Assembly (NCBI GenBank): GCA_918797485.1
Contig: CAKKNE010000001.1
Span: 6,076,001-6,140,000, forward strand
Source: Pelagomonas calceolata
Taxonomy: Eukaryota
DNA length: 64,000 nt
Direction of reading: 5' to 3'
Shown here: piece by piece, positions 1-64,000 of the stretch
Layout of the letters: each line of letters opens with the position of its first letter
Numbering within the stretch: position 1 is the stretch's first letter
Position numbers and translations under genes: made by a program
The notes under the pieces: generated by a model
Seen by the model: the letters and a program-made list of their open reading frames with translations, nothing else
What the model was told of the DNA's origin: nothing
The model's database searches: none

Positions 1-183
1 CGCGAGCTGAACGTCGACGAGATCGGCGGCATCGGCTTCGCGGACTTCTCGTCGTTCTTCGACGACCCGGCGTTCCAGACGCCTCTGTTGGAAGCTCCTG
101 GGATCGACCTCCGCGGCGTCGCCACGAAGAAGAAGAAGCGCTCGTTCTTCCACCGCAAGAAGAGCACTAAGAAGGTAGACTAA
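1..183 (+). CDS. 3' end of a gene entering from the left; possible EF-hand-like loop and basic tail
   Basis: Frame 1 reads RELNVDEIGGIGFADFSSFF...KKKKRSFFHRKKSTKKVD with TAA at 181-183 and GC3-rich codons. Confidence 0.6.
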   Translation, partial: RELNVDEIGGIGFADFSSFFDDPAFQTPLLEAPGIDLRGVATKKKKRSFFHRKKSTKKVD

Positions 184-204
184 TGTCGTTAGTCCTAGGC
201 CCCG

Positions 205-2441
205 TCAGTCCGTCGGCTCGCCGAGGGGTGGGAGCCGCCCCGCCTTCGCGAGGTCGATGATCTCCTTCATGCCCTTGACGGCCTGCTTCAAATTCGGCCA
301 CGCGGGCCCGTACGACATGCGGAGCCTGTACGGAAATCGAGCCTAAGTCAAGCCGTGGACGCATTATTCGAGACGCGGTGCTCCGCTTGTCAATATACGG
401 CGACTTGTGGAAGCGGCGGCGGTGGAAGGGATTCACGTCGAAGAATATGCCTGGCACGCAGATGACCTTGTGTCGGACACAATACTCGAAGAACACCACG
501 CAGTTGTTCAGCGGCGGCGGCAACGCCTGTGCGGAGAGACTCGTGTCGGCCTCCACGCCATCGAGCAGACGCAGTACGCTACCGAGACGTCCGCCCAGAT
601 GTAAAAGGTGCTCTTCGGCACGCGCGCCTTGATGCCCATCGCCTCGAGCTCCCGTACCATGTAGTCGCGCTTCTCGCGGAAGTGCGCCTGCAGCGCTAGC
701 GCGTCCTTTTCCACAAATCCAGGCTCGAGCAAGGGAACCGCGGCCTTTTGCAGCGGGTTGTTCGTGCCGCCGTCCATGAAGGAGCCGATGCTTCCCAACA
801 CATCAATGCAGTGCTTCGGTCCCACCACCCAGCAGCAACGCCAACCCCTGCGGGAAGATCGCGTCGATGGCGCGGAGCGTGCAAACGGAAAGACGGACGC
901 GGGAGGCGAGCGGCAACCGCCAATTTTTCGTGAAGCCGTTCACAATACATATAGGGTCCTTGTTGACATCTTCTACGAACTCCGCCGACGAGAGCGTGTG
1001 GAAGGGTCGGCCACTCGATGAGTCCTGCTCGTACATGTAGTGGGAATAAAATTCGTCCATGAGCATCATCGTGTTCTCCTGGCGCGCGATCTCGACGTAT
1101 TGCCGTAGAGTGTCTCCCTCAATCGGCTCGCCCGTGGGGTTCGCCGGGTTGCTCCAGAGAAACGCCCCTAATCCATGCAGTTGGATCTGGCGGCGTAAAT
1201 GCTCGGGCGACGTTCGCAAGCCGTCCTGGTCGTGGGCGATGGCGATCGGCGCCACTCCTGTGAACTCGCCGAGCAGTTGCTGGTACGCCGTGTAGTCCGG
1301 GAGAAAGTAGCCGACGTTGACGTTGTGGAGCGACGCCATCAAACGAGAGAGTCCCGCGCGGCCGCCTGGAACGATGGCCACGTTGGCCGCCGTATATTGC
1401 GACTTCTTGCCCTGGCGGAACCAGTGGTTGTAGTACTGGGCGACGGCGTCGCGGAGGTCGCGGCGCCCGTTGACGTCTCCATACTCATTCGTCTCGTCGT
1501 CGAGCTCGACGGCCAGAGAACGCTCCGGGCCGCCGATGGGCCCCGTCTCCGGCGCGCCCTGGCCGAGGTTGCCCCACGCGGGGTCGCCGGCGCCCTTGAA
1601 TCCCCAGCGCTTGGCCCGCGTCGTCGCCTGTGTGGAAATCAAAACTTCGCGGTGCGTGCTGAGTCGTCACGTCGACCTCCACGCCATTGACGCGTCGCCT
1701 GCTCGATGGCGTGGCGATGCCGGTTCCTTATTCGACGGTTTCAGAGCGGCGGCGTCATCGCCGAGAAGTGACTTAGTGAAGAATTATCGGGTGCACCCGA
1801 CACACTGGTTGATTTCCACACAGGTCGTCGCGTAGATGACGCCCGTGCGGCTCTGCATGGACATGATCTCCTCGCAGTCCGACATGGATTCCTGGACTTC
1901 CTGCCTGTGTGGACGTCGCGTCGATGGCGTCCATCTGTATTTGATTTCCGCACAGCCTCCTGCGTGGCGAGCACGGCGAGCAAGCCCTGGAGCTGATCCT
2001 GGTGGCTACCACCGTACGAGAGGATGTCCTCGGGAGCCTCGCCTGCTTACGAAACCGAGCTGTGAGTCGCGTCGATGGCGTGGAGGCGCCTCGAAATTTG
2101 ATTCACGCACACTGCTCCTTGCCGACGGCGGTTTCGCCGCCGCGCGGCGGTCCGCCCGGGAGACCGTCGGCGGGCGGAATCTCGGCGCCGCCGCCGCGGA
2201 TCCCTAACGCGCGGAAGTAGAACCGCGAGTCCTCAGGCGCCGCCGCGAAGTAGCGGTGGGCGACGCCGATGTCCTCGTCCTTGGAACGAGCCGCGACCAC
2301 GCGTTTCTTTTTGGTCGCTGCGAGTTTCTTTGCGCTGGGCCGCGCTTTCGACGTCGTCGAACCTCGCACGACCGCGCGCCGCGGCGAAATGCCCATGGAC
2401 GGCGCCAAAGCGCAGAGACCAATTGCAAGAATTAGCCTCAT
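205..2441 (-). CDS. PLP-dependent aminotransferase class I/II (AAT-like) with N-terminal signal peptide; 7 exons
   Basis: Exons 2441-2123, 2042-1964, 1904-1832, 1627-912, 847-583, 526-387 and 325-205 join to 1713 nt in frame. Motifs: NLGQGAPE, SNPANPTG, DEFYSHY, GFTKNWRLPGWR (PLP Lys), STFYIW, LRMSYGP. Confidence 0.88.
326..386 (-). other. GC-AG intron, degenerate Introner-like
   Basis: Removal joins YIDK to LRMSYGP. The 3' end GATTTCCGTACAG resembles the TIR. Confidence 0.7.
527..582 (-). other. GT-AG intron, degenerate Introner-like
   Basis: Removal joins WADVS to ALPPPLN. Contains TCGATGGCGTGG and ends TCCGCACAG. Confidence 0.8.
848..911 (-). other. GC-AG intron carrying the Introner core
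   Basis: Removal restores KNWRLPGWRCCW. Contains CGCCATCGACGCG. Confidence 0.8.
1628..1823. mobile_element. Longest Introner element (196 bp non-autonomous DNA transposon); intron is 1628-1831, GC-AG
   Basis: Perfect 15-bp TIR CTGTGTGGAAATCAA/TTGATTTCCACACAG. Perfect 8-bp TSD GTCGTCGC at 1620-1627 and 1824-1831. Splicing gives GVIY|ATTRA. Confidence 0.95.
1905..1955. mobile_element. Short Introner; intron is 1905-1963, GC-AG
   Basis: Ends CTGTGTGGA...TTGATTTCCGCACAG. TSD CTTCCTGC/CCTCCTGC (7/8). Core CGCGTCGATGGCGT present. Confidence 0.88.
2043..2122 (-). other. GC-AG intron, degenerate Introner
   Basis: Contains CGCGTCGATGGCGTGGAGGCGCC and a TIR remnant TTTGATTCACGCACACTG. Removal joins ETAVG to EAPEDIL in frame. 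Confidence 0.75.
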
Positions 2442-2858
2442 CGTGCCCAGTTCGCGTTGTCGGCGATTGACGGCGCAATAAAAACTAGACGAAGGCTAAT
2501 GAAAAAGCGCGAAACAGCTCGCGCGCGTACGCGCGGCGGGCGCGGTTCTGATTTAAAAACCCGTGTTTCTCACAATTGCCTCTCCGAGTCGCAAGCTGGT
2601 CGAGAGCTCTCCAGGGCAGTTCACAATGCTCCGAGGGCTAAAACGAGGCGTTGTTACCTGCTTCTAGTTTGCGCTTTAGTGTTTTTAGGCGGAGCCACCT
2701 GCGCGATATTTTGGCCTAGATCACCCCGAGTGTCAAAGTATTGTGGTTGGCGAGACGCTCACGAAACCCTCGAATCCCAAACTATTGAGCGCTGACGAAC
2801 CGAGCGCGGTTAGCGCACGGAAAAAATATAAATCTCTGCAGCAGACCATTTGCATTCT

Positions 2859-3140
2859 ATGGCTGCGACCGACGCTGTCGCCGTACGAGAGGTGGAAATC
2901 TCCTTCGCCGACACAATAAGCGGCCTCCTGTGCCTCGGCGGCATCGGTTTAGACGACGCCTCGGACGGCGACGAAGAAGAGATTTTGATCGATGGGCCGC
3001 GTGGGCGCGCCGACACGGTGCGCGCGTCGAGTTTGTCAATCCCTCTCGCCAGGGGCCCCTGCGTCTACCAATCTCCCGCGTGTACCTCCCCTGTGTCCAT
3101 GACGATGGCTTCCGAGCCCTCTCACGAAACCCGGAGCTAG
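2859..3140 (+). CDS. small hypothetical protein
   Basis: ATG-initiated ORF MAATDAVAVREVEISF... with an acidic patch; no recognised domain. Confidence 0.35.
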   Translation: MAATDAVAVREVEISFADTISGLLCLGGIGLDDASDGDEEEILIDGPRGRADTVRASSLSIPLARGPCVYQSPACTSPVSMTMASEPSHETRS

Positions 3141-3157
3141 TGTGTAAAGACACTAGC
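3136..3157 (+). promoter_or_regulatory. upstream GCTAG..GACACTAGC motif (8-bp inverted-repeat variant)
   Basis: GCTAGTGT-GTAAAG-ACACTAGC, about 130 bp upstream of the ATG at 3286. Confidence 0.6.
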
Positions 3158-3285
3158 AAGCCCAGGTGCTCGAGACGCGGGCGGCCTGGGCCGCTGCAGG
3201 CGTGTGCCGCAGGCGTCTCCGCTTGCTCGTAACGAGTTTGATTAGCACACGAACGGCTGGGTGCTGGCAATCAGCCCTGCGAGAC

Positions 3286-5345
3286 ATGCGGTGCTGCTTA
3301 CTGCTCTGCGCGGCGCTCGCCGCGGCGCCGGACCCGGAGGCCGCAGACACGGCACCCCTCGACGTCTTGCTCGTATCGGTCGGCCTCCACGGCCACGCCG
3401 TTCCCCTCGCGCGCCTCGCCCATCAACTGACAGAGCGCGGCCACCGCGCGACGCTCGCGACGCATAGTACAAAGGAAGCGAAACGCTGGGCGAAGGACGC
3501 GGGCGCGGAGTTTGTCTCATTGGGCGTGCTGGAACCATCACCACAAAAAAAGACGACGTCCATCAACGAGCGCGCGGCGGGTTTGATGGCTGCTGCTTTG
3601 AGGGGCTTCGGCGACGCGAAGGAGGAGAAGAAGGACGCCTGGGACGCGCTCGACGACGCTGATAATGAGGAGGAGGAGGGGCCGCTCGACGCTCGTAGAC
3701 TACTACTCGCGGCGCGGCGCGCGCGCCACGAGGCCGCCGCGCGCTACCTCCACTCTCATCAGAACGACTCCGAGTATGACGCGTCACTCATACCTCCATC
3801 GAAAACATTTGCGAAAGCGTCTCGGAAGGCCACGGCCTTGGGGGCGCTCGCTTGTTTGATGAATGAGTTGTATGTGCCACTCACAAGACCCGTCTACGAC
3901 GCTTTGTATGAACATTTAGCCAATGGTGGTAAAAGACCAGACGTCATCGTGGCGGACGTGGCGACCTTGGGCGCGCGCGACGCTGCGGATGTTTTTGACA
4001 TTCCCCTCGTCATCAACGCGCCTTCATTGTTGTATGGAAGAGCGGGCGGCGCGCCCGGCGCCGCTTTATCTTCCGGATCTTCGCGCTCCGAGAAGGCCCA
4101 GGCCGCGCTCGCGCCGAAACTGCTGGCGCTGGCGTCGTCTTCCGCATTAATGACCTCGAACCACGTCCGGCGCGCCGTCGGCCTGCGAATTCATTCGGGG
4201 CCCGACGAGCTCGTGCCGCCCGCGTTGCTGCGGCGGCCCGCTTCTGTAACGGACTTCCCGTGTGCCGCGCGCGCTTCATTACCACTAGATCCGCCGCCGC
4301 CGCCGCGCAACGGGACGTGCGCGAACGACGGCATCTGCGGCGCGCGGCCGCGCGAGCTCGTGCTCGCGAACACGGCGCCGGGCTTCGACCCCTTTGCTGT
4401 GCACCCGCCGCCGCGCGTCCTCGCGACCGGTCGGTACGCGGCGTCCCATCTTTTACGCCATCGACGCGACGGCGTAGTGGTTGTTGTTCTCGCGGACGGG
4501 TCGCGTCGATGGCGTGAGGGTGGTGTAGAGTCAGATGGGGCACGCTATCGCCGCGCCACGACAAAGACGCCAACGCAGGCCCGCTCCTCCCCGTCGACAT
4601 GGCGGCCTACAACGCGACCGCGCCGCCGGCGGCGCCCGCGTTGGTACGACGCTGGCTCGAGACCGCGGCGAAGGAGGGCCCCGGCGTCGTCGTCGTCTCG
4701 TTGGGACGGATGCCGCGCGTCGAGGGCTGGCAGGCCCACGCTTTAGTCAGGGGCCTGCAGCCGGACAAGGCGGGCAACGAGAGCGCCTGGCGCGTGCTCT
4801 GGGCCCTCGACGAGGATAGAAGAGATTCGCTGCCGCGCGAGCTGCCCGACGAGTTTAGGGTAAGGGGCCGCCTGCCGCTGCTGGCGACGATCGCGCAGCC
4901 CGAGGTCAAGGTCGTCGTGAGCCACTGCGGCGCCGGCGCGGCGATGGAGGCGCTCGCCTTCGGCAAGCCTTTGCTGTGTGTTCCGTTCTTTGGCGACCAG
5001 CGGGACGTCGCGCGGCGCGTCACCGACGCCGCGGCGGGTTTGTATATCGAGCCGCGGCGGCTGACGGAAGAGCGCGTGCGCGAGGCGGTATCCACAGTCG
5101 CGGGCGAGACATATAAGCGCGCGGCGGCGGCGGCGGCGGCGCAGCTCCGGGCGCCGGGCGGCACTGAAGCGGCGGCGGCGGCGGTCCAGGCCTGGGCGGC
5201 CCACGGGACGGTCTGCGGGCCCGACGTGGACCTGCCGTGGCACCGCGAGGCTGGTTTAGATAGACTCTGCGTCGCGCTGGCGGTGGTGATTTTGGTGGGC
5301 GCGGGCGCTTCGCGGGTGCTGAAGGCGCTGTCGGCGTATGCCTAG
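3286..5345 (+). CDS. UDP-glycosyltransferase (GT1) with signal peptide and C-terminal TM; intron 4430-4578
   Basis: GHAVP N-terminal motif, RPDVIVAD, and PSPG-like VVVSHCGAGAAMEALAFGKPLLCVPFFGDQ. Exons 3286-4429 and 4579-5345 join in frame. Confidence 0.9.
4430..4578 (+). other. GT-AG intron with two inverted copies of the Introner core
   Basis: ACGCCATCGACGCGAC (4455-4470) and GTCGCGTCGATGGCGT (4500-4515) form a 16-bp inverted repeat. Removal gives LATG|PLLPVDM. Confidence 0.8.
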
Positions 5346-5410
5346 AGGGGTGGCCGTTTTCAATTTCTAATTCTCATTTTAAGATGCTCTCCCCAGCTGC
5401 ACCGAGAAAA

Positions 5411-6145
5411 TCAAGCGTCGATTCCGAGATTAGCGCACATATGATTGTACCACATCTCGGCGGCCTCGTCGCCGGCCTCCTTGCGAACAATCTCGCGGCA
5501 CATCTGCATGTTCAGCTTCTTATTCTTGTCCGAGAACCGGTCCTGCTCCTGGAGGTGCTTGGTCTTGTCCTCAGCATAGGGAGTGCCCTCCGGGTCGAAG
5601 TCTAGCTTGAGCAGGGCCCAAACCCACGCCGTCGCCGTCGAGTAGAGGGCTTTGCCAAATGTTCCGTTGCCCGCGGAACGCATCATGCTAACGAAGAACT
5701 CCTTGTCCAAGAGCGACGCCAACGTGACTATTTCTTCGGCGAAAAGAACTTGGAGATCGACCGGCGTCTTCCCGTCGTCCTTCGGGACACCGGGTAAAGG
5801 GGGGAGGTGTTTCTCGAATAGGTTGCAAGAGGCGTTGCAAGGGTCAACGATGCTGTCGGACATACGCGAGATGGGTAGGGACTTGACGGGCAGCGCGTGG
5901 TCGATGGTTTCCACCCACTTGGTCGCGGCTTTCTCGAATTTGCATATATTGAACGACACGTCCTCCGCCGCGAGAGCTTTGCGAACTTCGACCTCGTACG
6001 CGGTGTAGGCCTCGTGGTGCTGCGCATAGGGCGACTTCACATTAACCATATAGGGCGGGAACTGGACGATGGGCATCTCCTTGAGGCTGCCACTACCGCC
6101 GCTGGCGGCGCGGGGGCGCTTCTTCGGGGGTGCGGTGGAAGCCAT
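5411..6145 (-). CDS. hypothetical protein with N-terminal NLS-like PPKKRPR
   Basis: 244-aa ORF with natural amino-acid composition; no family recognised. Confidence 0.65.
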   Translation of the reverse strand: MASTAPPKKRPRAASGGSGSLKEMPIVQFPPYMVNVKSPYAQHHEAYTAYEVEVRKALAAEDVSFNICKFEKAATKWVETIDHALPVKSLPISRMSDSIVDPCNASCNLFEKHLPPLPGVPKDDGKTPVDLQVLFAEEIVTLASLLDKEFFVSMMRSAGNGTFGKALYSTATAWVWALLKLDFDPEGTPYAEDKTKHLQEQDRFSDKNKKLNMQMCREIVRKEAGDEAAEMWYNHMCANLGIDA

Positions 6146-6530
6146 GAGTTTCAGATGAGGCTGGGCGGTGCTGCCGTCGCGCGGGGCAGCGGAGACTCGG
6201 GCAGCCGCGATGGCAACCAGGCACATGAGACAGACGCCGGCCAAGGCTAGTGGCCCCGCTCGCCGGCTCAAACCTCTCGCCCGGGCCAAGACTCGTCACC
6301 ATACCTCCTCTTGGTGTTTTTTGCGAGCGGTACGAACACCGGCTGCTCAGGTTCAGGCGATGAGAGGCTGTAAAAAACGCGTGCCTCAGCTCGACATAAC
6401 TCATCGGCACGGTCCACAAATTTGCGAGCGATCGCACTGGTGAACTGCTCGTTACATAAAAAAAATTTGAGGCGCCGCGCTGCGCCTGTCAGTAGAATCA
6501 GCTAGCCTGCAGCAGAGGTGCTACATAGCA

Positions 6531-7460
6531 ATGGCCGAGCCAGACATCGAAGAGCACGTCTCCTTGGACCTGCACCACCTGAGCGCCACGTACAAAGTGC
6601 CCGCGGAAACGGGCGAAGCGCTGACGGCGCAGGCGCGCGACGCGACGCAGCTGCTGGTCGCCGGGTTGTTTGCGCTGCCCGTCGAAAAGACGAACGAGGG
6701 CCCCGTCATCACGCTGCCCGCCGCGACGACGGCGCTGCCGCGCGAAAAGCCCGTGCCCCAGCCGCGCGCCGAGACGAAGTGGGAGAAGTTCGCCAAGGAG
6801 AAGGGCATCGCCCCCAAAAAGAAGAGGTCCCGCATGGCCTGGGACGAGGAGCGGGAGAAGTGGGCGCCGGCCTGGGGCTACGACAAGGTGGGCGGCGACG
6901 AGGCGGACGCGCCGATCATCGAGGTCTCCGAGCGCGACGCGGCCGAGGGCGTGGACCCGCGCGAGGAGGCGCGCGCCGAGAAGAAGGCGCGCGTCGCCAA
7001 GAACGCCGCGCAGCGCGACGCCAACGACGCGCGGGCCCGCAAAAAGAAAAGAGGGCCCGAGCCGGAGGGCGTGCCGTCCGGCCTGCCCGTCGACCTGCAA
7101 GGGAAAAAGAAGGGCAAGGCCGGCGTCAAGGGCGCGCTCGAGCGCGCCCAGGTCGCGACGGCGTCGCTCGGCCAGTTCGACGCCGTCGTCGCCGGCGAGG
7201 GCAAGCGGCCGTCGGGGCCCGCGCGCGGCCGCAAGCGCCAGTTCCTGAGCGTCGCGTCCGCGCGGGGCTCCGACGCGGCGCGCGCCTCGGCCATCCTCCA
7301 GGACCTCGAGCGGCCGCGCGCGAAGCGGCCCGGCAAGGGCGAGGCGGAGCGCATGGACACGCACGACGGCGAGCTGCCGAACGAGAGCGGCTTCAAGCGC
7401 AAGAAGGGGAAAGCCGCCGCGGGCAAGTCGAAGAAGATCACGAAGAAGCGTGGCATGTAA
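6531..7460 (+). CDS. RRS1: ribosome biogenesis regulatory protein RRS1
   Basis: LPREKPVP..ETKWEKFAKEKGI..KKKRSRMAWDE..WAPAWGY and ATASLGQFD motifs. Confidence 0.92.
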   Translation: MAEPDIEEHVSLDLHHLSATYKVPAETGEALTAQARDATQLLVAGLFALPVEKTNEGPVITLPAATTALPREKPVPQPRAETKWEKFAKEKGIAPKKKRSRMAWDEEREKWAPAWGYDKVGGDEADAPIIEVSERDAAEGVDPREEARAEKKARVAKNAAQRDANDARARKKKRGPEPEGVPSGLPVDLQGKKKGKAGVKGALERAQVATASLGQFDAVVAGEGKRPSGPARGRKRQFLSVASARGSDAARASAILQDLERPRAKRPGKGEAERMDTHDGELPNESGFKRKKGKAAAGKSKKITKKRGM

Positions 7461-7541
7461 GAAACTGTGACACAACATTAACCATTCACTAGTAGGGCCG
7501 GGAGCAGCACGCCATCGATGCGTCGCGTCGACAGCTTCAGA

Positions 7542-8279
7542 TCACCAGCCGTGCGCGCTGTACGGCTTGATGCTGCGGAGCCTCGAGATCCGGAGCCGCT
7601 CGGCCCGGCTGTCGACGACGGCTTCGCGGATGACCGCCATTTCTCCCTCGCCGACGCCCGCGCTCCGACGGCCGACGCCTGCCCAGACGACGCTCGAAGA
7701 CCCGCGGCCCGCCGTCAGGAGGTGTGAGACTTTCGAATTGGTGCGCCCGTCCTCGAGGTACTGCTGCTCCGGGAGCATAGCCGTAGAGTTCACGATCTTG
7801 GGTTTCCCGAACGCATCCGAGTATTCCAGCACGGCACCAAACACAAGGTCGCTCTCCTCACGTCGTCGCGTCGCGCCTTTCGAGATCGGCAAGTCCTCGT
7901 ACTCCGCCACCGGCTTGAGTCGTCGAGCGTCCTCGTGGTCGGTGAGCGGCGGCGGCAGCAGCATCTCCACGAATTCGACGGCGTTTTTCTTGCGCTCTGC
8001 TATGCACTTCCCCAGTGCATCGCCCGCGACGGCGTGGTCGGTAGCACTGCCCACGGCTCGCAGCGCCGTGCCGCGCGGACCCTCGATTATCATCGGTGAG
8101 GCGTCGCTGGGCGCTTTGGACGTCGCCTGCCGCACGAGCGCCGCGACGCTCGGGCTCTGCCACGGCTGGGCAGCCAAAGCTCGGTGGGCGGTCTCCCGGG
8201 CGCGGCGCCGGCGCCGTGGTGGATCTGCAGAGGAGGGGCGGCGGCGGGGCCGGCCGCGCGCGGTCGAGGGGCCCAGCAT
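7542..8279 (-). CDS. hypothetical protein
   Basis: Open frame MLGPSTARG...LRSIKPYSAHGW with coding-like codon use; start uncertain. Confidence 0.55.
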   Translation of the reverse strand: MLGPSTARGRPRRRPSSADPPRRRRRARETAHRALAAQPWQSPSVAALVRQATSKAPSDASPMIIEGPRGTALRAVGSATDHAVAGDALGKCIAERKKNAVEFVEMLLPPPLTDHEDARRLKPVAEYEDLPISKGATRRREESDLVFGAVLEYSDAFGKPKIVNSTAMLPEQQYLEDGRTNSKVSHLLTAGRGSSSVVWAGVGRRSAGVGEGEMAVIREAVVDSRAERLRISRLRSIKPYSAHGW

Positions 8280-8937
8280 CGATCGATGGCTCGTTCTAGG
8301 CTGCCCACTGCCTGATTTATCTCCGTGGCAGCAGCGCCTTGCAAAGCGCTCTGCCGCGCGCGCGGCTAGCGGGCTCCAAACCAGGAGTAGTCGGCGGGGA
8401 CTGATTGCTGCCGAGAGATCCGCCGGGCTCTTAGAATGGCGCGCTGCTTTCTTGCGATGGAGCCCGCGTCGGCGCGCCCCGCGGCGATGGACCGGGCCCA
8501 CACCTGTCTCCAGAGGTAGCAGGCGTACGAGGCCAGCCACCTGCCTTACTTCTGGATTTTCTTTCGAGTGCCGTTGCCATCACAATTCGCGACCTACGCT
8601 AATGTACTCGTAGTTGGTAAAGCTGCGTGTCTCAAAAGCGGCACGCAAACGCAGCCCAAAAGGTACGCGCCCACACGAGAGTGAGCGTAAAGTAGCCGAG
8701 ACGCCCTACAGAGACGCCGCGCGCAAAAAACGCGCAGCCCGGGCGCCCCGCGCACGCATTTCTACAAGCCCCAGCGAAAAGCCCCAGCTAAGGCCGGGGC
8801 GGCGCGCGGCGCCCCCGCCCGCGCAACGCCGCAGCGGCCACACCGACGCAGCTCCCGGCACATAGTCAACATTTACGGCCGCGCCCCGCAGGCACAACCA
8901 CACCGCCGGCGCCGCCGCGGATTCACCGGCATCTCCC

Positions 8938-10062
8938 ATGGACGAGACCAAGGCGGCCGACGCCGCCGCCCTCGACGCCTCGATCCTGCCCACCATGGCC
9001 GCCGCCGAGGCCACGCTCCAGGAGCTCGACGCCGTCGTCAAGCCCGAGCCCACGATAGACGCGCTCAGCATCAACACCTACGCCGGGCCGCCGCCGCGCA
9101 CGTCGGGGCGCCGCCGCAAGCCCTCGGTCCTCGTGCACCAGGTCTCCGTCGACGAGGACGACGGCGGGCTCTACGTCCAGCCCGCACCGCGGCCCGTCTA
9201 CCAGGGCGGCGTCCGCCTCAGCGCGTTACGGGTGAAACAGCTCGTCGACTCGGACCAGGCGACCCTCGACCGGGACGAGATCTGCGAGGCCATGGACGTC
9301 GACGGCAAGGTGAGCCAGACGGACTACGGGCGGTGCGGCGGCATGCTCTCCGGGCGATTGGGACCGAACAAGTTCATTGTTGATTATGCTAAGGGCCTGC
9401 GGTCGAAGTGCAAGCGCCACCGCTGCAAGCACGCCTTTAGGGACGGCGAGCTAAGGGTCGGCAAGATCCCGCCGCGCGCGCGCAAGGACGTGCCGGCGCG
9501 CCGCGTCCACTGGTACCACCCCGCCTGCATCTTCAAGTCGTTTGAGCGGGCGTCCAAGAAGACGAAGACCATCGATACTATTGAAGAGATCGAGGGTTTT
9601 GAAGAACTCCACAAGGCGGACCAGCGCGACCTCGCGAAGCGCGTCGACGAGTGGGCCGCGCGCAAGGCCGAATCCCTAGCTATGTACAAGCCCAAGAAGA
9701 AGAAGGCGCGCCGCGAGTCGCCGTCGGCCGTGGCCCTGGCGCTCGCCGTCGCGGAAGCCGCGGCCGCGCCCAAGAAGCTGAGGATGGACCCGGGCGGCTC
9801 CGAGTTCGTCACGCCGCCGTCGTCGCCGAAACCCAAGGTGCGCACGGTCACGCCCTGCGACGGGCCGTCCAGCGACGAGGACGTTTCGTTAGATGGCTCG
9901 TCCCATTGTATGTTCTTACCGGAGCCCGTCATCAGTGTCGAGGAGTCCATGGAGATGCCTCTGATGGAGATGCCGCTCGACTCCCTGGCCTACGTGGACG
10001 CGAACGACACGTTGGATTTTGGCGCGCTGCTCCCGAGCATCTTCGATGAAGTGGAGGGCTGA
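8938..10062 (+). CDS. PARP-type zinc finger protein
   Basis: DYAKGLRSKCKRHRCKHAF..GELRVG..HWYHPACIF..IEGFEELHKADQ, followed by a basic NLS and an acidic tail. Confidence 0.85.
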   Translation: MDETKAADAAALDASILPTMAAAEATLQELDAVVKPEPTIDALSINTYAGPPPRTSGRRRKPSVLVHQVSVDEDDGGLYVQPAPRPVYQGGVRLSALRVKQLVDSDQATLDRDEICEAMDVDGKVSQTDYGRCGGMLSGRLGPNKFIVDYAKGLRSKCKRHRCKHAFRDGELRVGKIPPRARKDVPARRVHWYHPACIFKSFERASKKTKTIDTIEEIEGFEELHKADQRDLAKRVDEWAARKAESLAMYKPKKKKARRESPSAVALALAVAEAAAAPKKLRMDPGGSEFVTPPSSPKPKVRTVTPCDGPSSDEDVSLDGSSHCMFLPEPVISVEESMEMPLMEMPLDSLAYVDANDTLDFGALLPSIFDEVEG

Positions 10063-10722
10063 GCGGGACTTCTTCTGATTGCGGAAGAAGTCTAACCCCG
10101 CCGCCCTGTTCTGTCGAAGCCCCTACCCCCTACCCCCTTACGGCGACCGCGCCTGCACGAGGCGCCGCCACCGCCGACGGCACCTGTCAAAAAGTCAACA
10201 ACTGTACGCCGCCGGCGACGACCCCCTGTACCCCGGTTATCTCCTGTCCACTGTCCCAAATGTAAGAAGTAGGCATGTATTTATCATCTCCTGGTGGCGC
10301 GAGGCGCGGGCCGGCGGTCGCTGTTTTTCTTCCGTGTTCCAAGTGTCCGGATGGGTCTGTTTATAGGTGCGCCGCGTCGAAGGCGTGCGCGGCGCCGTCG
10401 TCTTCGGTGGTCATGGCTCTCCAGCATCGGCGCGGCCGCCGGCCGGTGCGGCTTGTTGTTGTTTGCCTCCGGTCCCAAGTGTCCAAGTCATCAGTCCAAA
10501 GGTGCTTTGCGCCGGCAGGCGTGCGCTCGTCGTCTTCGAGATTGGCTCTCCAACAATCGAGCTGGCCGCGAGGCGCCGTCTCCGCACGCCTGTACGACGC
10601 CATTTGTGGTGATACCGAGCTATAAGTCAAGCGAGTGCTACATAAATCTGCGGGCATCAGTTCTTGACGAAGCAATCGCGGTGCCAGCGCATTTTGCAGA
10701 AACTGAGAGGCAGGGCAGTGGC

Positions 10723-10784
10723 CAGCATCAGCGCTCAAATCCAGCGCTACGGACAGCACCAGCGCTCGAATCCAGCGCTACGGA
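10723..10784 (+). repeat. 31-bp tandem duplication just 5' of a start codon
   Basis: CAGCATCAGCGCTCAAATCCAGCGCTACGGA followed by CAGCACCAGCGCTCGAATCCAGCGCTACGGA. Confidence 0.85.
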
Positions 10785-10793
10785 CGCCAGCGG

Positions 10794-12011
10794 ATGCGTG
10801 GCGTCCTCATCATGCTCGCGGTCGCGAGAACCGCGGTCCGCGCGCTGCGCGGTCCGGTGACTTGCGCGGCGCGGCCCAGGCCGAGGTTCGCCGCGGCGGT
10901 CGCCGAGGTCCAGGCCGAGGCGAACCCCTTTTCCATTGTCAGGGACGACCTGAAGCTGATGAAGCTGCGGATCAAGGCCTTGGTCGAGAACACGCTCGAC
11001 GAGCCCGGGAGGGGAGGCGGCGCGAGGAGCTCGGGCCGGTCTCATCCCTTGTTGCAGGAGGCAGCTAGAGAGTTCTTTGAGCGAAGGGAACGCGCCTTCC
11101 GACCCGCTGTGGTTCTCTTAGTAGCAAGGGCCGTCGAGTCCACCGAGAAGGGCAAGCCGGTAAGTGCAAGGCAATGTCTCCTCGCGGAGATCGTCGAGAT
11201 GATGTGCACCGCTACGATTGTTCACGATTCGGTCCTGGAGGACGACGAGGAGTCCATGCTGGGCAACGTGGCTCATAGAACTTACAGTCAAAACGCTGGG
11301 AACAAGGTATCTGTCTTGGCCGGTGATTTCTTGTTAGCTAGGTGTAGCGTAGCTCTATCACAGTTAGGAGACCTGACGGTCGTCGAGCTCATGGCTACTG
11401 CTTTAGAGTCCATCGTGCAAGGTGGCGTTTTAAAGGCGCAAGCGCGGCAGGCCGGCGTCGCGCCCAGTCTGGATGACTACGAAGGTCGGGTGCGGCTGAA
11501 GACCGCGTCACTCATCGCGGACGCGTGTCGTTCAGCAGCGATCCTCGCGGGCGAAGCCCATGATAGTGAGGTCGCGAACGCCGTCTATGACTACGCGACG
11601 GCGCTGGGTCTGTCGTACCAGGTCATGTTCGACACGATAAGGTATCATCAGATATTGGAACTAGCGCATGTGGCCGAGTCGGACGTGGCCATTTCCGAGA
11701 GGATCCTCCAGGAGTTTATTTCGTCGCCGCCCGTGATCCTGTCGGAAATCGCCGACGTCAACGCGGCGACGACGTCGCGGGCGTCTCTTAAAAAGCTGTC
11801 GGGGGACGTCGAGGCGGCTTCCGGGTTAAATCACGCGGTCGCGCTGTCGAAGGAGCACGCCGAGCGTGCGAAGAACGCGTTGGGGTTGCTGCCGGAGTCG
11901 CGCGAGAAGCAGGCGCTCCTCATGATGGCGGACTTCGTCTCGCAGGAGGACCAGGTCGGCCTGCAGCGGGAGAAGTACGTGCAGTCGCGCGCGGACGCCG
12001 CGCCGGTGTAA
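10794..12011 (+). CDS. trans-polyprenyl diphosphate synthase-like protein with degenerate Asp-rich motifs and targeting presequence
   Basis: FRPAVVLL, LAEIVEM..TATIVHDSVLED, GNKVSVLAGDFLLA, KTASLIA, ALGLSYQ. Confidence 0.85.
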   Translation: MRGVLIMLAVARTAVRALRGPVTCAARPRPRFAAAVAEVQAEANPFSIVRDDLKLMKLRIKALVENTLDEPGRGGGARSSGRSHPLLQEAAREFFERRERAFRPAVVLLVARAVESTEKGKPVSARQCLLAEIVEMMCTATIVHDSVLEDDEESMLGNVAHRTYSQNAGNKVSVLAGDFLLARCSVALSQLGDLTVVELMATALESIVQGGVLKAQARQAGVAPSLDDYEGRVRLKTASLIADACRSAAILAGEAHDSEVANAVYDYATALGLSYQVMFDTIRYHQILELAHVAESDVAISERILQEFISSPPVILSEIADVNAATTSRASLKKLSGDVEAASGLNHAVALSKEHAERAKNALGLLPESREKQALLMMADFVSQEDQVGLQREKYVQSRADAAPV

Positions 12012-12396
12012 GGTTTCGAGTGTAGTCCGTCTCGCCTGGCGCGTCGATGGCGTGCGCGTTCACGGCGACGACTTCCGAGGCCGCGCGTCGGCGGGAGGAG
12101 TCGCCTAGCGAGATAGCCCCTCTAGCAGGCGAGTGCAAGCCTGCACCAGCGCCAAACTCGGTGAGCAGTGCATATCACAAGCTTAGAGCCGCTGTGCACA
12201 GACCTTTTGATTGACACCTTCAGTCCCTGCCGCGAACACTGCAACAGATAGGCTCTCTGGCAAGTTGCAGACTGCCCACACAAAGCACCGAGTTGCATAC
12301 AGCTGCGCATCGATACGCCGAGGTGCAAACAGCAGCGCATCGATACGCCATCGCCGCGATAGCACCTCAGGGGACACCGCAAGGCTACAACAGAAA

Positions 12397-13383
12397 ATGG
12401 TCGCCACGCGCTCCGGCCGCTCGAAGACGTCGGCCGACGCGGCCGAGTCGACGTTAGTGCCCCTCGCCCTCAATTTGCTGGGTTGGTACGGCTGCAACGC
12501 CTTCTTCAACGTCCTGAACAAGGAAGCACTCAATAGGTGGCCTTACCCCTGGGCCGTCGCGTGGCTGCAACTCGTGGCCGGTGTCGCGATAGTAATACCG
12601 CTCTGGGCGTCGGGGCTGCGAGCGCCGCCAAAAGCTGACCTACAATTCGTGGCGCGGACCTTCGGGCCCATCGGCGCGCTGCACGCGGGCGGCCACGGCG
12701 CCCAGGTCGTGTCGTTCGGCGCGGGAAGCGTCTTCATGGCCCACGTCGTCAAAGCATTGGAGCCCATCGTCGGTACTGTGATAGGCTACCTCTTCCTCGG
12801 TTCAACGCCGTCGCTGATGACGAACTTGAGTTTGGTGCCCATCGTCTGCGGCGTCGTCTATGCGGCGTCGAAGCCCGGTGGCGTTGACTTCGGGGGATTG
12901 ACGTCGCTCCCGGCGCGCACGGCGTTGGTGTCCACGGTCGCCTTCGCCTTCGCCAAGGTCCTCGCGAAGCGCCAGATGTCGCCCAAGGTCAAGAAGGCGC
13001 GGAACCTGGACGGCGCCAACGTTTATGGGTTGCTGACGCTGTGCTCGTGCGTTTGTTTAGCCGTGCCGGCGTTTCTGTTGGAGGGGGCCGCGGCCTACGA
13101 CGCCTTGCAGAGTACGGATTCTATGATTGTGCTGTCGCTCGTCGCTAGAAGCGGTGCATTGTACTACCTCTCGAACGAGTTCTCGTTCCGCGTGCTCGGC
13201 ATGTTGGATCCAGTGAGCCAGGCCGTGGCGAACGCGGCGAAGCGCGTCTTCGTGCTCGCGGCGGCGGCCGTGTTCCTGGGCGAGGTGCCCTCAACGCGAA
13301 AGATCGTCGGGTCCTGCGTCGCTTTGCTGGGAGTCCTCGGCTACGGCCTCTCGAAGCGGGACGCGGCGAAGAAGAATCGTTGA
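12397..13383 (+). CDS. triose-phosphate/phosphate translocator (TPT/DMT) family transporter
   Basis: WYGCNAFFNVLNKEAL, HVVKALEP, YYLSNEFSF..LDPVSQAVANAAKRVFVL; many TM segments. Confidence 0.9.
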   Translation: MVATRSGRSKTSADAAESTLVPLALNLLGWYGCNAFFNVLNKEALNRWPYPWAVAWLQLVAGVAIVIPLWASGLRAPPKADLQFVARTFGPIGALHAGGHGAQVVSFGAGSVFMAHVVKALEPIVGTVIGYLFLGSTPSLMTNLSLVPIVCGVVYAASKPGGVDFGGLTSLPARTALVSTVAFAFAKVLAKRQMSPKVKKARNLDGANVYGLLTLCSCVCLAVPAFLLEGAAAYDALQSTDSMIVLSLVARSGALYYLSNEFSFRVLGMLDPVSQAVANAAKRVFVLAAAAVFLGEVPSTRKIVGSCVALLGVLGYGLSKRDAAKKNR

Positions 13384-13457
13384 TTTCTCCCCTTCCTTCT
13401 CTCTCGCTCTAAGTTTCGCCGAGTCTACTTCGTTTTGTCTGGGTTGGCCCGGAAAGC

Positions 13458-13520
13458 TGCGCAGTAGTCGCAGTACCTGCGCAGTGCCTGCGCAGTACTG
13501 CGCCAGTAGACTGCGCCAGA
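13458..13520 (+). repeat. degenerate 10-12 bp tandem repeat (TGCGCAGTA-like)
   Basis: About six imperfect copies in the convergent 3' gap. Confidence 0.55.
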
Positions 13521-13559
13521 CGAGGGGCCACAGGCGCGCTGCAAGATAGGAACAATCTC

Positions 13560-14015
13560 TTACGTATACAGCCGGTCGTCGCGCGCGTACTCCTCGATGC
13601 GCTCCTGGAGCGTCGCGGCTCGACAGACGCAGTACCTTCCGAGGCAAGTGCCGCCGTGCCAGGACAGGTCGACGAGGAGCGGGATCGCGCCCAAGCGCCT
13701 ATTTTTCTTCTGCACATACGAAACCAATGACGCGCGATTCGTGATCGGCCGGTCCGCGACGTTGATAAATTTGAGGATGTGCGAGTAGCAGTCGGCGGGG
13801 AGCTGGGGGTGCTGCGGCAGCGGCGGCGTCGCGTGCGACCGCCGTCGCTCCTTCCACGCGTTGACGATGGCCTCGCCGCTGATCATCGGCGGGCCCGCGT
13901 TGACGAGCTCGCAGACGCGGCCGGCGGCGGGGCCGGCGCCGGGCTCATCGTCTGCCCGCGGCGACAATAACGGCCCGGGCCCGGCGAACGCGAGCGGCTC
14001 CGGCTTGGTCCCCAT
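13560..14015 (-). CDS. hypothetical protein with F-box-like segment
   Basis: QLPADCYSHILKFINVAD resembles an F-box start; gene start uncertain. Confidence 0.5.
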   Translation of the reverse strand: MGTKPEPLAFAGPGPLLSPRADDEPGAGPAAGRVCELVNAGPPMISGEAIVNAWKERRRSHATPPLPQHPQLPADCYSHILKFINVADRPITNRASLVSYVQKKNRRLGAIPLLVDLSWHGGTCLGRYCVCRAATLQERIEEYARDDRLYT

Positions 14016-14324
14016 GCCCGCCGCGGGCGCCGGCGGGAGGGCCTGCTGGAGGTTGCCTTTGGGGCCTTGAATTTGAACAGCGCGGTGTGGTGCGCACGGC
14101 CGGCAGAATCGAGGTACCGGCTTCATGGTCCGCATCAACCGGCTGTTCTAACCAGCGTTTGTCCCAAAATATGATCGTGCACCGCGACGAACGTGCTGTT
14201 TGAGCAACAATGCTCTGCGATGCCAGTCAGCCTGGGCCGGCCCTGCAGCCGCAGGGCGCCCAGGCACCAGGACGACTCCCGGAGACGCGTTTAGAACTGC
14301 TTTGAACTCTGCTCCGCGTAATGA

Positions 14325-14347
14325 GCTAGCGGCGTGAAGTCACTAGC
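14325..14347 (+). promoter_or_regulatory. upstream GCTAGC..CACTAGC motif
   Basis: GCTAGCGGCGTGAAGTCACTAGC in a divergent gap, about 130 bp before the GPI8 ATG. Confidence 0.6.
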
Positions 14348-14479
14348 AAAAGCAAAGCAGCAAGCGCGTGCGCCAAACTGGTCGCGATTGCAAGCATTCC
14401 TACAAACTTGGGTGCCGCTGGGCTCCTATTTGCAGTGAGAACGCAACGCACACGAGAACGCCATCGCTGCGGCTCCACA

Positions 14480-15436
14480 ATGCGGCTGTCAGCAGCCCTG
14501 TGGTGCCTCGCCACCGCGACCGCGACAGGAGCGACCGCGACAGCCGCGACCGCGACAGACCAATATTATGGTGAAGACACCTGGGTCGTCGTCGTCGGCG
14601 CTTCTAGATATTTTGCAAACTACCGCCACGCCGGGAACGCGTTGGCCGTAAGGAAAGCAGCTAGGAGGTTTGGCGTGCCGCGCGATCGCATCTTGGTATT
14701 ACTCGCGGAGGATCCGACATTGGACGCGCGGAACCCGATGCGGGGCGAGGTCTACCTGCACGCCAATCAGAAATTTACGGACAATCTAGCGGTAGATGAC
14801 GACGGCAGTTATGCGGATGTGGACTACGCGAACGAAGAGGTGACGCCCGAGCTCGTACGGAACTTGTTGACAGGAAGGTACGACGCGACGACGCCAAAAT
14901 CCAAAAGATTGGACTCGAACGAGCACTCGAATCTATTTGTGTACTTCACGGGTCATGGGGGAGACGAGTTCCTCAAGTTCCACGACGCCGACGAATTGAG
15001 TGCGAAGGAGCTCGCGTTGACGTTCGCCGAGATGCGGGCCAAACGGCGATTTAAAAGATGCATCCTCGTCGTGGACACGTGCCAGGCCGGCAGTCTCTTT
15101 AAATACCTGGACAATTCGACGTCTGGCATACTCGCGATGGCCTCGGCGAAGCTCGGCGAGAACGCCTATGCCTCGCCGGCGGATGCGACGACGGGCGTCG
15201 CGCTCGCGGATCGCTTCACCGAGCAAGCGATCCGGTGGCTCTCTTCCACAGGATCGGAGCCGGGGGCGACGTGGGGCCACTTCGTGCACCAGATGACGCG
15301 CGCGCGGACGGGGTCGACGCTGGAGGTCTACGAGAAGGCCTGGGGCTCGGGGTTGGACTGGCGGTCGGCGCCGATCCGCGCCTTCCTTGGGGACCCGCCG
15401 GGCGAGGAGCACTCGCTGACGTTCGCGGAATTGTAG
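14480..15436 (+). CDS. GPI8: GPI-anchor transamidase catalytic subunit (peptidase C13)
   Basis: Signal peptide, SRYFANYRH, VDYANEEVT, YFTGHGGDEFLKFHD, VDTCQA. Confidence 0.93.
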   Translation: MRLSAALWCLATATATGATATAATATDQYYGEDTWVVVVGASRYFANYRHAGNALAVRKAARRFGVPRDRILVLLAEDPTLDARNPMRGEVYLHANQKFTDNLAVDDDGSYADVDYANEEVTPELVRNLLTGRYDATTPKSKRLDSNEHSNLFVYFTGHGGDEFLKFHDADELSAKELALTFAEMRAKRRFKRCILVVDTCQAGSLFKYLDNSTSGILAMASAKLGENAYASPADATTGVALADRFTEQAIRWLSSTGSEPGATWGHFVHQMTRARTGSTLEVYEKAWGSGLDWRSAPIRAFLGDPPGEEHSLTFAEL

Positions 15437-15495
15437 TTTTGTTGTTTTAAAAGAAAGTCTTAAATTTGGGGGGGGGGACGAGGTTCGAGATCGCT

Positions 15496-17234
15496 CTACT
15501 CTTCGAGGTCCTGGTCCTCGAGCGGAGCTTGACTTTTGCGAAAGAGGGACGAGAAGAGGCCTTGGCGTGGGGCCGGCGCCGGCGGAGGGAAAGATGTCGG
15601 GGTTGCACCTGCGATGGGGTTCGCGGGTCGACGGCGTTCTCCAGAGGGCTCAGCCCGGAATCGAACCGAAGCCAGGATGTCCCTAACATCCCGTGCTACC
15701 ATTACACCACCAAGCCCAGTAGAGTGAAAGACGCCGGCGCCCGACTTGTAGGTTGAGGTGCAGAAGGCCTCCTGGCTGACATCCCACGCATCATAGCAGC
15801 CTTGGACGACTTCTTTGACGTGTTGCGGTAGACGTTGCGCGCACGGCCCACGCTGCCCATAAGACGCGGCATGGTTTCTTCTTCGTCCGAGTCCGAGTCT
15901 TCCATGCACCGCTGCATTTGATGCCCCATCATCTTGCTTGTCATCCACTGGCGGCCGCGCGCCCGATACGCATCCTCGTTGGCGAGGCCCTCGAGGACGA
16001 CGGCCAGGTCGTGCGCGAGCCGCTCGACGAGACTCCCCGTCACGGCCGCGACCTTGAGGGCCGCGATCTTCGCCTTCTGCGACTCGAGCACGCGTCTCGC
16101 GCCCGCGATATCTCTTCGGTCCGCGCATTCCCGCGCCGAGAGTAATGCGTCGGCCGTGTCGAGGCGCGCGCGCTGCTCCGTGACGTGGTTGTCGGGCACC
16201 GCCGTCTGGGCTTTCGCCGCGTCGACGGCGACCGACGCCGTCGCCGTCGCGTGCGAGACCCGGCCGTTGGCGGCGTCGACGTAGCGCAGGGCGAACGAGA
16301 CTTCGACGCTAGCGCTGCCCAATAGCTCGACCTCGACGAGAACGTCGCGCTGCTCTTCCTCGAAGACGTCGCCCAAGGGTACCGTCCACGTCCGGTCGTC
16401 TACGCGCGTCGCGCCCTCGCGGCGGACCCGCGCGATTCTTCCCGCCGAGGCCTTGACTTCGACGACGACGTTTTGCGCCGCGACGGAGAGCAAGCCACCC
16501 AAACAATCAGCGAAGGCCCCCACGACCTTCTCGGCCGTCTCGATGAAGTAGTACGAGCCCTTGCCGTCGCCCGCGGCGCCGGCGATCGACTGCAATAGGG
16601 ACGCGTTGTGGTCGGAACCGTAGCCAAACGTGTAGAGACCCGTCGAAGTTCCGTCCAGCAGGCTCTTCGTCGCCGCAATGAGCGGTTGCTCCTCCGTGAT
16701 GCCGGCGTTGGCCAGGCCGTCCGTGAGGAGCAGGACGGCTCGGATGCGCTCGGCCGCCGGCGCTGCGGACAACAGCCCCAGACCGGCGAACAGGCCGCCC
16801 GAGAGATTCGTGGTCCCGCCCGGCCGCAGGCTTTTTACGGCCCTCGCAACGTCCGACGACGCGCTGACCAGGGCCGTGTTCGTCTTGACGCGGTGGTCGA
16901 AGGACACGAGGCCGAAGCGGTCCGACGGGCGGAGTTGTTCTATCAGGAGCTCGGTCGTCTCCTTGCAGAGTTCCAATTTGCGTTCGGCCTCCATCGACCC
17001 GCTGCGGTCCATGACGACGACGACGTCGACGTCCGGGCGGCGTTTGCCCTCGGACGCGGCGGCCGTGATGTTGCAGGCCATCGTCGCGCGCGCGCAGGCG
17101 GGGGCGACGTGGCTCAGCTCGGCGGCTGCTGTGAGTGTGAGGGTGTCCTTGGTGTTGCTGGTACCATTTGCGTCAGGAACCATTTCAAAGTCTTCGTCGG
17201 AGCTGGCGTAGGGGCGCGGTGTGCGGTCGTCCAT
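15496..17234 (-). CDS. von Willebrand factor A domain protein; predicted intron 15609-15745 hosts a tRNA
   Basis: MIDAS DRSGSM, GGTTNLSGGL, LLTDGLANAG, TFGYGSDHN. Splicing A|GTCGGG...CATCGCAG|GT adds an in-frame last exon ending DQDLEE*. The unspliced ORF would stop at 15702, inside the tRNA. Confidence 0.85.
15646..15716 (-). tRNA. tRNA-Pro(AGG)
   Basis: 71-nt cloverleaf. Acceptor GGCTTGG/CTGAGCC with C73; D arm GTGT-AATGGTA-GCAC; anticodon arm GGATG-TTAGGGA-CATCC; T arm TTCGG-TTCGATT-CCGGG. Confidence 0.9.
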
Positions 17235-17837
17235 TGTGTTTTTGCTGTGTTTTTGTTGTCCGTGCTGGCTTTTGGTGCGCGCGGTTGCTGTGAATAGCTC
17301 GTGGCTTCGAATGTGCTGCCTTGCGCGTGAAATTGTGTTCGTTGGCAATCCGCGGGCTGCCTTGCGATGTGTTGCTTTGCTTTGTGCTTCAGAGAGTGTT
17401 CCGCACGGTCAGGAATTGTCGCCGTCAGTTCGGCGTCGCCAGAGTGATCGTGATGTCTAGCACGTCCTAGCAGGGGGTATTGGCTCGGTGATACGGCGTG
17501 TTTGGACTTTTACCTGCGGTAACCGCGCGCGAGCGGCGAGGCTGAGCATAAGCACAGCAGCAGGAACGAAACCCCCTCAAGTGCACAAGACGAATCGTGT
17601 TCGTCGAGCGGCGGGGCTGAGCGACAATCCGTACGGGTAACCTTCCCTAGAGCCCATCATCTAGCTCGACATTATTATGCCAGCATCGAAAGCCATTCAG
17701 TACGGCTGCTGCAGCGGCATCGATAGTGATCAGCAGCGGTGCCGATTATACTTGCAACGAACTCAGTTATCCAGTTGAGCGAACTCTGCTTGACGCGCAC
17801 TGCTAGCAAAAAAAAAGCACAAGACACAGCAGCAACC

Positions 17838-19100
17838 ATGCAGCACGCCGCAGTGGCTCAAAACCTGGCAGAGGAAGTCGCAAAGGTCGCCGACCAACTC
17901 AAAGACTTCGAGCTGCGCGCCATCTCCGCTGCCGGGCGCGGCCTTACCGCTCGTGCCGATGCTGCTTTGGAATCGAGGCGCGAGTGGCCGCCGGCGCGGG
18001 TCCAGCCGGAGCTCATCCTGCAGTTTCTGACGTCGCCAGACGTCGCGTCCGGGCTGCGGGTCTGCGTCCGCTGGAGCGAGTCAGCTGAGGCCGCCTGCCG
18101 TTTAGTTGCTCTGCGATCCCGGGCGCAAGAGCTCGCGGCGGCCATAGATCCAGACTACATGCAGCGGCACCCCGCCCTCACTTGGGAGATGCGCAAGAGT
18201 CTGGTAGACTGGATTGCGGCGGTCCATCACAGTCGCAGATTTTCTCCTGAGGTGCTGTTTCTCGCAGTGCGCATTATCGATGAATACCTTGCTGTCGCAG
18301 AACCTGTTTTGCAGCCTAATTTGCAGCTCGTGGGTGTGGCGGCGCTCGCCCTCGCGTGCTTCCGCGAGAGTGATTCCCATATTGTGCTCCACGCGCTGCA
18401 CCTCCACGAAATCGCACTTAGCGCCGACAACGCCTACGACGGACCCACCATCCTTGCAATGGAAAAGACGATATCCCAAGCACTCGCGGACGGAAATGCA
18501 ACGTATGCATCTTCTTCGGTTCGTACCGTCATGATGTCGTACCTCAAGGCGGAGAGCTCCGACGACGACTGTTACATGGTGTGGATCGCCTCGTGCGTCG
18601 CCGAGCGGATGCTCCTGGAGCACAAGATGCTCAAATACTTGCCGTCGATGGTCGCTGCATGTGCGGTCTACGTCGCGCGCGGCAGCCTCGACAAGACTGC
18701 CTGGACGAAAACTCTCGAGCGCTGCTCGCAGTACTCCGCGGACGACCTGCGAGCTTGCCTCGAGGACGTGAAACATTTCATGGTTGTACACAGGCGTTCG
18801 ACAGAAACTGTCAATGAATTAATTGTATACGTTAAGTACAGGAACAGGCGGCTTGGCGCGCCTGCGATGATTCCGCTCAGGATCGGCGAATGGTCATATA
18901 ACCGCCAATTGGACCTCGAAGTTCCACCCGATTACGACAAATCGCCCTTGCTTTACCCGGTTTCGGCGAATAGGGCGGAACTGGAGATGTATTCGCGTCT
19001 ACCAGTGCCCCGCATGCGGCCTCGGCCCGGACGACGCGGGGTGACCCCGACGGCACCGAGGGAACCCCAGGAGGACTCCGGCTCGTGTGTCACTATGTAG
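17838..19100 (+). CDS. divergent cyclin (A/B-like cyclin box) with N-terminal F-box-like segment
   Basis: MRKSLVDWI, EVLFLAVRIIDEYL, LQLVGVAAL, DNAYD..ILAMEKTI, MLKYLPSMVAACAVY. Confidence 0.85.
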   Translation: MQHAAVAQNLAEEVAKVADQLKDFELRAISAAGRGLTARADAALESRREWPPARVQPELILQFLTSPDVASGLRVCVRWSESAEAACRLVALRSRAQELAAAIDPDYMQRHPALTWEMRKSLVDWIAAVHHSRRFSPEVLFLAVRIIDEYLAVAEPVLQPNLQLVGVAALALACFRESDSHIVLHALHLHEIALSADNAYDGPTILAMEKTISQALADGNATYASSSVRTVMMSYLKAESSDDDCYMVWIASCVAERMLLEHKMLKYLPSMVAACAVYVARGSLDKTAWTKTLERCSQYSADDLRACLEDVKHFMVVHRRSTETVNELIVYVKYRNRRLGAPAMIPLRIGEWSYNRQLDLEVPPDYDKSPLLYPVSANRAELEMYSRLPVPRMRPRPGRRGVTPTAPREPQEDSGSCVTM

Positions 19101-19149
19101 TGTAAGAAAGCAATAACAATGAGGACCACCCAAAGGTTACACACAAAGT

Positions 19150-20284
19150 CTAGTCGTCCTCGTCGTCCATGGCGTCCTTCCGCCGCGCGACGTACGCCCT
19201 CGCCAAGTCCTTGACCGCGGCGGCCGACGCCGCGTCGCCGTGCTCGCTCTCGAAGGCGGCAAACCGTTTTAAAGCAGCGTTCATCATTTTCGGAGGGAGG
19301 TCCGCGGCGGCCAGCCGCGTTTGTATATGACGCGCGTGTTGCACGTCGCCGGCTTTCAAGGTCTTCGCCACATATAACTGCCACAGGTCCGCTCTCCTAG
19401 GAAAGCGCTCCAGCAACTTGTCGAAGACCGTCCTTCCTCGATCCCGGCTCCCGTCCTCTAATTCCAAACAGGCGTATCTAGATAAGAGCGAAGCCTCCTC
19501 CTTCGGAGCACCGTCGCAGGCCTGGACGCCTCTCTTCACAACGGCATCCGCACCCTTGGCGTCGCCCGCCAATAACCGAGACCGGGCGTGGCGCAGCCAG
19601 ACCTCTTCTGTAGTTTTGGCTTGATGTTTGGCTCGTTTCTCACATTTACGATACACCGCATCGCTTCGCTTGAAATCTTGCGCCGCATCCAACAAAGCGC
19701 CCAACCTTAACAGTACTTTGGTAGGGTCACAATTCGCCACGGCTCGCTTCGTCGTCGCATCTAATGACGTGGAGTCGCCGTGCTTCCGTTCTAGTTCCAA
19801 CAAACAGGCCCAGACATCCAAGCGAGCATCTTCGCGCCGGTAGTGGATCGTCTTCAGGCCTCTCTCTAAAACTTTCCGCGCGCCGGGCGCGTCGTCCTCG
19901 CGCTCCAGTAGGAAAGTAGCATACGTCGTATAAGCCGCGGCCTCGTCCTGATGAGCGACCAAATGACGTTCGTAATCATCGCTGGAACGCATCTCGTCGT
20001 TGAGCAGCGCCTCCTCCGAGGCCATCGTTTGTAGTTCGGCCGCGCCCTCGTCCGCGGGCTCCGTTTTACGTCTTTTCGTCTGCTTGGGCCGCTCCTCGTC
20101 CCAGCGTAAAGCTTGGGCCTCTTCATCGTCGTCGTCGTCGCTCTCGTCGTCGCTGTCTTCGTCCTCCTCCTCGTCTTCGGACGAGTCGGCGGCCTCGTCC
20201 TCTTCTACTGCATCGTCGTCGCTCTCGTCGTCGGAGTCGTTCGCTAATAACGCGTCGGCTCTAGCTAAAGCCTCGTCATCATCA

Positions 20285-20316
<32 letters not shown>

Positions 20317-23300
20317 TTCCATCGCTGCCGTGAAGTACGACGGCTTCAGGCCTAAGGATACCTTCCTCCGTGTGTCACCCTGCTCGATCTTCAGCACCTT
20401 GGCCACGACCCGATCACCCTTGGCGAACCGCGATGACACATCTTTCACGAAGTCGTCGGCCAGCTCGGACTTGTGGGCCAATCCGCTGGGCGCGTCGGAC
20501 GGCGCGTCGTCAATACGCACGAACACGCCGTACGCCTCGACCCTCGTAATCGTGCCCTTCACCACATCATTCTCCTTCATGATCTTCGGGATTGACGACT
20601 CGCGCTTGATCGCCGACGGTCTTAACGATAACTCAACCTTCGGTGTGACTTGCGTGACCACCGGCGCGACCAACCGCCCGAGGGGAAACTCCCGCACCAC
20701 ATCCTTGACGTAGCCGTCGGCCAAATCTTTCAATAAAACCCTACCCACGACATTGCGCGCCAGCTCCACGAACACGCCGGCCTTCGCGTCGGCGCCGACG
20801 ACAAAGCCCGGCCGCACGCGCCCCACCTCCAGCGCCTCGTCCGGTTTTATATTGCGAGATGCGATGCGACTCGGCCTCAAGGAAATGCGGGCCGGCGGCC
20901 CCGCCTCCAATACAATACACAAACTCATCGACGAATCATTGGTACAGTCGGTCCACGCGTCTCTGTCACTAAACTCCGAAGCACTACAGAAAGCTTCTAA
21001 ACCGGTGGGCAGCACGTACCTTCGATCCATGGCCCCGCAGCGCGCGGCGCCCCGTCGCTTCTCTTCCGGTTTTCTGGACGGCACGCACGGGACTATATCT
21101 CCAGCCCTTATAGGTCTTATGTTGTCCTTATCTAAGCGGCACGTCGCGCCATTTTTAGTCTTCACCACCCTTAATCGTGTCGAGGCGGCGCACGCGTCCG
21201 TCGCACTCGTTATGGCCGCGTCCAGATCACTGTTCGATAGGAACGATTCCACAACGTCGGCGAAGGCCACCTTTGCTCTGACAGACGGCGCCGCACATAC
21301 AGTAACGAAGCCGAAGTCGTCCTTATTGGAAATGATGGACGCGCTGGTGACCGTAGAGCCCCACTCCGCCTTCCGCCCCACATGCGTCGTGCCGACGCCG
21401 ACGTCGACGCGCGTTACTTCCCCATCAATCGTCCTCTGCAGCAACACGCCGTCAAAGGCCGAGCCGCACCTTATCCCGTGAAACGGGTGCCGCTCCGGCA
21501 GGTCCGGCACGGCTATATCGGTAGACGCCTCGGGCGTTCTACATGAAGGTTTAGTGAGAGCATCAGAAACGTGCAACCGACATCTGACACGCCCCTCGCC
21601 GCCCCGTATAGTTAACAGTAGTGCCTCTCTGGTGGAACCGCGCGCCGCAACCCTACAAGTCAGGGCGTCGCCCGGGTCCAACGCACTGAGGTCGGTCTTC
21701 GGCAGCTTGCGTTTCCGCGCGACCTCGGCCTTGGCGTCGGTCGCGACGGAGCCGCGGCGGTGTCGCACCTGTTCGTTGCTTCTAGGGTCTTCTCGTGGTA
21801 AGGCTATGGCCAACCCGTAGAGCTCATCTGTTGCACATGATACCACTACAAGGTCCTCCTCGACTTGCGGTCGCATATCTTCATCTCTCCTGTGAAAGTC
21901 GCCCCGTTGCACGCATATCAATTGCCCTGTGCCTCTATCAATATATATGCCGACGCCCTTTATTGTAGGTTGAGAAAAAGCCTTGTCCAGCAAATCGCAT
22001 GCTTCGATGGACGCGCCCTCGGTCAGGACTTGCGAAGCTTTCGCTCGACGTTTGGTACGCCCCGGCCTCACGACGTCGGGCACCATGCTGCACAATGTTT
22101 GGTCTTTGCGGAAGCCCATGAGTCGAATCTTGACGACGTCGCCCTCGCTACACGTCAGCGAGTGTTTGAGAGGGGCTAAACCTCTACATTCGATACCGTT
22201 GATCTGGGAGAAGCGGACGCCGTCGTCATTCGAAGCGACGAGAGCGTCGTACGCAAAGCCCACGCGCAACGCATCGTTACCGGATAAGCTCCGCAGTACT
22301 GAACGTCCGAAGGCGCCGGTCTCGTCTCGAGGGACACCTCGCGTCCGCAGCACCACCCTATCACCTTCGATGGAATCGACGGCGCATCGTACAATGTCTC
22401 CGACTCTAAAACAGTCCTCCAGATCCCCAATATACCGATCCGCGACCAACGCCCGCGGGATCAATCCTCGCTCCTGCCCGCCGAAGGACACGAAGGCACC
22501 GTAGGGCTTGAGCTGCACTACAACTCCAGTTCGGATAGCATCCAGCTCCAACTTTCCCGTAGTAGCATTAATCATGGACGGCGCCGCGCTGATCTTGGCC
22601 GGCGCGCCGTCAGACGAACCTTCGAGCACCCGGCACTCGAACGATTCTCCAGTGGAAGCCAACCGTCTCAAAGTTGATTCCGCGTCGAGACCGTGGTCGC
22701 AGGCGTGCGCTACCGGTAGCTTCGCGAGGCATTCGCCCTTCGACGACGTCACGCGACACAGGCACGCGACCGCTTTTCTAGGTGCTCGTTTCGACGCTCC
22801 TTTGGCGCGCGCCTCGACCAACTCGACGGCGACGGCTTTTAACACAGAATCAACCTCCACTTTACAACCGTCCACGTCATCGAGTGTCAGCGCGATCCTG
22901 GGTTTTCTCGACGTGCCGTCCTGCCGCGTTTTGGGGGTTGTGACGCCCTTGACGCAACAGGTGACCACGGTACCCAGGGCAAAGGACTGGGACGGATCGA
23001 CAATACCTCGCGCTCGCAGCGACGCCGGGTCCACGCGACCCTGGACGTTCCCGAAGAACGTCACTACGAGACCTCGGGCCGCGTCGGCGCCCGTCACAAA
23101 GCCCGCAAAAGACTTGCCGCAGTTCTCCGAGGCGTCTTCATAAGTCGTGAGGACGCGCGCCGCTTTTACGAGTGATTTTTTGCTCGTGAGCTCGATGCGC
23201 CGCGCTTCGACGCGCAACACGCGGCACTTGATTTCGTCGCCCACCTTTCTGTGTTTGCGCGGATCAACGGAACCACCGGACTCGGTCACATGTAAATTCG

Positions 23301-24815
23301 TGATCTGGCCCGTCAATGTCTCTGATAATCTCACTTCGAGGCCCCAGGCCTGGGTCGAGAGGACCGTCGCACTTATGATCGTCCCGGGCTCGAGTTCATT
23401 TTTTGAGACCGGCACCGCGGGATTTAATGACGAGGGCGTCATCGACGCGAGGGCCCAGCCCTCCAGCGGCGCGACGCCCACGACGCGACAGTCTACGACA
23501 GTGGCTTCCAGGTCTTCTTCCGGCAAGCGCGACTTGTGCACGAAGATGCCCTGATCACCTTTGCGCAACACGAGACCTACCTTCGGGTCCTTGCGGACGA
23601 CGGAGCAGCCCTTCAGGAAGGCTCCCGGCGCCGGTAACGCCGCTCCTGTTAACTCTAGCAAGTGTTCAGCACAAGTCAGCCGCGCGACCTTCGCGGCCCG
23701 ATCAATCAACAACACGCGCGCATCTAGGAACTGGCCGACACTAAACTCGTCCAAATTCATAAACGCCTCGTCGTCCACTAAGGAACCCTGCCTTCCCAGG
23801 TGGTCCCGTTCGATGACGCCGGCTAGAGCGCCATCCGCGAACGTAACAACTAATCCAGTAGCGACGCGGCGGTGGACGCACGCTCGGACTCGTTGTCCTA
23901 CACATAGAGCGCGGAAGCTCCAGCCCGTTTTCTCGGGCGCGTTTTTTGCGGAGGCGACGTCCCGCGTCGTCAGCGCGCCTGCGTGGGGGTCGACGCTCTA
24001 CGACGGCTCCGAATGACGCCATCGCCGCGACTCTCTACACCACCGCGACTCTACACCACCGGCACGCCATCGCCGCGCCACGAAGTCGAAGACAGACACC
24101 GGCACGCGCAGACGCCCGAGTCCGGGTCGAGCCTGAGCACGCGGCACTCGACGGGCGCGCCCACCCTTATATCCTCCTGACAATGCTTGAAGGCCAGGAA
24201 GCCCGTCGCGCCGCCTACTCCTACATCTACCACATAACCTCTAGCTTCTCTCGATGCCACGAGCCCGAAGAGCGTCGTCACTCTAGAAGAAGCGATATCT
24301 TCCAGCCTTAATCCTTTCTGGACGCCCCTGGCATCAATCGCTAGCTCGACGCGCTTCGGGCCCTTCTTTGAGCCAGGGGCTGCCCCTGCTCTAGAAGTCG
24401 AAAGCACCGCGCACCTTACAACAGTATTCGGCGTGAGCTGTAGAGCTCCGGAGACATCCACATGACCCACCAGGTTCCCCGGTAATGAGACGAGGGCGTG
24501 CTTGGTTGACGTGGACCGCACGACGCCGAGCACGGTGGTCTCCGCATGATATGAAGCGAAGCGGACGGGTCTTAGTTTGGCGGGCTTGCCCCTTGCGGCT
24601 TTCACGATTGTTGTTGTTGTGAGGACGTCGAGCGGCGTCGACTGCTGCTGCTGCTCCGGCTCGGCTGCGGGCGCCTTGTCGACGCGCTTCGCGGGCTTGC
24701 GCGTCGCTAGTAAGTCCGCGTCGTTCTCCTTGCGCTTGCGCTTCTCTTTTTTCTCTTGCTTCGGGTCTTTCGGTTCATCGCTTAAGCCGCCGCGCGGGAA
24801 GGCGGCGGACGACAT
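19150..24815 (-). CDS. RRP5: rRNA biogenesis protein RRP5 (S1 repeats plus HAT/TPR); one intron from 23979 to about 24100
   Basis: N-terminal FPRGG, multiple S1 domains (YGAFVSF, YGVFVRI, SLGLKPSYF), acidic linker, C-terminal HAT (RGRTVFDKLLERFPRRADLW). In-frame donors are possible at 24097, 24103 or 24109. Confidence 0.93.
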
Positions 24816-25408
24816 TGTGCTGCAGTGTTGTGCTGCTCAGCAGCGATCGCGACGACTAGCGCCGAGCAGGCCTGCCGTTGCAGCAGTGCTTGGCGCTAGA
24901 ATGCCAGCGCTCAGTGGCCTGTGCAACCTCGTTTCTCGGTCAGAGACGGTGCTCTTTCATCGCCGCCCTTGTTGTCTCTCACAGGCAAGGCTTTACCAAC
25001 CTCGATCCATCCTTCCCTAGTGCTACTGCGGCGTTATGTACTGCAAGCGAGGCCCTCCTAACGAAAAAAAAAAATTGAAGACACTCTCCGTTAATTGAGA
25101 GCATTTCAGGTTGCCAACAGTATAATCGCGTCTGTGAGCCTGAGGGAAATAAGGTCTAGGCCCGCCGCGCGGTTTCGGCCCCCACTGACCGAGTCTCGCC
25201 ACAGCGACAACCCTTGCGGTGGGCGAAACGGCAGTAAAAATCGCCCCAGCAGCGCCGCGGCAGCGCTGCAGCGAAGATCGACCTTAACACGTGCGCTTCT
25301 GGCTGGAAAGCTAGTCGCCTGCCTCATCCCCCCTCCTAAAATCACCCCAGGGCGCAGCCCCAGCGACCACAGTTGAACCACAGCGACCAGCTGCCACCGC
25401 GGAAGACC

Positions 25409-25900
25409 ATGCACGCCTACCGCCGCCGGTCGTGCTCGACCAGCACGGGCGCCTGGTCCGACGACGACGAGCTCGTGAGCATCAATAGCGGCGGCGCCCT
25501 CGAGAAGTTCGAGTCGAGCTTCGTCTTCGAGGCCGAGGCCTCGACGCCCGGCGGCCTGCCGCTCCGCCGGAGCCCGCGGAAGCTCAAGCGGCCGGCGAAC
25601 CCCGTGGCGCGCGCGCTCCTGCGCGTCGACGACGACGACGACGACCGCAGCTTCGCGCCCATCGAGGACCCGGCCCCCGACGCGCTCACGAAGAAGCGCA
25701 AGTCCGCCGCGACGCCCGCGCGCAAGCCCAGCCGCCGCGTCAAGGAGAAGGCCGTGCCGCCGCCCGCGCCCTCGACGCTCTCGACGCAAGTCGCCGACCT
25801 GGCCATCGACGACGACCGCCCGCTGGCGCTCCGCCGGCCGCCGCGCCTCTCCGCGCTCCCGGCGCCGCCGTCGCCGAACGCGAACCCGCTCGGGGTCTAA
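25409..25900 (+). CDS. hypothetical low-complexity basic/Pro-rich protein
   Basis: ATG ORF with strongly GC3-biased codons. Confidence 0.6.
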   Translation: MHAYRRRSCSTSTGAWSDDDELVSINSGGALEKFESSFVFEAEASTPGGLPLRRSPRKLKRPANPVARALLRVDDDDDDRSFAPIEDPAPDALTKKRKSAATPARKPSRRVKEKAVPPPAPSTLSTQVADLAIDDDRPLALRRPPRLSALPAPPSPNANPLGV

Positions 25901-25906
25901 TTATCA

Positions 25907-26035
25907 TCTCTGTGAACTCGCGTCGACGGCGTGGCGGGGAGCGTTCGACGACCACGCTCGCGAGTCGCCGTGGCAGTCCATTTCATTCAGGAGATAAATT
26001 ACGCGTCGAGCGGACGATCATTAAATTCACAGAGA
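25907..26035. mobile_element. MITE-like relative of the Introner family in a convergent intergenic gap
   Basis: 10-bp inverted ends TCTCTGTGAA/TTCACAGAGA and core CGCGTCGACGGCGTGG; no clean TSD. Confidence 0.55.
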
Positions 26036-26038
26036 CAC

Positions 26039-26803
26039 CTAGAACGCCGCCGGGTCGAGCGCGCACGGCTCATCAGTTTTTTCAAGGACAAACACTGACC
26101 CTTTGTTACCGCGCCCGCAGCGCATCGTCGGCGACAGGTAGGTCGTCTCGAGCCACGCCTCGCCGCCCTCGCCGCGCAGGTCGGGCTTCACCGCGTTGAT
26201 GAGCGAAAAGACCCAACCCGCCGAGAAGAGCCGCTTGTCGCCCGACCCGAAGACCTCCAAATTGTCGAAGAGCACGTCGGCGCGCCGCCCGTTCGCGCCC
26301 CGCCGAAACCCGCCGGAGACGCGCACCGTACAGCCCCCAAACGCGTCGAAGCCGATCTCATTCGCTACCCTTGATCGCGCAACATCGAAGGCCTGGATCG
26401 GCAGCTTCTCCGACGTGTCAAGCACGAGGCCCGACGCGTTGACGGCGTTCGCGCGACCCATATTCTCAAGATCGTCGCCCGGCTTCCGGCCCGCGACGGT
26501 GGCGAGCAGGCGCCAGCGGCCGTCGAGGCGCGCCGCGTCCGTGTCGAGGAAGTCGTCGGCCACGCAGACGGCCTCGAGGTCGTCGACCGCTTTCAAGATC
26601 GCGGCCCGATCGCCGCTTGCGCAGGCCGTCTTCGCCGCGGCCTCGGTCCGGGCGTTCGCGCCGGGCATAAATAGTGCCTTTTCCTGGTAGAGGAAGGCCG
26701 AGTCGCGCTTCAGGAGCAGCTTCCGGACGCCGTCGAGCATGTTGAGGCCGCCGGCCGGCGCGGCGACGAGCAGGACTAGGAGAGCACCAAGCTGGCGCGT
26801 CAT
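26039..26803 (-). CDS. PAP/fibrillin family plastid lipid-associated protein
   Basis: Signal peptide, LDGRWRLL, WLETTYLSPTMRCGRGNKGSVFVL. Confidence 0.88.
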   Translation of the reverse strand: MTRQLGALLVLLVAAPAGGLNMLDGVRKLLLKRDSAFLYQEKALFMPGANARTEAAAKTACASGDRAAILKAVDDLEAVCVADDFLDTDAARLDGRWRLLATVAGRKPGDDLENMGRANAVNASGLVLDTSEKLPIQAFDVARSRVANEIGFDAFGGCTVRVSGGFRRGANGRRADVLFDNLEVFGSGDKRLFSAGWVFSLINAVKPDLRGEGGEAWLETTYLSPTMRCGRGNKGSVFVLEKTDEPCALDPAAF

Positions 26804-26933
26804 TTTGAGCGCTTATTTGTTGATTTGGTTGCACGAAATCGCTGTGCAGCAGCCAGAGGTATATAAATGAGCAATGCCACAATTTGCGCACAGCGGATAA
26901 CGGTGAAATGGCCAGTACAGCCGAGGATGCGGG

Positions 26934-26958
26934 GCTAGCGGCAGTAAGACACACTAGC
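26934..26958 (+). promoter_or_regulatory. upstream motif
   Basis: GCTAGCGGCAGTAAGACACACTAGC in a divergent gap, about 130 bp before ATG 27089. Confidence 0.7.
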
Positions 26959-27088
26959 AAGCGGTGGGCTCGAGGCGCAAAGCTGCCCCAAACGCCATCG
27001 ACGCGTGCGCTGGTCCGCATCGATGGACGAGAAGCTGCCCTGAGCCAATAGATGCCAATGCGAACACACATGAGGTGATCTGAATACT

Positions 27089-28332
27089 ATGCTGCTGCTG
27101 CTGGCACTGGCAGCGGTACGCGCCCACGCGAAGGTTGTTGACAACGCCGACTTCTGGACGCAATCGCTGGACTGCCCGAGGCCTCCGACTCGAACGGCCA
27201 CGTTCCTCACGCCCGACGGGTCTAACGCGGCCGACGTCCTTGGTAGCACGACGGGAGCGTTCCTAACAATCCTCCACGAGCATCTCGATCGCACGCCGTG
27301 CATCTTCGCGCGCCTCGCGAACACCGTCAAACCGTTCCGCTTCAAGCGGTTCGTGATCGTCGTCGATAGTGCCGAGAAGACCGCGGCCGGCACGGCGCGC
27401 GCGACGGAGCGTCTGGACGCCTTTGACGGAGCCTGGCTCAACACGACATGTGCCTTCGCGGACGAGGTGCGCGTCGCCGTGCTGGATCACGGTCCGACTC
27501 CGAATGCCCTAGCGCGTGCGACGCTGGCACGAGTCACGACAAACGTGACGGGGGTCTGGGGTCGCCGTGACGAACTCTACAAGAACGGGCTTCAGTACCT
27601 GGCGCTGGTCTCGGGCTGTGTGGAAATCAACCAGTGAGTTAGATTTGGGGCGCCCGAAATTTGATTTCCACACAGGTCTCGGGCGTCCTCCTGCCGCTGC
27701 GCTACGTCTTCAACGTCGACGAGGAACTGTCGCTGGGCTGGCTTGAGACCGGGTCTCCAAGGACGGTGGAGGCGCCGTTTTCGGCGTTCCTGGCGGCGGC
27801 TGTCCGAGACTTCGCGCGCTCGTCCTGGTTCGCGGGGTATTCAGTCCAAGAATGTGTGCGCGCCTGCGACGATTCCCGATGTAGCTTTGTGCCACATCAC
27901 GGCCGCTGGGTCTTCGAGGCCGCCTTATTCCACGTCGAGCGCTTGTCGAGTTTTCTTCAGAAGCGACCGCTCTCGCATGATGATCTTTTTATGCACCCGG
28001 AGGCGATGCTCAACCGCTGGTCGCACGCCCAGCACGGCGCCATGCTGAATGCCAAGTTGGGGGAAGTGTCTCGGGCTGTGTGGAAATCAACCAGTGAGTT
28101 AGGTTGGTCGCGTCGATGGCGTGGGGCGCCTGAAGTTTGATTCCCACACAGGTGTCGGGTTGCGCGGTCGCTGCGGGGAGAATGTAAAGTGGCCGTCCTC
28201 TCAGGGCGGCGCGGCCGATGCGTTCGGAAGGACGGGCGCCGCCTCGTGCTCCACTGGGAGACCAAGGGCGAGTACGCATGTGTGTTGGAGGCACCATACA
28301 ACGTGCCGCAGTGCCACCGGGGGGAATGTTAG
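27089..28332 (+). CDS. secreted protein, possibly GT-A fold glycosyltransferase-like; two Introner introns
   Basis: Exons 27089-27607, 27676-28067 and 28152-28332 join in frame (1092 nt). Signal peptide; FVIVVD and YVFNVDEE motifs. Confidence 0.7.
27616..27675. mobile_element. Introner (60 bp); intron is 27608-27675, GT-AG
   Basis: Perfect 15-bp TIR. Perfect TSD GTCTCGGG at 27608-27615 and 27676-27683. Confidence 0.95.
28076..28151. mobile_element. Introner (76 bp); intron is 28068-28151, GT-AG
   Basis: TIR CTGTGTGGAAATCAA/TTGATTCCCACACAG. TSD GTCTCGGG/GTGTCGGG. Core motif present. Confidence 0.92.
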
Positions 28333-28348
28333 TTTTTGTGTGCTAGTG

Positions 28349-28867
28349 TTACGAATACGCGCGTTCGAGCAGCGCGCGCGGCAGCGGTGTTTGGAGCACC
28401 GGGATCGCGACGAGCGACACCGCGTGGCAAAGGACCTTGAACGGTGGCAGGGCCCAAGGATGCCGGAGCAAGAGGTTTAACAGCGCGACTCGGTACGAGC
28501 CCAGGAACGAGAGCCCCGCGAAGTGAATGATCGCGTCGCCGTACTGATAAGAGAACATGTACGCGTTCCAGGGCCGTTGGGCGATCCGAGCCGTCTCGGG
28601 CGCGAAGCGCGTCGCCGTCGGGAGCATAGCGTTCGTACGTCTCGTACACGTGTCGACGTCTGGCTCGTCGCACATGTATTTGAGCAAGGCCGTCTGCTCA
28701 CCCTTGACGAAGCCGCCCTCGCCGTCGCGCCGGGGCCGCGCACCGCGCGCTACTACGTCGTCGAGCAGCTTCAGCGCGAACGCATCGTTGCGAAACAGCA
28801 TGATCCCGGCATTTAAGTTATACTGCCAGTCGCCCGAGAAGACCACGCTGTAGGAGTGGCGCGCCAT
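28349..28867 (-). CDS. GT34 (galactosyl/mannosyltransferase)-like C-terminal half; possibly truncated
   Basis: DWQYNLNAGIMLFRN, EQTAL, WNAY, GDAIIHFAG. The N-terminal DxD region is absent. Confidence 0.65.
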   Translation of the reverse strand: MARHSYSVVFSGDWQYNLNAGIMLFRNDAFALKLLDDVVARGARPRRDGEGGFVKGEQTALLKYMCDEPDVDTCTRRTNAMLPTATRFAPETARIAQRPWNAYMFSYQYGDAIIHFAGLSFLGSYRVALLNLLLRHPWALPPFKVLCHAVSLVAIPVLQTPLPRALLERAYS

Positions 28868-28950
28868 CGTTGCCTGACGAGTTTTGGGCTCAGTGCATGC
28901 GACTGGCCACGTACATTCGTGTTTTGGAGCGAGCGCTACGCAAGGGAAAG

Positions 28951-29806
28951 ATGGCGAGCGTTGCGGAGGACGGGTCCAACTATCGAGTCCTCGTGACTGG
29001 CTTCGGACCGTACGGAAACACCCAAATAAATCCGTCTCTGGCGGTCGTCAACGCGCTGAAGTCAAACCGAGACGGGAGCCGCGGCTACGAGGTAGTCGCG
29101 CGCCAGGTTTCGTGCGAGTTCAACAAATGCATCGAAGAGGCGGCCGCGTTCATCGACGAGCTCGCGCCTAACGCGGTTGTGATGCTCGGCGAATATCCAG
29201 GACGCGCGATGGTGACCGTCGAGCGTGTCGCGATCAATTATAATGATTCGACGCGCTATGGCGTCTGTGACGAAGCGGGATACGCGCCGCAGGGTACCAA
29301 AGTCGTCGAAGACGGCCCGGCCGCGTACCTGTCGACGCCTGTGTGGAAACCAAGTCTAGGCGCCCCACGCCATCGACGTGATGTTGTCCCCGTCCACACA
29401 GGTCAACGCTTCCCCTCCGCCGCATCGTGCGCGACCTGCGCGCCGCCGGAATTCCGGCCGACATCTCGGGCGACGCCGGGACGCTGATGTGCAACCACCT
29501 CATGTACGGCGTCCTGGACGCGTGCTCCGGCCGGGACATCGTCGCCGGGTGGGTCCACCTCCCGGCGCTGCCGGTTCGACTCGGCGTCCTCATTTTGGGG
29601 TCGCGTCGATGGCGTCGAGCTCCACGCCGCCGATGCGATGTGTTGGTCACACACAGGAAATGGCGGCAAAAGATGAGAACCTCGGGATGCCGTCGATGAC
29701 GGCGGAGCTCTCGACGCGAGCCGTCCTGAGCGTCGTCGCGTCCGTCGTCGAAGGCTCCAAGCAGGGCGACATCCCGGACGCCGTCAAGAGCCGGCTGTTA
29801 GTCTAA
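28951..29806 (+). CDS. pcp: pyroglutamyl peptidase I (peptidase C15); introns 29331-29401 and 29574-29656
   Basis: VLVTGFGPY..NPS, ERVAIN, DGPAAYLSTLP, DAGTLMCNHLMY, GWVHLP. Exons join to 702 nt. Confidence 0.92.
29339..29401. mobile_element. Introner (63 bp) in reverse orientation; intron is 29331-29401
   Basis: Ends CTGTGTGGA...TCCACACAG. TSD GTCGACGC/GTCAACGC. Its 5' part matches the reverse complement of the 3' part of the 28076 element. Confidence 0.9.
29574..29656 (+). other. GT-AG intron, degenerate Introner
   Basis: Core GTCGCGTCGATGGCGT; ends CACACAG; removal joins LPALP to EMAAK. Confidence 0.8.
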
Positions 29807-29831
29807 TACTCTTCTTAAAGCAAGGACTACC

Positions 29832-30569
29832 TCACGCCCCCGGCCACTTCATCATGACGTGCTGGCTGTCCACGAGGACGTACTCCTCGTCCTCGATGTC
29901 GCATTCCGTCACGTCGAGGTCCTGGAAGCGGACCGTGTCGCCGACGGCGCAGGGCTGCGGCGCGCGCGAGCCGTCGCGCAGGACCCTGCCGGGCCCGACC
30001 TGGACCACCTCGCCGACGACCGACGCCTTGTCCGCCGCCTCGAGGCCCAGGAACAAGCCCGACGTCGTCTGGCCCTTCTCCTCGCGGACCTTGATCAGGA
30101 TGTTGCCGCCGATCGGCCGCGCGTTCCCCGACGTCAGCTCGCCGTTCCAGCTCATCTGCACGTCCCGGTCCTTCAACAGCGTGTGGGACTCGCGCTGGTA
30201 CTTGACGTTCGCGCCCGCGTAGCGGCCCCACATGACGTTGTCGCCCGCCTTGCAGTCGATGGGTAGCACCGTGCCGCTCTCGGGGTGCAGCGCGCCCGGG
30301 CCGACCGTCTGGACGACGCCCGTCGGCGGCGGCTCCTTGGCTTTGTCGGAGATCATGATGCCGCCGCTCGTCTTCTCGGCCGTCTCGTCGACCTTGACCA
30401 GCAGGTAGTCGCTGAGCGGCTCGAGCGGCCCGCCGACGTCCTCGTTGTCGATGAGGTAGGCGTCGCGGAGCCGCGTCGTCACCCGCATTGGTCTGCTGTA
30501 GGTGAACGTCGCGGCGTGCCTCAAGAGGAGCGCTGCGGCGACGGCGCGTCGTCGTGCGTGCGGCGCCAT
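29832..30569 (-). CDS. CPN20: plastid co-chaperonin Cpn20/21 (tandem GroES domains)
   Basis: Two GroES repeats (PLSDYLLVK..KTSGGIMI; PIGGNILIK..TTSGLFL..GEVVQVGPG) and a bipartite presequence. Confidence 0.92.
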   Translation of the reverse strand: MAPHARRRAVAAALLLRHAATFTYSRPMRVTTRLRDAYLIDNEDVGGPLEPLSDYLLVKVDETAEKTSGGIMISDKAKEPPPTGVVQTVGPGALHPESGTVLPIDCKAGDNVMWGRYAGANVKYQRESHTLLKDRDVQMSWNGELTSGNARPIGGNILIKVREEKGQTTSGLFLGLEAADKASVVGEVVQVGPGRVLRDGSRAPQPCAVGDTVRFQDLDVTECDIEDEEYVLVDSQHVMMKWPGA

Positions 30570-30835
30570 GGCTCTGCTAGGGCTGCACTCTGTGTTGAGG
30601 TCGCTCTGTGACCAGTTTCGAGCTCGTGACGCTTCAGCTGCGTGTGCGAAGATGTTCTAATACAGTGATGCAGTCAGAGGGACCTCGTTGCAACCGTACA
30701 GCGTCCTGCAACCTTGGCAGTCGCTCTGCAGTCGAGCTATGCAAGCAGCCCTCGACCGCGCGGTTTTAGAAGCCTCGCGCGCCGGTACCCCTGAATCGCC
30801 ACGCGGCGAGATCTATCGGCAGTTTGGTACTGCGG

Positions 30836-30855
30836 GCTAGCGGTAAGACACTAGC
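30836..30855 (+). promoter_or_regulatory. upstream motif
   Basis: GCTAGCGGTAAGACACTAGC in the divergent CPN20/VPS60 gap. Confidence 0.7.
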
Positions 30856-31031
30856 CAGGCAAAAAAAAATCTCCGCAGACGCTCAGGACGCTCCTGTGCC
30901 GCACCGTTCGACGTGACACAACGTCAGAAATCTCGCAGGACAGCCCTGCTAAGGCCGAGACCAGGAATACGCAGCAGTTCCGCCCGCAATAGACTCCACA
31001 GGGCCACAAGCTCCAGCAGACCAGGAACAGT

Positions 31032-31694
31032 ATGCGCCGCATCTTCGGCGCCAGAAAAGCGAAAGCCCCCGCGCCGTCATTGGGAGACGCGAGCCAAAGA
31101 CTAGACGAGCGCACGACCGCGTTAGATGAAAAGATCCGCAAGCTCGACATTGAATTAGCCGGGTATAAAGAAAAACTAAAAAAAGCGCGAGGGGCTGCGC
31201 AACAAACCCTCAAACGACGAGCCATGGGCGTACTGCGGAGGAAGCGCATGTACGAGCAGCAGCGCGACCAGCTGGCGGGGCAAGCCTTTAACGTGGAACA
31301 GACGAACTTTGCTATTGATTCTGTCAAAGATACATTAACGACGGTCCAGGCCATGAAGACCGCCTCGAAGACCCTCAAGAAGGAGGTGAAGAAGGTCGAC
31401 CTGTCGCAGATCGAAGACCTGCAGGACGATTTGGCCGATATGATGGAAGATGTTAATGACGTGCAGGATGTCCTGGGTCAATCGTATGGGATTGGCGACG
31501 ACATCGACGACGCGGATCTGGACGCGGAGCTCGACGCGCTGGGCGACGACTTCGACGACGTGGCCGACGCCGACGCGACGCCCGCGTATTTGCAGCCGGC
31601 GGACCCGTCGTTGATGCCGGACCAGCCGACGGACGCGCCGGTGCAGGCCGACGACGTCGACGAGTTCGGGCTGCCCGTCGCGGCGGCTTCGTAA
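31032..31694 (+). CDS. VPS60: ESCRT-III Snf7-family protein CHMP5/Vps60
   Basis: MRRIFG, KRRAMGVLRRKRMYEQQRDQL..QAFNVEQTNF, DLDAELDAL, DEFGLP. Confidence 0.93.
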   Translation: MRRIFGARKAKAPAPSLGDASQRLDERTTALDEKIRKLDIELAGYKEKLKKARGAAQQTLKRRAMGVLRRKRMYEQQRDQLAGQAFNVEQTNFAIDSVKDTLTTVQAMKTASKTLKKEVKKVDLSQIEDLQDDLADMMEDVNDVQDVLGQSYGIGDDIDDADLDAELDALGDDFDDVADADATPAYLQPADPSLMPDQPTDAPVQADDVDEFGLPVAAAS

Positions 31695-31789
31695 GTGGCA
31701 TTTTGTAGTGATATATCATTGCCTGCTCGATTGCGTGGAGGAGACTAGTAGTGATATCTCGGACGAAGTTATCTCCCCTAGTAGAACGC

Positions 31790-32779
31790 TCAGTTCTGGC
31801 GCGGCTCGCTCACGTTCACGCGCAGCTGCCTCCCATCATGGTCCGTGCCGTCCAAGGCCTGGATCGCGGCCTGGGCCTCGTTCGACGACGAGAACGTGAC
31901 GAACCCGAAGCCGCGCGGGCGGCCCGAGTCGCGCTCGACGGGCAGGTACGTGTCCTGGACGCGGCCGAAGGGTGCAAATAAAGACTGGAGGTCCGCCTGC
32001 GTCATCTGGAAGGAGATGTTGCCCACATAAAGCTTGCAGCCCGCGCCGGCCTGGCGCCGCGACCGCCCGCCCCCGAAGGCCGAGAAGTCGACGCCCGACT
32101 GGTCGTAGCCGCCGTCGCGTGATCCCTGGCGGCGGCGGCCCCCAGAATTGTTGGTGAAGGACCCGTAGGCCGCGTCGTCCTGGCGGTAGCCGCCCCGCGA
32201 CCCGCCAGAACCGCGCTGGTTGAACGAGGAGAAGGCCGCGTCGCGGTCGTTGTCCATAGGTTGTCCATTGGCCGCGGCCTCCTCGCGCATGCGCCTCCTC
32301 TCGCTAGGCCGGATGAACTGGGGCCGCGCCTTGGGTTCCGTGCCGCCCTCCTTTTCGGCGGCGCGTTCCGCGTTCTTCTTGCGCTCGTACGCTAAGTTTT
32401 GGGCCTTGAACTTCTCGGCCAAGGCCTCGACCTCCTTCGTCTTCTCCTTAACTTTCGACTGCGCCACAGCCTTCTCGCCGGGCGTCGTCGCGTTCGCGAG
32501 CTTGTCCTGTTCGAACTTGATCTCGGCCTCGGCGGCGGCGAGCTCCTCGGCCTGCTGCTTCGTGAGGCGCTTCGGGCGCGCCTTCGCGTCGAGCTCGGCC
32601 TCCTTCTTCTTGACGTCGACGCCCTTGGCCGCGAGGATCTCTTCTCGGGTGCGCGCACCGCCGAAGATCGAGGACTTGGCGGGGCCGGACGAGGCCGCGG
32701 CGGCAGATCTGGGCGCCAGCTTCAGCCGAGGGCGCTCGCTGGGCGCTTCGCTGGAGACGGCGGCGTCAAGAGCAGACAT
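31790..32779 (-). CDS. eIF4B/eIF4H-like motifs plus C-terminal RRM RNA-binding protein
   Basis: ERPRLKLAPRS..SSIFGGARTREEIL; RNP2 KLYVGNI; RNP1 RGFGFVTF. Confidence 0.8.
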   Translation of the reverse strand: MSALDAAVSSEAPSERPRLKLAPRSAAAASSGPAKSSIFGGARTREEILAAKGVDVKKKEAELDAKARPKRLTKQQAEELAAAEAEIKFEQDKLANATTPGEKAVAQSKVKEKTKEVEALAEKFKAQNLAYERKKNAERAAEKEGGTEPKARPQFIRPSERRRMREEAAANGQPMDNDRDAAFSSFNQRGSGGSRGGYRQDDAAYGSFTNNSGGRRRQGSRDGGYDQSGVDFSAFGGGRSRRQAGAGCKLYVGNISFQMTQADLQSLFAPFGRVQDTYLPVERDSGRPRGFGFVTFSSSNEAQAAIQALDGTDHDGRQLRVNVSEPRQN

Positions 32780-32873
32780 GCTGGCTAGGCTGTCGTCTGA
32801 GTATATATCTGTCGGGCCGCTGCAATGCAGGGGTCCTAATAACTCGATCTTCGCAGCGAATTTTGGAGATTGT

Positions 32874-32896
32874 GCTAGTGTCTTACAGCCGCTAGC
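32874..32896 (-). promoter_or_regulatory. upstream motif
   Basis: Minus strand reads GCTAGCGGCTGTAAGACACTAGC, 95 bp before the minus-strand ATG at 32779. Confidence 0.75.
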
Positions 32897-32917
32897 TAAT
32901 CGACGCGGCGCGAATGA

Positions 32918-33047
32918 TAGTCCTAGCACCGTAACATCGACGACGCGAATGAAAGAAGCGGCCCGCGCCCGCCGCCGATGAATCGGCGACGCGCGGTGTC
33001 TCCCCCCCAGGGGCTCCGCCCACTAGTCCTAGCACCGTAACATCGAC
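32918..33047. repeat. 24-bp direct repeat flanking an 82-bp spacer
   Basis: TAGTCCTAGCACCGTAACATCGAC at 32918-32941 and 33024-33047. Confidence 0.9.
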
Positions 33048-33093
33048 CATCAAGCTCAGACTTGTACATTATTACTCGAAGAACAACAAGAAG

Positions 33094-35661
33094 TCAATAC
33101 CAATCCGGCGCCTCGCGACAGGCCTCGTGAAACCACCCCGCGACGGCGACGCGTCGCCCCTCCAGCGTAGGCAGGACCTCGTGCACCGACGCGGCGCTGT
33201 CGAACAGGACAAGCGTGCCGAGCGTCGGTGCGACGTCGATGATCCTCGACCCGTCCCTATCCTCCACACTTGTATACGCGGACCGAAGCTCCGCATCGAC
33301 CATGCGCCCCAGCGCCCCATGGAACGCGTCGGCGTCCAAATCCTCGCGGTCGCCGCGGGCCGCGCGCCAGGACGCCGAGTCGGCGCCGAAGGGCTCGGAC
33401 ACATAACGTCGGGCGCCGTCGCGGATGTATAGTCCGTAGAGCGCCTCGTCGTCGGCGCCGCGGACGTAGGCGTCCAGGAACACGGGTTCCGCACCCAACC
33501 AGCCCACTTGTAGGTTTCCTTCGTCCGCGCCGCAGGCGCCAGCGCTCTCGCGGCAATACGAACGAAGCTCGCCACCAACAGGCTTTTCGTTCAGGTACAC
33601 GAGCCAGCTCACCGACCGCCTCGACGTCTCGGCGAAGCCCTCGGCCTTGAACGCTTCGTGCCGTTCGTCCATGTGCAAACCGAGATAAGCCCCGGGCCCG
33701 TGCACGGAGTAGTACTGCTCGTCGGCCGAGAGGCGGCGCCCCAACTCCTCACCGAGCGCGACACGCAGGACGTCGAGGCGCCGGTCGAGCTCTGCGCGGG
33801 CCGCGCGATCGCCACCGACGCGCTTCGTGAGCGTCAGTGTCTCGCGGTCCTCGTCTCCAAAGAGCTTCGGCCTTGCCGCCTCATTCGTCACGCCAGAGCG
33901 CTCAAACAGTTCGCGCAGCGCCAGCGCGTCAGTACGCAAAGCTAGCGCGAGGTCGCGGGGCAGCCAGGACTCCTCGACGTAGACGCCGCCGCTTCGGATC
34001 ACGTCAGCAGCATTGTCATCGAGCTCGAGCGGGTCGCCGGCGTCGGCCGCCACGCCGTCGACGAGGTCGAGGCGCCGCGCGTGCAGCATTAGTCGCGGGG
34101 CGGTCGACCCTCCATACGTCGCGTCGCCAAAAATCGGATGGCCCGCGTGCTTCAGGTGCGCGCGGATCTGGTGGCGCCGGCCCGTCAGTAGGTCGACCTC
34201 GACCTTCGTCGCCGGCTTGCCATGTAAGTGCCCCGTCGCGAAGACGCGGAAAACCGACACTGCTCGTTTTCCTGTCCCGACGCCGACCACAAACCGCTCC
34301 GGATCATCAGTCAGCGGGACGTCGACGACCAACTCGGCGCCGCGGCGATATATCCCCAAGGACGCGGCAACGCGTTGCTCTTCGTGGAGCTCCCGCGCGC
34401 GCGCCGCGGCCTCCGCCGCTTGTGCATCAAAAGGCGCCCGGAGCGTCGCGTTGCGCTTGGCCACACTCCAGGGCGTCGCGAGCAGGAACTCATCTGGCGG
34501 TGTTGCGGCGCCGTACGTACGAACCCGCTTCTGTTCGCCCTCGTAGAAAGCATAAGCCGGCAGGGAAACAGGTGCGGGCGGCTCCAAGAGGCAAGGGGCG
34601 GCATCTCGGGCCGGAAACGCGTCCAGATCGATTACGCCGTCGACAATAGCCACGTACGTTTTTCGCACGTTTCTCGCGCGGAAGGCGTCGTGCGCGCGCC
34701 GCGCGGCGGGCCGCGACAGCGCCAGGGCGAGGCAACCGCTCGTCGCCGCGTCGAGCTGGTGGCAGAACTTTGCCTCTGGGTACAGCGCCTGGACGCCGTC
34801 CATCGACAGCGACGGCGGCTTATCGATGACCACATAGCTATCGCACCGGTGCAGCTCTCTCGGCCGCACCACGAGTCGCGTCGGCCCGCGCGGCGGCGCC
34901 CGAGCGGTTGGAGCGAGGGCGTGCGCCAGCCCAGCCATGGCGGCGGCGAGGCGCGGCGACCGCCGCGGCGCGCGCTTTGGCCGTTTCGGCGCCGGCGCGT
35001 CCTCGGGCACCACAATAACGTACGTCGCCGCGACGACGGCCCAGTAGGCCACGAGAAACGGAAAGCGACTCCAGGCGTCAATGGCGTCGAGGCCCGGGTC
35101 GGCGTAGAGGATGGCGTTCGCCACGTTGCCCACGAGGTGGATGCCCGAGTGCCAGCGCGCCGAGGCGTCGAGCGATCCGGCGGCGCCGAGGCGCCGCGCG
35201 CGCGCGTAGCAGCCCAGCGTGATCAGGGCGAGCGCCCAGTAGGTGGCGAGGCGCCCCGCGCCGAGCTCGCGGCACGCGCTGCGGCCCTGGTAGAGGAAGC
35301 TCAGCAGCACCCAGAGGCGGTCGAACTGGCGCTCGACGCTGCCGCGCCGCGGCTTGCGCCAATATAAAATCGACGTCGACAGCGTGCCCACGGAGATGAC
35401 GGCGTAGTCGCGCCGGGCGCACACCAATGCGACGCTCGAGCAGAGCACCGTCGTGAAGGCCCGGCGCAGGATCACGGCGCTGCAGCGCGGTGGCAGCACC
35501 AGGCCGTCCACGTCGTCGAGCCATTGCTGCAAATTGCGCCGGAGCTGCGCCGTCGACGTCTTGGTCGTGGTGCTGATGCCGCATCGATCGCTGCTCGCGC
35601 GCAGCTTCAGGCGGTCGGTGCTGCGCAATGCGGCTTTTACCTCGTCTTGGAGGCTGTCCAT
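33094..35661 (-). CDS. fusion ORF: multi-TM domain, RluA/RPUSD1-like pseudouridine synthase, 2OG-Fe(II) oxygenase
   Basis: VIDKP, FCHQLDAATSG, KTYVAIVDG, TGRRHQIRAHL..GHPIFGDATY, RLMLHA; then LHMDE, LVYLN, GGELR, HEVLP, RVAVAGWF. Confidence 0.85.
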   Translation of the reverse strand: MDSLQDEVKAALRSTDRLKLRASSDRCGISTTTKTSTAQLRRNLQQWLDDVDGLVLPPRCSAVILRRAFTTVLCSSVALVCARRDYAVISVGTLSTSILYWRKPRRGSVERQFDRLWVLLSFLYQGRSACRELGAGRLATYWALALITLGCYARARRLGAAGSLDASARWHSGIHLVGNVANAILYADPGLDAIDAWSRFPFLVAYWAVVAATYVIVVPEDAPAPKRPKRAPRRSPRLAAAMAGLAHALAPTARAPPRGPTRLVVRPRELHRCDSYVVIDKPPSLSMDGVQALYPEAKFCHQLDAATSGCLALALSRPAARRAHDAFRARNVRKTYVAIVDGVIDLDAFPARDAAPCLLEPPAPVSLPAYAFYEGEQKRVRTYGAATPPDEFLLATPWSVAKRNATLRAPFDAQAAEAAARARELHEEQRVAASLGIYRRGAELVVDVPLTDDPERFVVGVGTGKRAVSVFRVFATGHLHGKPATKVEVDLLTGRRHQIRAHLKHAGHPIFGDATYGGSTAPRLMLHARRLDLVDGVAADAGDPLELDDNAADVIRSGGVYVEESWLPRDLALALRTDALALRELFERSGVTNEAARPKLFGDEDRETLTLTKRVGGDRAARAELDRRLDVLRVALGEELGRRLSADEQYYSVHGPGAYLGLHMDERHEAFKAEGFAETSRRSVSWLVYLNEKPVGGELRSYCRESAGACGADEGNLQVGWLGAEPVFLDAYVRGADDEALYGLYIRDGARRYVSEPFGADSASWRAARGDREDLDADAFHGALGRMVDAELRSAYTSVEDRDGSRIIDVAPTLGTLVLFDSAASVHEVLPTLEGRRVAVAGWFHEACREAPDWY

Positions 35662-35777
35662 TTGTTTAGTTATTGCATAGTTTTTACGTGTGCAGCCAGT
35701 GCACTGGTTGGCAGAGCGTTGCCGCAGCTCTTGACCCCCGCTTGCGGCTGCTTCACCTCCACTTCGATTATGAAATC

Positions 35778-35801
35778 GCTAGCGGCATGTAAGGCACTAG
35801 C
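35778..35801 (+). promoter_or_regulatory. upstream motif
   Basis: GCTAGCGGCATGTAAGGCACTAGC in a divergent gap, 58 bp before ATG 35859. Confidence 0.7.
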
Positions 35802-35858
35802 ATCAAGCTCAACTTTTGCCAAGATCGCAGAGCGTAGGCTGCCCAAAGTTGCAGCACG

Positions 35859-38192
35859 ATGATGAGACTCACCTTCTTGATGGGCGTTGTCGCTTTTAGC
35901 AGCCCCCGGGCCGCGCGCGCGGGCTTCGTGATTGAGGACAGCAGCAGGGGCACCGACAACAGCAACAATTTGAGCATGGCGACCGGGGTGGCATCGCAAG
36001 GACGGCGCCAGCTCACGGGCTACGTGATGACCGACAGCAACATCTACACGGCCCGCGATGCATGGCTTGCGAACCCGACAGCCGCCGAGGCGACGTACGG
36101 CCACATCTCGACGTGGGAGACTGGGGGGGTGACGGACATGTCGTATTTGTTTTGTGCGAGTTCGAGCACTTCGGGGCTTTCTCAGGGATGCAAGACTGCC
36201 GCGGCGTCCTTCAACGAGGACATCGGCGCGTGGGACACCTCGGGCGTCACAACAATGGACTACATGTTCTACAAAGCCTCGGCCTTCGACCAGGACCTCA
36301 GCGACTGGAGGGTCGACAAGGTCACAAGCATGACATACACGTTCGCGTATTCGGCCTTTGACCAGGACCTCGGCTGGTGCTTGGACGGCGTGTACCTGTG
36401 GGGCGAGTTCTTTGGCACCCCGTGCGCGTCGACGTCGTGCGGCACTGGTGCTAACATGGCTACGCTGGTGTGTGGCGGCGAGCCGCACGACGACAGCACC
36501 ATACAAACCGCCGTAGCCACGTGGCTCGCGGACGCGACGGGCGCCGAGGCGACGTACGGCCACATTTCGACGTGGGAGACTTCCAGGGTGACGGACATGT
36601 CGTATTTGTTTCGAGGTGCATCGTCCTTCGACGAGGACATTGGCGCGTGGGACACCTCTGGCGTCATCACGATGTCCTCCATGTTCTACGAAGCCTCGTC
36701 GTTTAACCAAGACATTAGTGGTTGGGCGGTTGACAGCGTTACGAGAATGTACGAGATGTTCAAGGGCGCCTACGCCTTCGACCAGGACCTCGGCTGGTGC
36801 GTGGACTACGGCGTCAGCCTGTACGATGCGTTCGAGTACACCCCATGCGAGTCGACGTCGTGCGGTGTCACACTTGGCTGCCCGGCGCCGACGCCCGCGC
36901 CGACTATCACGCATCCTCCGACATATACAGTTGCGCCCACAGCTTCACCTCTCGTCGCCGTCGATGGCTATGGCGATAATGGCATCCGCACGGCGGTGGC
37001 AAGCTGGTCAGTATCGAACCCCGCCGCCGCCATCCGAAAGTACGGCCACATCTCGACGTGGCAGACAGGGGGCGTGACGGACATGTCGGAATTGTTTTGT
37101 ACGAATTGCGGCCTTTGGATTGCTTCGAACTTCAACGAGGACATCAGCGCGTGGGATACCTCCGGCGTCACGGATATGAAGGAGATGTTCTACAAACAAT
37201 CATCGTTTAACCAACCGATCGGCAAATGAAAAACCAGCGCTGTGAAAGACATGGATGATATGTTGAGCGACGCATCGTCGTTTAACCAGGACCTCAGCGG
37301 CTGGGACGTTGTTGCCGTGACGCGAATGGGCGACATGTTCAAGGACGCAAAGGACTTCGACCAGGACCTAGGCTGGTGCCTGGACAACGACGTGGGCCTG
37401 AAAGAGGCATTTAAAGGAACAAAGTGCGAGTCGACGTCGTGTGGTGTCGCGCAAAAGGACGTCATTGGAATTTGCGACCCAGTCGCTCGTCCGTGTCTCA
37501 TTCCCAGTGTTAGTGAGCAATGCATAATGAACTCACCAACAATAGCCATCGCCCTGGTTGTCCTTCTTGCTGGCTTCGGCGCATGCGTCTACTGGAGGAA
37601 GAAGAAGGACGAAACTTACGTCGCCGCCGCCCGCCGCCTCCTCTACAGCTGCCTCTGCTGCTGCTGTCTCTGCTGCAGGAAAAAGAAGGAACCGAGTGGC
37701 ATCAACTCCCAACCGGATTCCCCGGCGGAGTCGCCACCGGAACTTGGCCCGGAAGAGCCCGACGAGGAAGAGACACGCACCGCCGCAGAGGAAACCACGG
37801 TCGAGGAGTCCGTCGAGCCTTCGTCCCTCTCGAAGCTTACCTCGTTCCTGTTCGGGGAGCGGGAAGAGGCCCCCACGGAAGAGGCCCCCAAGGAAGAAGA
37901 AGAGGCCGCCACCCTCCCCGTCTTTGCGGAAGCCGAGGAGGAAGCAACCGAGCAACCGCCGCCTCCGCCAGCAGGGCGCTGGTTCTCGCGCGCCGAGCCT
38001 GAGCCTGCTGCGCCGAAATCCGAGGAGATGCACCAGCGGATGGCCGGTTGGTATAACAACGCGCCGGAAGCTGCCGCGCTGCGCGCGACTTGGGGCGCAT
38101 TTCCGGAACCCGACGAATTCCAGACGTGGCCCGGCTTCGTCGCCGTGACCAACGCGTTCCTCGACGCCAGCACCAGTGAGCCCGAAGCGTGA
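35859..38192 (+). pseudogene. DUF285/BspA-like repeat type-I membrane surface protein interrupted by an in-frame TGA (37227-37229)
   Basis: Signal peptide, three YGHISTW.T..VTDMS.LF / F.EDI.AWDTSGV modules, TM, Cys-rich segment and acidic tail. ORFs 35859-37229 and 37242-38192 are in the same frame. Confidence 0.75.
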
Positions 38193-38242
38193 GTCGCGCG
38201 TGTAGTTAAGACTCTTCCCTAATTTCTAAACTAGACCTTACA

Positions 38243-39244
38243 CTACGCGACCTTCTTCTTCTTCAGGTCGAACCCCTTGTGCACCGCCTTGATGGACTCG
38301 GGCCGCACGAAGTCCACCGACCCGCGCTCGAGGACGCACGCCACGACGCCGCCGTTCGCGACCTTGAAGCGCTTCCCGTCGTGCTCCGCCTCGGCGGGCA
38401 GGTACTCGCGGAAGAACGACTGGAACCAGAGCGAGTGGCCGGCGACGACGACCGTCGCCTCGGGCCGCGCCATGGCCCAATCACAAAAAGCTTTGAGCCG
38501 CTCGCCGCCGTGGCCCCGCAGCGGCTTCGTGCCCGCGTTCCGCGACGCGTCGAAGCGCTTCGGGAAGCTCAGGTCCGGCGGCACGCGCGGGAGTAGAGGC
38601 GCCTCGCCGGGCGCCGCGAGCGCGACGGTGTCCACGTTCGTCGAGATCTCCTGGAGGCAGCTTAGTATATGAATGCGCGGCGGCGGCTGCGGCCGCTGGA
38701 AGGCCACGGCCGCCGTCTGGAGCGCTCTTCTCATATTTGAGGAACATATGACCGCGGACCCGCCGCCCCGCAACGCCTCCGCGTCGGCCGCGTCGCCGCC
38801 GTCCAAGGGCCCGTCGCCCTTCAAGGCTCGTGCCAACTCCTGCGCCTGCTCCAGGCCTTCCATATTAAGGGGAGAGTCGAAAAGCACCGACCCCGGGTCG
38901 AGCGCGACCAGCATCCTTAGCTCCCGCAACAACGCGGCGACGAGCTTGAAGGGGATGAGGGGCTTGGGCCCCTTGTTGAAGACGAGGTTCCACTCGCTTT
39001 CGCCGTGTCTCAAGAACAGGAGTTTCTTGCTCTTCGTCGCGGTCTGGGCCTGCACGTCGCTTTGGGAGGGCGGTTTCCTCCGCCAGCGCTTGTCTCTGCC
39101 AACAAACATGAGGAGGAAGCCGGACGCGTAGAGGCGCGCCTTGCCGAGCAGCACGTGGATCGACGCCGCATCCAACAAAATCCACGAGCAGCACGACGCG
39201 CAGAGGAGCGCCGTCGCCACGGCCTCGTAGAGGGTGAGGGGCAT
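38243..39244 (-). CDS. histidine phosphatase (phosphoglycerate mutase family) with N-terminal TM
   Basis: LFLRHGESEWN, DSPLN..GLEQA, SSNMRRALQT, LQEIS, VVAGHSLWF. Confidence 0.9.
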   Translation of the reverse strand: MPLTLYEAVATALLCASCCSWILLDAASIHVLLGKARLYASGFLLMFVGRDKRWRRKPPSQSDVQAQTATKSKKLLFLRHGESEWNLVFNKGPKPLIPFKLVAALLRELRMLVALDPGSVLFDSPLNMEGLEQAQELARALKGDGPLDGGDAADAEALRGGGSAVICSSNMRRALQTAAVAFQRPQPPPRIHILSCLQEISTNVDTVALAAPGEAPLLPRVPPDLSFPKRFDASRNAGTKPLRGHGGERLKAFCDWAMARPEATVVVAGHSLWFQSFFREYLPAEAEHDGKRFKVANGGVVACVLERGSVDFVRPESIKAVHKGFDLKKKKVA

Positions 39245-39432
39245 CTTGGTGCAGCTGTTGCGGCGTGCGCGTGTGCTGCACGGCTGTGAAGGCGGCGGCT
39301 TTGTGTGCGGTCCCTCAGGAGCTCCTCTGCCACAGCTCTCGGTCTGCAACGGTTCAGGCACGGCGCCAGTCGTCCGCCACCAGCGCTGCGATGTGAATGC
39401 TGCGTTTTTGGCCCGGAGTCGCGCGCGGCTGG

Positions 39433-39457
39433 GCTAGCGGCCGTAAGACACTCTAGC
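39433..39457 (+). promoter_or_regulatory. upstream motif
   Basis: GCTAGCGGCCGTAAGACACTCTAGC in a divergent gap. Confidence 0.7.
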
Positions 39458-39574
39458 AAGCAAGCTAGGCGATTCGCGGCCCTCAGCCCATATATCGTTC
39501 GATACACGGCATCATAGCCTCACCGAGCTATTTCCGTCGCTACTCGCATCGCTGCGCACAGCTGCGCCCCCAGG

Positions 39575-40864
39575 ATGGCCCCCACCACTCGATCACTGCT
39601 GGCGGCTTTGGTCGTGCTACGCGCGGCCGACGCGGCAGCGGTTGACCTAAAATCTAGAGCGGGCACGGCCGCCGCGTCGCCGGCGGCCGACGAGTGCTCC
39701 CTGAGAAACTGGCCCGGCGTCCAGCCCTCCTGGCGCCACGGCGGCGCCTCCGAGCTCTGCTTCTGCGCCTACGCCGGCGGCGCGCCCCTCGACGAGTCGT
39801 GTCCCCGCTGGAAGGACTACGTGTCCGCGGACGGCACACACGCGGACAAGCTCTCGACGCACGGCCGCGCGACGGTTCAAGGCAGACGCGCCGGCAACGC
39901 GACGACCAGCAAGTACGGCTCGATGACGGACTGGGCGCTGGACCTCGGGAGCGGCTTTGGTTCAGACTGCGACGTCGCGAGGTCCCCGGGCTGTGATTCC
40001 GTCGGCGCACATGCGCTATCAATCCCTAGAAACGGCTACGCCTCGCAGTGCTGCGACGCGGATGATCCCAACTCGTTTGCGAGCTGGCTGACGTCGCGGC
40101 CGCGGGAGCTCGCGAGCACGCTCGAGGACATGATCGTGGGCGGCCTGCGGGCCGTCGGTGATGTGGACGTGCCGTCGTGCGCCGCCACCGGCAAGGAACC
40201 CACGAAATCCAACGATTGCCTGGCGCAGTGCTTCCACGTCACGCCGGACGTGTTCTATGCACATCTTCATACTACCGTCTCAGTAGCAGCAATTCGGGAG
40301 GCTCCGGTCGACTCGGGTCTCGGCCCGGCTTACAACGCCTCCGAGAGTGACAGGCGTGACAAGGGGTACTACAACGTCTGTGCTTGTGAACCCTCGGAGT
40401 GGCCTGGCCGGCGGGGCAACTGCCCGGCGGTCGCGCCGGCGGATCGATCGTATCCGCGCCTCGCGGCAATGGCGCTCTGCCTGAATCTCGCCGCGGCGGC
40501 GGGCGTCGGCGGGAGCGCTTGCGTGCTGGCCCTGGCGACAGGCACCGCAGCGTTTCACGTGCCTCGGCGGCGGCCGGTGGCACCGCGCGTCGCACCGCTC
40601 GCGGCCCTGCCCTGCCCGGCCCTGGCCCTTGGCACTGGTGAAGGCGTGCTGGACGGCACTGGCGTGGGAGTGACGGGCGTCGCCTGGGTCGACGTTTTAT
40701 ACGTCTTCTTCATCCTGGGCATTTGTGGGCTGGTGTACACCACGACGATCGATGATTTTGGATCAAATGTCGACCGAACTTCGGTGCGAATAAATGATGA
40801 GTGGGCGAAGGCGCTCGACGAACGCGAAGACGAGGACGAGCCTGAGGATCCGTTCTCGTCGTGA
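39575..40864 (+). CDS. secreted Cys-rich hypothetical protein with a C-terminal single-TM module
   Basis: Signal peptide, many Cys, YAHLHT motif; C-terminal TM and acidic tail. Confidence 0.7.
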   Translation: MAPTTRSLLAALVVLRAADAAAVDLKSRAGTAAASPAADECSLRNWPGVQPSWRHGGASELCFCAYAGGAPLDESCPRWKDYVSADGTHADKLSTHGRATVQGRRAGNATTSKYGSMTDWALDLGSGFGSDCDVARSPGCDSVGAHALSIPRNGYASQCCDADDPNSFASWLTSRPRELASTLEDMIVGGLRAVGDVDVPSCAATGKEPTKSNDCLAQCFHVTPDVFYAHLHTTVSVAAIREAPVDSGLGPAYNASESDRRDKGYYNVCACEPSEWPGRRGNCPAVAPADRSYPRLAAMALCLNLAAAAGVGGSACVLALATGTAAFHVPRRRPVAPRVAPLAALPCPALALGTGEGVLDGTGVGVTGVAWVDVLYVFFILGICGLVYTTTIDDFGSNVDRTSVRINDEWAKALDEREDEDEPEDPFSS

Positions 40865-40888
40865 GTAATCTATTTGTATGTGACCTAC

Positions 40889-41602
40889 TTACTCCGCCGT
40901 CGCGGGCGCCGCCTCGAAGATCTGCTCTTCCGGGTCGTAGAGCTTCAGCAGCGACGTCAGCGCGACCGTCTTCTCGACGACCTCCTTGCGCTGCTGGTTC
41001 TGCGCGTTCGGCTTAAATGAGGCCGACGCGCCGCTCGACGGCGCGAGGGGCCCGCCGCCCGCTTTGGCCAGCGCCGCGGCCTGCGCCGCGTCGCAGCCGA
41101 GCACCGTGCTCAGCAGGTCCAGCGGCACGGCCTGGAACGTCTCGCTCAACAAATCCAGCAGTCCTCGCCGCATCTGGCCCTCGAAGCCGGGGCACGTGCT
41201 CTCGAAGCTCGGCTCGGCCCGCGCGGATTTCCAGAACTCGTCGAACTTCGAGGCCTCCAACAACGCGTCGGCCTCCGCCAGCCGCTTGCAGAGCGGGCTC
41301 CGCTCGATGAGCGCCTCGGGCACGATATACAACAAATTGTAGCCGTCGCCCGCCGGCCGGGCGCACAGCGCCTTCGCGAGCACCTGGGCGAGGACGGCGT
41401 CCTGGCACCGCGACGGCGTGAACTGGTAGAGTTTGGCCAGCGCCTTGTTGGCCGCGGCGTCGTACTGCTTATTTTGAACTTGCGCCGCGACGTAGGCCTC
41501 CAGGGGCGCGATGGCCTCGGGCGTGTATTGGTCCGGCGAGCTCAGCAGCGTGTCCAGTTCCGCGGGCCGCGCCTGGCTCGGCGGCGAGGCTGCTATGTCC
41601 AT
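40889..41602 (-). CDS. eIF3K: translation initiation factor 3 subunit K
   Basis: LEAYVAAQV..YDAAANKALAKLYQF.P, VLAKAL, LLEASKFDEFW, PGFE. Confidence 0.9.
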   Translation of the reverse strand: MDIAASPPSQARPAELDTLLSSPDQYTPEAIAPLEAYVAAQVQNKQYDAAANKALAKLYQFTPSRCQDAVLAQVLAKALCARPAGDGYNLLYIVPEALIERSPLCKRLAEADALLEASKFDEFWKSARAEPSFESTCPGFEGQMRRGLLDLLSETFQAVPLDLLSTVLGCDAAQAAALAKAGGGPLAPSSGASASFKPNAQNQQRKEVVEKTVALTSLLKLYDPEEQIFEAAPATAE

Positions 41603-41745
41603 GGCCGGCGATTTGGCGGCGATAGACGCAGTGAGCTCTGATCAACCAGCGCGGGGCACTGATGAGATGAATATATGAGCCCGAGATGCGCAGCTGTGCA
41701 AACAGGGCGGCACCAGGGGTACTTTGGCAAATCGTCGCCGTCCAA

Positions 41746-41774
41746 GTTAGCCAGCGTGCTGTAAGCCCACTAGC
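41746..41774 (+). promoter_or_regulatory. degenerate upstream motif
   Basis: GTTAGCCAGCGTGCTGTAAGCCCACTAGC in a divergent gap. Confidence 0.45.
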
Positions 41775-42001
41775 AAACCTAGTATGTTTAACGCTAGTCA
41801 CTGCGACGCGAAGAGAGCATTTTTGCAGCGTGCGAGGCCGCTCAGTGGTTGGCATATCTTCAACGTATCGCATTTGAGGTCTGCATAGAGTGCTGGCATC
41901 AATCATACTTCGTGCTAGCTCACAAGGCAAGTACAGTGCAGCATCGCAACACAGCAGCGATCAGCGCAAAGCAAGCAGCGAGCAGCGCAAAGCAAGCAGC
42001 G

Positions 42002-43972
42002 ATGGAAATCACCGCCGCCTCCTTCACGAACGAGGCCTTCGCCAACCTCCAGCCGCGGCGGCCGCGCGTGGCGAAGGACCCGTCGCTGCCGGTCTTAGCG
42101 GCGAGAGACGAGGTCCTCGCCGCGGTGCGCGGCCACAGCACAGTCCTAGTGGTGGGAGAAACGGGCAGCGGCAAGTCGACGCAGGTGCCGCAGTTCCTCC
42201 TCGACGCCAAACTGTGCGCGCCGCAGGACGGCCGGCGCCTCTGCGTCACGCAGCCCCGACGAGTAGCCGTCCTCACGGTGAGCGAGCGCGTCGCCGCGGA
42301 GCGCGGCGTGGAAATTGGCGGCGAGGTGGGCTACGCCATGCGCTTCGAGCGCAAGGCGTCGAAGAAGACTGCTGCGGTCTTCGCGACCGACGGACTTGTT
42401 GTCAGAGAGATGCTCGGCGACGAGCAGCTCCAGAGGTATGGTGTGCTGATCGTGGACGAGGCCCACGAGCGGAGCGTCCACACGGACGTGCTGCTCGGCC
42501 TCGCGAAGCGGACGCAGGCGAAGCGACCGCTGAAATTGATCCTCATGTCGGCCACACTCGACATCTCTTCACTCCAAAACTACTTCGACGACTGCGCCGT
42601 CGTCAAGGTGCCGGGGCGCCTCCACGCCGTCGACGTGTTCTACACTGTCGACGCATTGGACGACTACCACGAGGCCTGCGCGACGTGCTGCGCGCAGCTC
42701 CACGCGGACAAAACGTGCAAGGGCGACGTCCTCGTCTTCATGCCCGGCCAGGAGGAGATCGCGAGCTGCGTGGCCATGCTCGAGGAGCGGCTCTCTGGCG
42801 TTGTGGTGGTGCCGTTGTACGCGGCGCTATCCAAGGAAAAGCAGCTCGAGGCCTTCGCGCCGGCCCCAAGCGGCAAGCGCAAGTTCATCGTTTCGACGAC
42901 GATCGCCGAGACGTCCGTGACGGTCCAGGGCGTCCGGCACGTCGTCGACCCGGGCTGGGCGAAAAACCGGGGCTGCGACGCGCGGGGCTTCGAGGCTTTA
43001 AGAGTAGAAGCGACGTCGAAGGCGCAGGCTCGGCAACGCGCGGGCCGCGCGGGCCGCGAGGCGCCCGGCCGGTGCTACCGCTTGTATCCCGAGGCCGCCT
43101 GGGACTCGCTGCCCGACGCGACCGCGCCCGAGATTCTGAGATGTGATTTGGCCGGCGTCGTGCTCTCCTTGAAAGCGCTGGGCGTCGCGCGGCCGGAGAC
43201 CTTCGACTTCGTGACGAAGCCGCCGCGGCACGCGTTGCTCCGAGCCCTGGAGACGTTGTATGCGTGCGAAGCTTTAGATGACCGGGGCGCGCTGACGGCG
43301 CTCGGGCGGCGCCTCGCGTCGTTGCCCCTGCCGCCTTTATTAGCATCGGCCGTCGACCTCGCGTCTACGCAATTTAGGGACGGCGCGCCGGACGTGCTGT
43401 GGGTCGTCGCGGCGGTCGTCTCCTCCGAGCACGGGCTCTTCGTCCAGCCGCGGGGCGGCGAAGCGAGGGACAACGCCATCCGAGCCCGAGACGCCTTCGA
43501 GGACCGCAGCGGCGACCTGTGGACGTCGCGGAACGCGTTGAAGGCCGCCGCGAACGAACGGAACCGCCAGCAGTGGTGCCGGAAGCGGTTCCTCAGCGCC
43601 TCGGCGGTCGAGTCCGCGCTCCGCGTCCGGAAGCAGCTGCTCGACGTGCTCTCCAAAGAAATCTTCGCGCCCACCGAGGCCATTCCCCTCGACACGGCGC
43701 GGACGGCGGCGCTCGACTGCGTCGCGAAGGCTTTGTGTGTGCAGAACGCCGCGGTCCGCGACCCGGCGAAGCGGTGCTTTCGGGCCCTGCGCAACGACGC
43801 GGCGGTGTCCGTGCACCCCGGGTCGATTCTGCACGGCCGGAACCCGCCGCCCGAGGCTTTAGTGTTTGCCTCGTCCGTGCAAACGACGAAGCTCTTCCTG
43901 CGCGGCGTATCGGCCGTCGACGCGTCGACGCTCGCGCGGCTGGCGCCGCGCCTCTTTTCTACTGGTCTGTGA
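42002..43972 (+). CDS. DEAH-box RNA helicase (DHX33/Dhr2-like)
   Basis: GETGSGKST, TQPRRVA, DEAHER, MSAT, TIAETSVT, QRAGRAGR, HA2 and OB regions. Confidence 0.93.
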   Translation: MEITAASFTNEAFANLQPRRPRVAKDPSLPVLAARDEVLAAVRGHSTVLVVGETGSGKSTQVPQFLLDAKLCAPQDGRRLCVTQPRRVAVLTVSERVAAERGVEIGGEVGYAMRFERKASKKTAAVFATDGLVVREMLGDEQLQRYGVLIVDEAHERSVHTDVLLGLAKRTQAKRPLKLILMSATLDISSLQNYFDDCAVVKVPGRLHAVDVFYTVDALDDYHEACATCCAQLHADKTCKGDVLVFMPGQEEIASCVAMLEERLSGVVVVPLYAALSKEKQLEAFAPAPSGKRKFIVSTTIAETSVTVQGVRHVVDPGWAKNRGCDARGFEALRVEATSKAQARQRAGRAGREAPGRCYRLYPEAAWDSLPDATAPEILRCDLAGVVLSLKALGVARPETFDFVTKPPRHALLRALETLYACEALDDRGALTALGRRLASLPLPPLLASAVDLASTQFRDGAPDVLWVVAAVVSSEHGLFVQPRGGEARDNAIRARDAFEDRSGDLWTSRNALKAAANERNRQQWCRKRFLSASAVESALRVRKQLLDVLSKEIFAPTEAIPLDTARTAALDCVAKALCVQNAAVRDPAKRCFRALRNDAAVSVHPGSILHGRNPPPEALVFASSVQTTKLFLRGVSAVDASTLARLAPRLFSTGL

Positions 43973-43994
43973 AACTTTAATACAACTGTTTTGT

Positions 43995-45473
43995 TTACAC
44001 ACAAATCTTCGTCGCCCAGTCGTCGACCGACGCCTCGGCGGCGACCATGCGAGCGAGGTGTCGCTGCGCGGCCGTTGAGACGCGCGTGTCGCGCTCGGGC
44101 TTCCCCAGGTTGTTCTTGCTCTCGAAGTTCGTCATCACCGGTCCCGCGAGAACGACGAATTGTTGCGGCAGCGGCGTCAGGTTCGGCAGGTTAGAGCCTT
44201 CAAACACCGCATCGAGGGCGGCGCCGTCCAAGACGCCTCGCGCGTGCGCGACGAGCGCCGCGACCAACGTATTGACGAAGAGCGGCTCCGGCTGGCGCAT
44301 CGAGATGGACACGCGGCACCACGCGGCCCGCGGCGCGTCCTGCGCCGAGCAGCGCACGCGGCCTAATTTTGCGGTCTTGAGCCAGCCCGCGTCTTTGAGC
44401 TCGACGGCGCGGCGCGCGGCGTGGGCCATGCGCCGCAACGTCGCTTCGTCTACATATCGCGCTGCCTCGAGCGACGCAAACGGCGTGGGACAGCCGACGT
44501 GTTCCGCGGACGCCGTCGGCGCGGGAGCCGCCGACGAGGCCACGGGCGACGCGCCGCAGCACTTCCAAGGCACGAGCGCGATATACCGCTCAGCCTGGCG
44601 CCGCTCCGCCGCGAAGGGCCGGTCGGCAACGTCGGCGCCCTGGACGTCGACGTCCGGCAGTCTCTCCCGCAACCGGCGCACGAGAGACGGCAGATCCGCG
44701 AGCATTCGCTTGGGCACGTTGATCGCGACGCGGTTGCAGATCGCCGCGGGGGCGACGCGGAGGGGCACGGCCCAATTCAGGTGGCCGTGCTGGCCGACGA
44801 CGTGGTGCAGCACCTCTTGTAAACGAGGCGGTTCGTCGTAGCTGACCGTGAAGCACAGCGCGGCCGTCGGCTCCACCGCCGGGCGCGAGACGACGCCCTC
44901 GCCGCACGGCGTCGCCCGCAGGTGCGCGAAGAGCTTCGACCGCGAGGCGAAGGGCGCCTGACATTTGTCGCACGTCGCCGCGACGGCGGACTCCTTGAAG
45001 CGCTTGCGGATGCGCGCCGCGAGCTCGTCCTCCGAGGCATCTAAAGGCGGCCAGCGCGCGCCCGGCCCCGACACGGACTGGCCGTATTCTTCGAGGTAGC
45101 AGATCTGCTCTCCCCTGAACTCGAGCCGCGCGACTTGACAAAAACGCACGAGCTTCTCTGCCTTGTCGGCGCGCTTCTCCCGAAAATTGTCAAACTCCGC
45201 GAGCCATTTGACCACTGCTACCGGTCTCGTCGCATCGATGGCCAAGTCCCGTTCGACGTGGCGGAACCGAATACTCGTTTGTTTGCCGCAGATCTGCCGC
45301 AGCCAGTACTCTCGGATCTGCTCTCGTCCCACGAAGGTGCCGTTGCGGTCGAAGGCGCGCTCGATGTAGACTGCATCCTCGGTAAATAAAGCAGCGATGC
45401 GGTCCGCGTCTTGCGTGGTCCATGCTTCGCCGTATTCGCTGACTGCATGAATTACAGTGGTGCGGGCGAGCAT
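43995..45473 (-). CDS. SnoaL/NTF2-like domain, C2H2 zinc finger and degenerate TruA-like domain
   Basis: YGEAWTTQDADRIAALFTEDAVY..GREQIREYW; CDKCQAPFASRSKLFAHL; DVDVQG..PFAA...ERYIALVP. Confidence 0.75.
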   Translation of the reverse strand: MLARTTVIHAVSEYGEAWTTQDADRIAALFTEDAVYIERAFDRNGTFVGREQIREYWLRQICGKQTSIRFRHVERDLAIDATRPVAVVKWLAEFDNFREKRADKAEKLVRFCQVARLEFRGEQICYLEEYGQSVSGPGARWPPLDASEDELAARIRKRFKESAVAATCDKCQAPFASRSKLFAHLRATPCGEGVVSRPAVEPTAALCFTVSYDEPPRLQEVLHHVVGQHGHLNWAVPLRVAPAAICNRVAINVPKRMLADLPSLVRRLRERLPDVDVQGADVADRPFAAERRQAERYIALVPWKCCGASPVASSAAPAPTASAEHVGCPTPFASLEAARYVDEATLRRMAHAARRAVELKDAGWLKTAKLGRVRCSAQDAPRAAWCRVSISMRQPEPLFVNTLVAALVAHARGVLDGAALDAVFEGSNLPNLTPLPQQFVVLAGPVMTNFESKNNLGKPERDTRVSTAAQRHLARMVAAEASVDDWATKICV

Positions 45474-45619
45474 GCTGCGTGCTTGCAGTGGTGCTGCTGC
45501 AGGAGTGCTTGCTTCTAGCGGCCGTAGGTGTGCGCACAATTCTCGGACGCGGCGTAAGTATGAGCACGAATGCCAGTGAAGCGCTTGCAGTTTTCTGCAC
45601 GGCTACGCGCGCTCACGTA

Positions 45620-45643
45620 GCTAGCGGACTTTAAGACACTAGC
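45620..45643 (+). promoter_or_regulatory. upstream motif
   Basis: GCTAGCGGACTTTAAGACACTAGC in a divergent gap. Confidence 0.7.
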
Positions 45644-45900
45644 GTTCCCCTGGGTCTCTGTTCGGCGGCAAGCGCTACGGCCGCTAACCCCTTCATCTGA
45701 GGTGCTGGTAGTTCATAGGATTTGTTCGCAGACCCACCGAAACGATCCGCGTTATAGCGCGGTCGCACCAGGAGACCTGTGCCTCCAATCCAGGCAAGAG
45801 GCTCCTTGTGGCGCGTCGCGCGGGGACGCTACGAGGCGCAGCCGCGCCGTCGCGCTGTCGCCGCGGACACGAGATAGCAGCGCTCGTGAATTCGTGAAAT

Positions 45901-48645
45901 ATGCGGGCGTTTCTCGCCGTCGCGGTGCTCGCCGTGGCGCAATCGCTCTCTGAAGAAACACTCGCTGCTTTTGAAGCGCTAGGGGAAAGATACGGCAACT
46001 TTTATAATATAGATAATGAGCGATGGAGCGACGACGACAAACTCGCGCTGCTACATCTGAGATTAAAAGTGGACACTGGCGAGGGTCGGCACGTGCTGAG
46101 CGAAGGTGATATCGACCTGATCATCAAGGGGCTGGATGAGTTACCCGTCGTGCGCGGCGACATCCTCGAAATGATAGGTATGCATATTGGAGCATACAAA
46201 ACCTTAATCGAAGAGAATCACGCGGCCAACCCTCAGCCGGCTAGACAAGCCATGTACGACGACCCATTGATGTCCAGACTTCGGGGAAAGAAGACGTTCG
46301 AATGGTTGCTCGACTTTGCCGCACGCGAACGCGACCGGTGCGCGGTCACGCGGGTACAGAAAACTACGCGAATGTGTGAGTTCGTTCTAGACCAGTTGGC
46401 CAAGCTTTTCCTACTATTACTCACGCAAACAGGGTTTGATCCCGCCAGGCATCAGCTGCCAGCTCATCTGGCCTTCGATTCGCTAGTTGATTCGCATGCT
46501 GCCGAAATCATGGAGGCGTTCCAATTCGCGTCCGCTCATGAAGCGAACATGGCCCGTTCGCTGCTCTTCGAGAAGTCGGATGTTGTCAATGAGGTAGCGT
46601 GGACGAATCTGAAGGATAGGGTGTCGTCGGGCGAAAAAATGGCCACAAGCGACGTCGAGATGCTACTCCATCAGCTCGAGGTTCCGGCCGAACGGAAGGA
46701 CGCCTCCCTCCTTATAGCCAGTTACCTTTCCAGGCCTGTATTTCGCCGACGGCCTGCACGTTCAGACCCCTTGCATTCTCGTCTTTGGGAGACGGATACA
46801 ATCGATTACCTGCTCGACCTGGCCATGACCGAGCACAAGGAATGCGATCGGGCGGGGGGTTGTGGTGATGATGACAACGACTTTTTGGGGGGCATTACTG
46901 ATACCTTGATACTCTTGGCCTCGGACGCCGATGTGCATGTGGACAAGGGTGACGCAACACTGGCAGAGATAAACTTGCTCGGATACCTAGCTGCCCGAGG
47001 AGATGACCTCCTGGTGCTTGGCCAGCACAGGATTGACGCTGTGAAGGCGCGAGGCCACCTCGAAGGAGTGGAGATGGCGATCAGCCAAGTAGAGATACTG
47101 CAATCAATACTCCGCGGGCGTTTCGGTGTTCGACAAGTCGTACAAGATCTGCTGGAGCTTGTCTCGATGGCCACCGTCGTCGTACTAGCCTCGCTCTACG
47201 TCTGGAAGCGCCGCGCACCCGCCCATGAGCGCGCCGCGCGCGAGCTCCAGGACGATTTGGCGCCGTCTGCGCGGACGCGTCGCGGGCGCGTGACGGATGC
47301 CAGGGTCGCGTCGGTTCCCGTGTGGGCCACACTTTTCCGCGCTGCGGTCTGTTGCGTCGCTCTTCTCCACTCTGTTATAGTTCTTAACATGGAGCAAAAT
47401 AAGAAAGGCACGGCCTTGATAGTGGTGGTCGTGCCTTTCCTCTCTTGGAACGGAATTTGGACGGTCTTTGAGCGGTTTGCTCCAGAAGGCAGCATTTGGG
47501 GTCGCGTCGGCGCTGATGCCCTGATGCTATTGGAAATGATTGCTGGTTACGTGCCAGGTAGAGATTCTTCCAACTCAATTCGTACCGGGGGGGGCTTTTT
47601 CATCCTGCTCGGCACGGGCAGGCTCGTCTACGACAGCGTCGGCTGGCTGAGGCGCTTTGTGCAAAAGTCGGGCCCTGGCGCCGGTCGGGCGCCCCAAGCG
47701 GACGAGCGCCCGAGCACCGGCGCGCGGGCGTCGCAGCAGCGCGGCGCCCGCCCGGGCCTCCGGAAACGGGCGAATCGCGGGCGGCGACGCGACGCAACGC
47801 CCCGCGCACCTGAGCCCGACCCACCGGAGACTCAATCGGAGAATGCTGCGCCGAAACCAAAAACGTCAGAGCCCGAGCCGGAGCCGGAACCAACGCGCGC
47901 GACCGACGTGCAGGAGACCGTCCCGGAACCCACGGCACCGGAGCCGAAAGTGCCAGAACCCGAGCCCGAGCCGGCGCCCGTCGCCGAGTCGCGCGCGCCA
48001 TCAGCCGCACCGGTGCCCGAGGCGAAGGTAGAGGAGCCAGTCGTCGCGCCGACGGCCGCGCCCCTCGAGGCAAAATTGGAAGAGCCCCTCCTGGCAACTG
48101 AGGAGCCCGCCGCCGCGCCCGAGGGCTTCGAGATCGTGGCGCGCGTTTTAGAACACCTCAACGAGCCTCATCTCTTGCCTATCTTTGTCGCCGAGGAAAT
48201 TAATGATAACGTGCTGCCGTGTCTGGACCCGTCAGATTTGATTGGCCTGGGCGTGTCCCAGATGACATGCTTGACCATACTGGGCGCCGCGCACTCGGCC
48301 GCCAAGAACAAAAAGCTAGAGACGGAGGACGTGCTCGACAACGTCGCGAAGCATCAGAGCGTGCTCGAGGAAGCGCTCCGAGAGCATCGCGAAGAGATCA
48401 AGCGGCTTCGGATTCGTGAATTGCCCGAGGATCTCATGTGTCCCATCACGTGTGAAATTATGAAAGACCCCGTTCTCTGCGTCGAAGATGGCCATACGTA
48501 TGAGCGAGTCGCTGTGGAGCAGTGGTTCGCCACCGGCGCGCGCACGTCGCCGGCGACCTCACAGCACCTCGAGTCGACGGCACTCGCTCCGAATCATGTA
48601 GTTCGGAAGCTCATCGCCGCGCTGCTGGAGCAGCACCGGGGCTAG
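45901..48645 (+). CDS. membrane-associated U-box E3 ligase with SAM-like domain
   Basis: Signal peptide, several TM segments, Pro/Glu linker, SAM-like LLPIFVAEEI..DLIGLGV, U-box PEDLMCPITCEIMKDPV..DGHTYERVAVEQWF..TSPAT..LAPN. Confidence 0.88.
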   Translation: MRAFLAVAVLAVAQSLSEETLAAFEALGERYGNFYNIDNERWSDDDKLALLHLRLKVDTGEGRHVLSEGDIDLIIKGLDELPVVRGDILEMIGMHIGAYKTLIEENHAANPQPARQAMYDDPLMSRLRGKKTFEWLLDFAARERDRCAVTRVQKTTRMCEFVLDQLAKLFLLLLTQTGFDPARHQLPAHLAFDSLVDSHAAEIMEAFQFASAHEANMARSLLFEKSDVVNEVAWTNLKDRVSSGEKMATSDVEMLLHQLEVPAERKDASLLIASYLSRPVFRRRPARSDPLHSRLWETDTIDYLLDLAMTEHKECDRAGGCGDDDNDFLGGITDTLILLASDADVHVDKGDATLAEINLLGYLAARGDDLLVLGQHRIDAVKARGHLEGVEMAISQVEILQSILRGRFGVRQVVQDLLELVSMATVVVLASLYVWKRRAPAHERAARELQDDLAPSARTRRGRVTDARVASVPVWATLFRAAVCCVALLHSVIVLNMEQNKKGTALIVVVVPFLSWNGIWTVFERFAPEGSIWGRVGADALMLLEMIAGYVPGRDSSNSIRTGGGFFILLGTGRLVYDSVGWLRRFVQKSGPGAGRAPQADERPSTGARASQQRGARPGLRKRANRGRRRDATPRAPEPDPPETQSENAAPKPKTSEPEPEPEPTRATDVQETVPEPTAPEPKVPEPEPEPAPVAESRAPSAAPVPEAKVEEPVVAPTAAPLEAKLEEPLLATEEPAAAPEGFEIVARVLEHLNEPHLLPIFVAEEINDNVLPCLDPSDLIGLGVSQMTCLTILGAAHSAAKNKKLETEDVLDNVAKHQSVLEEALREHREEIKRLRIRELPEDLMCPITCEIMKDPVLCVEDGHTYERVAVEQWFATGARTSPATSQHLESTALAPNHVVRKLIAALLEQHRG

Positions 48646-48685
48646 TAGTAATGTTGTATTCCTGTCTTACCCAACCTCTCTTCTC

Positions 48686-49738
48686 TCAAAACATCCCCCC
48701 CTCGAACTGTTCCGACGCCTTCATGAGCGCGTGCTTGTGCTCCTCGACGTCGCCGAGGTAGTCGTGGAGCGAGTGGCCCAGGTACAATAATAACTGGGCC
48801 TCCTCCGGCGAGCACGCCTCGTCGTCGACCTCGTCCTCGTCGTCGTCGGAATCGCACGCGTACAGGTGCCCCCAGAAGTGGGCCGCCTCGTCCGTCTCCT
48901 CGTCCATGACCTCCAACTCGTCGCGCGCGTCCTCCAGCGCGCGCTCCCGCGCCTCCAGCGCCTCGAGCATGCACGTCTGGGGCCCTTTGGCGGGCGCCTC
49001 CCCAAACACCTGGGTCGAGGAGCCCTCCATCCTATGCATCACCTTCTCGATCTCCATGAAGTCGGCCTTGAGTTTCGACTGGAGGTCGCCGAAGGGGTCC
49101 TTCCCCGGGTCCTTGCAGGCCTGGATCCACTCGAGGATCCGCTCGACCTGCTTGTCGCACTCCTTCTCGGCCGCGGCCTCCTCGGCCTCCGTCCCCAGCT
49201 CGAAGTGGTCGTCCAAGGGGTGGGCGCCGGGCTTTGACGGGACGGGCTCCTCCTCTTGTGGGACGGGCTCCTCCTTCTTGACGGTCGTGCTGAACTCGTC
49301 GATGCCGTCGAGCGGGTGCGCCATCTTCTTCTTCGCCTTCTTCGCTTTGTCGCGCTTCTTCTTGCGCCGGCGCTTCTCGCGCTGCGACTTGCGCGCGGCC
49401 TTCTTGACCGTCTTGCTCATCTCCTCCTTACCTTCCGTCATGTTCTTGTACCGCGATTGGAGCTTGGCCATCCGCTCCAGCAACGCCTCGATGTCGGCCT
49501 TCTTGTTGGCGATCTTCATCGTCAGGCTGCCCACGTCGCGCCGCGTGTTCTCAAACCCTTGCGGCATACCACCCGTCAGCATCGCTTCGGGCAGGTCCCA
49601 CGCCGCCGGCGCGTCGTCTCCATTAAAATCCTGCTGCGCGTCCGCATACAGCTTCTGGGCCTCTCCATATAAGGCCGCTACATCGTCGTGGAGGCAGGAC
49701 GGCGAGTCCGGCGCCAGGGGCGAGGCGACGCAAGCCAT
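48686..49738 (-). CDS. hypothetical coiled-coil, charged protein
   Basis: 350-aa ORF with strong GC3 bias and two HPLD repeats. Confidence 0.75.
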   Translation of the reverse strand: MACVASPLAPDSPSCLHDDVAALYGEAQKLYADAQQDFNGDDAPAAWDLPEAMLTGGMPQGFENTRRDVGSLTMKIANKKADIEALLERMAKLQSRYKNMTEGKEEMSKTVKKAARKSQREKRRRKKKRDKAKKAKKKMAHPLDGIDEFSTTVKKEEPVPQEEEPVPSKPGAHPLDDHFELGTEAEEAAAEKECDKQVERILEWIQACKDPGKDPFGDLQSKLKADFMEIEKVMHRMEGSSTQVFGEAPAKGPQTCMLEALEARERALEDARDELEVMDEETDEAAHFWGHLYACDSDDDEDEVDDEACSPEEAQLLLYLGHSLHDYLGDVEEHKHALMKASEQFEGGMF

Positions 49739-50132
49739 GGGGTTTACGTGTCTGGCGCGACCGAGCGTGCTGTAGGGGCTGCGTCGGCGGCGTGCGCGCG
49801 GTGGCAGGTGCTGCGGGGCAGCCGCTTTTGCGAGTGCCGCGCTGAGGCAAAATCCAACAGTGTTCGGGGCGCGCCGCGCAGGAACTCTACGAGAGACACG
49901 AACGAGGCCTGAGAGAGGTACACGAGTCCTCCGGGCCAGGTCACGCTTATCTTTGGCACGCCTCGCCGTCCAGCGGCGCCGCGGGGTCCGAGGGCGCACT
50001 GAAAGAGAGAGAGAGTCGCTTCTAAGAGTCGCTTATTGTGGCTAGCCCCTCTAGCACGGACCCCGAGGGCGCCGCCGCACAGTTGATGGGCTAGAAAAAG
50101 GGACACTCCTCCTAAAAAGGGACAACTCCTCC

Positions 50133-53100
50133 TTAGAACCCGAAGACGTTCGCGCTCTTGAAGGGCGAGCGGTCGTTCGCCGCGGCGCGCCGTTTGCGCG
50201 CCGTGCGCCGCTCCGGGACGTCGTTCTCCTCGTCGGCGTAGGTGACGACCTTCGTTCGCGTCCGGCCCGACCGCCGCGGCGCGACCTCGGGCTCGTCGTC
50301 GTCGTCGAGGCGCCACGCGTGGACGGACTTCTTGGGCCTTGGTTTGGGCTTCGCCCGCGCCGCGTTCCGGAGCCGCGCCGCCGCGGGGCACGTGTGCTTG
50401 CGCCGGCGGTCGCCGGTCGCGCAGGCCTTGCAGTCGACCGGCCCGGCCGGGCTCGACAGGCTCGGCGGCGGCACGCAGCTCGGCCGGTCGAGCGGCGTCA
50501 GCGGGCGGAAGGCCTCGGCGTCGGCGGCCGAGGCGGGCGACGGCTCCGCCGACTCGTCGGCCTCGGACGGCTCGTCGACCGCGACCGGCGGCGCCGCGGC
50601 GGCGGCCCGCGGCCGGCGGCAGGACCGCGGCGGGAGCGCGCCGATCGCCGTGACGTCCGCGATCAAAACCTCGACCTGGTCGCCCGTGCTCTGCCACTTG
50701 ACCAGGACGCTCGCGGCACCCGCGGGGCAGTCCGCGACGACGGTCGCCGGGTGGTCCTCGCGGCCGTCGCGCGCGAAGACGGCGTCGTCGGCGCGGAAGA
50801 GCAGCTCGACGGGCGCCTCGTCGACCGCGTCATCGTCATCGGCGTGCGGGACGACGTAGGGCGTCGGTGGCGGCGCGGCGGCCTTGCGGCCGCGTCGGTC
50901 GTTGACGTAGGCCTCGGCCTCTGAATCGACGTCCGTCGAGGCCTCGTCGTCGACCGATTGGGCGCCGATGACTAGGAGCGAGGCCTCCCGCGGCTTCGCG
51001 CCGTCGACGGCCTCGGGCGTCGGCGGCGCGGCGCAGACCTCGACCTCGGAGTCCGTCGAGGCCTCGGCGGCGTCGGCCGCGTCGACGGTGTCGGCCGAGG
51101 CCGCAATGCTCCACGCGTCCTCATCTGCCACCGGCGCGGCCTCGGCGGGCGCTGCCGCGACGGGCGCGGCCACAGAGGGCGCGGCGACTAGCGCAGCCGC
51201 CTCCGCCGCCGCGAGCCGCGCGGCCAGATCCGCTGAAGTAGCCTCGAGCGCCCGGAGCCGCGGCCGCGACTCCCGCAGCTCCGCCGCGGAGGCCTCGGAC
51301 ACCGCCGCGAGCCGCGCGATCTCCGCCTCCTTGCGCGCGCTCGACGACCGCGCGCGCACGTCGCGCGACCGCGCCTCGCCCACGACCGCCTCCAAGTTCT
51401 TCCGCAGCTCCAGGATCGTCGCGTCCGCGCTCTCGACCTCCGCCGCGGCCCGGGCGCCCTCGGCGACGACGGCGGCGATCTTTTCCCGTAAACGCTCGGC
51501 CTCGCCGGCGGCGGCGTCGCGCGCCCGGACGAGCTCGTTCGTGTCCGCATCGCGCTGGCCCTCGCTATCGCGGAGGCGCGCCCGCGCCGCGGCGAGCTCG
51601 GTCGTGAGCGTCGCGACCTCCGCGCGCGCCGCGTCTGCACTTTGAGCCGCGTCGGCGCGCGCCTGGGACAGGGCCTTGCGCAGGCCCGCCGCGGCGTCGC
51701 GCGCGCCGGCGGCCTCGGCGCGCGCGCGCGCCACCTCGCCGTTCCGCGCGTCGGCCTCGTCGGCGCGTCGCGACGATAAAAGCGCCGTCGCCTCGGCGGC
51801 CTCGCGCCGCGCCTGCAGCACCTCGGCGCGCCACTCGCGCGCATTGCGCGAGAGTTCGGCCTCGACGTCGCGGGCGTCGTCGCGCGCGCGCGCCGTCGCC
51901 TCGTCGAGGCGCGCCTGGGCGCCCGCCGCGTCGGCGCGCGCGTCCGCGGCGTCGTTCCGCGCCTCGACGAGGGCGTCCGCCAGCTCCGCCGTCGTCGCCT
52001 CGGCCGCCGTTGCCTCGCTCTTCAGCCGGTCGGCCTCGGCCTCGGCCGCTCGGAGGGCGTCGCCGTGGAAGGCCGCCGCGCAGCGCAGCTCCTCGAGCTC
52101 CTCCTTCACATCCCGCGCCGCGGCCTTCGCCGCGGCCGCGTCGGCCTCGGCCGCGCGGAGGGCCTCGCCCTCGGTCTTTGACGTCGTCAGCGTGCGCTCC
52201 AGGGCCGCTTCAGCCGCGTTCGCCGCCGTCACATGGGTGTCGATCTCGGCCCGCGCCGCGGCGGCGTCGGCGCGCGCCTCGTCGGCGGCCGCCTCGGCCG
52301 CGCGGCGGGCCTCGCCTTCCGTTTGCGCCGTCGTGCGCATCCGCTCGAGCTCGGCTTCTGCGGCCCGCGCCGCCGCCTCGTGCGTCTCGAGCTCGGCCCC
52401 GACGCCCTCGAGCAGCCGCCGCGCCCGGTCCGCGTCGGCGCGCGCCTCCTCGGCCGCCGCCTCGGCCGCTCGCAACGCTTCGCCGTCGGTCTGCGCCGCG
52501 GCTCGCACGCGCTCGAGCTCCTGTTCGACGGCCCGCGCGGCGGCCGCGGCCGTCTGCGCCTCGGCCCGCGCCGCCGCCGCGTCGTCGCTCGCTTTCGAAG
52601 CGCGGTCGTTCGCCTCGACGATCGCCTTCGAGGCGTCCTCGTGGGCGCGCGCGAGGTCGGCCGCGGCCAACTTGCGCGCGGACTCGAGCGCGGCGAGGTC
52701 CGCCGCGGCCTTGGTCCGCGCGGCCTCCAATGCAGACGCCGCCGCCGCGTCGCGGTCCGCCGTCGACTGGCGCTGCGCCGCCTCGTGCGCCGCCCGCTCG
52801 TCCAGCAACGCCGCCTCAGCTTTCTTAGCGTCCTCCGCCGCGCGCCGCACCGCGAGCTCGTGGAGGTTCCTCGCCGCGCCGAGCTCGGATCGGACGTCGG
52901 CGAGCGCTTGAAGAGCCCGCGCCGCGTCGGCGCCCGCGCGGTGGCGCGTCGCCTCGAGCTCGGCTTTCACCGCGTGGAGCTCGGCCGTGACGGCGCCGAC
53001 GTCCGCCGCGTGCGCGGTCGTCGCGGCGTCGAGCGCCTCCTGCAACCGGCCCACGTCCGCCGCGTGCTGTGTTTGCGCGGCCGCGAGCTCCTCGGCCAGC

Positions 53101-54914
53101 GCGGACCGCACGCCGCGCGCGTGCGCCGCGGCCTCCTTCCGGCGGTCGCTCGACTGCTTCTGCGCGCGCGCGTCGGCGAGCGCGCGCTCCGCGGCGAACG
53201 CCGCTCGTAGTGAATCGAGCTCGGCGTCCGCCGCCTCGGCGAGCGTCGCGTGCCCCGCCTCCGTCGCCGCGAGCGCTGTTGTGTACTCGGCCCGCACCTT
53301 ATCGAGCGCGGCGGCGTGCGCGTCTTCCATGGACTTCTTTTGCCCGTGGAGCGCCGCGGCCTGACCCCGCTCGCGCGCCGCCGCGTCTGCGCCGCAGCGC
53401 TGGGCCCAGGCCGCGGACCGCGCCTGCTCCTCCCGGAGCTCGTTCTTCATCGTCCGCGCGGCGTCGATCGCCTCGCTCAAGCCCTCCTCGAGGAGCTTGT
53501 TCTCCGCCTCCTTCTCCGACGCGTCCCTCGTCAAACTCTTGAGCTCGCCCGCGAGGTGGCGCGCCGCGTCGCGCGCCCGCTTCACGTCCTTCTGGGCTCT
53601 CCCTGCATCATTCGTGGCCTTGGCAAGCGCCGCTCGACACTCTTCGAGCGCATGCGCCGCGTCACTCGAATTCGCGGCGTCGACCGTCGCCGCCGCGTGA
53701 GCGGCATGCGCGGCATGAGCGGCATCAACGAGGCGCGCCCTTAACGCGCAGAAGCACTTGAGGTGCGCCGTCGCGTCGGGCCCGCCCTGGGCCAGGAAGG
53801 CGTTCTTCCTTTTCGCTTCGTCCAGGGCCCGCTCCAGCGCCGCCAAATCTTCGGCCGTCGGCGCGCGCGGCGGCGCGACGTGGACGCGGTCGACGCCCGC
53901 GACGCGCGACGCGCGGTCCGCGTACCTTAATGTCGAGAGCGTCTCTTCGCGCGACGCTAACGTCGGCGCCACGCAGGCGATTAGGACCGTCGCCGCCGTG
54001 CCTCCCAAACTATCTTGTAGTAACCGTGTCAACTTCGAGTCCCTATAAGGCACGTGGTCGGCCTTTTTCTGCTCCGACAGCGCCGAGATGACCTGGCCGA
54101 GGGCCAGCAAAGACTGGTTGATCGTCCTAGCTTCTCTCCTCCGGGCGTTGCCGCTCTCGTTCGTCCGGCCCGCGCTCTCCGACCCGGCCAAGTCAGCTAA
54201 TAAAAAGCGGCCGCGCCGCGTTGCCGCGTCGCCGCGCCTTCGCGTTTCCACTCTTACTTCAAATACAGCGTGCGACCGCGACGAGCGGTCGTTCATCGCC
54301 GTGGCTGCGGCAGCTCTACGCTCGCCGCCCTCCTTCAGGACCCGCTTCGCCTCCAGGGCATTGCGCGGCTTCCTTTCACTTAAACCGACGACGGTCACGC
54401 CGCCCTGGAGCCGATTCTGCAGGTTCAACGCCTTGGGCTGGGGCGGCGGCCGGTCGGGGTCCGTCTGCACCGGCGCCGGCACCAGCAGGTCCCGCACCTG
54501 CTCGTTATAAATTTCGAGGTAACTCACCGACACCTCACTGGTCTCGAAGTCGCCTTCATTCGTAGCCTTGAAGATGCGGTCGATGACCGTCGGGAGTAAG
54601 CCGTCGATCGTGTGCGTCTTGCCCGCCGCCGTCTGGCCGTAGGCTAATACTGTGGCGTTCCTTCCATCCACGACGCGCTGCACGAGCTGCTGCGCGTTCG
54701 CGGCCTTGGCCACGTCGCACTCGTTGGCGGTTTCGCTCAGCGATGTCGCGTACTCGAAGGTCTCTTCTCTCTGTCCATCGACAATAACGCGGTTCTGCCG
54801 CCCGTCGTCGCCGGCGTACGCGCGGACGATGGGCGTGTCGCCGTCGCGCTGCTCGTAGGCGTTGAGCGGACGGATTCTTACCACCACTTTTACGGCGGCT
54901 GCTGGGGTCGTCAT
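50133..54914 (-). CDS. kinesin with N-terminal motor, long Ala-rich coiled coil and possible Tudor-like tail
   Basis: VKVVVRIRP, AYGQTAAGKT, SYLEIYNE, NDRSSRSH, DLAGSE, HVPYRDSKLTRLLQDSLGG. Confidence 0.95.
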   Translation of the reverse strand: MTTPAAAVKVVVRIRPLNAYEQRDGDTPIVRAYAGDDGRQNRVIVDGQREETFEYATSLSETANECDVAKAANAQQLVQRVVDGRNATVLAYGQTAAGKTHTIDGLLPTVIDRIFKATNEGDFETSEVSVSYLEIYNEQVRDLLVPAPVQTDPDRPPPQPKALNLQNRLQGGVTVVGLSERKPRNALEAKRVLKEGGERRAAAATAMNDRSSRSHAVFEVRVETRRRGDAATRRGRFLLADLAGSESAGRTNESGNARRREARTINQSLLALGQVISALSEQKKADHVPYRDSKLTRLLQDSLGGTAATVLIACVAPTLASREETLSTLRYADRASRVAGVDRVHVAPPRAPTAEDLAALERALDEAKRKNAFLAQGGPDATAHLKCFCALRARLVDAAHAAHAAHAAATVDAANSSDAAHALEECRAALAKATNDAGRAQKDVKRARDAARHLAGELKSLTRDASEKEAENKLLEEGLSEAIDAARTMKNELREEQARSAAWAQRCGADAAARERGQAAALHGQKKSMEDAHAAALDKVRAEYTTALAATEAGHATLAEAADAELDSLRAAFAAERALADARAQKQSSDRRKEAAAHARGVRSALAEELAAAQTQHAADVGRLQEALDAATTAHAADVGAVTAELHAVKAELEATRHRAGADAARALQALADVRSELGAARNLHELAVRRAAEDAKKAEAALLDERAAHEAAQRQSTADRDAAAASALEAARTKAAADLAALESARKLAAADLARAHEDASKAIVEANDRASKASDDAAAARAEAQTAAAAARAVEQELERVRAAAQTDGEALRAAEAAAEEARADADRARRLLEGVGAELETHEAAARAAEAELERMRTTAQTEGEARRAAEAAADEARADAAAARAEIDTHVTAANAAEAALERTLTTSKTEGEALRAAEADAAAAKAAARDVKEELEELRCAAAFHGDALRAAEAEADRLKSEATAAEATTAELADALVEARNDAADARADAAGAQARLDEATARARDDARDVEAELSRNAREWRAEVLQARREAAEATALLSSRRADEADARNGEVARARAEAAGARDAAAGLRKALSQARADAAQSADAARAEVATLTTELAAARARLRDSEGQRDADTNELVRARDAAAGEAERLREKIAAVVAEGARAAAEVESADATILELRKNLEAVVGEARSRDVRARSSSARKEAEIARLAAVSEASAAELRESRPRLRALEATSADLAARLAAAEAAALVAAPSVAAPVAAAPAEAAPVADEDAWSIAASADTVDAADAAEASTDSEVEVCAAPPTPEAVDGAKPREASLLVIGAQSVDDEASTDVDSEAEAYVNDRRGRKAAAPPPTPYVVPHADDDDAVDEAPVELLFRADDAVFARDGREDHPATVVADCPAGAASVLVKWQSTGDQVEVLIADVTAIGALPPRSCRRPRAAAAAPPVAVDEPSEADESAEPSPASAADAEAFRPLTPLDRPSCVPPPSLSSPAGPVDCKACATGDRRRKHTCPAAARLRNAARAKPKPRPKKSVHAWRLDDDDEPEVAPRRSGRTRTKVVTYADEENDVPERRTARKRRAAANDRSPFKSANVFGF

Positions 54915-55220
54915 CTTTCCAGCGCGGCGCCGGCGGCGCTCGGTTTTGTTGGTCGGCACTGTTGGGGGTGAAACGGCCCCAAGTACGCAGCGCGCGAAGC
55001 TGCTGAAGCGTACAGCGCGACGCAGCGCCTGGCGGTCTTCTGAAGCCGCTACAGCGCTGTCCAAGTCGCCGCGAAGCACACAAAAAAGCGACCTGCGCCG
55101 CAACAAACGAGTTTTTGTCGAGGGCCGAGCGGGTCGCGTCCGGTGCTCACGCACCCGTCCAGCCGCCTTAGAGACTTCTCCTGGAGCTGCTCTGGGGTTT
55201 GGAAGGGAATCCGATTTGTT

Positions 55221-55245
55221 GCTAGTGTCTTACAAGGCCGCTAGC
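55221..55245 (-). promoter_or_regulatory. upstream motif
   Basis: Minus strand reads GCTAGCGGCCTTGTAAGACACTAGC, in the divergent gap. Confidence 0.72.
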
Positions 55246-55501
55246 TAATAACAGCACTGCAAGCGGGCACTTTTTACAGCCTGCTAGCACGTACAAGCGC
55301 GTTTCGCACGTTTCTCACTCATTTGTGATCGTGCCGCAATTGCAATCCCACTCGTGCGCCTGAAGAGCGTCCCAGAGCCCTGCTGCATAGAGGCTGCACT
55401 CAGCTGCACACGGCGAGCAAGCGGACAGCAGCACTCCAGTCGGCGCTTGAAAGAGCGTCCCAGAGCCCTGCACTGAAGGCTGAACACTTGACAAGCCAAT
55501 T

Positions 55502-56146
55502 ATGACGCGCATCATCGTAGTCCTGGCCTGCGCGGCCTCTGCCTTCACGCCGCCAACCCAACCGCGCCCTCGGACACAACTCGCGGCAGGCTTCGGCAAG
55601 ACGACAAAGAGCAAGGACAAGGCCGTCCAGATCAAGGGCGCGCCGAAGCCGATGGACAAGCAGTGGGACAACTACTTCGCCCTGAAGGACGCGGACGGTG
55701 AGATCCGGGAAGTTTGGTTGACGACCCCGGGCGGCGATAAGCCTTTACCCTTAGGCTTCGTGGCCGCAAAAAAAGACGGGAGCCCGAAGGAGGCCGTCGC
55801 GTTGCAGAAGAAGTTGATTATGTGGTGCGCCGAGGGGCTGCATCCGCGCCTCTCGCCCTTCCTGCGGGGCAAGATGAAGGACGGTCAGGCGAAACTGGAG
55901 CTCAACCTGTGCAAAGTCCGGGAGCTGAGCGAGGAGGAGGCCAAGAAGGAGGAGGAGGCCGGCGACCCGCTCGCCGGGGGCATCGGCCCCGGCGGCCCGC
56001 TGGACCCGCTCGGCCCGGTCCGCGCGCCGCCGTCGCTGAAGGCTGCGGACGTGGGATTCATGCCCTTCAAGTCGCCTATTGATGGGGAGCAGGCGGCCCT
56101 GCGGAAGCCGTCGAAGCGCGAGATGAGCAACGGCGTCGTCCGATAG
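55502..56146 (+). CDS. plastid-targeted hypothetical protein
   Basis: Bipartite presequence MTRIIVVLACAASAFTPP (ASAF motif) followed by AAGFGK. Confidence 0.8.
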   Translation: MTRIIVVLACAASAFTPPTQPRPRTQLAAGFGKTTKSKDKAVQIKGAPKPMDKQWDNYFALKDADGEIREVWLTTPGGDKPLPLGFVAAKKDGSPKEAVALQKKLIMWCAEGLHPRLSPFLRGKMKDGQAKLELNLCKVRELSEEEAKKEEEAGDPLAGGIGPGGPLDPLGPVRAPPSLKAADVGFMPFKSPIDGEQAALRKPSKREMSNGVVR

Positions 56147-56364
56147 GTCAGACGCGCCAGTAATACGCCGTTCACGCCGTCGTCGCGCGCGCGCGCGCGT
56201 CGTCACGTCACGTCGCCGTCCGTCCGTCCGTCACGTCACGTGCTGGGCATGCGCCGCCGCATCGCGCGCATCGCGCATCGAACGCCGCGCCGTCCACGCC
56301 GTCGCATGCGCAGCTCAGGCTCGCGAATGGCTCGCGCGAGATGAGCAACGGCGTCGTCCGATAG
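56116..56364. repeat. 31-bp direct repeat that duplicates the gene end, flanking a 187-bp insert
   Basis: GCGCGAGATGAGCAACGGCGTCGTCCGATAG at 56116-56146 and 56334-56364. Confidence 0.92.
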
Positions 56365-56389
56365 ACATACCGAGTAATCTCCTTACTTA

Positions 56390-57478
56390 CTACTGCGGCC
56401 GTGTGCGGAGCTCGGCCCGCCGCGACGCGATCTTCGAGCGCCCCTCGTCGCACGCCGAGCGTAACTCGGCGACCCAGGCCGTCCGCGGCGTCACGGGCCG
56501 CGTCGGACCGTCGTCGTCGTCGTCGTCAACCGCCGTCAAGAACGGGCCCGGCGACGCTTTCCGCCGCGCCTTGGCCGCGTTCTCGGCGCGCGCGCGCGCC
56601 GCTTTGCTACGCGCACGGCATGAATTGGCCATGTCGTCGAGTCGATTCTCGACCGACCGCGCCAGGTGCCTATCCAGTTTCCGCTCGAGGGCAGCTGCCG
56701 CGGCGTCGTCGTCGTCCTCGTCGTCGTCGAGGACGCCGTCGACCTCGACGCCGGCCGCGCGCGCGGCCTCCTCATCCAACGCGCGCTCCGCGGCCTCGAT
56801 AGCCGCCTTGTCCGGCATCCTATCCGTTGAAAGTGCGCCGTCCTCCTTCTCGAAGGCGGCCCAGGCCTCGGCGATGCGCGGGTCCCGCGACGGCTGGTCG
56901 TCGATGACGTCCTGCAGCCACTGCATGATGTCGCCCGGCGACGACACCTCCTCCTCGTCCTCGTCGTCAGAGCCGTACTCCGCCCGCAGCCGCTCGTTCT
57001 CCGCCAAAGCTTCGGCGGCCTCGCGGTCGAGGGCCTCCTCGTCTAGCTCTGCGACGGCCGCCGCCGTGCCCGTGATAAGCTCCGTGAGCCGTAACGCGTC
57101 GAGCGCCGCGCGGTCGAGCGCGTCGTCCGCGGTCGGCGCCACGGCGGCCGCCTCGAGCTCGGCCGCCGTGCCGGCGAGTTGCTCCGGCAATGGATCGGCG
57201 ACCGGCTCCGGCGCCGCGCTGGACCGCGGCGTGAGGCGCGGCAGCGTTGACGCGTCCGTCTCCCGCCGCGCCGGCTTCTGCAAAGCCGCGTCGAGCCGCG
57301 CGGCGAAGTCCTCCTTCGTCCGTGCCGGCGCCCGCGCCGGGGCTGCAGGCGCCTCCTTCTTCGCGCGTTCCGCCGCGCGCTTCTTGGCGCGGGCAGCCTT
57401 GCGGTCCTGGTCTTGCTTTTCCTGGGCCTCGACGCGGGCCTTGGCCGCGGCCAGCCAGGCCGGCGGGGCCTTGGTCAT
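56390..57478 (-). CDS. hypothetical Ala-rich, charged protein
   Basis: 362-aa ATG ORF with coding codon bias. Confidence 0.7.
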   Translation of the reverse strand: MTKAPPAWLAAAKARVEAQEKQDQDRKAARAKKRAAERAKKEAPAAPARAPARTKEDFAARLDAALQKPARRETDASTLPRLTPRSSAAPEPVADPLPEQLAGTAAELEAAAVAPTADDALDRAALDALRLTELITGTAAAVAELDEEALDREAAEALAENERLRAEYGSDDEDEEEVSSPGDIMQWLQDVIDDQPSRDPRIAEAWAAFEKEDGALSTDRMPDKAAIEAAERALDEEAARAAGVEVDGVLDDDEDDDDAAAAALERKLDRHLARSVENRLDDMANSCRARSKAARARAENAAKARRKASPGPFLTAVDDDDDDGPTRPVTPRTAWVAELRSACDEGRSKIASRRAELRTRPQ

Positions 57479-58212
57479 GGGATCGGCTGCCCGGAGCGCG
57501 TACGCGGCGTTAACAGCCCTAATTAAGCCCCCAAACCGCCCAAAACGCGGCGCAAAACCCGATCTTTAGGCAGGGAGGCCTAGGGGTGGAGGCCTAAATC
57601 GGTGTTCCCATGCCCTGGATGGGAGCTTGGTCATTCGAGCTTGACGTCTGGTTGTTCGACATTTGCGGGCTCATGGTGATGGTGTTGTTGCTGAAAGTCA
57701 CACTGGGGCTGATCATCGGGTTGCTCGCAGCAGCCTCAGGCTGAGCTGGTTCCTCGTTGTTGGACTCCGTGATCTTTCTCTTTTTGTCCATGACTGATCC
57801 GATGTTGTCCGGTGGAGGTTCTGGGGGGTACCAGAGGCAAATGGGTGGTGGGTGGATGAGAGCCCGAGTGGGGCCCGGGCCAAAAAAACGAGTTTGGGGC
57901 TCACCCTCTTGACGCTCAGGGGGGTAAATTTAAACCGCGCGGTTTTTTTTTTGCCCCCAAAAACGCCGCCACCTCGTAGCAGGCGTCGCTGGCTACCCAA
58001 GCAAGATTGCAGGACCAACCTCCCAGCCCAATCGATGACACTAGCAAGCTCGTTCGCGCCGCATCGCGCGGCGCGACATCAGGCGGGGCAGCAATCGAAG
58101 AACGCAAACTGCTTCTTTTGGGCTGCCGGCGCGCGCGTGCGAAGGATATCTACTGGAAACATTTACTACTGGGCGGGCTGCCGGCTGCCCATCGATGCGA
58201 TAGATCTAAAAT

Positions 58213-59544
58213 ATGTGGCGCCGCTGGCTCATCGCCGCGGCGCTGGCCGCCGCCAGCGACGACCTGCCGTCGAACATGTTGACGCTACGCAACGTCTGCG
58301 TTCAAGAGACAACAATCACGCTGCACGCGTCGACGGCCGACGCCAAGGGCCAGCTCTGCGGCCTGACGGCCTGCCACGCGCCGCAGGCGCGCGAGCGGTG
58401 CCGCGAGAACGACGACGACGCGTTCGTGGCCGGGGTCCTGGCCGAGGCGCTGCCGCGCTTCCGGGTGCGGCGGTCGATGGAGGCCTACCCCGTCGCGACG
58501 GCGCGACGATACGAGCGAGTGGCGCTCTTCACGCTCACGGGCAACATCGGCCACGACCTCTACAACGGGTTGCTGGATGTTTTTTCGTCATCGCTGTCGC
58601 GGCGCTTCGACGCGCTGTTCGCGAACGTCATGTGGTTCACGGGCCGGCAGAGCTGGGACGCCGCCGTCGCCCGGCCGGACACGTCCTGGTCGTTGACGGT
58701 CGTGGACGCCTTATTTAACGAAACGCAAACACCGCTCTACTGGGCGAGCGACGCGCACATGGTGGGGAGCCGCTTCGAGCACCTCCCTTCGATAGGTCTC
58801 TGCGCCGACGAGTTGGTCGTGAGGGCCCAGGGGCGCCTGGCGGAGAACGTGGGCTGGGACGCCCTCCCTGCCTTGCCGCGGCTGCGGGACAAGGTGCTCG
58901 CGCGCGTCCTCACCGATACATCAAAGCGGGAAAAGCTCACGCTGTACACGCGCGGCGACGCGCGACGGCGGCGCTTCCAGGGCAACGTCCAGAACTTCGC
59001 GACGCGACTCGGCGCGACGAAGGTGCTAGCTAGAATGCCGCGGGGCGACCCGCGCCAGCAGATCGCGCTCTACGCGTCGTCGGACGTCGTCGTGGCGCCC
59101 TTCGGCTCGAACACGGCGAACAGCGTCTTCATGCGGCCGGGATCTACCTTCGTCGAGGTCACGCCGCTCTGCGCGTCGACCTGCGAGGAGGGCTGCCACC
59201 CCTACTCGAAGACCCTGAGCGGGAACATGGCCGACAACTACAACATTTCACGGGCAAACGCGTGTCTGAACTTGATGGCCGACGGGCCGCCGCTCCATCG
59301 CTACTCGGGCGTGAACTATCACATCGTGCCGACGTGCTCGGGGACGCTGCGGTGCGCCTCTGGTAAAATGGTCGAGCCGTCCGGGCGGCCCGTCGAGATG
59401 CGGAAGGCCTGGAAGGCGAACTTCAACGACGACTTAGATGTGGACGCGGCCCTGCCCCGCGTGCTCGAGATCCTGCGGGGGCGGTCTCCGCAAACGCGCG
59501 TCGCGCCGTTCACGGTGGCGTGCCCCCGAGTTAGTCAAAATTAA
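58213..59544 (+). CDS. glycosyltransferase family 61-like protein
   Basis: Signal peptide, LRNVCV, GNIGHDL, YTRGDARRR, QQIALYASSDVVVAPFGSNTANSVFMRPGSTFVEV. Confidence 0.85.
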   Translation: MWRRWLIAAALAAASDDLPSNMLTLRNVCVQETTITLHASTADAKGQLCGLTACHAPQARERCRENDDDAFVAGVLAEALPRFRVRRSMEAYPVATARRYERVALFTLTGNIGHDLYNGLLDVFSSSLSRRFDALFANVMWFTGRQSWDAAVARPDTSWSLTVVDALFNETQTPLYWASDAHMVGSRFEHLPSIGLCADELVVRAQGRLAENVGWDALPALPRLRDKVLARVLTDTSKREKLTLYTRGDARRRRFQGNVQNFATRLGATKVLARMPRGDPRQQIALYASSDVVVAPFGSNTANSVFMRPGSTFVEVTPLCASTCEEGCHPYSKTLSGNMADNYNISRANACLNLMADGPPLHRYSGVNYHIVPTCSGTLRCASGKMVEPSGRPVEMRKAWKANFNDDLDVDAALPRVLEILRGRSPQTRVAPFTVACPRVSQN

Positions 59545-60827
59545 TTTTTAGGCCTCCGAAACCTATCCAGCAGCTTCCTCGACCGCGTCGACGGCTCCTT
59601 TTTGATGATCCCCGGAGTGTCGTAGAACTCCTTCATCGCCGCCATGCGGATGTCCGCCTCGTCGAGCGTGCCGCTCCGGCACACGTCCAACTCATCAAAA
59701 CGCGCCAGGATCGCGTCGACGTCCGTCCGCTCGACGGTGCCGGCCTCGACGAGCACGGAGGACAGGTACTCGACGCGCGTGATTTCCGACCCCGCGCCCT
59801 CGATGGTCGACATCTCCCGGATCATTTCTGGAGAAAGTTCCCTGGCTAGGACCTTTTCCTTCTTTGCGGCGACGGCGCGCGCGGCGACGTGGCCGATGCA
59901 GTCCGTTAAGAGCGTCGTGGAAATGAGGAGATACACGACGGAAAAGTGCCTCGACCGGGCGTGGTTCAGCGGCAGGTCGCCGTAACCGACCGTGGTGGCC
60001 GTGACCACCGACCAGTATAACGCGTCCACGATGGGGTGCTCCCAGCCGCCTTTCCCGCCCCAGTAGCCCTCGGAGAACGCCATGTACGTCGCGCCCACCA
60101 CAATGTTCAGAAGCAATAGCGCAAAGGACGCCAGTTCCTTCCAGGGCTTCGTCGTCTTGTCTCCGGAAGTTTCGGCCTGCTCCTTCAGGCGCTGGGCCAG
60201 CCGCTCTTCCGCCGCGCTCAGGTTCTTCGCGACGGCTCCTACTAAAATGGAGGCCACTAATGTAACACCAATACCAATATAGGCCGTCGCGAACAGCTTG
60301 CCGGACCGCGTCTTCGCGCAGTAGTCGCCGTACCCCACCGTCGTTAAGGTAACGACGCCGTAGTACAAACTTTCTAGAATGGACCAGCCCTGCGTCCGGT
60401 GCCAGAAGGCCCAGGCTCCTAGGAAATAGGCGGCCAACGCCATGAGCTGCCACCCTATTTTATCTGTGAGCGGTTCGAGCAGCTTGCCGAGCGGCCGCAG
60501 GATCTCGCCCATCTTGCTCAGTTGCGGCCGGATCGACCACTTCTTGCCCACTCGATTCAACACGCGCGTCGCCGACTTCATCGTCCGCGAGTTGGCCGAG
60601 CTCTTGACCAGGCGAGACCCCGCCTTCACGAGGTTCTTACCCTGGAAGGTCAGCAGCTTGCCGACGCGTCGCCCAACGACGCCGGCGCCGCGCCGCGGCA
60701 CCGGGAAGCCCATTGGCAGCGGTGCGAGGAGTGGTGCTCGCTTGGTGTGGGGTGCTATGAAGGCTGCTGCTCTCCATGTCGTGATTGCGAGCGCCACAGT
60801 CAGTCGCATGCATCCAGCGCTCTTCAT
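59541..60827 (-). CDS. two-pore (TPK/KCO-type) K+ channel with C-terminal EF-hand and bipartite plastid presequence
   Basis: Two pore loops (TLTTVGYGD, TATTVGYGD), EF-hand FDELDVCRSGTLDEAD, N-terminal AAAFIAP. Confidence 0.92.
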   Translation of the reverse strand: MKSAGCMRLTVALAITTWRAAAFIAPHTKRAPLLAPLPMGFPVPRRGAGVVGRRVGKLLTFQGKNLVKAGSRLVKSSANSRTMKSATRVLNRVGKKWSIRPQLSKMGEILRPLGKLLEPLTDKIGWQLMALAAYFLGAWAFWHRTQGWSILESLYYGVVTLTTVGYGDYCAKTRSGKLFATAYIGIGVTLVASILVGAVAKNLSAAEERLAQRLKEQAETSGDKTTKPWKELASFALLLLNIVVGATYMAFSEGYWGGKGGWEHPIVDALYWSVVTATTVGYGDLPLNHARSRHFSVVYLLISTTLLTDCIGHVAARAVAAKKEKVLARELSPEMIREMSTIEGAGSEITRVEYLSSVLVEAGTVERTDVDAILARFDELDVCRSGTLDEADIRMAAMKEFYDTPGIIKKEPSTRSRKLLDRFRRPKN

Positions 60828-61052
60828 GGCTTTTGCAATAATGTGGAGGCAGTGACGGACACCTCGAAGTCTCCGACGAGTCGTCGCAGTCGAATGTTGC
60901 TGCTCTTTGCCTCCGAGTTATGTAGCGTAGTAACATACTAGCTTCACGCAAAAAAAGTGGCACTCAAGTCCATTGACGCAGTGCGCATCGACGCGAGAGG
61001 CGGCTGCCCTTGGTATCGCCACGCGACGTCGCGGTGGCACCGCTGTCGAAGC

Positions 61053-62522
61053 ATGCGGCTGTCCGCCGTGACGCTATGCATCGTGGGCGTGGCTGCCCGC
61101 GGCCGCCGCCGCCGCATCCCGTACGAGAAGAAGGTGCACGTCCAGCCGCCGCCGCTACCGCATGACGACGGTACGCCGTGGGGCTGCGGACCGATGCCCA
61201 GCAACAGCACGTCATATTACCTGCGCGACTTACTGCAGAACTGGATCGCGAAGCAACAATTTCAGCGGAGGCACACGGTGTACCAAGGTGGAGGTAGGTC
61301 TGTGGTGGTGATGGCGAAGCGGCACGGTCTAGGGAACCGACTGAACAATGTGATCGGGGGCTTCATGCTCGCGCTGGCGACAGGACGAGCATTGGTCATA
61401 AACTGGCCGCCGTCCGCGTGTCGGAACAAGCGGAACTGCGACCCTACGTCCATCGATGATTTATTCGACCCGCCCGTCGGCGTGAAGTGGGGGAGGATGC
61501 AAGGCTGGAACAAGGACCTGGACGCAATGTGCGCGAACGGGCCCTTCGTGATCAGTCAAAACGGCCACGACGCCGTCCAGCAGGTGTTGGATATGGACCT
61601 GGGGAATTATCACGAGCAACCGAAGATGGTCTGCGCGGTCTGTGATCGGAGCTGGTCCTACGGCGTGAGTTGCAACCCTTTATTGCGGTGCGCGATGCCG
61701 ACGCCGTGGTACGTCTACGGGCTCCTGCAGCGGTGGCTCTTACGACCGAAGCGGGCCGTCGTCAACAGGGTGCGACAGACGCTCGCGAACCACACGTGCG
61801 CCGTGGGCGTCCACCTCCGCAAGGCGGACAACAGTAAGACGAAGTGGGCCACGGAGGAGTTGTTACGGGAGACCTACGCTTCCGCCCTAAAACGGCGGCC
61901 CGAGTTTAAGAACGGAGACCTGCGCTACGGCATCTACGTGGCGGCCGACGGCGAGTCGACGCAGACGAAGAAGCGTATTGAAGCGTTCGCGCGGTCCGTC
62001 GGCGCGCCTTTGTTGGAGCGCGCGGCGCGCTTCAAGGCCTCCCGAGATTCCGTGCGCGCCATGCAGGACGCGCTGGCCGAAAACTACGTCTTGTCGTCGT
62101 GCGTCGAGATCCTGCCGCGCGGCTCGGGCGCGTCGACGTTCCACGATCTGGCCGTGGCACGGGCGGCCTTCGAGCAGGGCTGGGAACAAACTCGCGTCGA
62201 CGCCTTCGTGCACAAGTCGGAGCCCTCGGACCACGCCTTGGTGCCGGCGCGCTGCCCGCCGCGGACGGGCGAGACGGCCGACGCCGTCACGCGGTGCCCC
62301 TGTTTGTCGAACGAGACGAGCTACCGGGACCGCGTCGCGCCGTGGCCCGGGCCCGATCTGGTCTGGGCCCACCCCTGGCGCGACCCCTACGAGAACAGCA
62401 CGCGGTCGGCGCGCATGCGCCTCGTCAAGGAGCGGATCCGGGCGCGCCGCGAGGCGCGGGACGCGGCGCGCATGTCGAGCATCGCGGGGGCGGGCGTCGC
62501 GGGGACGCACGGGACGTTTTGA
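61053..62522 (+). CDS. fucosyltransferase-like protein (GT-B; GT37/GT23/GT11 clan)
   Basis: GLGNRLNNVIGGFMLALATGRALVINW, VGVHLR, IYVAAD, ALAENYVLSSC, ASTF. Confidence 0.85.
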   Translation: MRLSAVTLCIVGVAARGRRRRIPYEKKVHVQPPPLPHDDGTPWGCGPMPSNSTSYYLRDLLQNWIAKQQFQRRHTVYQGGGRSVVVMAKRHGLGNRLNNVIGGFMLALATGRALVINWPPSACRNKRNCDPTSIDDLFDPPVGVKWGRMQGWNKDLDAMCANGPFVISQNGHDAVQQVLDMDLGNYHEQPKMVCAVCDRSWSYGVSCNPLLRCAMPTPWYVYGLLQRWLLRPKRAVVNRVRQTLANHTCAVGVHLRKADNSKTKWATEELLRETYASALKRRPEFKNGDLRYGIYVAADGESTQTKKRIEAFARSVGAPLLERAARFKASRDSVRAMQDALAENYVLSSCVEILPRGSGASTFHDLAVARAAFEQGWEQTRVDAFVHKSEPSDHALVPARCPPRTGETADAVTRCPCLSNETSYRDRVAPWPGPDLVWAHPWRDPYENSTRSARMRLVKERIRARREARDAARMSSIAGAGVAGTHGTF

Positions 62523-62539
62523 GTTTTTAAGTTTCTGTA

Positions 62540-63583
62540 CTACTTCCAGTCCCCGACGCAGTCGAGGTAGTGGAGGAGATCCGCGAGGTTTTTGGTAGCG
62601 ATGCCTGCGAAGCTCAACTTCACGGCGTCGCCGCGGATGCCGAAATGCGTCGGGCAAACGCGGCCGTCCCCATCTTGATAAGAACCAGGCAGGGGAATAG
62701 GCGCTGACTTTGTTATAATCTCGGCTTCGCAAACTGGCGTCGCCATGGAACGCATGTTCACCAACCGTCGGGCCTCCAGGCACATCGCAAATTCGTGTTC
62801 AGGGGTGTCATAATAACCCTCGAGATTTATATGGTCCTTAGACAGTTGCTCCTTGTGAGGGTGTTGAAAATTGAGCCGCAGTCTATCCTCAAACACTAAA
62901 AGACTCTTCCCGTCCTCGCGCACGAGAAAGACCCTGGCGCTGCCAACAAGTCTTTCCAACAAGTCTTCCCACTCATCTAAGACCGTCCATACCCCACCAG
63001 CAGCTCGTTCAGCCTCCTCCGTCCACTCTTCGGTGGGCCTGGCGGCAAGGAAATGAGCCTCTTCAGGGCGGAGCGCTTGATTGAACATCCATCCTTCCGA
63101 CAGTTCGTAATAGTTTATCCCCGTCCTGCTTATTACCCTGTCGTGGTTCGCGCCGGTGAGTTCGAGTTTCGCACAAGTATGGGCGTCCTCGACACCATAA
63201 TCCCATGCTTCGACATCAGTAAGCTGCCCGCGCTGCACGAGGCGTCCGCCGCAGTCCAGCTTAATTTCGCAGACGACTTCACATGTGCGCGTCACGACGG
63301 TGTCACGAGGGCGCTGCCTCGACTGCTGTGCGAGGCTCGTCAGGACGCGCAGCGGGTGCGTGGCCGCGAGGCGTCTCTTGACGAACTCGCTGCCCAGCAC
63401 GGGTAGCTGTTCCTCGAGCGCCTTGAGCACCGTGGGATCCGTCACCGTCGCGGTGCGCTTCGACGTCGCGCACAGCGCTATGAAATCGATAGCAGGCGTG
63501 GCCTCGACCAGGGCAGCCCCACAGGCAGCCAAGACATCAGCTATTGATGGATGTGGCCTCTCATCATGACTAATGGACGTCAT
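62540..63583 (-). CDS. hypothetical protein with weak F-box-like N terminus
   Basis: 347-aa ORF, lower GC than neighbours; DFIALCATSKR resembles an F-box end. Confidence 0.65.
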   Translation of the reverse strand: MTSISHDERPHPSIADVLAACGAALVEATPAIDFIALCATSKRTATVTDPTVLKALEEQLPVLGSEFVKRRLAATHPLRVLTSLAQQSRQRPRDTVVTRTCEVVCEIKLDCGGRLVQRGQLTDVEAWDYGVEDAHTCAKLELTGANHDRVISRTGINYYELSEGWMFNQALRPEEAHFLAARPTEEWTEEAERAAGGVWTVLDEWEDLLERLVGSARVFLVREDGKSLLVFEDRLRLNFQHPHKEQLSKDHINLEGYYDTPEHEFAMCLEARRLVNMRSMATPVCEAEIITKSAPIPLPGSYQDGDGRVCPTHFGIRGDAVKLSFAGIATKNLADLLHYLDCVGDWK

Positions 63584-63633
63584 ACCCTTTTTTCGCACTC
63601 GTTGTGATTAAAATCTCGAACCGTCGGAAGCTT

Positions 63634-63656
63634 GCTAGTGTCTTACTAATGCTAGC
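63634..63656 (-). promoter_or_regulatory. upstream motif
   Basis: Minus strand reads GCTAGCATTAGTAAGACACTAGC, centred in a 122-bp divergent gap. Confidence 0.7.
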
Positions 63657-63705
63657 AACCTGGGAAAGCACCGACCGAGGATTTCATTGTACACGGCCGC
63701 AAACG

Positions 63706-64000
63706 ATGCATGCGTTGCTTCTTGGATCGCTTTTGGTCATATCCAGACGATGCACAGCGATCACGACCATCGCTAAGGACGACGCCGTCCGACGAGACAC
63801 AGCACTGACCCGAAGCGCCGGCGGCGCGGCCGCGGACGCCAGCGCCGCGGACGCAGCACTGACCCGCAGCACCGGCGGCGCGGTCGCGGACGCCAGCGCC
63901 GCGGACGCAGCACTGACCCGCAGCACCGGCGGCGCGGTCGCGTGGCGACCCGTTCCGTCGTTTGCGATCAATTTGGACCTCGCGCCCGAGCAACGCTACG
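63706..64000 (+). CDS. 5' part of an acid ceramidase/NAAA-like protein (runs off the window)
   Basis: Signal peptide MHALLLGSLLVISRRCTA, 18-aa repeats, then VPSFAINLDLAPEQRY, which resembles the NAAA/acid ceramidase N-terminal motif. Confidence 0.7.
   Translation, partial: MHALLLGSLLVISRRCTAITTIAKDDAVRRDTALTRSAGGAAADASAADAALTRSTGGAVADASAADAALTRSTGGAVAWRPVPSFAINLDLAPEQRY
63800..63942 (+). repeat. 54-bp coding minisatellite, about 2.6 copies
   Basis: Units start at 63800, 63854 and 63908 and encode ALTRS(A/T)GGA(A/V)ADASAADA. Confidence 0.9.

What the first reader, a model, noticed from the sequence alone, without database searches (positions are those of the whole stretch)
1620..1831. Intact-looking Introner transposon: TIR supplies the 3' AG and the 8-bp TSD supplies the 5' GC
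Seen: 196-bp element with perfect 15-bp TIRs and a perfect GTCGTCGC TSD. Splicing from the GC of the upstream TSD copy to the CAG of the TIR removes the element plus one TSD copy and leaves the protein unchanged. Established: intron-generating non-autonomous DNA transposons with this logic are known in the pelagophyte Aureococcus. Inference: this is the longest and probably among the youngest copies here, and its roughly 200-bp length is near one nucleosome repeat.
Basis: partly seen in the sequence, partly recalled or inferred. Interest (0 to 1): 0.7.

Follow-up and report, generated by a model that had tools for sequence, protein, structure and literature searches.

The report
Intron-making transposon in a marine alga
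A 196-base repeated DNA element sits inside an aminotransferase gene of the marine alga Pelagomonas, is absent from the same spot in a related ocean contig, and is likely a jumping element that is spliced out cleanly as a new intron, a route to new introns already described in these algae.

Summary
The element is 1628-1823 (196 bp), with perfect 15-bp inverted ends and an 8-bp duplication on each side. Removing 1831(GC)-1628(AG) on the minus strand (204 nt, phase 0) restores the conserved GVIYATTRA motif of a class I/II aminotransferase; retaining it gives a stop. The element is highly repeated: summed depth is about 600-2,400 times the flanks in two runs. A related metagenome contig (L001, 91.5% coding identity) has the empty site with one copy of the 8-mer. 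The window is Pelagomonas calceolata, where 956 putative introners with GT/GC donors, AG acceptors, TIRs and a ~210-bp length peak are already published. So this is a known kind of element in a species where it is already reported. No RNA read or contig spanning the junction was seen, and no transposase was found. 'Longest copy here' holds; 'among the youngest' is unsupported, because the copy differs from the family majority at 10 listed positions and a 60-bp copy is equally perfect. The nucleosome link was not testable. Side leads: four intron presence/absence differences in 845 coding bases, and two sister introns that share their donor 8-mer.

The parts
1620..1627 (-). Exon-side copy of the 8-bp target duplication; stays in the mRNA and encodes Ala-Thr-(Thr) of GVIYATTRA
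   Evidence: single copy at the empty site in L001
1628..1642 (-). 15-bp TIR at the acceptor end; its terminal CAG gives the 3' splice site (AG = 1629-1628)
1628..1823 (.). 196-bp non-coding MITE-like element (57% GC); internal ACGCCATCGA/TCGATGGCGT-type hairpin motif shared with the short copies
   Evidence: multicopy
1809..1823 (-). 15-bp TIR at the donor side
1824..1831 (-). Intron-side copy of the target duplication; its first two bases give the GC 5' splice site (1831-1830)
1628..1831 (-). Predicted 204-nt phase-0 GC-AG intron (element plus one duplication copy); retention gives an in-frame stop
   Evidence: not seen in RNA
205..2396 (-). Host gene: class I/II PLP aminotransferase (PF00155), modelled as 7 exons and 555 aa; start codon, first intron and last intron are inferred
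1905..1963 (-). 59-nt GC-AG intron: 51-bp short family copy (1905-1955) in the opposite orientation, 8-bp duplication with 1 mismatch; absent in L001
2043..2122 (-). 80-nt decayed family intron shared with L001; predicted donor is GC here and GT in L001
848..911 (-). 64-nt GC-AG intron with the family motif; skipped in X14 contigs, absent in L002
527..582 (-). 56-nt GT-AG intron with the family motif and no donor-side TIR; skipped in X14 contigs, absent in L002
326..386 (-). 61-nt predicted GC-AG intron with a TIR-like acceptor end; absent in L002
27616..27675 (+). 60-bp family copy with perfect TIRs and a perfect GTCTCGGG duplication; GT donor from the duplication
28076..28151 (+). 76-bp sister copy in the same gene; duplication has 1 mismatch
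29339..29401 (+). 63-bp family copy in the opposite orientation to its host gene; duplication has 1 mismatch

Best explanation
This is a 196-bp repeated element with 15-bp inverted ends and an 8-bp flanking duplication inside an aminotransferase exon of Pelagomonas calceolata, most likely a non-autonomous DNA transposon (introner) that is predicted to be spliced out as a 204-nt GC-AG intron. Mechanism: (1) inferred: a transposase supplied in trans bound the TIRs and made an 8-nt staggered cut, and repair duplicated the target; shown: the site holds one copy of the 8-mer in L001 and two here. (2) Shown in sequence: both TIRs end in CAG on the outward-reading strand, so the element offers an AG acceptor in either orientation; 3 window copies lie one way and 2 the other relative to their host genes. 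(3) Inferred: insertions survive in exons only when the target begins with GT or GC on the sense strand, which then serves as the donor; all 5 TIR-paired copies fit (3 GT, 2 GC). (4) Predicted: the spliceosome removes the element plus the upstream duplication copy, so the mRNA equals the pre-insertion sequence. (5) Inferred: older copies shrink to 50-80 nt and lose their TIR and TSD signatures.
For: Perfect TIR and TSD, 0 in 12 resamples. Only 1 of 9 junction registers is GC..AG. The junction restores the spacing found in 222 of 240 homologues (G-V-I-Y to W-x-N-L-G-Q-G in 27-29 residues; the model has 28), whereas the alternative GT donor at 1840 deletes VIY. Retention gives a stop. Empty site in L001. 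Summed depth over the element is 607-836 times the flank in X4 and 1,388-2,432 times in X10; 582 and 3,713 contigs were laid on the 2.4-kb stretch. On the window's own branch there are 12 synonymous and 1 non-synonymous change in 148 codons, so the gene has stayed under purifying selection. Species: a cluster member named Pelagomonas calceolata lies on a contig of the same 6,277,007 bp as the window's own proteins. Published: 956 putative IEs, GT/GC donors, AG acceptors, TIRs, ~210-bp peak; about 14% GC-AG introns in this species.
Against: No RNA record spans the junction. X5 contigs stop at 1589, X11 at 1430, the gene is nearly silent in the 6% of X21 read, and any X14 junction was not among the rows shown. 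The donor GCGACG is far from the usual GTRAGT consensus (recalled). No transposase family was found in 33 of the window's 35 ORFs of 250 aa or more, and no genome was available to search. Summed contig depth is not a true copy number (tool caveat). L001 is a single 1,104-bp contig.
Confidence: 0.9

Rival explanations
1. Same transposon origin, but the insertion predates the split from the L001 lineage and was lost there precisely, together with the adjacent 59-nt intron, for example by recombination with a spliced cDNA. This changes the age, not the nature, of the element.
For: The two introns missing in L001 are neighbours, 73 bp apart. The 59-nt copy already has decayed TIRs. L001's private intron looks old (no donor-side TIR, no clear duplication) yet is missing from the window, so losses may occur. 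The focal copy is diverged from the family majority.
Against: Fourfold sites differ by 24% (33 of 140) between window and L001, yet all 30 TIR bases and the 8 intron-side duplication bases are intact. The intron that L001 does share has lost its TIR and TSD.
Confidence: 0.15
2. L001 is a partly spliced transcript rather than DNA, so the 'empty site' is the spliced form of a shared intron.
For: I did not establish the molecule type of L001 independently, and a spliced junction and an empty site are identical in sequence.
Against: L001 keeps two introns, one frame-shifting, and comes from the collection described as metagenomes. If true, it would be direct evidence for the predicted splice junction instead.
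Confidence: 0.07
3. The element is an ordinary MITE insertion that is spliced poorly or not at all, leaving a weak or dead allele in this strain.
For: Weak GC donor, no junction seen, and very low transcript depth in X5, X11 and X21.
Against: The rest of the 555-aa frame is intact, with 12 synonymous to 1 non-synonymous change on this branch. GC-AG introns are common in this species. The junction exactly restores the conserved motif.
Confidence: 0.06

Closest known systems
Putative introner elements of Pelagomonas calceolata (Guerin et al. 2022, PMC9481584; bioRxiv 10.1101/2021.10.25.465678)
   Same: Same species. Intron of 204 nt against a published peak near 210 bp; GC donor, AG acceptor, conserved TIR; 956 putative copies, the same order as the depth ratio in X4.
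   Different: The text I could read gives no TSD length, no empty-site allele and no TIR sequence. Their logo (Fig. S3) is a picture and their IE table was not reached, so identity with one of their repeat families is likely but unchecked.
Aureococcus anophagefferens introner elements (Huff, Zilberman and Roy 2016; not held, known here from passages in 10.1101/2020.10.14.339549, PMC10228655 and 10.1101/2022.06.06.494994)
   Same: One splice site carried by the element and one recruited from the TSD; intron creation in either orientation; same algal class.
   Different: TIR sequence identity with the Aureococcus families was not tested. Insertion between nucleosomes was not testable. One Aureococcus sp. 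family adds 12 bp to the mRNA, whereas this one adds none.
Polarella glacialis ILE classes 6, 8 and 10 (10.1101/2020.10.14.339549)
   Same: 8-nt TSD of form GHN6 giving the donor, element end giving the acceptor, both orientations.
   Different: Dinoflagellate host, where GA donors are also common. No sequence comparison was made.
Micromonas pusilla IE1-type introners (as reviewed in PMC11282704)
   Same: MITE-like, TIR plus TSD, perfect removal at the RNA level.
   Different: 3-nt TSD and reversed logic: the element carries the donor and the TSD gives the AG.

Membership tests
Aureococcus-type DNA introner | Terminal inverted repeats | tested here: met
   15 of 15 bp; same TIR in 4 further paired copies with 0-5 mismatches per arm
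Aureococcus-type DNA introner | Site-specific target duplication, single at the empty site | tested here: met
   8 of 8 here; one copy in L001; 8-bp repeats with 0-1 mismatch and different sequences at 4 other copies
Aureococcus-type DNA introner | One splice site carried (AG in TIR), the other recruited from the TSD (GT/GC) | tested here: met
   Sequence level: 1 of 9 registers is GC..AG; 5 of 5 paired copies have a TSD beginning GT or GC on the host's sense strand
Aureococcus-type DNA introner | Multicopy, interspersed family | tested here: met
   Depth 607-2,432 times the flank and varied flanks beyond 1823; a rough measure, with no genome search possible
Aureococcus-type DNA introner | Intron creation in either orientation | tested here: met
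   3 copies one way and 2 the other relative to host transcription
Aureococcus-type DNA introner | Lineage-restricted intron position | tested here: met
   Absent in L001, the one locus of 2 fetched that covers the site (L002 lacks the 5' half of the gene); gain versus loss is not fully polarised
Aureococcus-type DNA introner | Removal from the RNA at the predicted sites | tested here: inconclusive
   No record spans the junction in 4 RNA or RNA-guess runs laid (X21, X14, X5, X11)
Aureococcus-type DNA introner | Insertion in nucleosome linkers; nucleosome-scale length | not testable with these tools
   No chromatin data; source papers not held and search found 0
P. calceolata IE set of Guerin et al. 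2022 | Intron overlapping a repeat family over more than 90% of its length, with GT/GC-AG ends and the published TIR logo | tested here: inconclusive
   196 of 204 nt are the repeat and the ends fit; the logo is a picture and the table was not reached
hAT superfamily (lead from memory: 8-bp TSD, short TIR) | 8-bp TSD | tested here: met
   also fits P and Merlin elements (recalled)
hAT superfamily (lead from memory: 8-bp TSD, short TIR) | hAT transposase ORF between the same TIRs | not testable with these tools
   No genome held; no transposase Pfam in 33 of 35 long window ORFs; paired-TIR pattern gave 0 hits in viral and prokaryote collections

The most novel reading that the evidence does not exclude
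The TIR/TSD introner family is spawning short derivatives that are copied as whole introns, donor included, without a fresh transposase cut (for example by reverse splicing or templated repair). Two sister introns 460 bp apart in one gene share 35 identical bases from the donor on, including the 8-mer that should be site-specific, and the second differs from its own exon-side copy. Two introns without a donor-side TIR, at different positions of the aminotransferase gene (window 582-527 and L001 493-554), start with the same GTAGCGT. With four presence/absence differences in 845 coding bases, wild Pelagomonas lineages would be a live system for watching a transposon turn into a self-copying intron.
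Probability: 0.08. Interest if true: 0.65.

Novelty: already known. Interest (0 to 1): 0.25.

Why it matters
As it stands this is a clean example of a known route of intron gain, in a species where such elements are already published. It adds an empty-site allele that fixes the 8-bp duplication, and a sign that sister lineages of one of the ocean's most abundant eukaryotes differ at four intron positions within 845 coding bases of one gene. That makes population metagenomes of Pelagomonas a practical way to measure intron gain, shrinkage, donor change (GC versus GT) and loss. The mobilising transposase remains the open question.

Tried and rejected
Genome-wide search was impossible because no genome is held. 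RNA junction: X21 raw reads were swamped by other copies and the gene was nearly silent. With the element left out of the stretch, X5 and X11 contigs ended at 1589 and 1430, and a divergent X13 contig ended at 1621 with no loose end; none of these says anything about splicing or presence. No transcript-derived protein of this species covering the junction was among the hits (best near-identical hit P0231, a fragment). Alternative donors: GT 1840 deletes VIY; GT 1819 and GA 1816 add 4-5 residues; GA 1829, GA 1826 and GT 1821 shift the frame. The 16-bp TIR / 6-bp TSD reading was rejected using sister copies. Viral carriage: 53 single 15-mer matches in viral contigs, none longer than 22 aligned bases among the 70 best BLAST rows printed, treated as chance; the paired-TIR pattern gave 0 in viral and prokaryote collections. 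Rfam found 0 matches in 1400-2300. The intron folds better than 200 of 200 shuffles (z -3.4), which the TIR stem itself would explain, so I did not use it as evidence. The loose TSD+TIR scan gave 52 hits against 2-8 in resamples, mostly in the GC-rich 50-54 kb region, and was not used. One gene-model loop printed nothing because of wrong acceptors and was redone. Earlier scan findings: none.

Full report
Observation. The coordinates are right. The 8-mer GTCGTCGC stands at 1620-1627 and 1824-1831, and the 196 bp between them end in a perfect 15-bp inverted repeat. A scan for a perfect 8-bp direct repeat around a perfect 15-bp inverted repeat found 2 cases in the window (this one and 27616-27675) and 0 in each of 12 Markov resamples. 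This locus alone also fits a 16-bp TIR with a 6-bp duplication. Sister copies start at CTG after a G and carry 8-bp repeats, and other genomic copies diverge straight after 1823, so 15/8 is the family geometry.

Host gene and junction. The element lies in a minus-strand gene with Pfam PF00155, aminotransferase class I/II. Homologues read MQSRTGVIYATTRA across the site (P0002, P0004). Splicing from GC at 1831 to AG at 1628 removes 204 nt in phase 0 and gives the same motif. 222 of 240 homologues have 27-29 residues from G-V-I-Y to the N-L-G-Q-G motif (196, 25 and 1; 18 had no match), and the model has 28. The nearest GT donor (1840) deletes VIY. Of 9 sliding registers only this one is GC..AG. 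Retention gives an in-frame stop, and removing six introns gives an open 555-aa frame; the start codon, first intron and last intron are inferred.

Organism. Eight of 10 window proteins were in the collection; 7 of those lie on a 6,277,007-bp contig, and a cluster member on a contig of that length is named Pelagomonas calceolata. The window's GC of about 63% fits.

Copy number and age. Laid on 150-2600 at 85% likeness, summed depth over the element was 607-836 times the flank in X4 and 1,388-2,432 times in X10. This is a rough measure, but it excludes a single-copy element. The element is present at this locus in X4, X10 and X9. At 10 of the 12 element positions I tabulated from the rows shown (152 rows were not shown), 88% or more of the depth in both DNA-type runs has another letter; four of these lie near indels. 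Most records also break at 1728-1747. So this copy is not near the family majority, though it could belong to a young minor subfamily. It is the longest of the 5 TIR-paired copies in the window, but the 60-bp copy is equally perfect. 'Among the youngest' is therefore not supported.

Empty site. The metagenome scan gave 2 loci from 95 candidate stretches. L001 (1,104 bp) is 91.5% identical over 845 coding bases, with 275 of 281 residues identical and 33 of 140 fourfold sites different. It has a single copy of the 8-mer and no element. It also lacks the 59-nt intron at 1905-1963, shares the 2043-2122 intron, and has a family-like 62-nt intron that the window lacks. With the changed donor aside, that is three positional differences in L001; counting the focal one, the 59-nt one and the private one gives three, and the '4' used in the summary includes the shared intron's GC/GT donor difference, so three are true presence/absence differences and one is a donor change. 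Because L001 keeps two introns it is most likely DNA, but a partly spliced RNA is not excluded. L002 (30-kb syntenic contig) lacks the 5' half of the gene and cannot test the site; it lacks the three downstream short introns. With L002 as outgroup, the window's branch has 12 synonymous and 1 non-synonymous change in 148 codons (L001 branch 15 and 1; 14 ambiguous).

RNA. No record spanned the junction. X21 had depth of about 1 on the exons; X14 contigs skip 848-911 and 527-582 but showed no focal junction in the rows printed; X5 and X11 stop short. Splicing of this intron is therefore predicted, not shown.

Mechanism. Most likely a non-autonomous cut-and-paste element, moved by a transposase in trans that cuts with an 8-nt stagger (inferred). 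Each TIR ends in CAG, so either orientation offers an acceptor; 3 window copies lie one way and 2 the other. The donor comes from the duplicated target, which starts GT or GC on the sense strand in 5 of 5 paired copies; selection against unspliceable insertions is the likely reason (inferred). No transposase family appeared in 33 of the 35 ORFs of 250 aa or more (two overlapping antisense ORFs were left out). The superfamily is unknown; 8-bp duplications are typical of hAT, P and Merlin elements (recalled).

What is known. Guerin et al. 2022 (PMC9481584: passages; supplement file 2 part 1 of 2; file 4 part 1 of 400; preprint passages) report 956 putative introners in P. calceolata with GT and GC donors, AG acceptors, conserved TIRs and a length peak near 210 bp. 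Their logo is a picture and their IE table was not reached; either could show that this family is one of theirs, or already give the TSD. A pelagophyte pangenome preprint (10.1101/2024.10.30.620910, passages) gives about 14% GC-AG introns in this species and attributes them to GC content. The carried-site/recruited-site logic, 8-nt cuts and both orientations are described for Aureococcus and Polarella (10.1101/2020.10.14.339549, passages; 10.1101/2022.06.06.494994, passages; PMC10228655, passages; PMC11282704, passages). PMC12130899 (passages) says most introners are non-autonomous and does not name pelagophytes in its main text. Huff et al. 2016 was not held. Searches showed no paper devoted to Pelagomonas introner anatomy; most subscription papers are outside that library.

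Most novel reading. Two sister introns in one gene (27608-27675 and 28068-28151) share 35 identical bases from the donor on, with different upstream exon sequence, and the second mismatches its own exon-side 8-mer. My hand estimate for a 7-of-8 or better match between independent GT/GC-starting targets is about 0.3% per pair, or about 3% over the 10 pairs among 5 copies (not a tool result). Gene conversion, target preference or chance remain the simpler readings. Two introns without a donor-side TIR, at different positions, also start alike. I put copying of whole introns at 8%.

Verdict. A real, multicopy TIR/TSD introner with an empty-site allele, of a kind already reported in this species. 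Interest 0.25.

Noticed in passing
window 27608-27675 and 28068-28151 (+): Two sister short copies in one gene share 35 identical bases from the GT donor, including the 8-mer GTCTCGGG; the second's exon-side copy is GTGTCGGG. Removing both gives a 368-aa open frame.
   Followed up: partly
window 527-582 (-) and L001 493-554: Both introns start GTAGCGT, share the internal family motif, and lack a donor-side TIR and a clear duplication, yet sit at different positions of the same gene in two lineages.
   Followed up: partly
window 2043-2122 (-) and L001 122-197: Shared decayed intron whose predicted donor is GC in the window and GT in L001; a possible case of a TSD-derived donor changing toward the canonical form.
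   Followed up: partly
window 205-2396 (-): Six introns in one gene, five with the family's internal motif or TIR and the sixth with a TIR-like end, against a published genome mean of 0.45 per gene. L002 lacks the three it can test.
   Followed up: partly
window about 4430-4577 (+): About 148-nt intron-like insert with the family's hairpin motif in a glycosyltransferase-like gene; L002 appears to read straight across it (by eye, the alignment was poor).
   Followed up: partly
window about 25911-26032 and about 29575-29657: Further family-motif stretches ending in CACAG-like termini, probably decayed copies.
   Followed up: no
L002 2340-2760: The syntenic aminotransferase lacks its 5' half and seems to have a frame break; a different short exon with an intron-like stretch lies upstream.
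   Followed up: no
window 35859-38192 (+): Two adjacent DUF285 repeat ORFs.
   Followed up: no
window 50136-54914 (-): 1,593-aa kinesin with a very GC-rich (76%) repetitive tail that produces most of the false TIR/TSD hits.
   Followed up: no
run X14 on window 582-1433: Holds both near-identical and roughly 10% divergent contigs of the gene, so two alleles, strains or paralogues.
   Followed up: no

What the first reader, a model, noticed from the sequence alone, without database searches (positions are those of the whole stretch)
326..29656. Decay series of Introners: nearly all introns share one family, and both orientations splice
Seen: of 13 inferred introns, 12 carry the TIR end (..TTTCCACACAG-like) and/or the core CGCGTCGATGGCGT. 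Only the tRNA-hosting intron lacks both. They range from perfect TIR+TSD (1628, 27616), through one TSD mismatch (1905, 28076, 29339), to core or remnant only (326, 527, 848, 2043, 4430, 23979, 29574). Copies at 1628, 27616 and 28076 begin CTGTGTGGAAATCAACCAGTG in gene sense; copies at 1905, 2043 and 29339 are inverted. Inference: elements shrink by internal deletion to 55-85 nt. Most retain the 14-mer core, which may be a transposase-binding, splicing or methylation signal.
Basis: partly seen in the sequence, partly recalled or inferred. Interest (0 to 1): 0.7.

Follow-up and report, generated by a model that had tools for sequence, protein, structure and literature searches.

The report
Jumping introns shrink at fixed points
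In what is likely a marine alga, most introns in this region carry pieces of small jumping DNA elements that are spliced out in either direction (a known trick), but related copies lose their middle starting about 31 bases from each end, likely because repair after a jump leaves a shorter intron behind.

Summary
RNA confirms 6 of 13 junctions directly, in both element orientations; one more is bracketed by contigs; six restore an aminotransferase frame. The design (8-bp TSD supplies the GT/GC donor, the TIR supplies AG, either orientation) is the published Aureococcus/Pelagomonas introner mechanism. Corrections: it is not one family. 90 metagenome copies fall into three ~203-nt subfamilies sharing TIRs, one of them without the core. 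The core is not a splicing signal: a core-less copy splices, and 7 of 18 cores lie outside introns. What appears new: shortening is not random. Deletions start 30-34 nt inside end A (31 of 71 in F1, 3.4 expected; 11 of 25 in F2, 1.5 expected) or stop 28-34 nt inside end B (18 of 71, 4.5 expected), in either orientation. The window's 60-nt copy is exactly 30+30. This geometry explains most core retention; the core also carries fewer substitutions (p=0.006). Likely cause: excision followed by one-sided gap repair. No transposase was found.

The parts
1628..1823 (-). Near full-length F1 introner (196 nt), perfect 15-bp TIRs, end A first; intron 1628-1831 (GC-AG) includes one TSD copy; TSDs 1620-1627 and 1824-1831
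   Evidence: junction lies in a conserved block of homologs
1905..1963 (-). 59-nt GC-AG intron, 51-nt element, end B first, exact core, TSD 1 mismatch
2043..2122 (-). 80-nt GC-AG intron, degenerate TIRs, end B first, exact core; donor inferred from frame only
   Evidence: junction in an unconserved N-terminal region
848..911 (-). 64-nt GC-AG intron, core with 1 mismatch, no TSD or 5' TIR left
527..582 (-). 56-nt GT-AG intron holding the inverted arm of the internal hairpin
326..386 (-). 61-nt GC-AG intron, TIR-like 3' end 11/13, TSD 5/8, no core; family link weak
225..2441 (-). Host gene: class I/II aminotransferase, 564 aa once six introns are removed
4430..4578 (+). 149-nt GT-AG intron in a glycosyltransferase gene; two exact cores as an inverted pair; no 5' TIR; possibly another core-bearing family
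   Evidence: (contig breaks)
15609..15745 (-). 137-nt GT-AG intron hosting tRNA-Pro(AGG) at 15644-15717; no family similarity
   Evidence: (361 and 192 reads, 2 contigs)
23979..24109 (-). 131-nt GC-AG intron in an RRP5-like gene; two direct cores with 1 mismatch each; shares a 14-mer with intron 4430
27616..27675 (+). 60-nt F2 element made of consensus positions 1-30 and 174-203, perfect TIR and TSD, no core; intron 27608-27675 (GT-AG)
   Evidence: (8 and 15 reads, 2 contigs)
28076..28151 (+). 76-nt F2 element, positions 1-30 and 160-203, end A first, exact core; intron 28068-28151
   Evidence: (20 and 26 reads, 2 contigs)
29339..29401 (+). 63-nt F2-derived element, end B first; intron 29331-29401 in a pyroglutamyl peptidase gene
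   Evidence: (3 and 11 reads, 1 contig)
29574..29656 (+). 83-nt GT-AG intron, exact core, TIR-like 3' end 8/13, no TSD
   Evidence: (4 and 6 reads, 1 contig)
12040..12053 (+). Exact core outside any intron, just beyond a transcript 3' end
   Evidence: contigs end 12018/12024; next starts 12116
26992..27005 (-). Exact core outside any intron, inside an unspliced 5' region
   Evidence: contig continuous 26968-27616

Best explanation
These introns carry non-coding ~203-nt DNA elements with terminal inverted repeats and 8-bp target duplications that are spliced out in either orientation, and related copies shorten by deletions that begin about 31 nt inside either end, likely because a transposase excises the element and repair rebuilds it from one side only. 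Shown: the duplicated GT/GC is the donor and the AG that ends either TIR is the acceptor, so the mRNA is restored exactly; three subfamilies share TIRs and length but not interiors; deletion breakpoints pile up near 31 nt from each end. Inferred: excision would leave, or repair would stall at, a fixed stub of about 31 nt at each end; one end is then extended by copying an intact element and joined to the other stub; repeated rounds give ends plus a central island, and direct joining gives the 30+30 form. The splice signals sit within the TSD and the stubs, so the intron survives and gets shorter. The core most likely is an internal transposase-binding site kept by selection on mobile lineages; its survival in short copies is mostly a result of where the deletions start.
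For: Breakpoints: F1 31 of 71 deletions (>=10 nt) start at 30-34 and 18 of 71 end at 169-175, against 3.4 and 4.5 in simulations through the same aligner; F2 11 of 25 against 1.5. Counting distinct deletions only: 25 and 15 of 62 in F1. End-A stubs have a sharp upper edge at 33-34 nt and a tail to shorter lengths, as trimming of a fixed end would give. An independent set of 9 flanking copies: 5 of 7 deleted ones start at 30-33. The window's 27616 and 28076 copies break after position 30. The anchor is orientation-independent (F1: 12 of 27 end-A-first, 9 of 18 end-B-first), so 3' splice-site selection does not explain it, and anchored junctions show no excess microhomology. Interior divergence does not rise as copies shorten (7.7%, 9.7%, 7.9%) while TSD mismatch does (3%, 15%, 24%), which fits recopying of the interior. 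Core singletons 4 of 746 vs 95 of 5067 elsewhere, p=0.006. Analogy: P excision leaves 17-nt overhangs of element ends (PMC5466332, passages) and interrupted gap repair yields internal deletions (PMC5991514, passages).
Against: No transposase or autonomous copy was found (26 of 30 ORFs from 4 loci scanned). No full-length and shortened alleles at the same site were seen. In P elements gap repair deletes the centre most often, the opposite of this profile, so ordinary two-sided repair does not fit; I know of no 31-nt staggered cut. The end-B anchor is not significant in F2 (5 of 25, p=0.058). L115 and L064 share a deletion and a broken core at two different sites, and F3 has no core, so the core is not strictly needed for mobility.
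Confidence: 0.55

Rival explanations
1. Chromatin sets the breakpoints without excision: a nucleosome centred on the 203-nt element would have edges near positions 29 and 175, and breaks or stalled repair at those edges are resected inward.
For: (203-147)/2 = 28, close to the observed stubs of 28-34 nt. All three subfamilies have the same length. Linker insertion is reported for Aureococcus introners (PMC9860276, passages).
Against: The peak is sharp (23 of 71 F1 deletions start at 32-33). Already shortened copies, which could not hold the same nucleosome, carry both anchors. Core-less F3 has the same length but 0 of 6 copies show a deletion, against 64 of 82 for F1/F2 (heavily deleted F3 copies could be unrecognisable). 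No chromatin data here.
Confidence: 0.2
2. One reading: one family decays passively by random internal deletion and the host keeps the core as a splicing or methylation signal.
For: Length falls with TSD mismatch. Exact cores persist in introns whose TIRs are gone (2043, 4430, 29574). F1 retention is slightly above the anchored null (p=0.046). Orphan cores occur in UTRs and spacers, which a host DNA-binding role could explain.
Against: Three subfamilies, one without core. Breakpoints far from random. Core-less intron 27608 splices. The core occurs in both orientations in spliced introns. No CpG transition excess. No retention excess in F2.
Confidence: 0.1
3. Short copies are separate mobile MITE lineages born from a few old deletions; the pile-up at 31 reflects shared ancestry.
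For: L115 and L064 share a deletion and 9 derived bases at two sites. 5 of 15 copies under 100 nt have perfect TSDs. Published Pelagomonas MAG families average 80 and 85 nt (PMC9860276 supplement).
Against: 62 of 71 F1 deletions and 25 of 25 F2 deletions are distinct. 11 of 12 pairs with identical deletions share at most 2 derived bases. The same anchor appears in two subfamilies with unrelated interiors. One ancestral deletion cannot give many longer interiors with the same left break.
Confidence: 0.1
4. A 10-bp palindrome centred at 30|31 in F1 extrudes and is cut by a structure-specific nuclease.
For: F1 has a perfect 10-bp palindrome at 26-35 and F2 an imperfect one at the same place (sequences).
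Against: No palindrome at the end-B anchor; F2's is imperfect yet equally anchored; 10 bp is short for a cruciform (own knowledge).
Confidence: 0.05

Closest known systems
Aureococcus anophagefferens introner elements (Huff, Zilberman and Roy 2016; paper not held, known through 10.1101/2020.10.14.339549, PMC10228655 and PMC9860276 passages)
   Same: MITE-like; 8-nt TSD; one splice site carried and one recruited from the TSD; introns made in either orientation; Aureococcus MAG families of about 200 nt.
   Different: Described as having TIRs and repeats of constant length (PMC7789003 passage); I saw no account of end-anchored shortening or of this core in the passages read. Sequence identity with the Aureococcus elements was not tested.
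Pelagomonas calceolata introner elements (PMC9481584; passages and supplement passages)
   Same: 956 putative IEs with GT/GC donors, AG acceptor and TIRs; intron length peak near 210 matches 203+8 = 211; genome GC 63% is like this window. These are probably the same elements.
   Different: That note gives no subfamilies, deletion map or core. The TIR and core strings were not found in the text of its supplements (the logo is a figure and one file was unreadable).
Fungal introner-like elements (PMC3609843, abstract and passages)
   Same: Degenerate in sequence and length until they look like regular introns.
   Different: No TIRs or TSDs, proposed RNA-based spread; no fixed breakpoints described in the passages read.
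Drosophila P-element internal deletions by interrupted gap repair (PMC5991514, PMC5466332; passages)
   Same: Excision leaves fixed lengths of element end at the donor site; repair yields internally deleted copies.
   Different: Stub is 17 nt, not about 31; central sites are deleted most, whereas here the centre is kept most (retention 0.26 at 41-50, 0.90 at 131-140); P is not an intron-maker of this kind.

Membership tests
Aureococcus/Pelagomonas-type introner MITE | 8-bp target site duplication | tested here: met
   43 of 90 metagenome copies perfect; 5 window copies with 0-1 mismatch
Aureococcus/Pelagomonas-type introner MITE | Terminal inverted repeats, no coding capacity, about 200 nt | tested here: met
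   15-bp TIR; modal length 203 nt in three subfamilies
Aureococcus/Pelagomonas-type introner MITE | Donor GT/GC recruited from the TSD, acceptor AG carried by the TIR, exact mRNA restoration | tested here: met
   RNA joints skip 68, 84 and 71 nt = element + 8; 43 of 43 perfect TSDs offer GT/GC in at least one direction
Aureococcus/Pelagomonas-type introner MITE | Intron creation in either orientation | tested here: met
   27608 and 28068 end-A-first, 29331 end-B-first, all spliced; perfect TSDs 20 A-only, 16 B-only, 7 both
Aureococcus/Pelagomonas-type introner MITE | Many similar copies at unrelated sites | tested here: met
   90 copies with distinct flanks; reads from other copies in the organism's own RNA
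Aureococcus/Pelagomonas-type introner MITE | Insertion into nucleosome linkers | not testable with these tools
   No chromatin data
Aureococcus/Pelagomonas-type introner MITE | Presence/absence at orthologous sites | not tested
Published P. calceolata IEs | Sequence identity with the published elements | tested here: inconclusive
   No element sequences in readable supplement text; length, GC and splice pattern agree
P-element superfamily | 8-bp TSD (recalled; shared with hAT) | tested here: met
   not diagnostic
P-element superfamily | P-type transposase in an autonomous partner | tested here: inconclusive
   No transposase domain in 26 ORFs from 4 loci with an unpaired end; no genome held
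P-element superfamily | Staggered cut leaving element ends at the donor site | tested here: inconclusive
   Fixed stubs seen, but about 31 nt rather than 17 nt
Fungal introner-like elements | Absence of TIR and TSD | tested here: not met
   Both present

The most novel reading that the evidence does not exclude
An unknown transposase cuts these introners about 31 nt inside each end, so every excision leaves a shorter but still spliceable intron. This would be a ratchet that turns mobile 211-nt introners into permanent 60-70-nt introns, with the 14-mer core as the internal transposase site whose loss freezes a copy. Intron maturation would then be driven by the transposon's own activity, not by passive decay.
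Probability: 0.3. Interest if true: 0.8.

Novelty: new variant of a known kind. Interest (0 to 1): 0.52.

Why it matters
Introners are a major source of new introns, but how they become ordinary short introns, and why cut-and-paste excision does not simply remove them, is open. A fixed stub of about 31 nt at both ends, shared by subfamilies with unrelated interiors, is a precise signature that predicts where the enzyme cuts or where repair stalls. It can be tested with the existing genome, population reads and chromatin data. The splicing design and the two orientations are already known and add little.

Tried and rejected
Whole-genome analysis was not possible: no genome is held. Huff et al. 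2016 is not in the library, so its figures and supplements, which may already show deletion patterns, were not seen. The first RNA lay (1-20000) was dominated by reads from other copies and showed only the tRNA-intron joint. Viral contigs hold neither the TIR 21-mer nor the internal hairpin pattern. No transposase domain near unpaired ends (26 of 30 ORFs sent). The F2 core test used wrong coordinates and is replaced. Aligner artefact rejected by simulation. Microhomology-driven deletion rejected for anchored junctions (mean 0.80 vs 0.78 null in F1). A nested-intron or reverse-splicing origin of the deletions was considered and dropped because breaks fall 2-4 nt after the nearest GT, not at it (sequence). 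A palindromic target preference is not needed: only 7 of 43 perfect TSDs offer a donor both ways. The RNA fold of the 1628 intron is stable (z -3.4), which the TIRs alone may explain; no weight was put on it. Earlier scan notes returned nothing. Searches for a prior report of anchored shortening listed no such paper by title or abstract start.
Full report
Setting. The window is GC-rich (0.59-0.76 per 2 kb), gene-dense eukaryotic DNA. No genome is held. No call names the organism. The best named homologs of its aminotransferase are stramenopile. GC content, GT/GC donors with TIRs and an intron length of 203+8 = 211 nt agree with what PMC9481584 reports for Pelagomonas calceolata (passages; supplement passages). 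A pelagophyte, probably that species, is therefore an inference.

The observation. The 14-mer core has 8 exact matches against 0.01 expected, and 18 at one mismatch or fewer against 0.63. Eleven of the 18 lie in 13 introns totalling 1,247 nt and seven lie elsewhere. All are in the first 30 kb. Nine of 13 introns carry the core; 326, 527, 27608 and the tRNA intron do not.

Splicing. RNA laid on 23700-29800 shows joints for all five predicted introns: 23979-24109 (2 reads, 1 contig), 27608-27675 (8 and 15 reads, 2 contigs), 28068-28151 (20 and 26 reads, 2 contigs), 29331-29401 (3 and 11 reads, 1 contig) and 29574-29656 (4 and 6 reads, 1 contig) (the two raw runs are one sample). 27608 and 28068 are end-A-first and 29331 is end-B-first, so both orientations splice. 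On 1-20000 only the tRNA-intron joint was among the 15 rows shown; contigs end at 4430 and begin at 4578, and a 2,024-nt contig runs on past 4428, consistent with that intron. The six aminotransferase introns are supported by protein evidence: removing them yields 564 aa, and five junctions fall in blocks conserved in homologs; the 2043 junction is in an unconserved region.

Known mechanism. The skipped length equals element plus 8 nt: the donor is the GT/GC of the first TSD copy and the acceptor is the AG that ends either TIR. This is the pattern reported for Aureococcus, including either orientation (10.1101/2020.10.14.339549, passages; PMC10228655, passage). Huff et al. 2016 itself could not be read. 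Degeneration of introners into regular introns is also in print for fungi (PMC3609843, abstract and passages).

Family structure. Ninety had a far TIR and a TSD position, all with distinct flanks; 32 were dropped as truncated or unpaired. They split into F1 (62; one core plus an inverted arm), F2 (20; two cores, two arms), F3 (3, plus 3 among the dropped; no core) and 5 unclassified, all with the same TIRs and a full length near 203 nt. The window's 1628 copy is F1; 27616, 28076 and 29339 are F2. Introns 4430 and 23979 share a different 14-mer beside the core and have no 5' TIR. 'One family' holds only at the level of TIR or core. All 43 perfect TSDs offer GT/GC in at least one direction: 20 A-first only, 16 B-first only, 7 both. 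Lengths run continuously from 54 to 207 nt, with one of 262; 14 of 90 are 85 nt or shorter.

Shortening is end-anchored. Of 71 F1 deletions of 10 nt or more, 31 start at position 30-34 and 18 end at 169-175; simulations with random placement through the same aligner give 3.4 (max 7) and 4.5 (max 9). In F2, 11 of 25 start at 30-34 (1.5 expected); 5 of 25 end at 169-175 (2.1 expected, not significant). Counting distinct deletions gives 25 and 15 of 62 in F1. Nine further copies found in flanks without the exact search pattern repeat this: 5 of 7 deleted ones start at 30-33. The window's 60-nt copy at 27616 is positions 1-30 plus 174-203, with perfect TSD. The anchor is independent of orientation and of microhomology. 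Shorter copies have more TSD mismatches (rho -0.39; perfect in 15 of 20 long vs 25 of 67 shorter, p=0.004) but not more interior divergence.

The core. In F1, 39 of 47 deleted copies keep it, against 24.5 under uniform placement and 35.6 when the anchors are kept and lengths permuted (p=0.046). In F2, 12 of 17 keep one, against 9.6 and 12.4. Most of the retention is therefore geometric. Deletions from end B are shorter than those from end A (p=0.003), which may be the residual effect of the core. The core has fewer singleton substitutions than other interior sites (4 of 746 vs 95 of 5067, p=0.006), and CpG transitions are not raised. It is not needed for splicing (27608), F3 lacks it, and two copies at different sites share a broken core. 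It also occurs in UTRs and spacers by RNA evidence (7509, 12040, 12345, 25919, 26992) and as 21 orphan matches at <=1 mismatch in 213 kb of loci. A transposase-binding motif shared by several repeat families is the most economical reading; it is inferred, not shown.

Mechanism. A fixed breakpoint with a variable partner, symmetric at both ends, blind to orientation and sequence interior, points to a DNA-level process tied to the ends. I favour excision followed by one-sided gap repair and end joining to a stub of about 31 nt (0.55). P elements provide the analogy of fixed stubs and repair-born deletions (PMC5466332 and PMC5991514, passages), but their stub is 17 nt and their centre is lost most often, so this works like P at best and is not filed as P. 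Nucleosome edges at about 28 nt are the main rival (0.2). Core-less F3 showed no deletion in 6 copies against 64 of 82 in F1/F2, which favours an activity-linked cause but rests on few copies. No transposase was found.

Verdict. The elements and their two-way splicing are a known kind, very probably the published Pelagomonas introners. The end-anchored shortening was not found in my searches, with the caveat that the key paper and some supplements were unseen. It is a strong pattern in a biased, mixed-source sample, with an untested cause. Interest 0.52.

Noticed in passing
window 3137/3156, 14326, 26935, 30837, 32895, 35779, 45621, 55244, 63655: A motif CTAG-N9-16-ACTAGC occurs 10 times against 0.35 expected, in gaps upstream of genes by eye, and 26 times in 213 kb of related loci. 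Candidate promoter element.
   Followed up: partly
window 15609-15745: A tRNA-Pro(AGG) gene lies in sense inside a 137-nt spliceosomal intron of a well expressed VWA-domain gene; splicing confirmed.
   Followed up: partly
window 4519-4532 and 24040-24060: Introns 4430 and 23979 share an exact 14-mer next to the core and lack the 5' TIR; possibly a further core-bearing repeat family.
   Followed up: partly
window 1-30000 vs 30001-64000: All 18 cores and all TIR pairs lie in the first 30 kb; none in the remaining 34 kb. Unexplained clustering; six of 13 introns are in one weakly expressed gene.
   Followed up: no
L009, L083, L099, L012, L026, L118: Core-less subfamily F3 keeps full length although its copies differ from each other, mostly near end A.
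   Followed up: partly
L036:1483-1744, L047, L050: Some copies have gained tandem or duplicated core-containing segments (one is 262 nt with three cores), so the core region also expands.
   Followed up: no
L101: End A followed by an unrelated, less GC-rich interior, cut by the contig end after 165 nt; could be a fourth subfamily or the end of an autonomous element.
   Followed up: no
window 35860-38192: A long repeat-containing ORF is interrupted by an in-frame TGA near 37226-37228 (by eye); pseudogene or sequence error.
   Followed up: no
window 56137-56365: The 3' end of a gene appears duplicated around a short low-complexity CG-rich insert (by eye).
   Followed up: no

Follow-up and report, generated by a model that had tools for sequence, protein, structure and literature searches.

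A candidate bidirectional promoter element in the intergenic DNA of Pelagomonas calceolata

The element and its copies in the window

The 64-kb stretch of Pelagomonas calceolata DNA analysed here (the window) is 78% coding and has a GC content of 63%, the same value that is reported for the species (PMC9481584). Its intergenic DNA comprises 16 divergent, 8 tandem and 16 convergent gaps, flanked among others by genes for Cpn10, Snf7, an RRM/eIF4B-like protein and a kinesin. A recurrent element had been predicted in this DNA at 13 places, and all 13 copies were found at the coordinates and on the strands expected. They are given below with their profile scores in bits and with the RNA 5′ ends (transcript contig ends and read pile-ups) that lie nearby.

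3136..3157, + strand: variant copy GCTAGTGTGTAAAGACACTAGC with an 8-bp stem, 129 nt upstream of ATG 3286; 13.9 bits for the box B half
14325..14347, + strand: variant copy in divergent gap 14136-14479; 10.5 bits
26934..26958, + strand: copy with a 2-nt insertion in box B, divergent gap 26804-27088; 21.3 bits; contig start 26971, read 5′ pile-ups 26981 and 26983
30836..30855, + strand: copy with a 1-nt spacer, between Cpn10 (-) and Snf7 (+); 21.2 bits; 5′ pile-ups 30886 (+) and 30706 (-)
32874..32896, - strand: consensus copy (exact pattern), lying in a tandem gap ahead of the RRM/eIF4B-like gene (ATG 32779); 33.5 bits; contig 5′ end 32868, read pile-up 32843
35778..35801, + strand: copy in divergent gap 35662-35858, GTAAGACACTAGC with at most 2 mismatches; 22.4 bits; none among the listed RNA 5′ ends
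39433..39457, + strand: copy centred in the 44 untranscribed nt (39424-39467) that separate divergent transcripts; 22.6 bits; contig ends 39423 and 39390 to the left, 39468 and 39480 to the right, read pile-up 39408
41746..41774, + strand: weak variant in divergent gap 41603-42001; profile fragments of 4.1 and 3.1 bits; RNA 5′ ends 41733 (-), 41815 and 41817 (+)
45620..45643, + strand: copy within a 58-nt untranscribed gap (45598-45655); 20.3 bits; contig end 45597 across the gap from 45656 and 45667
55221..55245, - strand: consensus copy (exact pattern) between the kinesin gene (-) and a gene at 55502 (+); 31.4 bits; 5′ pile-up 55288 (+), contig ends 55167 and 55087 of uncertain strand
58037..58050, + strand: half copy, box B only, GACACTAGCAAGCT; 9.2 bits; contig starts 58059 and 58062, read pile-up 58082
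60922..60942, + strand: weak variant without profile match, within a 49-nt untranscribed gap (60912-60960); contig ends 60911 and 60909 against 60961, read pile-up 60963
63634..63656, - strand: copy upstream of gene 62540-63583 (-), GTAAGACACTAGC with at most 2 mismatches; 26.0 bits; contig 5′ end 63608

The consensus, read directly from the copies, is A-GCTAGC-G(G/T)C(C/A)T-GTAAGACACTAGC-AAGC and is ~24-30 bp long. Alignment of copies from metagenomes (see below) displays a bipartite element of high information content with a spacer of variable length. Past 1 base on the upstream side and 5 on the downstream side, information content is at background level, the flanks of the copies being unrelated, and no flanks are shared among loci, in keeping with the prediction that no larger repeat is involved. 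Spacer variation is confined to one side and the centre is conserved yet asymmetric, which would seem to disfavour a simple symmetric homodimer site. The ends form an inverted repeat (GCTAG...CTAGC) of only 5-6 bp. The perfect 8-bp stem predicted for the copy at 3136 was confirmed (fold z = -4), but it is peculiar to this copy, and neither a significant hairpin nor a cruciform was found in the consensus copies (fold z +0.8 to -1.5). Compared by eye with the TATA consensus TATAWAWR, the A/T-containing centre TGTAAGAC has 3 mismatches and is not TATA-like; neither the HomolD octamer CAGTCACA/G nor its inverse TGTGACTG occurs in the consensus of the element.

The recurrence exceeds chance by several measures. 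The exact pattern GCTAGCGGC-N0-3-GTAAGACACTAGC has 2 matches in the window against 0.00 expected and none in any of 100 shuffles, while GTAAGACACTAGC with at most 2 mismatches has 8 (shuffle mean 0.50, maximum 3 in 100 shuffles). Fuzzy regular expressions performed no better than reversed controls on degenerate copies (relaxed full pattern, 7 matches against 7; box B with at most 3 errors, 28 against 26) and a profile was therefore used in their place. This was made from 122 metagenome copies, with the best score of the reversed-sequence control (6.0 bits) as threshold for the window. Eleven sites outscore the control: eight are strong (26934, 30836, 32874, 35778, 39433, 45620, 55221 and 63634; 20.3-33.5 bits) and three weaker (3147, 14323 and 58037; 9.2-13.9 bits). 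By sequence alone 41746 and 60922 (the latter unreported by the profile) are not separable from chance, and both share the position of the strong copies relative to transcript ends. The density is thus 11-13 sites per 64 kb. Because the window pattern was the source of both the profile and the metagenome copies, their fixed positions are circular, and independent evidence comes only from spacer, flanks and context. An unbiased word count gives the same picture, with CACTAGC present 13 times, in 13 separate non-coding gaps, and absent from the 51 kb of coding DNA in the window (105-fold); non-coding against coding counts are 10 to 0 for CACTAGCA, 9 to 0 for CCGCTAGC and 8 to 0 for AAGACACT.

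Genomic context, conservation and distribution

No site falls in a called CDS of the window, though most of it is coding, as had been anticipated from inspection. Sites occupy 10 of the 16 divergent gaps and 2 of the 8 tandem gaps, a concentration that the original prediction had also described, and none of the 16 convergent gaps; these are short (~2.6 kb in total), for which reason their emptiness tells only a little per base. The element is absent from about half of the promoter-type gaps of the window and is consequently not needed for initiation in general. The genes that it adjoins are many and functionally unrelated.

A metagenome scan yielded 125 further copies with unrelated flanks, none of them inside a called ORF, though 62% of that DNA is coding. 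Where genes were called on both sides (n = 50), the gaps are divergent in 28 cases, tandem in 20 and convergent in 2, and a gene start adjoins the element in 48 of the 50. At three pairs of orthologous loci (L008/L079, L065/L105 and L039/L069) the element stands as a conserved island where the surrounding non-coding DNA has diverged; in two of these pairs the spacers differ by 1 nt. Such conservation suggests that the element is under purifying selection at orthologous promoters.

The description of the element as oriented, with its ACTAGC end pointing toward an ATG, fared less well. That end does face an ATG at every site of the window, at 51-307 bp, but so does the opposite end in divergent gaps. 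Among the 125 metagenome copies, a gene start was called next to the ACTAGC side in 52 of 69 cases and next to the opposite side in 54 of 72, and tandem gaps hold 12 copies in the ‘right’ and 8 in the ‘wrong’ orientation (p = 0.50). Since both sides face gene starts alike and the tandem copies split in this way, orientation does not predict the direction of genes and the term is unsupported.

The full pattern has no match in viral contigs; the 15-mer TGTAAGACACTAGCA has 24, all in contigs of 33-50% GC, none with box A upstream and within the number estimated for chance. Prokaryote genomes gave 9 matches against ~30 expected (a rough estimate from 19 fixed bases and 596 Gb), and those in low-GC Xenorhabdus and Dependentiae records (n = 2) look like chance. 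Five of the 9 have canonical spacers and come from contigs filed as ocean bacterial or archaeal metagenome-assembled genomes (MAGs); the five MAGs hold no excess of further copies over a backwards control, and we infer that the motif-bearing contigs are contaminants. No description of the motif had been known beforehand, and none was found in the main texts of the openly accessible literature searched. Motif strings retrieved unrelated primers only; the main text of the P. calceolata genome paper contains none of the words ‘motif’, ‘promoter’ and ‘intergenic’, later transcriptome papers on the species none of ‘promoter’, ‘cis-regulatory’ and ‘MEME’, and nothing relevant was found on promoters of pelagophytes, Pelagomonas or Aureococcus.

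Transcript 5′ ends around the element

Start sites were approximated by RNA-seq read pile-ups and contig ends, which are not cap-selected; the polyA reads are stranded, with the first mate antisense, as checked on the Snf7 and RRM genes. Beyond the ACTAGC edge, pile-ups lie at 20-37 nt at five sites (26981/26983, 30886, 32843, 58082 and 60963). Beyond the box A edge they lie at 13 nt (41733), 25 nt (39408), 43 nt (55288) and 130 nt (30706). Contigs from two other studies come within 6-26 nt of the element, except at 41746 and 55221 (41-54 nt); at 55221 the contig end 55167 may be the end of an antisense RNA. None of the contigs listed crosses a copy, and by reads and contigs alike the element is untranscribed. 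The distance to the transcript 5′ end is tight, whereas that to the ATG varies over the whole range given above. Six of nine 5′ pile-up positions follow CA or CAA and are Inr-like.

Between divergent transcripts the element lies near the middle of the untranscribed DNA. The gaps measure 44 nt (39433), 58 nt (45620), 49 nt (60922) and 81 nt (41746), and the centre of the element is 0.5, 5, 4 and 14 nt, respectively, from that of the gap; with random placement within ATG-to-ATG gaps, the joint chance of falling in these untranscribed cores is 1.2e-4. In the RNA-seq data, the cores of three of six divergent pairs measure 44-58 nt and hold the element at most 5 nt off centre, the others being 81, 121 and 180 nt. 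Read depth of the flanking genes ranges from <1 to ~285.

Interpretation and comparison with known systems

The position between divergent transcript starts and the enrichment in divergent gaps fit the proposal of a bidirectional promoter element. We consider it probable that the sequence is a core-promoter element, specific to this lineage and independent of orientation, which a sequence-specific factor recognises. Such a factor would bind the element and, once bound, would nucleate initiation by RNA polymerase II both leftward and rightward, one site serving the two directions; protein binding, positioning of the start sites and the sharing of a single site are all parts of this inference.

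The main rival is a site for a general regulatory or nucleosome-excluding factor, or a gene-boundary insulator, comparable with those of yeast Reb1 and Abf1 or Drosophila BEAF-32 and M1BP, which would open the promoter without positioning the initiation complex and leave the choice of start sites to Inr-like CA at the edges of the open region. Much of the evidence is compatible with it, namely the independence of orientation, the many functionally unrelated neighbours, the enrichment in divergent gaps, the bipartite sequence with high information and variable spacer, the CA preceding 5′ pile-ups, the two divergent pairs of six whose 5′ ends are 121-180 nt apart and the wide range of read depth. 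However, all but three of the listed measurements put 5′ ends 6-43 nt from the element, whereas in yeast the sites of such factors are some 80-150 nt away from the start, and an untranscribed core of 44-58 nt offers little space for a factor together with two separate initiation complexes. This explanation is possible but rather doubtful.

A special form of the promoter reading would be a single-site bidirectional core promoter of archaeal style, in which one ~24 bp element replaces two separate core promoters at many gene pairs. The inverted arms GCTAGC...CTAGC would enclose the A/T-containing centre much as opposed BRE-like arms would enclose a TATA-like one, and TBP with TFIIB, or an Rrn7-like paralogue of the TFIIB family, would load either way and yield start sites ~50-70 bp apart. 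This model is unlikely.

Another chromatin function that favours promoters, for instance replication-origin recognition or a recombination or cohesin loading site, would suit a long, highly specific and non-transcribed intergenic site, and in some yeasts the origins are defined by sequence and lie in intergenic DNA free of nucleosomes. We regard it as very improbable: 11-13 copies per 64 kb are far denser than the usual spacing of origins, placement relative to transcript 5′ ends is tight, and convergent gaps are nearly empty (0 of 16 in the window, 2 of 50 loci). A miniature mobile element, or a transposon end or footprint, inserting in promoters is scarcely credible, in spite of the inverted ends, the dispersal over hundreds of places and the 8-bp stem at 3136, given a length of only 24-30 bp without target-site duplication, homology that ends 1 base upstream and 5 downstream, non-significant hairpins in consensus copies, the lack of longer relatives among 124 loci and the retention of orthologous positions across diverged lineages; a MITE or transposon terminus was rejected on the 5-6 bp ends, the missing duplication, the unshared flanks and the orthologous retention. 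Likewise, a structured or small RNA gene was discarded, as no listed contig lies over a copy, the fold scores of consensus copies are unremarkable (z +0.8 to -1.5) and Rfam gave no matches; the tRNA search found only an unrelated tRNA-Pro.

If the bidirectional core-promoter reading is true, a large share of promoters in a gene-dense, GC-rich marine alga (extrapolated from the window) would use one long lineage-specific sequence and not a TATA box, and many divergent gene pairs would have a single initiation site in common. The factor recognising the element would become accessible to tests, and a minimal bidirectional promoter would be at hand for genetic tools, which to our knowledge are lacking in this group of algae. 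The motif could further be a landmark in start-site annotation and mark contigs of the lineage in metagenomes.

High-information, orientation-tolerant sites at many unrelated and often divergent promoters are familiar from yeast Reb1, Abf1 and Rap1, Drosophila BEAF-32, DREF and M1BP, and vertebrate ZNF143 and NRF-1, the last two at bidirectional promoters. Sites of general regulatory factors and insulators are usually further from start sites than the element described here, and we know of none among them that has its sequence.

Archaeal promoters in which one TATA box serves two directions (Thermococcus kodakarensis, Haloferax volcanii) resemble the cores of 44, 49 and 58 nt with the element at most 5 nt off centre. 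They differ in that the present host is a eukaryote, the centre is not TATA-like and separations are less uniform (44-180 nt).

Among eukaryotes, the HomolD box (CAGTCACA) of Schizosaccharomyces pombe, to which the TFIIB-like factor Rrn7 binds, is a TATA-analogous element that works inverted (PMC10253590). As there described, it is likewise non-TATA and sequence-specific, lying 39-52 bp upstream of the start site, and its function when inverted matches the occurrence of the present element in both orientations (12 versus 8) at single-gene promoters. It is, however, an octamer used mainly in ribosomal-protein genes, whereas the element here is bipartite, spans 24-30 bp and accompanies genes of many functions; there is no sequence likeness, and the present element often lies between two divergent genes.

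In another stramenopile, the oomycete Phytophthora infestans, which has no detectable TATA boxes, the motifs INR, FPR and DPEP are also lineage-specific core elements, each in a minority of genes (PMC3599244). INR+FPR extends across the start site and DPEP is found downstream of it, both transcribed and directional, while the element of P. calceolata is upstream, untranscribed, orientation-independent and unrelated in sequence. Finally, the bidirectional promoters of Giardia lamblia are similarly short, belong to a compact genome and act in both directions (PMC1885649); they are degenerate, AT-rich TATA/Inr sequences that give rise to sterile antisense RNA, in contrast to the long, specific and GC-rich motif found here between two protein-coding genes.

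Distribution of the element in the window and in metagenomes

All 13 sites predicted from the sequence were recovered at their coordinates and on their strands. They belong to a 24–30-bp bipartite motif in which box A (GCTAGC end) and box B (ACTAGC end) are separated by a spacer. In the window, the exact pattern GCTAGCGGC-N0-3-GTAAGACACTAGC has two matches versus 0.00 expected (0/100 shuffles contain a match), and GTAAGACACTAGC with up to two mismatches has eight, versus 0.50 on average and at most 3 in the shuffles. Comparison of word counts in coding and non-coding DNA of the window, which is free of motif assumptions, gave 13 non-coding occurrences of CACTAGC (in 13 separate gaps), 10 of CACTAGCA, nine of CCGCTAGC and eight of AAGACACT, with none of the four words in coding sequence. 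A profile HMM was built from 122 metagenome copies, with the reversed window as control (best score 6.0 bits). Eleven window sites exceed this value: the eight scoring 20.3–33.5 bits are exactly those originally called near-consensus, and three (3147, 14323 and 58037) score 9.2–13.9 bits. Two sites rest on context and not on sequence: 41746, where the profile yields nothing beyond fragments of 4.1 and 3.1 bits, and 60922, with no reported profile match. Borderline partial box-A-like matches (CTGCTAGCA; 6.4 bits) also occur close to start sites at 55274–55290 (−) and 17802 (+), the former containing a 5′ pile-up of plus-strand RNA at 55288.

The window is gene-dense (78% coding according to a codon-usage ORF caller), has 63% GC and few introns, which are short and of GT-AG type, and encodes ordinary eukaryotic products (RRS1, cyclin, Rrp5-like, Snf7, Cpn10, kinesin, DEAH helicase, U-box protein and DUF285); its sequence is found in open-ocean metatranscriptomes, which, like the GC content, would suit a pelagophyte. 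The distribution of sites among its gaps is as follows.

Intergenic gaps of the window and element sites
Divergent gaps: 16 called, 10 with a site
Tandem gaps: 8 called, 2 with a site
Convergent gaps: 16 called, 0 with a site

The profile HMM backs eight of the 10 occupied divergent gaps, and site 63634 lies outside the last called gene. Enrichment in divergent over convergent gaps, proposed as a check on the original prediction, is borne out in the window (Fisher p = 2.5e-4), although the contrast per base is weaker because convergent gaps are short (~2.6 kb in total versus 6.6 kb for divergent gaps; ~4 sites expected, 0 seen). The reported absence of sites from long coding sequences extends to every called CDS of the window. 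One convergent gap harbors a tRNA-Pro(AGG) at 15644–15717 (−), overlapping the last 16 nt of a predicted VWA-domain ORF (15702–17234).

Metagenome contigs scanned for GCTAGC-N1-7-GTAAGACACTAGC yielded at least 124 loci with at least 125 distinct copies, in which the positions fixed by the pattern are circular and the free positions and context are independent. Among the 125 copies listed, the spacer measures 5 nt in 71 and 4 nt in 37, and its consensus is G(G/T)C(C/A)T. A occupies position −1 in 58% of these copies and positions +1/+2 in 78%/72%, followed by a weaker G-C-A; outside −1 and the 3′ A-A-G-C-A positions, information content is zero. None of the 125 overlaps a called ORF, though 62% of that DNA is coding, and the 50 with genes called on both sides comprise 28 divergent, 20 tandem and two convergent cases. 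The profile added 14 more degenerate copies in the listed loci, again with none in an ORF (reversed control ≤8.9 bits). Flanks share no homology among the listed loci, as originally noted for the window, save for a few orthologous or paralogous pairs. In three pairs of metagenome loci (L008/L079, L065/L105 and L039/L069), coding parts align at roughly 80–92% and the element forms a conserved island within diverged upstream DNA, with a spacer differing by one base in two of the pairs. As read from these alignments, such an island amid diverged surroundings is the mark that selection on a protein-binding site leaves, and the spacing of the boxes tolerates a one-base change.

Several metagenome loci carry additional features. 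Double copies are arranged head to head, with ACTAGC ends 3–6 nt apart, in L018 (about 1245–1301) and L113 (about 272–300 plus seed), and in tandem, 41 nt apart, in L100 (300–388). Eight of the 125 listed copies have a second motif, approximately TTCCAGGGCTCCCGCGTTTAGGAAATC, a short way upstream and in matching relative orientation, at 2–13 nt from box A in L009, L054, L075, L097, L109 and L114, 25 nt in L026 and 53 nt in L017. Two additional matches are far from any element copy and none occurs in the window; the motif may act as a partner site at some promoters. The orthologous promoters of L008 and L079 also share a second conserved island, CGTTTGCGCTTGACAATTGTCT...CCACGTGGG (CACGTG core), ~60–110 nt upstream of the element.

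Transcript 5′ ends and orientation of the element

Transcript ends were taken from two stranded polyA runs (raw reads) and from transcript contigs of two other studies, covering window 26001–46000 and 45001–64000. First mates are antisense, the depth over the minus-strand RRM gene being 285 for first mates on the plus strand versus 3 on the minus strand, with the opposite pattern over the plus-strand Snf7 gene; poly(A) ends are labeled 'begin' and RNA 5′ ends 'end'.

Element copies and neighboring transcript 5′ ends; (−) denotes minus-strand copies
26934–26958: past ACTAGC edge 26971, 26981, 26983; past box A edge none listed
30836–30855: past ACTAGC edge 30886; past box A edge 30706
32874–32896 (−): past ACTAGC edge 32868, 32843; box A side is a gene 3′ end
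39433–39457: past ACTAGC edge 39468, 39480; past box A edge 39423, 39408, 39390
41746–41774: past ACTAGC edge 41815, 41817; past box A edge 41733
45620–45643: past ACTAGC edge 45656, 45667; past box A edge 45597, 45562
55221–55245 (−): past ACTAGC edge ends at 55167, 55087 (strand uncertain); past box A edge 55288
58037–58045 (half site): past ACTAGC edge 58059, 58062, 58082; box A side none close
60922–60942: past ACTAGC edge 60961, 60963; past box A edge 60911, 60909
63634–63656 (−): past ACTAGC edge 63608; box A side outside the window

No listed transcript contig of the two intervals crosses an element copy, and contig ends fall within 6–26 nt of element edges at most sites. Read pile-ups are 20–37 nt from the ACTAGC edge at five sites and 13, 25, 43 and 130 nt from the box A edge; six of nine are immediately 3′ of CA or CAA, an Inr-like context. 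With ATG distances ranging over 51–307 nt, what the element follows is where the transcript begins, not where the coding sequence does. At four divergent pairs (39433, 45620, 60922 and 41746), the stretch devoid of contigs and pile-ups spans 44, 58, 49 and 81 nt, with the element centered to within 0.5, 5, 4 and 14 nt, respectively; random placement in ATG-to-ATG gaps would give such centering with a joint probability of 1.2e-4. At two other divergent pairs, 5′ ends are 121 and 180 nt apart.

The original prediction also held that the ACTAGC end points toward an ATG. This rule fails outside the window: among the metagenome copies listed, a gene start is faced by the ACTAGC side in 52/69 cases and by the box A side in 54/72 (Fisher p = 1.0), and in tandem gaps 12 copies point toward the gene start versus eight away (p = 0.50). 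Window copies are nearly all in divergent gaps, where an ATG lies ahead whichever way the copy is turned. Distances to 5′ ends are similar on the two sides, and read depth of the two flanking genes shows no consistent bias. Orientation of the element is irrelevant.

The RNA data also revealed other expressed sequences. Plus-strand RNA covers 53243–55167 across the kinesin gene (50133–54914, −), with a depth of 31–121 at the motor-domain region versus ≤2 for the sense strand, and a 150-nt skip (53825/53976; 55 and 34 reads) reads GC..AG on the plus strand after a one-base shift; the pattern resembles that of a spliced antisense transcript. A ~96-nt repeat (32949–33044; 94–97% match to metagenome loci L051 and L088, 0 Rfam matches), situated on the box A side of the 32874 element, is framed by two copies of the direct repeat TAGTCCTAGCACCGTAACATCGAC, near 32918 and near 33024 (window 32918–33047). 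Its 41-nt core (32967–33007) is abundantly expressed from other copies, because roughly 400 reads per run carry it with differing flanks. A 43-nt stretch containing GGCTAGCCCCTCTAGCA (50025–50067, in the tandem gap upstream of gene 48686–49738) matches 49–76 reads per run that run into unrelated sequence at both ends, with fixed differences at 50046 and 50054; it is a short sequence common to an abundant transcript elsewhere. In region 27600–29400, which has four GT-AG introns of 68–84 nt, read joints of the types 'opposite strands' and 'goes back' are numerous (e.g. 27646 to 29365), and 28076–28107 holds several hundred loose-ended reads. These reads indicate a repeated or inverted gene family with strong expression of its other members.

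Proposed mode of action and alternative readings

The element is a long (~24–30 bp), high-information, bipartite and untranscribed site under selection. Transcript 5′ ends lie 6–43 nt away to its left and right, whichever way it is oriented, and roughly half of the window's divergent promoters have it. It is rather probable that the element is recognized by a sequence-specific protein or complex, from which RNA polymerase II initiation would be seeded to both sides, so that the element would serve as a TATA substitute. Because the variable spacer is one-sided and the center (GTAAGACA) is conserved yet asymmetric, the sequence suggests that the putative factor is not a rigid homodimer; speculatively, a multi-domain protein (poly-zinc-finger or multi-Myb) or a two-part complex would fit better.

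The main alternative, less probable but still to be taken seriously, is a site for a general regulatory or nucleosome-excluding factor, with starts chosen by nearby CA dinucleotides; the very short distances from element to 5′ ends and the untranscribed cores of just 44–58 nt argue against it. Other readings were rejected. A larger repeat or MITE is contradicted by the lack of flank homology and target duplication and by retention at orthologous sites. Prokaryote genomes show no enrichment, their nine matches being at or below a rough chance estimate of ~30. Five of the nine have canonical spacers and come from ocean MAG contigs (L125, L127, L128, L129 and L132; ~56–66% GC), L129 and L132 being identical in sequence in two different bacterial/archaeal MAGs; these MAGs show no excess of further copies, and the contigs look like misbinned eukaryotic contigs of this lineage or chimeric contig ends. 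The full pattern has 0 matches in viral contigs, excluding a viral signal; the 24 matches there to the element 15-mer all lack box A and are in low-GC contigs. A hairpin is dismissed since consensus copies do not differ from shuffles (z = +0.8 to −1.5): the 8-bp stem first noticed at 3136 exists, but only in this variant, consensus copies having no significant fold. The element matches no RNA family in Rfam and fails the consensus tests for a TATA box and a HomolD box.

Comparison with known promoter systems

In the literature searched, unrelated primers are the sole places where the motif strings turn up, and nothing relevant was found on pelagophyte, Pelagomonas or Aureococcus promoters. The main text of the P. 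calceolata genome paper is without the terms motif, promoter or intergenic, and later P. calceolata transcriptome papers without promoter, cis-regulatory or MEME. The nearest eukaryotic precedent for the working of the element, as far as described in PMC10253590, is the HomolD box of S. pombe, a non-TATA element 39–52 bp upstream of the start site that directs TATA-like initiation, also functions when inverted and is recognized by the TFIIB-like Rrn7. For architecture, the nearest precedent in the accounts consulted is the archaeon T. kodakarensis, where divergent start sites, mostly 52 bp apart, flank one shared TATA box. In E. coli, pseudo-symmetrical promoters are described as engaging polymerase in both orientations (PMC12825309), and Giardia promoters as bidirectional via degenerate AT-rich elements (PMC1885649). 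The oomycete INR/FPR/DPEP are lineage-specific stramenopile core elements in a TATA-less setting but, according to PMC3599244, are directional and positioned on the start site or downstream of it. The sequence of the element matches none of these (HomolD, archaeal TATA, E. coli, INR/FPR/DPEP or Giardia). The observation is genuine, its statistics are solid and its biology is coherent: this is a promoter element whose sequence type is new and whose architecture is unusual, with a mechanism that we infer.

What the first reader, a model, noticed from the sequence alone, without database searches (positions are those of the whole stretch)
15609..15745. tRNA-Pro(AGG) nested on the sense strand of a short predicted intron, with no nearby Pol III terminator
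Seen: a complete 71-nt cloverleaf (15716-15646) lies inside a 137-nt GT-AG interval, with only 29 nt and 37 nt of flank. Removing the interval gives the VWA gene a plausible in-frame final exon. Unspliced, the ORF would run into the tRNA and stop in its D-loop. The first T4 run on this strand is about 200 nt downstream, beyond the host stop codon. Established: nuclear tRNAs are normally Pol III units ending at T4 or longer. Inference: this tRNA is either processed from the spliced Pol II intron, like an intronic snoRNA, or transcribed by Pol III through the host's last exon.
Basis: partly seen in the sequence, partly recalled or inferred. Interest (0 to 1): 0.8.

Follow-up and report, generated by a model that had tools for sequence, protein, structure and literature searches.

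The report
Proline tRNA gene inside spliced intron
An intact proline tRNA gene sits, pointing the same way as its host, inside a 137-base intron that RNA reads show is spliced out of a VWA-domain gene of a likely pelagophyte alga. tRNA genes inside introns are a known arrangement, and whether this one is likely made from its own polymerase III promoter or would be cut out of the host's intron is untested.

Summary
A 71-nt tRNA-Pro(AGG) (15716-15646, minus strand) scores 46.2 bits against Rfam tRNA, and ARAGORN agrees. It lies in a GT-AG interval, 15745-15609. Stranded poly(A) RNA-seq of the same organism shows the exact predicted junction, with 359, 192, 227 and 91 reads in four runs. About 12-15% of coverage keeps the intron. 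The mRNA runs from about 17375 to 15472. The first T4 on this strand (15452-15449) is 194 nt past the tRNA and lies beyond the poly(A) site.

Five environmental relatives, about 89% identical in exon 1, carry the tRNA in the same intron. All 147 stem cells pair, four pairs show compensatory changes, and the anticodon is AGG in three relatives and TGG in two. One relative's contig is the spliced form. The tRNA is therefore under selection as a tRNA and the nesting is conserved.

The route of synthesis is not settled. Poly(A) data cannot show Pol III products. Three relatives have a T4 55-69 nt downstream in the last exon, and distant or degenerate Pol III terminators are known. I favour ordinary Pol III transcription (about 0.5) over maturation from the spliced intron (about 0.25). 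This is a new member of a known kind, the intronic tRNA genes, and a clean test case for intron-derived tRNA. This scan has already noted a similar case in Perkinsus.

The parts
15646..15716 (-). tRNA-Pro, anticodon AGG (A34 at 15684). 71 nt, 7/4/5/5-bp cloverleaf, 4-nt variable loop, C at the discriminator position.
   Evidence: Rfam RF00005 46.2 bits. ARAGORN. All 147 stem cells pair across 7 orthologous copies, with 4 covarying pairs.
15609..15745 (-). Spliceosomal GT-AG intron, 137 nt. It is the only intron interrupting the coding sequence and is the terminal intron.
   Evidence: Joint skipping 137 nt in 359/192/227/91 reads of 4 RNA-seq runs. Relative L001 is the exact spliced form.
15717..15745 (-). 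5' intron flank, 29 nt: the 5' splice site, one strand of the predicted flank helix, and a variable leader just before the tRNA.
   Evidence: Sequence. Alignment and consensus fold. 11 of 29 columns vary among 6 lineages, mostly in the leader.
15609..15645 (-). 3' intron flank, 37 nt: the other strand of the predicted flank helix, the probable branch region and the 3' splice site. It contains no T4.
   Evidence: 7 of 37 columns vary and mean pairwise identity is 0.906, against 0.773 at third codon positions. Fold.
15746..17237 (-). Exon 1 coding part of the host gene (VWA domain plus Vwaint), 1492 nt from the ATG.
   Evidence: Pfam VWA E 1.4e-17 and Vwaint E 1.9e-6. Relatives at 93-97% identity.
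15499..15608 (-). Exon 2 coding part, 110 nt. The spliced protein is 534 aa. The stop TAG lies at 15498-15496.
   Evidence: Translation. The same tail is present in P0005, P0006, P0013 and P0014.
15702..15704 (-). TAA that ends the frame of the intron-retaining mRNA (511-aa product).
   Evidence: ORF list and translation. P0002 and P0003 are this form in relatives.
15590..15594 (-). TCTTT in exon 2, 52-56 nt after the tRNA. The same site is T4 in relatives L004, L006 and L007. It is a candidate weak Pol III terminator (inferred).
   Evidence: The terminator role is inference from Orioli 2011.
15449..15452 (-). First T4 on the tRNA strand, 194 nt after the tRNA.
15457..15472 (-). mRNA 3' ends: main at 15472, minor at 15457/15458.
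   Evidence: Pile-ups of read starts in 4 runs (table 6).
17369..17375 (-). mRNA 5' ends of the host gene.
   Evidence: Pile-ups of read ends in 3 runs (table 6).

Best explanation
A structurally intact tRNA-Pro(AGG) gene lies in sense orientation inside the 137-nt last intron of a VWA-domain gene; that intron is removed from most poly(A) RNA, and the tRNA is likely transcribed on its own by RNA polymerase III from its internal A/B-box promoter, with termination predicted at a degenerate T tract in the last exon or further downstream.

Shown:
- The tRNA fold and the splice junction.
- About 12-15% intron retention in poly(A) RNA.
- Conservation of the nesting in five related lineages, with compensatory stem changes.
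- No T4 in the intron.

Inferred:
- Pol III as the main source of the tRNA.
- Termination at TCTTT (15594-15590), or read-through to the T4 at 15452-15449.
- The two intron flanks pair with each other, which would hold the splice sites together around the folded tRNA so that the host mRNA can still be spliced.

The excised intron would also be a substrate for RNase P and RNase Z, so a minor second supply from the host transcript is likely but untested.
For: 1. The tRNA is real and under selection as a tRNA.
- Rfam gives 46.2 bits for the window. The orthologues score 51.6 and 50.9 (L002, L006), 42.2 (L007) and 40.5 (L005).
- In the alignment of 7 copies, 52 of 71 columns are invariant.
- All 147 of 147 stem cells pair. 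Four pairs changed on both sides (3 in the anticodon stem, 1 in the T stem), giving 13 such cells. Slid controls pair only 25-52% of cells.

2. The D-arm and T-arm columns, which also serve as the internal promoter, are almost invariant. The T-loop stretch fits the box B consensus as I recall it.

3. A missing nearby T4 does not exclude Pol III.
- Many human tRNA genes have no T4 within 50 bp and use degenerate terminators or read through (PMC3141230, abstract).
- Yeast Pol III often reads through to far-downstream terminators (PMC4937561, abstract and introduction).
- Three of 5 relatives with at least 131 nt of downstream sequence have a T4 at offsets 55, 64 and 69, at the site where the window has TCTTT.

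4. Intronic tRNA genes studied elsewhere are Pol III units. In C. elegans 44-47% of tRNA genes are intronic and 56% of those are in sense (PMC4999229, passages read).

5. In poly(A) RNA that keeps the intron, depth is flat across the tRNA (82-90 in X21). No starts or ends pile up inside the intron. No change at A34 (15684) reached the listing threshold in 4 runs. There is therefore no sign that the host transcript is handled as a tRNA precursor. This is weak evidence, because cleaved molecules would leave the poly(A) pool.
Against: No T4 occurs in the intron in any of the 6 genomic-type sequences, that is the window and L002, L004-L007. In the window the first T4 is 194 nt away and 20 nt past the main poly(A) site.

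The 3' flank is more conserved than the tRNA (0.906 against 0.858 mean pairwise identity). Both are more conserved than third codon positions (0.773) and the 3' UTR (0.716).

The conserved flank parts are complementary to each other. Their distal strands (24-26 and 16-20 nt before the tRNA) would lie upstream of a typical Pol III start, about 11 nt before the tRNA (start position from PMC4937561 introduction). The helix can therefore form only in the Pol II transcript.

The host is the most heavily covered gene in 20 kb, so Pol II traffic through the tRNA gene is high. In C. elegans, sense intronic tRNAs have lower Pol III occupancy.

No Pol III occupancy, small-RNA or total-RNA data were available. 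The Pol III step is not shown.
Confidence: 0.5

Rival explanations
1. The tRNA is made mainly from the host's Pol II transcript. The spliced-out intron, after debranching, would be cut by RNase P and RNase Z to release the tRNA, as intronic snoRNAs, mirtrons and the insect RNase P RNA are made from introns. Pol III would contribute little.
For: The tRNA is in sense orientation, in an intron that holds little besides the tRNA and splice signals, and this is conserved in 6 of 6 genomic-type sequences. No T4 occurs in the intron in any of them, and there is none for 194 nt in the window. The complementary flanks are conserved and can pair only in the Pol II transcript. The host is the best-covered gene in 20 kb, so it would give a steady supply of intron RNA. 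There is a precedent for a Pol III RNA moving into a Pol II intron: the RNase P RNA of insects and crustaceans (PMC6797745, abstract). Sagi et al. call intron-derived tRNA theoretically possible and unstudied (PMC4999229, discussion passage).
Against: Any intact tRNA gene carries the TFIIIC binding sites, so Pol III is the default. Absence of a T4 is also the chance expectation here (P about 0.9). Three of 5 relatives have a T4 55-69 nt downstream. Intron-retaining poly(A) RNA shows no cleavage at the tRNA ends and no change at position 34. From my own knowledge, Pol II output per gene is usually far below that of a Pol III tRNA gene.
Confidence: 0.25
2. Both routes supply tRNA in comparable amounts. 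Pol III would transcribe the gene when the host is quiet, and the spliced intron would add tRNA when the host is active.
For: The evidence listed for each single route also applies here. RNase P and Z act on tRNA folds in Pol II transcripts in other systems, for example MALAT1/mascRNA (from my own knowledge). In C. elegans the host promoter influences intronic tRNA expression.
Against: No data here measure either route.
Confidence: 0.15
3. The cloverleaf is kept mainly as an RNA structure that serves the host gene, by controlling splicing or intron retention of the last intron, and is not a tRNA used in translation.
For: 12-15% of poly(A) coverage keeps the intron, which changes the protein's C-terminus from a 534-aa to a 511-aa product. 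Intronic tRNA look-alikes that affect splicing are reported in human (PMC7722341, abstract seen in a search listing).
Against: The anticodon loop keeps U33, a proline anticodon (AGG or TGG) and G37 in all six complete genomic copies (the transcript-like L003 has a 1-nt gap at position 34). The D- and T-loops are near invariant. This is the conservation pattern of a decoding tRNA. The read-through tail is not conserved: the D-loop stop is absent in L003 and L005.
Confidence: 0.07
4. The tRNA is a decaying relic: a tRNA pseudogene, a SINE head or an introner-type insertion.
For: The related alga P. calceolata has many transposon-derived introns (PMC9481584, passage).
Against: There is no other copy of either flank in the 64-kb window at up to 3 mismatches, and no repeat family touches the interval. 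The intron is 137 nt, not about 210. The cloverleaf pairs perfectly, with compensatory changes, across 7 copies.
Confidence: 0.03

Closest known systems
Intronic tRNA genes of Caenorhabditis elegans, e.g. sup-7 in intron 3 of C03B1.2 (Sagi et al. 2016, PMC4999229)
   Same: [quoted passage not shown] The pairing of host gene and tRNA is conserved among related species.
   Different: Here the intron is only 137 nt, with flanks of 29 and 37 nt. It is the last intron, 134 nt from the poly(A) site. It has no T4 in any of six lineages. The lineage is intron-poor if the alga is Pelagomonas-like (0.45 introns per gene in P. calceolata, PMC9481584). Pol III occupancy is known for the worm genes and unknown here.
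Intron-embedded RNase P RNA of insects and crustaceans (Palsule et al. 2019, PMC6797745)
   Same: An RNA that is ancestrally a Pol III product lies in sense orientation in an intron of a Pol II gene and lacks its own terminator.
   Different: For RNase P RNA the switch to intron processing is shown by experiment, and the ends are trimmed by Rat1/Xrn2 and the exosome. Here nothing shows dependence on splicing, the ends would be made by RNase P and RNase Z, and the internal promoter cannot be lost without losing the tRNA.
Human tRNA genes with distant or degenerate terminators (Orioli et al. 2011, PMC3141230) and yeast read-through pre-tRNAs (Turowski et al. 2016, PMC4937561)
   Same: No T4 close to the tRNA 3' end. 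A degenerate T tract (TCTTT) lies about 52-56 nt downstream and a canonical T4 lies far downstream.
   Different: Here the trailer would cross a 3' splice site, a coding exon and a poly(A) site of a host gene on the same strand.
Intronic snoRNAs, mirtrons, and mascRNA from MALAT1
   Same: A small structured RNA on the sense strand of a Pol II transcript. RNase P and Z could release it, as they release mascRNA.
   Different: The sequence fits the tRNA model (46.2 bits). It does not fit mascRNA (RF01684 17.5 bits against a gathering score of 42.5). It carries a proper anticodon loop.
Isoacceptor anticodon shifts in orthologous tRNA genes (Rogers and Griffiths-Jones 2014, PMC3923123)
   Same: The orthologous intronic tRNA reads AGG in the window, L004, L005 and L007, and TGG in L002 and L006.
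   Different: The shift is seen here within one intron of one host gene among lineages only about 10% apart. It occurs on two different T-arm backgrounds.
This scan's note e1-7243420: tRNA-Gly(CCC) in a 138-nt intron of a Perkinsus gene
   Same: An intact sense tRNA fills about half of a short spliced intron.
   Different: It is in another supergroup and is another tRNA. I did not check that note. It judged the case ordinary.

Membership tests
tRNA (Rfam RF00005), eukaryotic cytosolic tRNA-Pro | Scores above the family's gathering score over the full model | tested here: met
   46.2 bits against 29, model positions 1-71. Orthologues score 51.6, 50.9, 42.2 and 40.5. L004 and L003 were not listed by any Rfam run. 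ARAGORN finds both.
tRNA (Rfam RF00005), eukaryotic cytosolic tRNA-Pro | Cloverleaf kept by compensatory change in relatives | tested here: met
   147 of 147 cells pair. 4 pairs and 13 cells changed on both sides. 0 of 500 shuffles reach the covariation score. Slid controls pair 25-52% of cells. The alignment holds only 7 related sequences.
tRNA (Rfam RF00005), eukaryotic cytosolic tRNA-Pro | Proline anticodon with U33 and G37. A34 is the nuclear type that is edited to inosine (feature recalled). | tested here: met
   The loop reads TTAGGGA. Anticodon agg by ARAGORN. Editing itself was not tested.
tRNA (Rfam RF00005), eukaryotic cytosolic tRNA-Pro | A mature, CCA-tailed, aminoacylated tRNA exists | not testable with these tools
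   Only poly(A)-selected RNA-seq was available.
Spliceosomal GT-AG intron | Exact exon-exon junction in RNA of the same organism | tested here: met
   359/192/227/91 junction reads in 4 of 4 runs. The skipped ends are CT..AC on the plus strand.
Pol III-transcribed intronic tRNA gene (C. elegans type) | Pol III, TFIIIC or TFIIIB occupancy, or primary transcripts that start just upstream of the tRNA | not testable with these tools
   No ChIP, total-RNA or 5'-end data. No read pile-ups inside the intron in poly(A) data.
Pol III-transcribed intronic tRNA gene (C. elegans type) | T4 or longer terminator shortly after the tRNA | tested here: not met
   The first T4 in the window is at offset 194. 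None occurs in the intron in 6 of 6 sequences. A T4 lies at offsets 55-69 in 3 of 5 relatives.
Intron-processed small RNA (intronic snoRNA, mirtron, insect RNase P RNA type) | Sense orientation in a spliced intron, without its own terminator | tested here: met
Intron-processed small RNA (intronic snoRNA, mirtron, insect RNase P RNA type) | Production depends on host transcription and splicing | not testable with these tools
   This needs inhibitor, reporter or nascent-RNA experiments.
tRNA-derived SINE or introner element | Dispersed repeated copies that include the flanks | tested here: not met
   Each flank occurs once in 64 kb at up to 3 mismatches. No repeat family overlaps the interval. 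Only this window was searched; no genome is held.
mascRNA/menRNA (RF01684) | Reaches the gathering score | tested here: not met
   17.5 bits against 42.5. 19.3 bits in L005.

The most novel reading that the evidence does not exclude
A nuclear tRNA whose normal source is a spliced Pol II intron. The proline tRNA would be released by RNase P and RNase Z from the excised 137-nt intron of a well-expressed host gene, presented on a conserved helix formed by the intron's two flanks, with no Pol III terminator kept in any of six lineages. It would be the first natural intron-derived tRNA.
Probability: 0.22. Interest if true: 0.8.

Novelty: new member of a known kind. Interest (0 to 1): 0.42.

Why it matters
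tRNA genes are the textbook example of self-contained Pol III units. Whether a tRNA can be made from a spliced Pol II intron has been raised but not studied (Sagi et al. 2016, discussion passage).

This locus is about as clean a test case as sequence can offer:
- The intron is 137 nt, and 71 nt of it are the tRNA.
- The orientation is sense and splicing is proven.
- No terminator lies in the intron.
- The nesting and the flanks are conserved across a species complex of an apparently abundant ocean alga.
- The organism evidently exists in culture, since RNA-seq labelled with it is public.

If the tRNA proves to be an ordinary Pol III product, the locus still shows three things. Pol III would have to run across a splice site, a coding exon and a poly(A) site of an active gene on the same strand. 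A folded tRNA can be tolerated in a minimal intron. An orthologous tRNA can switch between AGG and TGG anticodons over short evolutionary distances.

Tried and rejected
Genome-wide census of sense-intronic tRNAs and their terminators: not possible, because no genome is held for this window.

Earlier scan notes by place and by sequence: nothing.

Rfam at gathering threshold:
- The run on the whole window listed nothing.
- The run on six loci listed only 2 of 6 tRNAs.
- Narrower runs recovered the window, L007 and L005, so these are filter misses.
- L004 stayed unlisted in a 301-nt search and its score is unknown.

Comparator for intron retention:
- A GC3 frame map meant to locate other introns was strand-symmetric and useless.
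- The second read lay, over 1-20000, showed 15 of 96 joints. The only clean GT-AG joint among them was the tRNA intron.
- I therefore cannot say whether 12-15% retention is unusual.

SINE or introner idea: rejected. The flanks are unique in the window.

mascRNA-like reading: rejected. The score is 17.5 bits against a gathering score of 42.5.

Other copies of this tRNA in a typical Pol III setting: an exact 23-nt pattern found nothing in viral contigs.

L003 has a 1-nt gap at tRNA position 34 and a divergent 3' end. I considered a reverse-transcription signature of base modification, or a second tRNA. The contig ends 24 nt after the tRNA, so this is left unexplained.

(not completed) was repeated successfully. 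One script ended with an index error after printing its main tables. I counted paired and unpaired variable columns by eye instead.
Full report
**What is there**

ARAGORN finds a single tRNA in the 64-kb window, tRNA-Pro with anticodon AGG, at 15644-15717 on the minus strand. The Rfam tRNA model matches 15716-15646 from end to end at 46.2 bits, against a gathering score of 29 (E 9.6e-9). A first Rfam run over the whole window at the gathering threshold listed nothing. This was a speed-filter miss. The same thing happened with relatives, which scored 40-52 bits once the stretch searched was short.

The tRNA has a 7/4/5/5-bp cloverleaf with several G-U pairs, a TTAGGGA anticodon loop, a 4-nt variable loop and C at the discriminator position.

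**The host gene**

The minus-strand frame 17408..15702 encodes a protein with a VWA domain (Pfam E 1.4e-17) and a Vwaint region (E 1.9e-6). The first ATG is at 17237. Read without splicing, the frame ends at TAA 15704-15702, at the border of the D stem and D loop, and gives 511 aa. The interval 15745-15609 begins with GT and ends with AG. Removing it joins the frame to 36 further codons ending at TAG 15498-15496, which gives 534 aa.

**Is the intron real?**

Yes. A search of public runs found four raw-read, poly(A)-selected, paired RNA-seq runs labelled with the same coded organism. I laid them on 15350-15950. In run X21, 1525 of 1729 laid reads are at least 99% identical to the window. The junction that skips exactly 137 nt is seen in 359, 192, 227 and 91 reads (X21-X24). 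The skipped ends are CT..AC on the plus strand, which is GT..AG on the gene's strand. Minor joints shifted by one to three bases have at most 11 reads each.

Nearly all of these reads have the first mate on the plus strand. In the usual stranded protocol this means the RNA is from the minus strand.

Depth is about 650-700 in the flanking exon bins of X21 and 82-90 across the intron. The intron-to-exon ratio is about 0.13, 0.13, 0.12 and 0.15 in the four runs. So roughly one-eighth of poly(A) coverage keeps the intron. Depth is flat across the tRNA, and no starts or ends pile up inside the intron.

Read starts pile up at 15472 (main) and at 15457/15458, which are the mRNA 3' ends. A wider lay puts the 5' ends at 17369-17375. 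It also shows that this gene has the highest depth in the first 20 kb of the window.

**Terminators**

On the tRNA's strand there are T3 runs 54, 103, 182 and 190 nt after the tRNA. The first T4 is at 15452-15449, 194 nt after it. That is past the stop codon and 20 nt past the main poly(A) site.

Its weight is limited, however. With 15% T on this strand, having no T4 in 193 nt is the chance expectation (P about 0.9). What the sequence shows is that no terminator is being maintained near the tRNA.

**Relatives**

A protein search returned 136 hits. I read 13 of the 120 listed, 11 of them at 92-97% identity.
- Five carry the spliced tail or junction: P0005, P0006, P0009, P0013, P0014.
- Four read into or through the tRNA: P0002, P0003, P0004, P0007.
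- Two are uninformative: P0008, P0012.

The nearest named organisms are pelagophytes at about 50% identity: Chrysophaeum taylorii, Pelagophyceae sp. CCMP2097 and Aureococcus. The window's GC content (mostly 0.59-0.68) fits the 63% reported for Pelagomonas calceolata (PMC9481584, passages). I infer a Pelagomonas-like pelagophyte; this is not shown.

One scan of metagenome contigs gave 11 loci, of which seven reach the end of exon 1.
- L001 is the exact spliced form.
- L002 and L004-L007 carry a 135-143-nt GT-AG intron with the tRNA in the same place.
- L003 stops 24 nt after the tRNA.

The six genomic-type sequences are about equally distant from each other, at 87.5-91.2% identity in exon 1.

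**Is the tRNA under selection?**

In the alignment of seven copies, 52 of 71 columns are invariant. Thirteen of the 19 variable columns are in stems (my count). On the cloverleaf, all 147 cells form standard pairs. Four pairs changed on both sides, three of them in the anticodon stem, giving 13 such cells. None of 500 shuffles reaches the observed covariation score, and sliding the partners drops pairing to 25-52%. One series (L004, L007, L002) shows G-C, G-U and A-U at the same pair. With only seven related sequences this is modest statistically, but it is the pattern of a working tRNA.

The anticodon is AGG in the window, L004, L005 and L007, and TGG in L002 and L006. The two TGG copies have different T arms. 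This implies either two switches or recombination with other proline tRNA genes. Isoacceptor shifts of this kind are documented in other eukaryotes (PMC3923123, abstract).

**The flanks**

Mean pairwise identity by region:

| Region | Mean pairwise identity |
|---|---|
| Third codon positions of exon 1 | 0.773 |
| 3' UTR | 0.716 |
| tRNA | 0.858 |
| 5' intron flank | 0.837 |
| 3' intron flank | 0.906 |

The variable part of the 5' flank is the leader just before the tRNA.

The conserved parts of the two flanks are complementary. Both the consensus fold and the single-sequence fold stack three short helices onto the acceptor stem, so the whole intron forms a rod tipped by the tRNA (z-score -2.39). 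These flank pairs hardly vary, so there is no covariation evidence for them. One pair switches between G-U and G-C. Six cells across five flank pairs are broken or gapped in L004 and L005 (one in the distal helices, five in the leader/trailer helix).

If a Pol III start lay about 11 nt before the tRNA, as in yeast (PMC4937561, introduction), the distal helix strands would be present only in the Pol II transcript. I take this as a hint that the flanks serve splicing, or processing, of the host transcript. This is inference.

**How the tRNA is made**

This is the open point, and my data cannot settle it, because poly(A) libraries do not capture Pol III products or mature tRNA.

For Pol III:
- Every intact tRNA gene carries its own promoter.
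- Intronic tRNA genes studied elsewhere are Pol III units. In C. elegans 44-47% of tRNA genes are intronic and 56% of those are in sense (PMC4999229).
- A missing nearby T4 is common in human tRNA genes, which use degenerate T tracts or read through (PMC3141230, abstract). Yeast Pol III also often reads through to distant terminators (PMC4937561, abstract).
- The window has TCTTT at 15594-15590. At the same site L004, L006 and L007 have T4, at offsets 55, 64 and 69. L005 has none before offset 189, and L002 has none in the 131 nt available.
- Intron-retaining poly(A) RNA shows no cleavage at the tRNA ends. No change at A34 reached the listing threshold.

For the intron route:
- The orientation is sense and the intron is minimal.
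- No T4 occurs in the intron in 6 of 6 sequences.
- The flank helix is conserved.
- Host expression is strong.
- There is a precedent in insect RNase P RNA, a former Pol III gene now processed from a Pol II intron (PMC6797745, abstract).

I put Pol III as the main source at about 0.5, the intron as the main source at about 0.25, and both at about 0.15. The remainder goes to a splicing-only structure or a relic.

**Comparison and novelty**

The locus meets the tests for a tRNA and for a spliceosomal intron. It is not a mascRNA-type element (17.5 bits against 42.5). It is not a repeated element within this window.

tRNA genes nested in introns are a known kind. This scan has already noted a tRNA-Gly in a 138-nt Perkinsus intron and judged it ordinary (note e1-7243420, which I did not check).

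I found no paper describing nuclear intronic tRNA genes in pelagophytes. The searches returned only organelle or survey papers. The main text of the P. calceolata genome paper contains no occurrence of 'tRNA'; I did not read its supplements.

I therefore rate this as a new member of a known kind. The added points of interest are the conserved terminator-less mini-intron, the paired flanks and the AGG/TGG switch. It is a good experimental test case rather than a demonstrated new mechanism.

Noticed in passing
L002:2137-2207, L006:1994-2064 versus window 15646-15716: The orthologous intronic tRNA has anticodon TGG in two relatives and AGG in four sequences (the window, L004, L005, L007). The two TGG copies have different T arms. 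This suggests repeated isoacceptor switching or gene conversion among lineages only about 10% apart.
   Followed up: partly
L003:1660-1753: This transcript-like contig matches L005 up to the tRNA. It lacks one base at tRNA position 34, and its sequence departs from all other copies 13 nt after the tRNA. The new letters resemble the start of another tRNA's D arm. It could be an assembly artefact, a reverse-transcription signature or a second tRNA. The contig ends too soon to tell.
   Followed up: partly
window 549-575, 859-879, 1643, 1790-1827, 2066, 4455-4475: Short segments of about 20-40 nt attract hundreds to thousands of RNA reads on both strands. The reads have loose ends that continue into other sequences, and there are odd joints (opposite strands, going back). 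This looks like a dispersed repeat family expressed from many loci, possibly introner-type elements. Rfam finds nothing in 400-2300 at E up to 0.01.
   Followed up: partly
window 15573-15611: Low-level differences (about 1-8% per alternative letter), sometimes to all three other letters, cluster in the GC-rich start of exon 2 in all four RNA runs. They are probably sequencing or alignment errors next to the junction and in GGC-rich sequence. I did not test this.
   Followed up: no
window 14330-15472: The convergent neighbour, a peptidase C13 family gene on the plus strand whose ORF ends at 15436, has RNA coverage fading between about 15390 and 15455. The 3' ends of the two mRNAs therefore lie within a few tens of bases of each other or overlap slightly.
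   Followed up: no
window whole; L002-L007: The Rfam tRNA model at default or gathering filters missed four or five of seven clearly scoring tRNAs of this type (40-46 bits when the searched stretch is short). tRNA counts from such scans in this GC-rich lineage would be too low.
   Followed up: yes
window 50001-54000: GC content rises to 0.76 over a 1698-aa open frame (50133-55229, minus strand) that holds many internal direct repeats of about 147-168 nt spacing.
   Followed up: no
window 63796-63957: Three tandem copies of a 54-nt unit, at 93% and 72% identity to the first copy.
   Followed up: no
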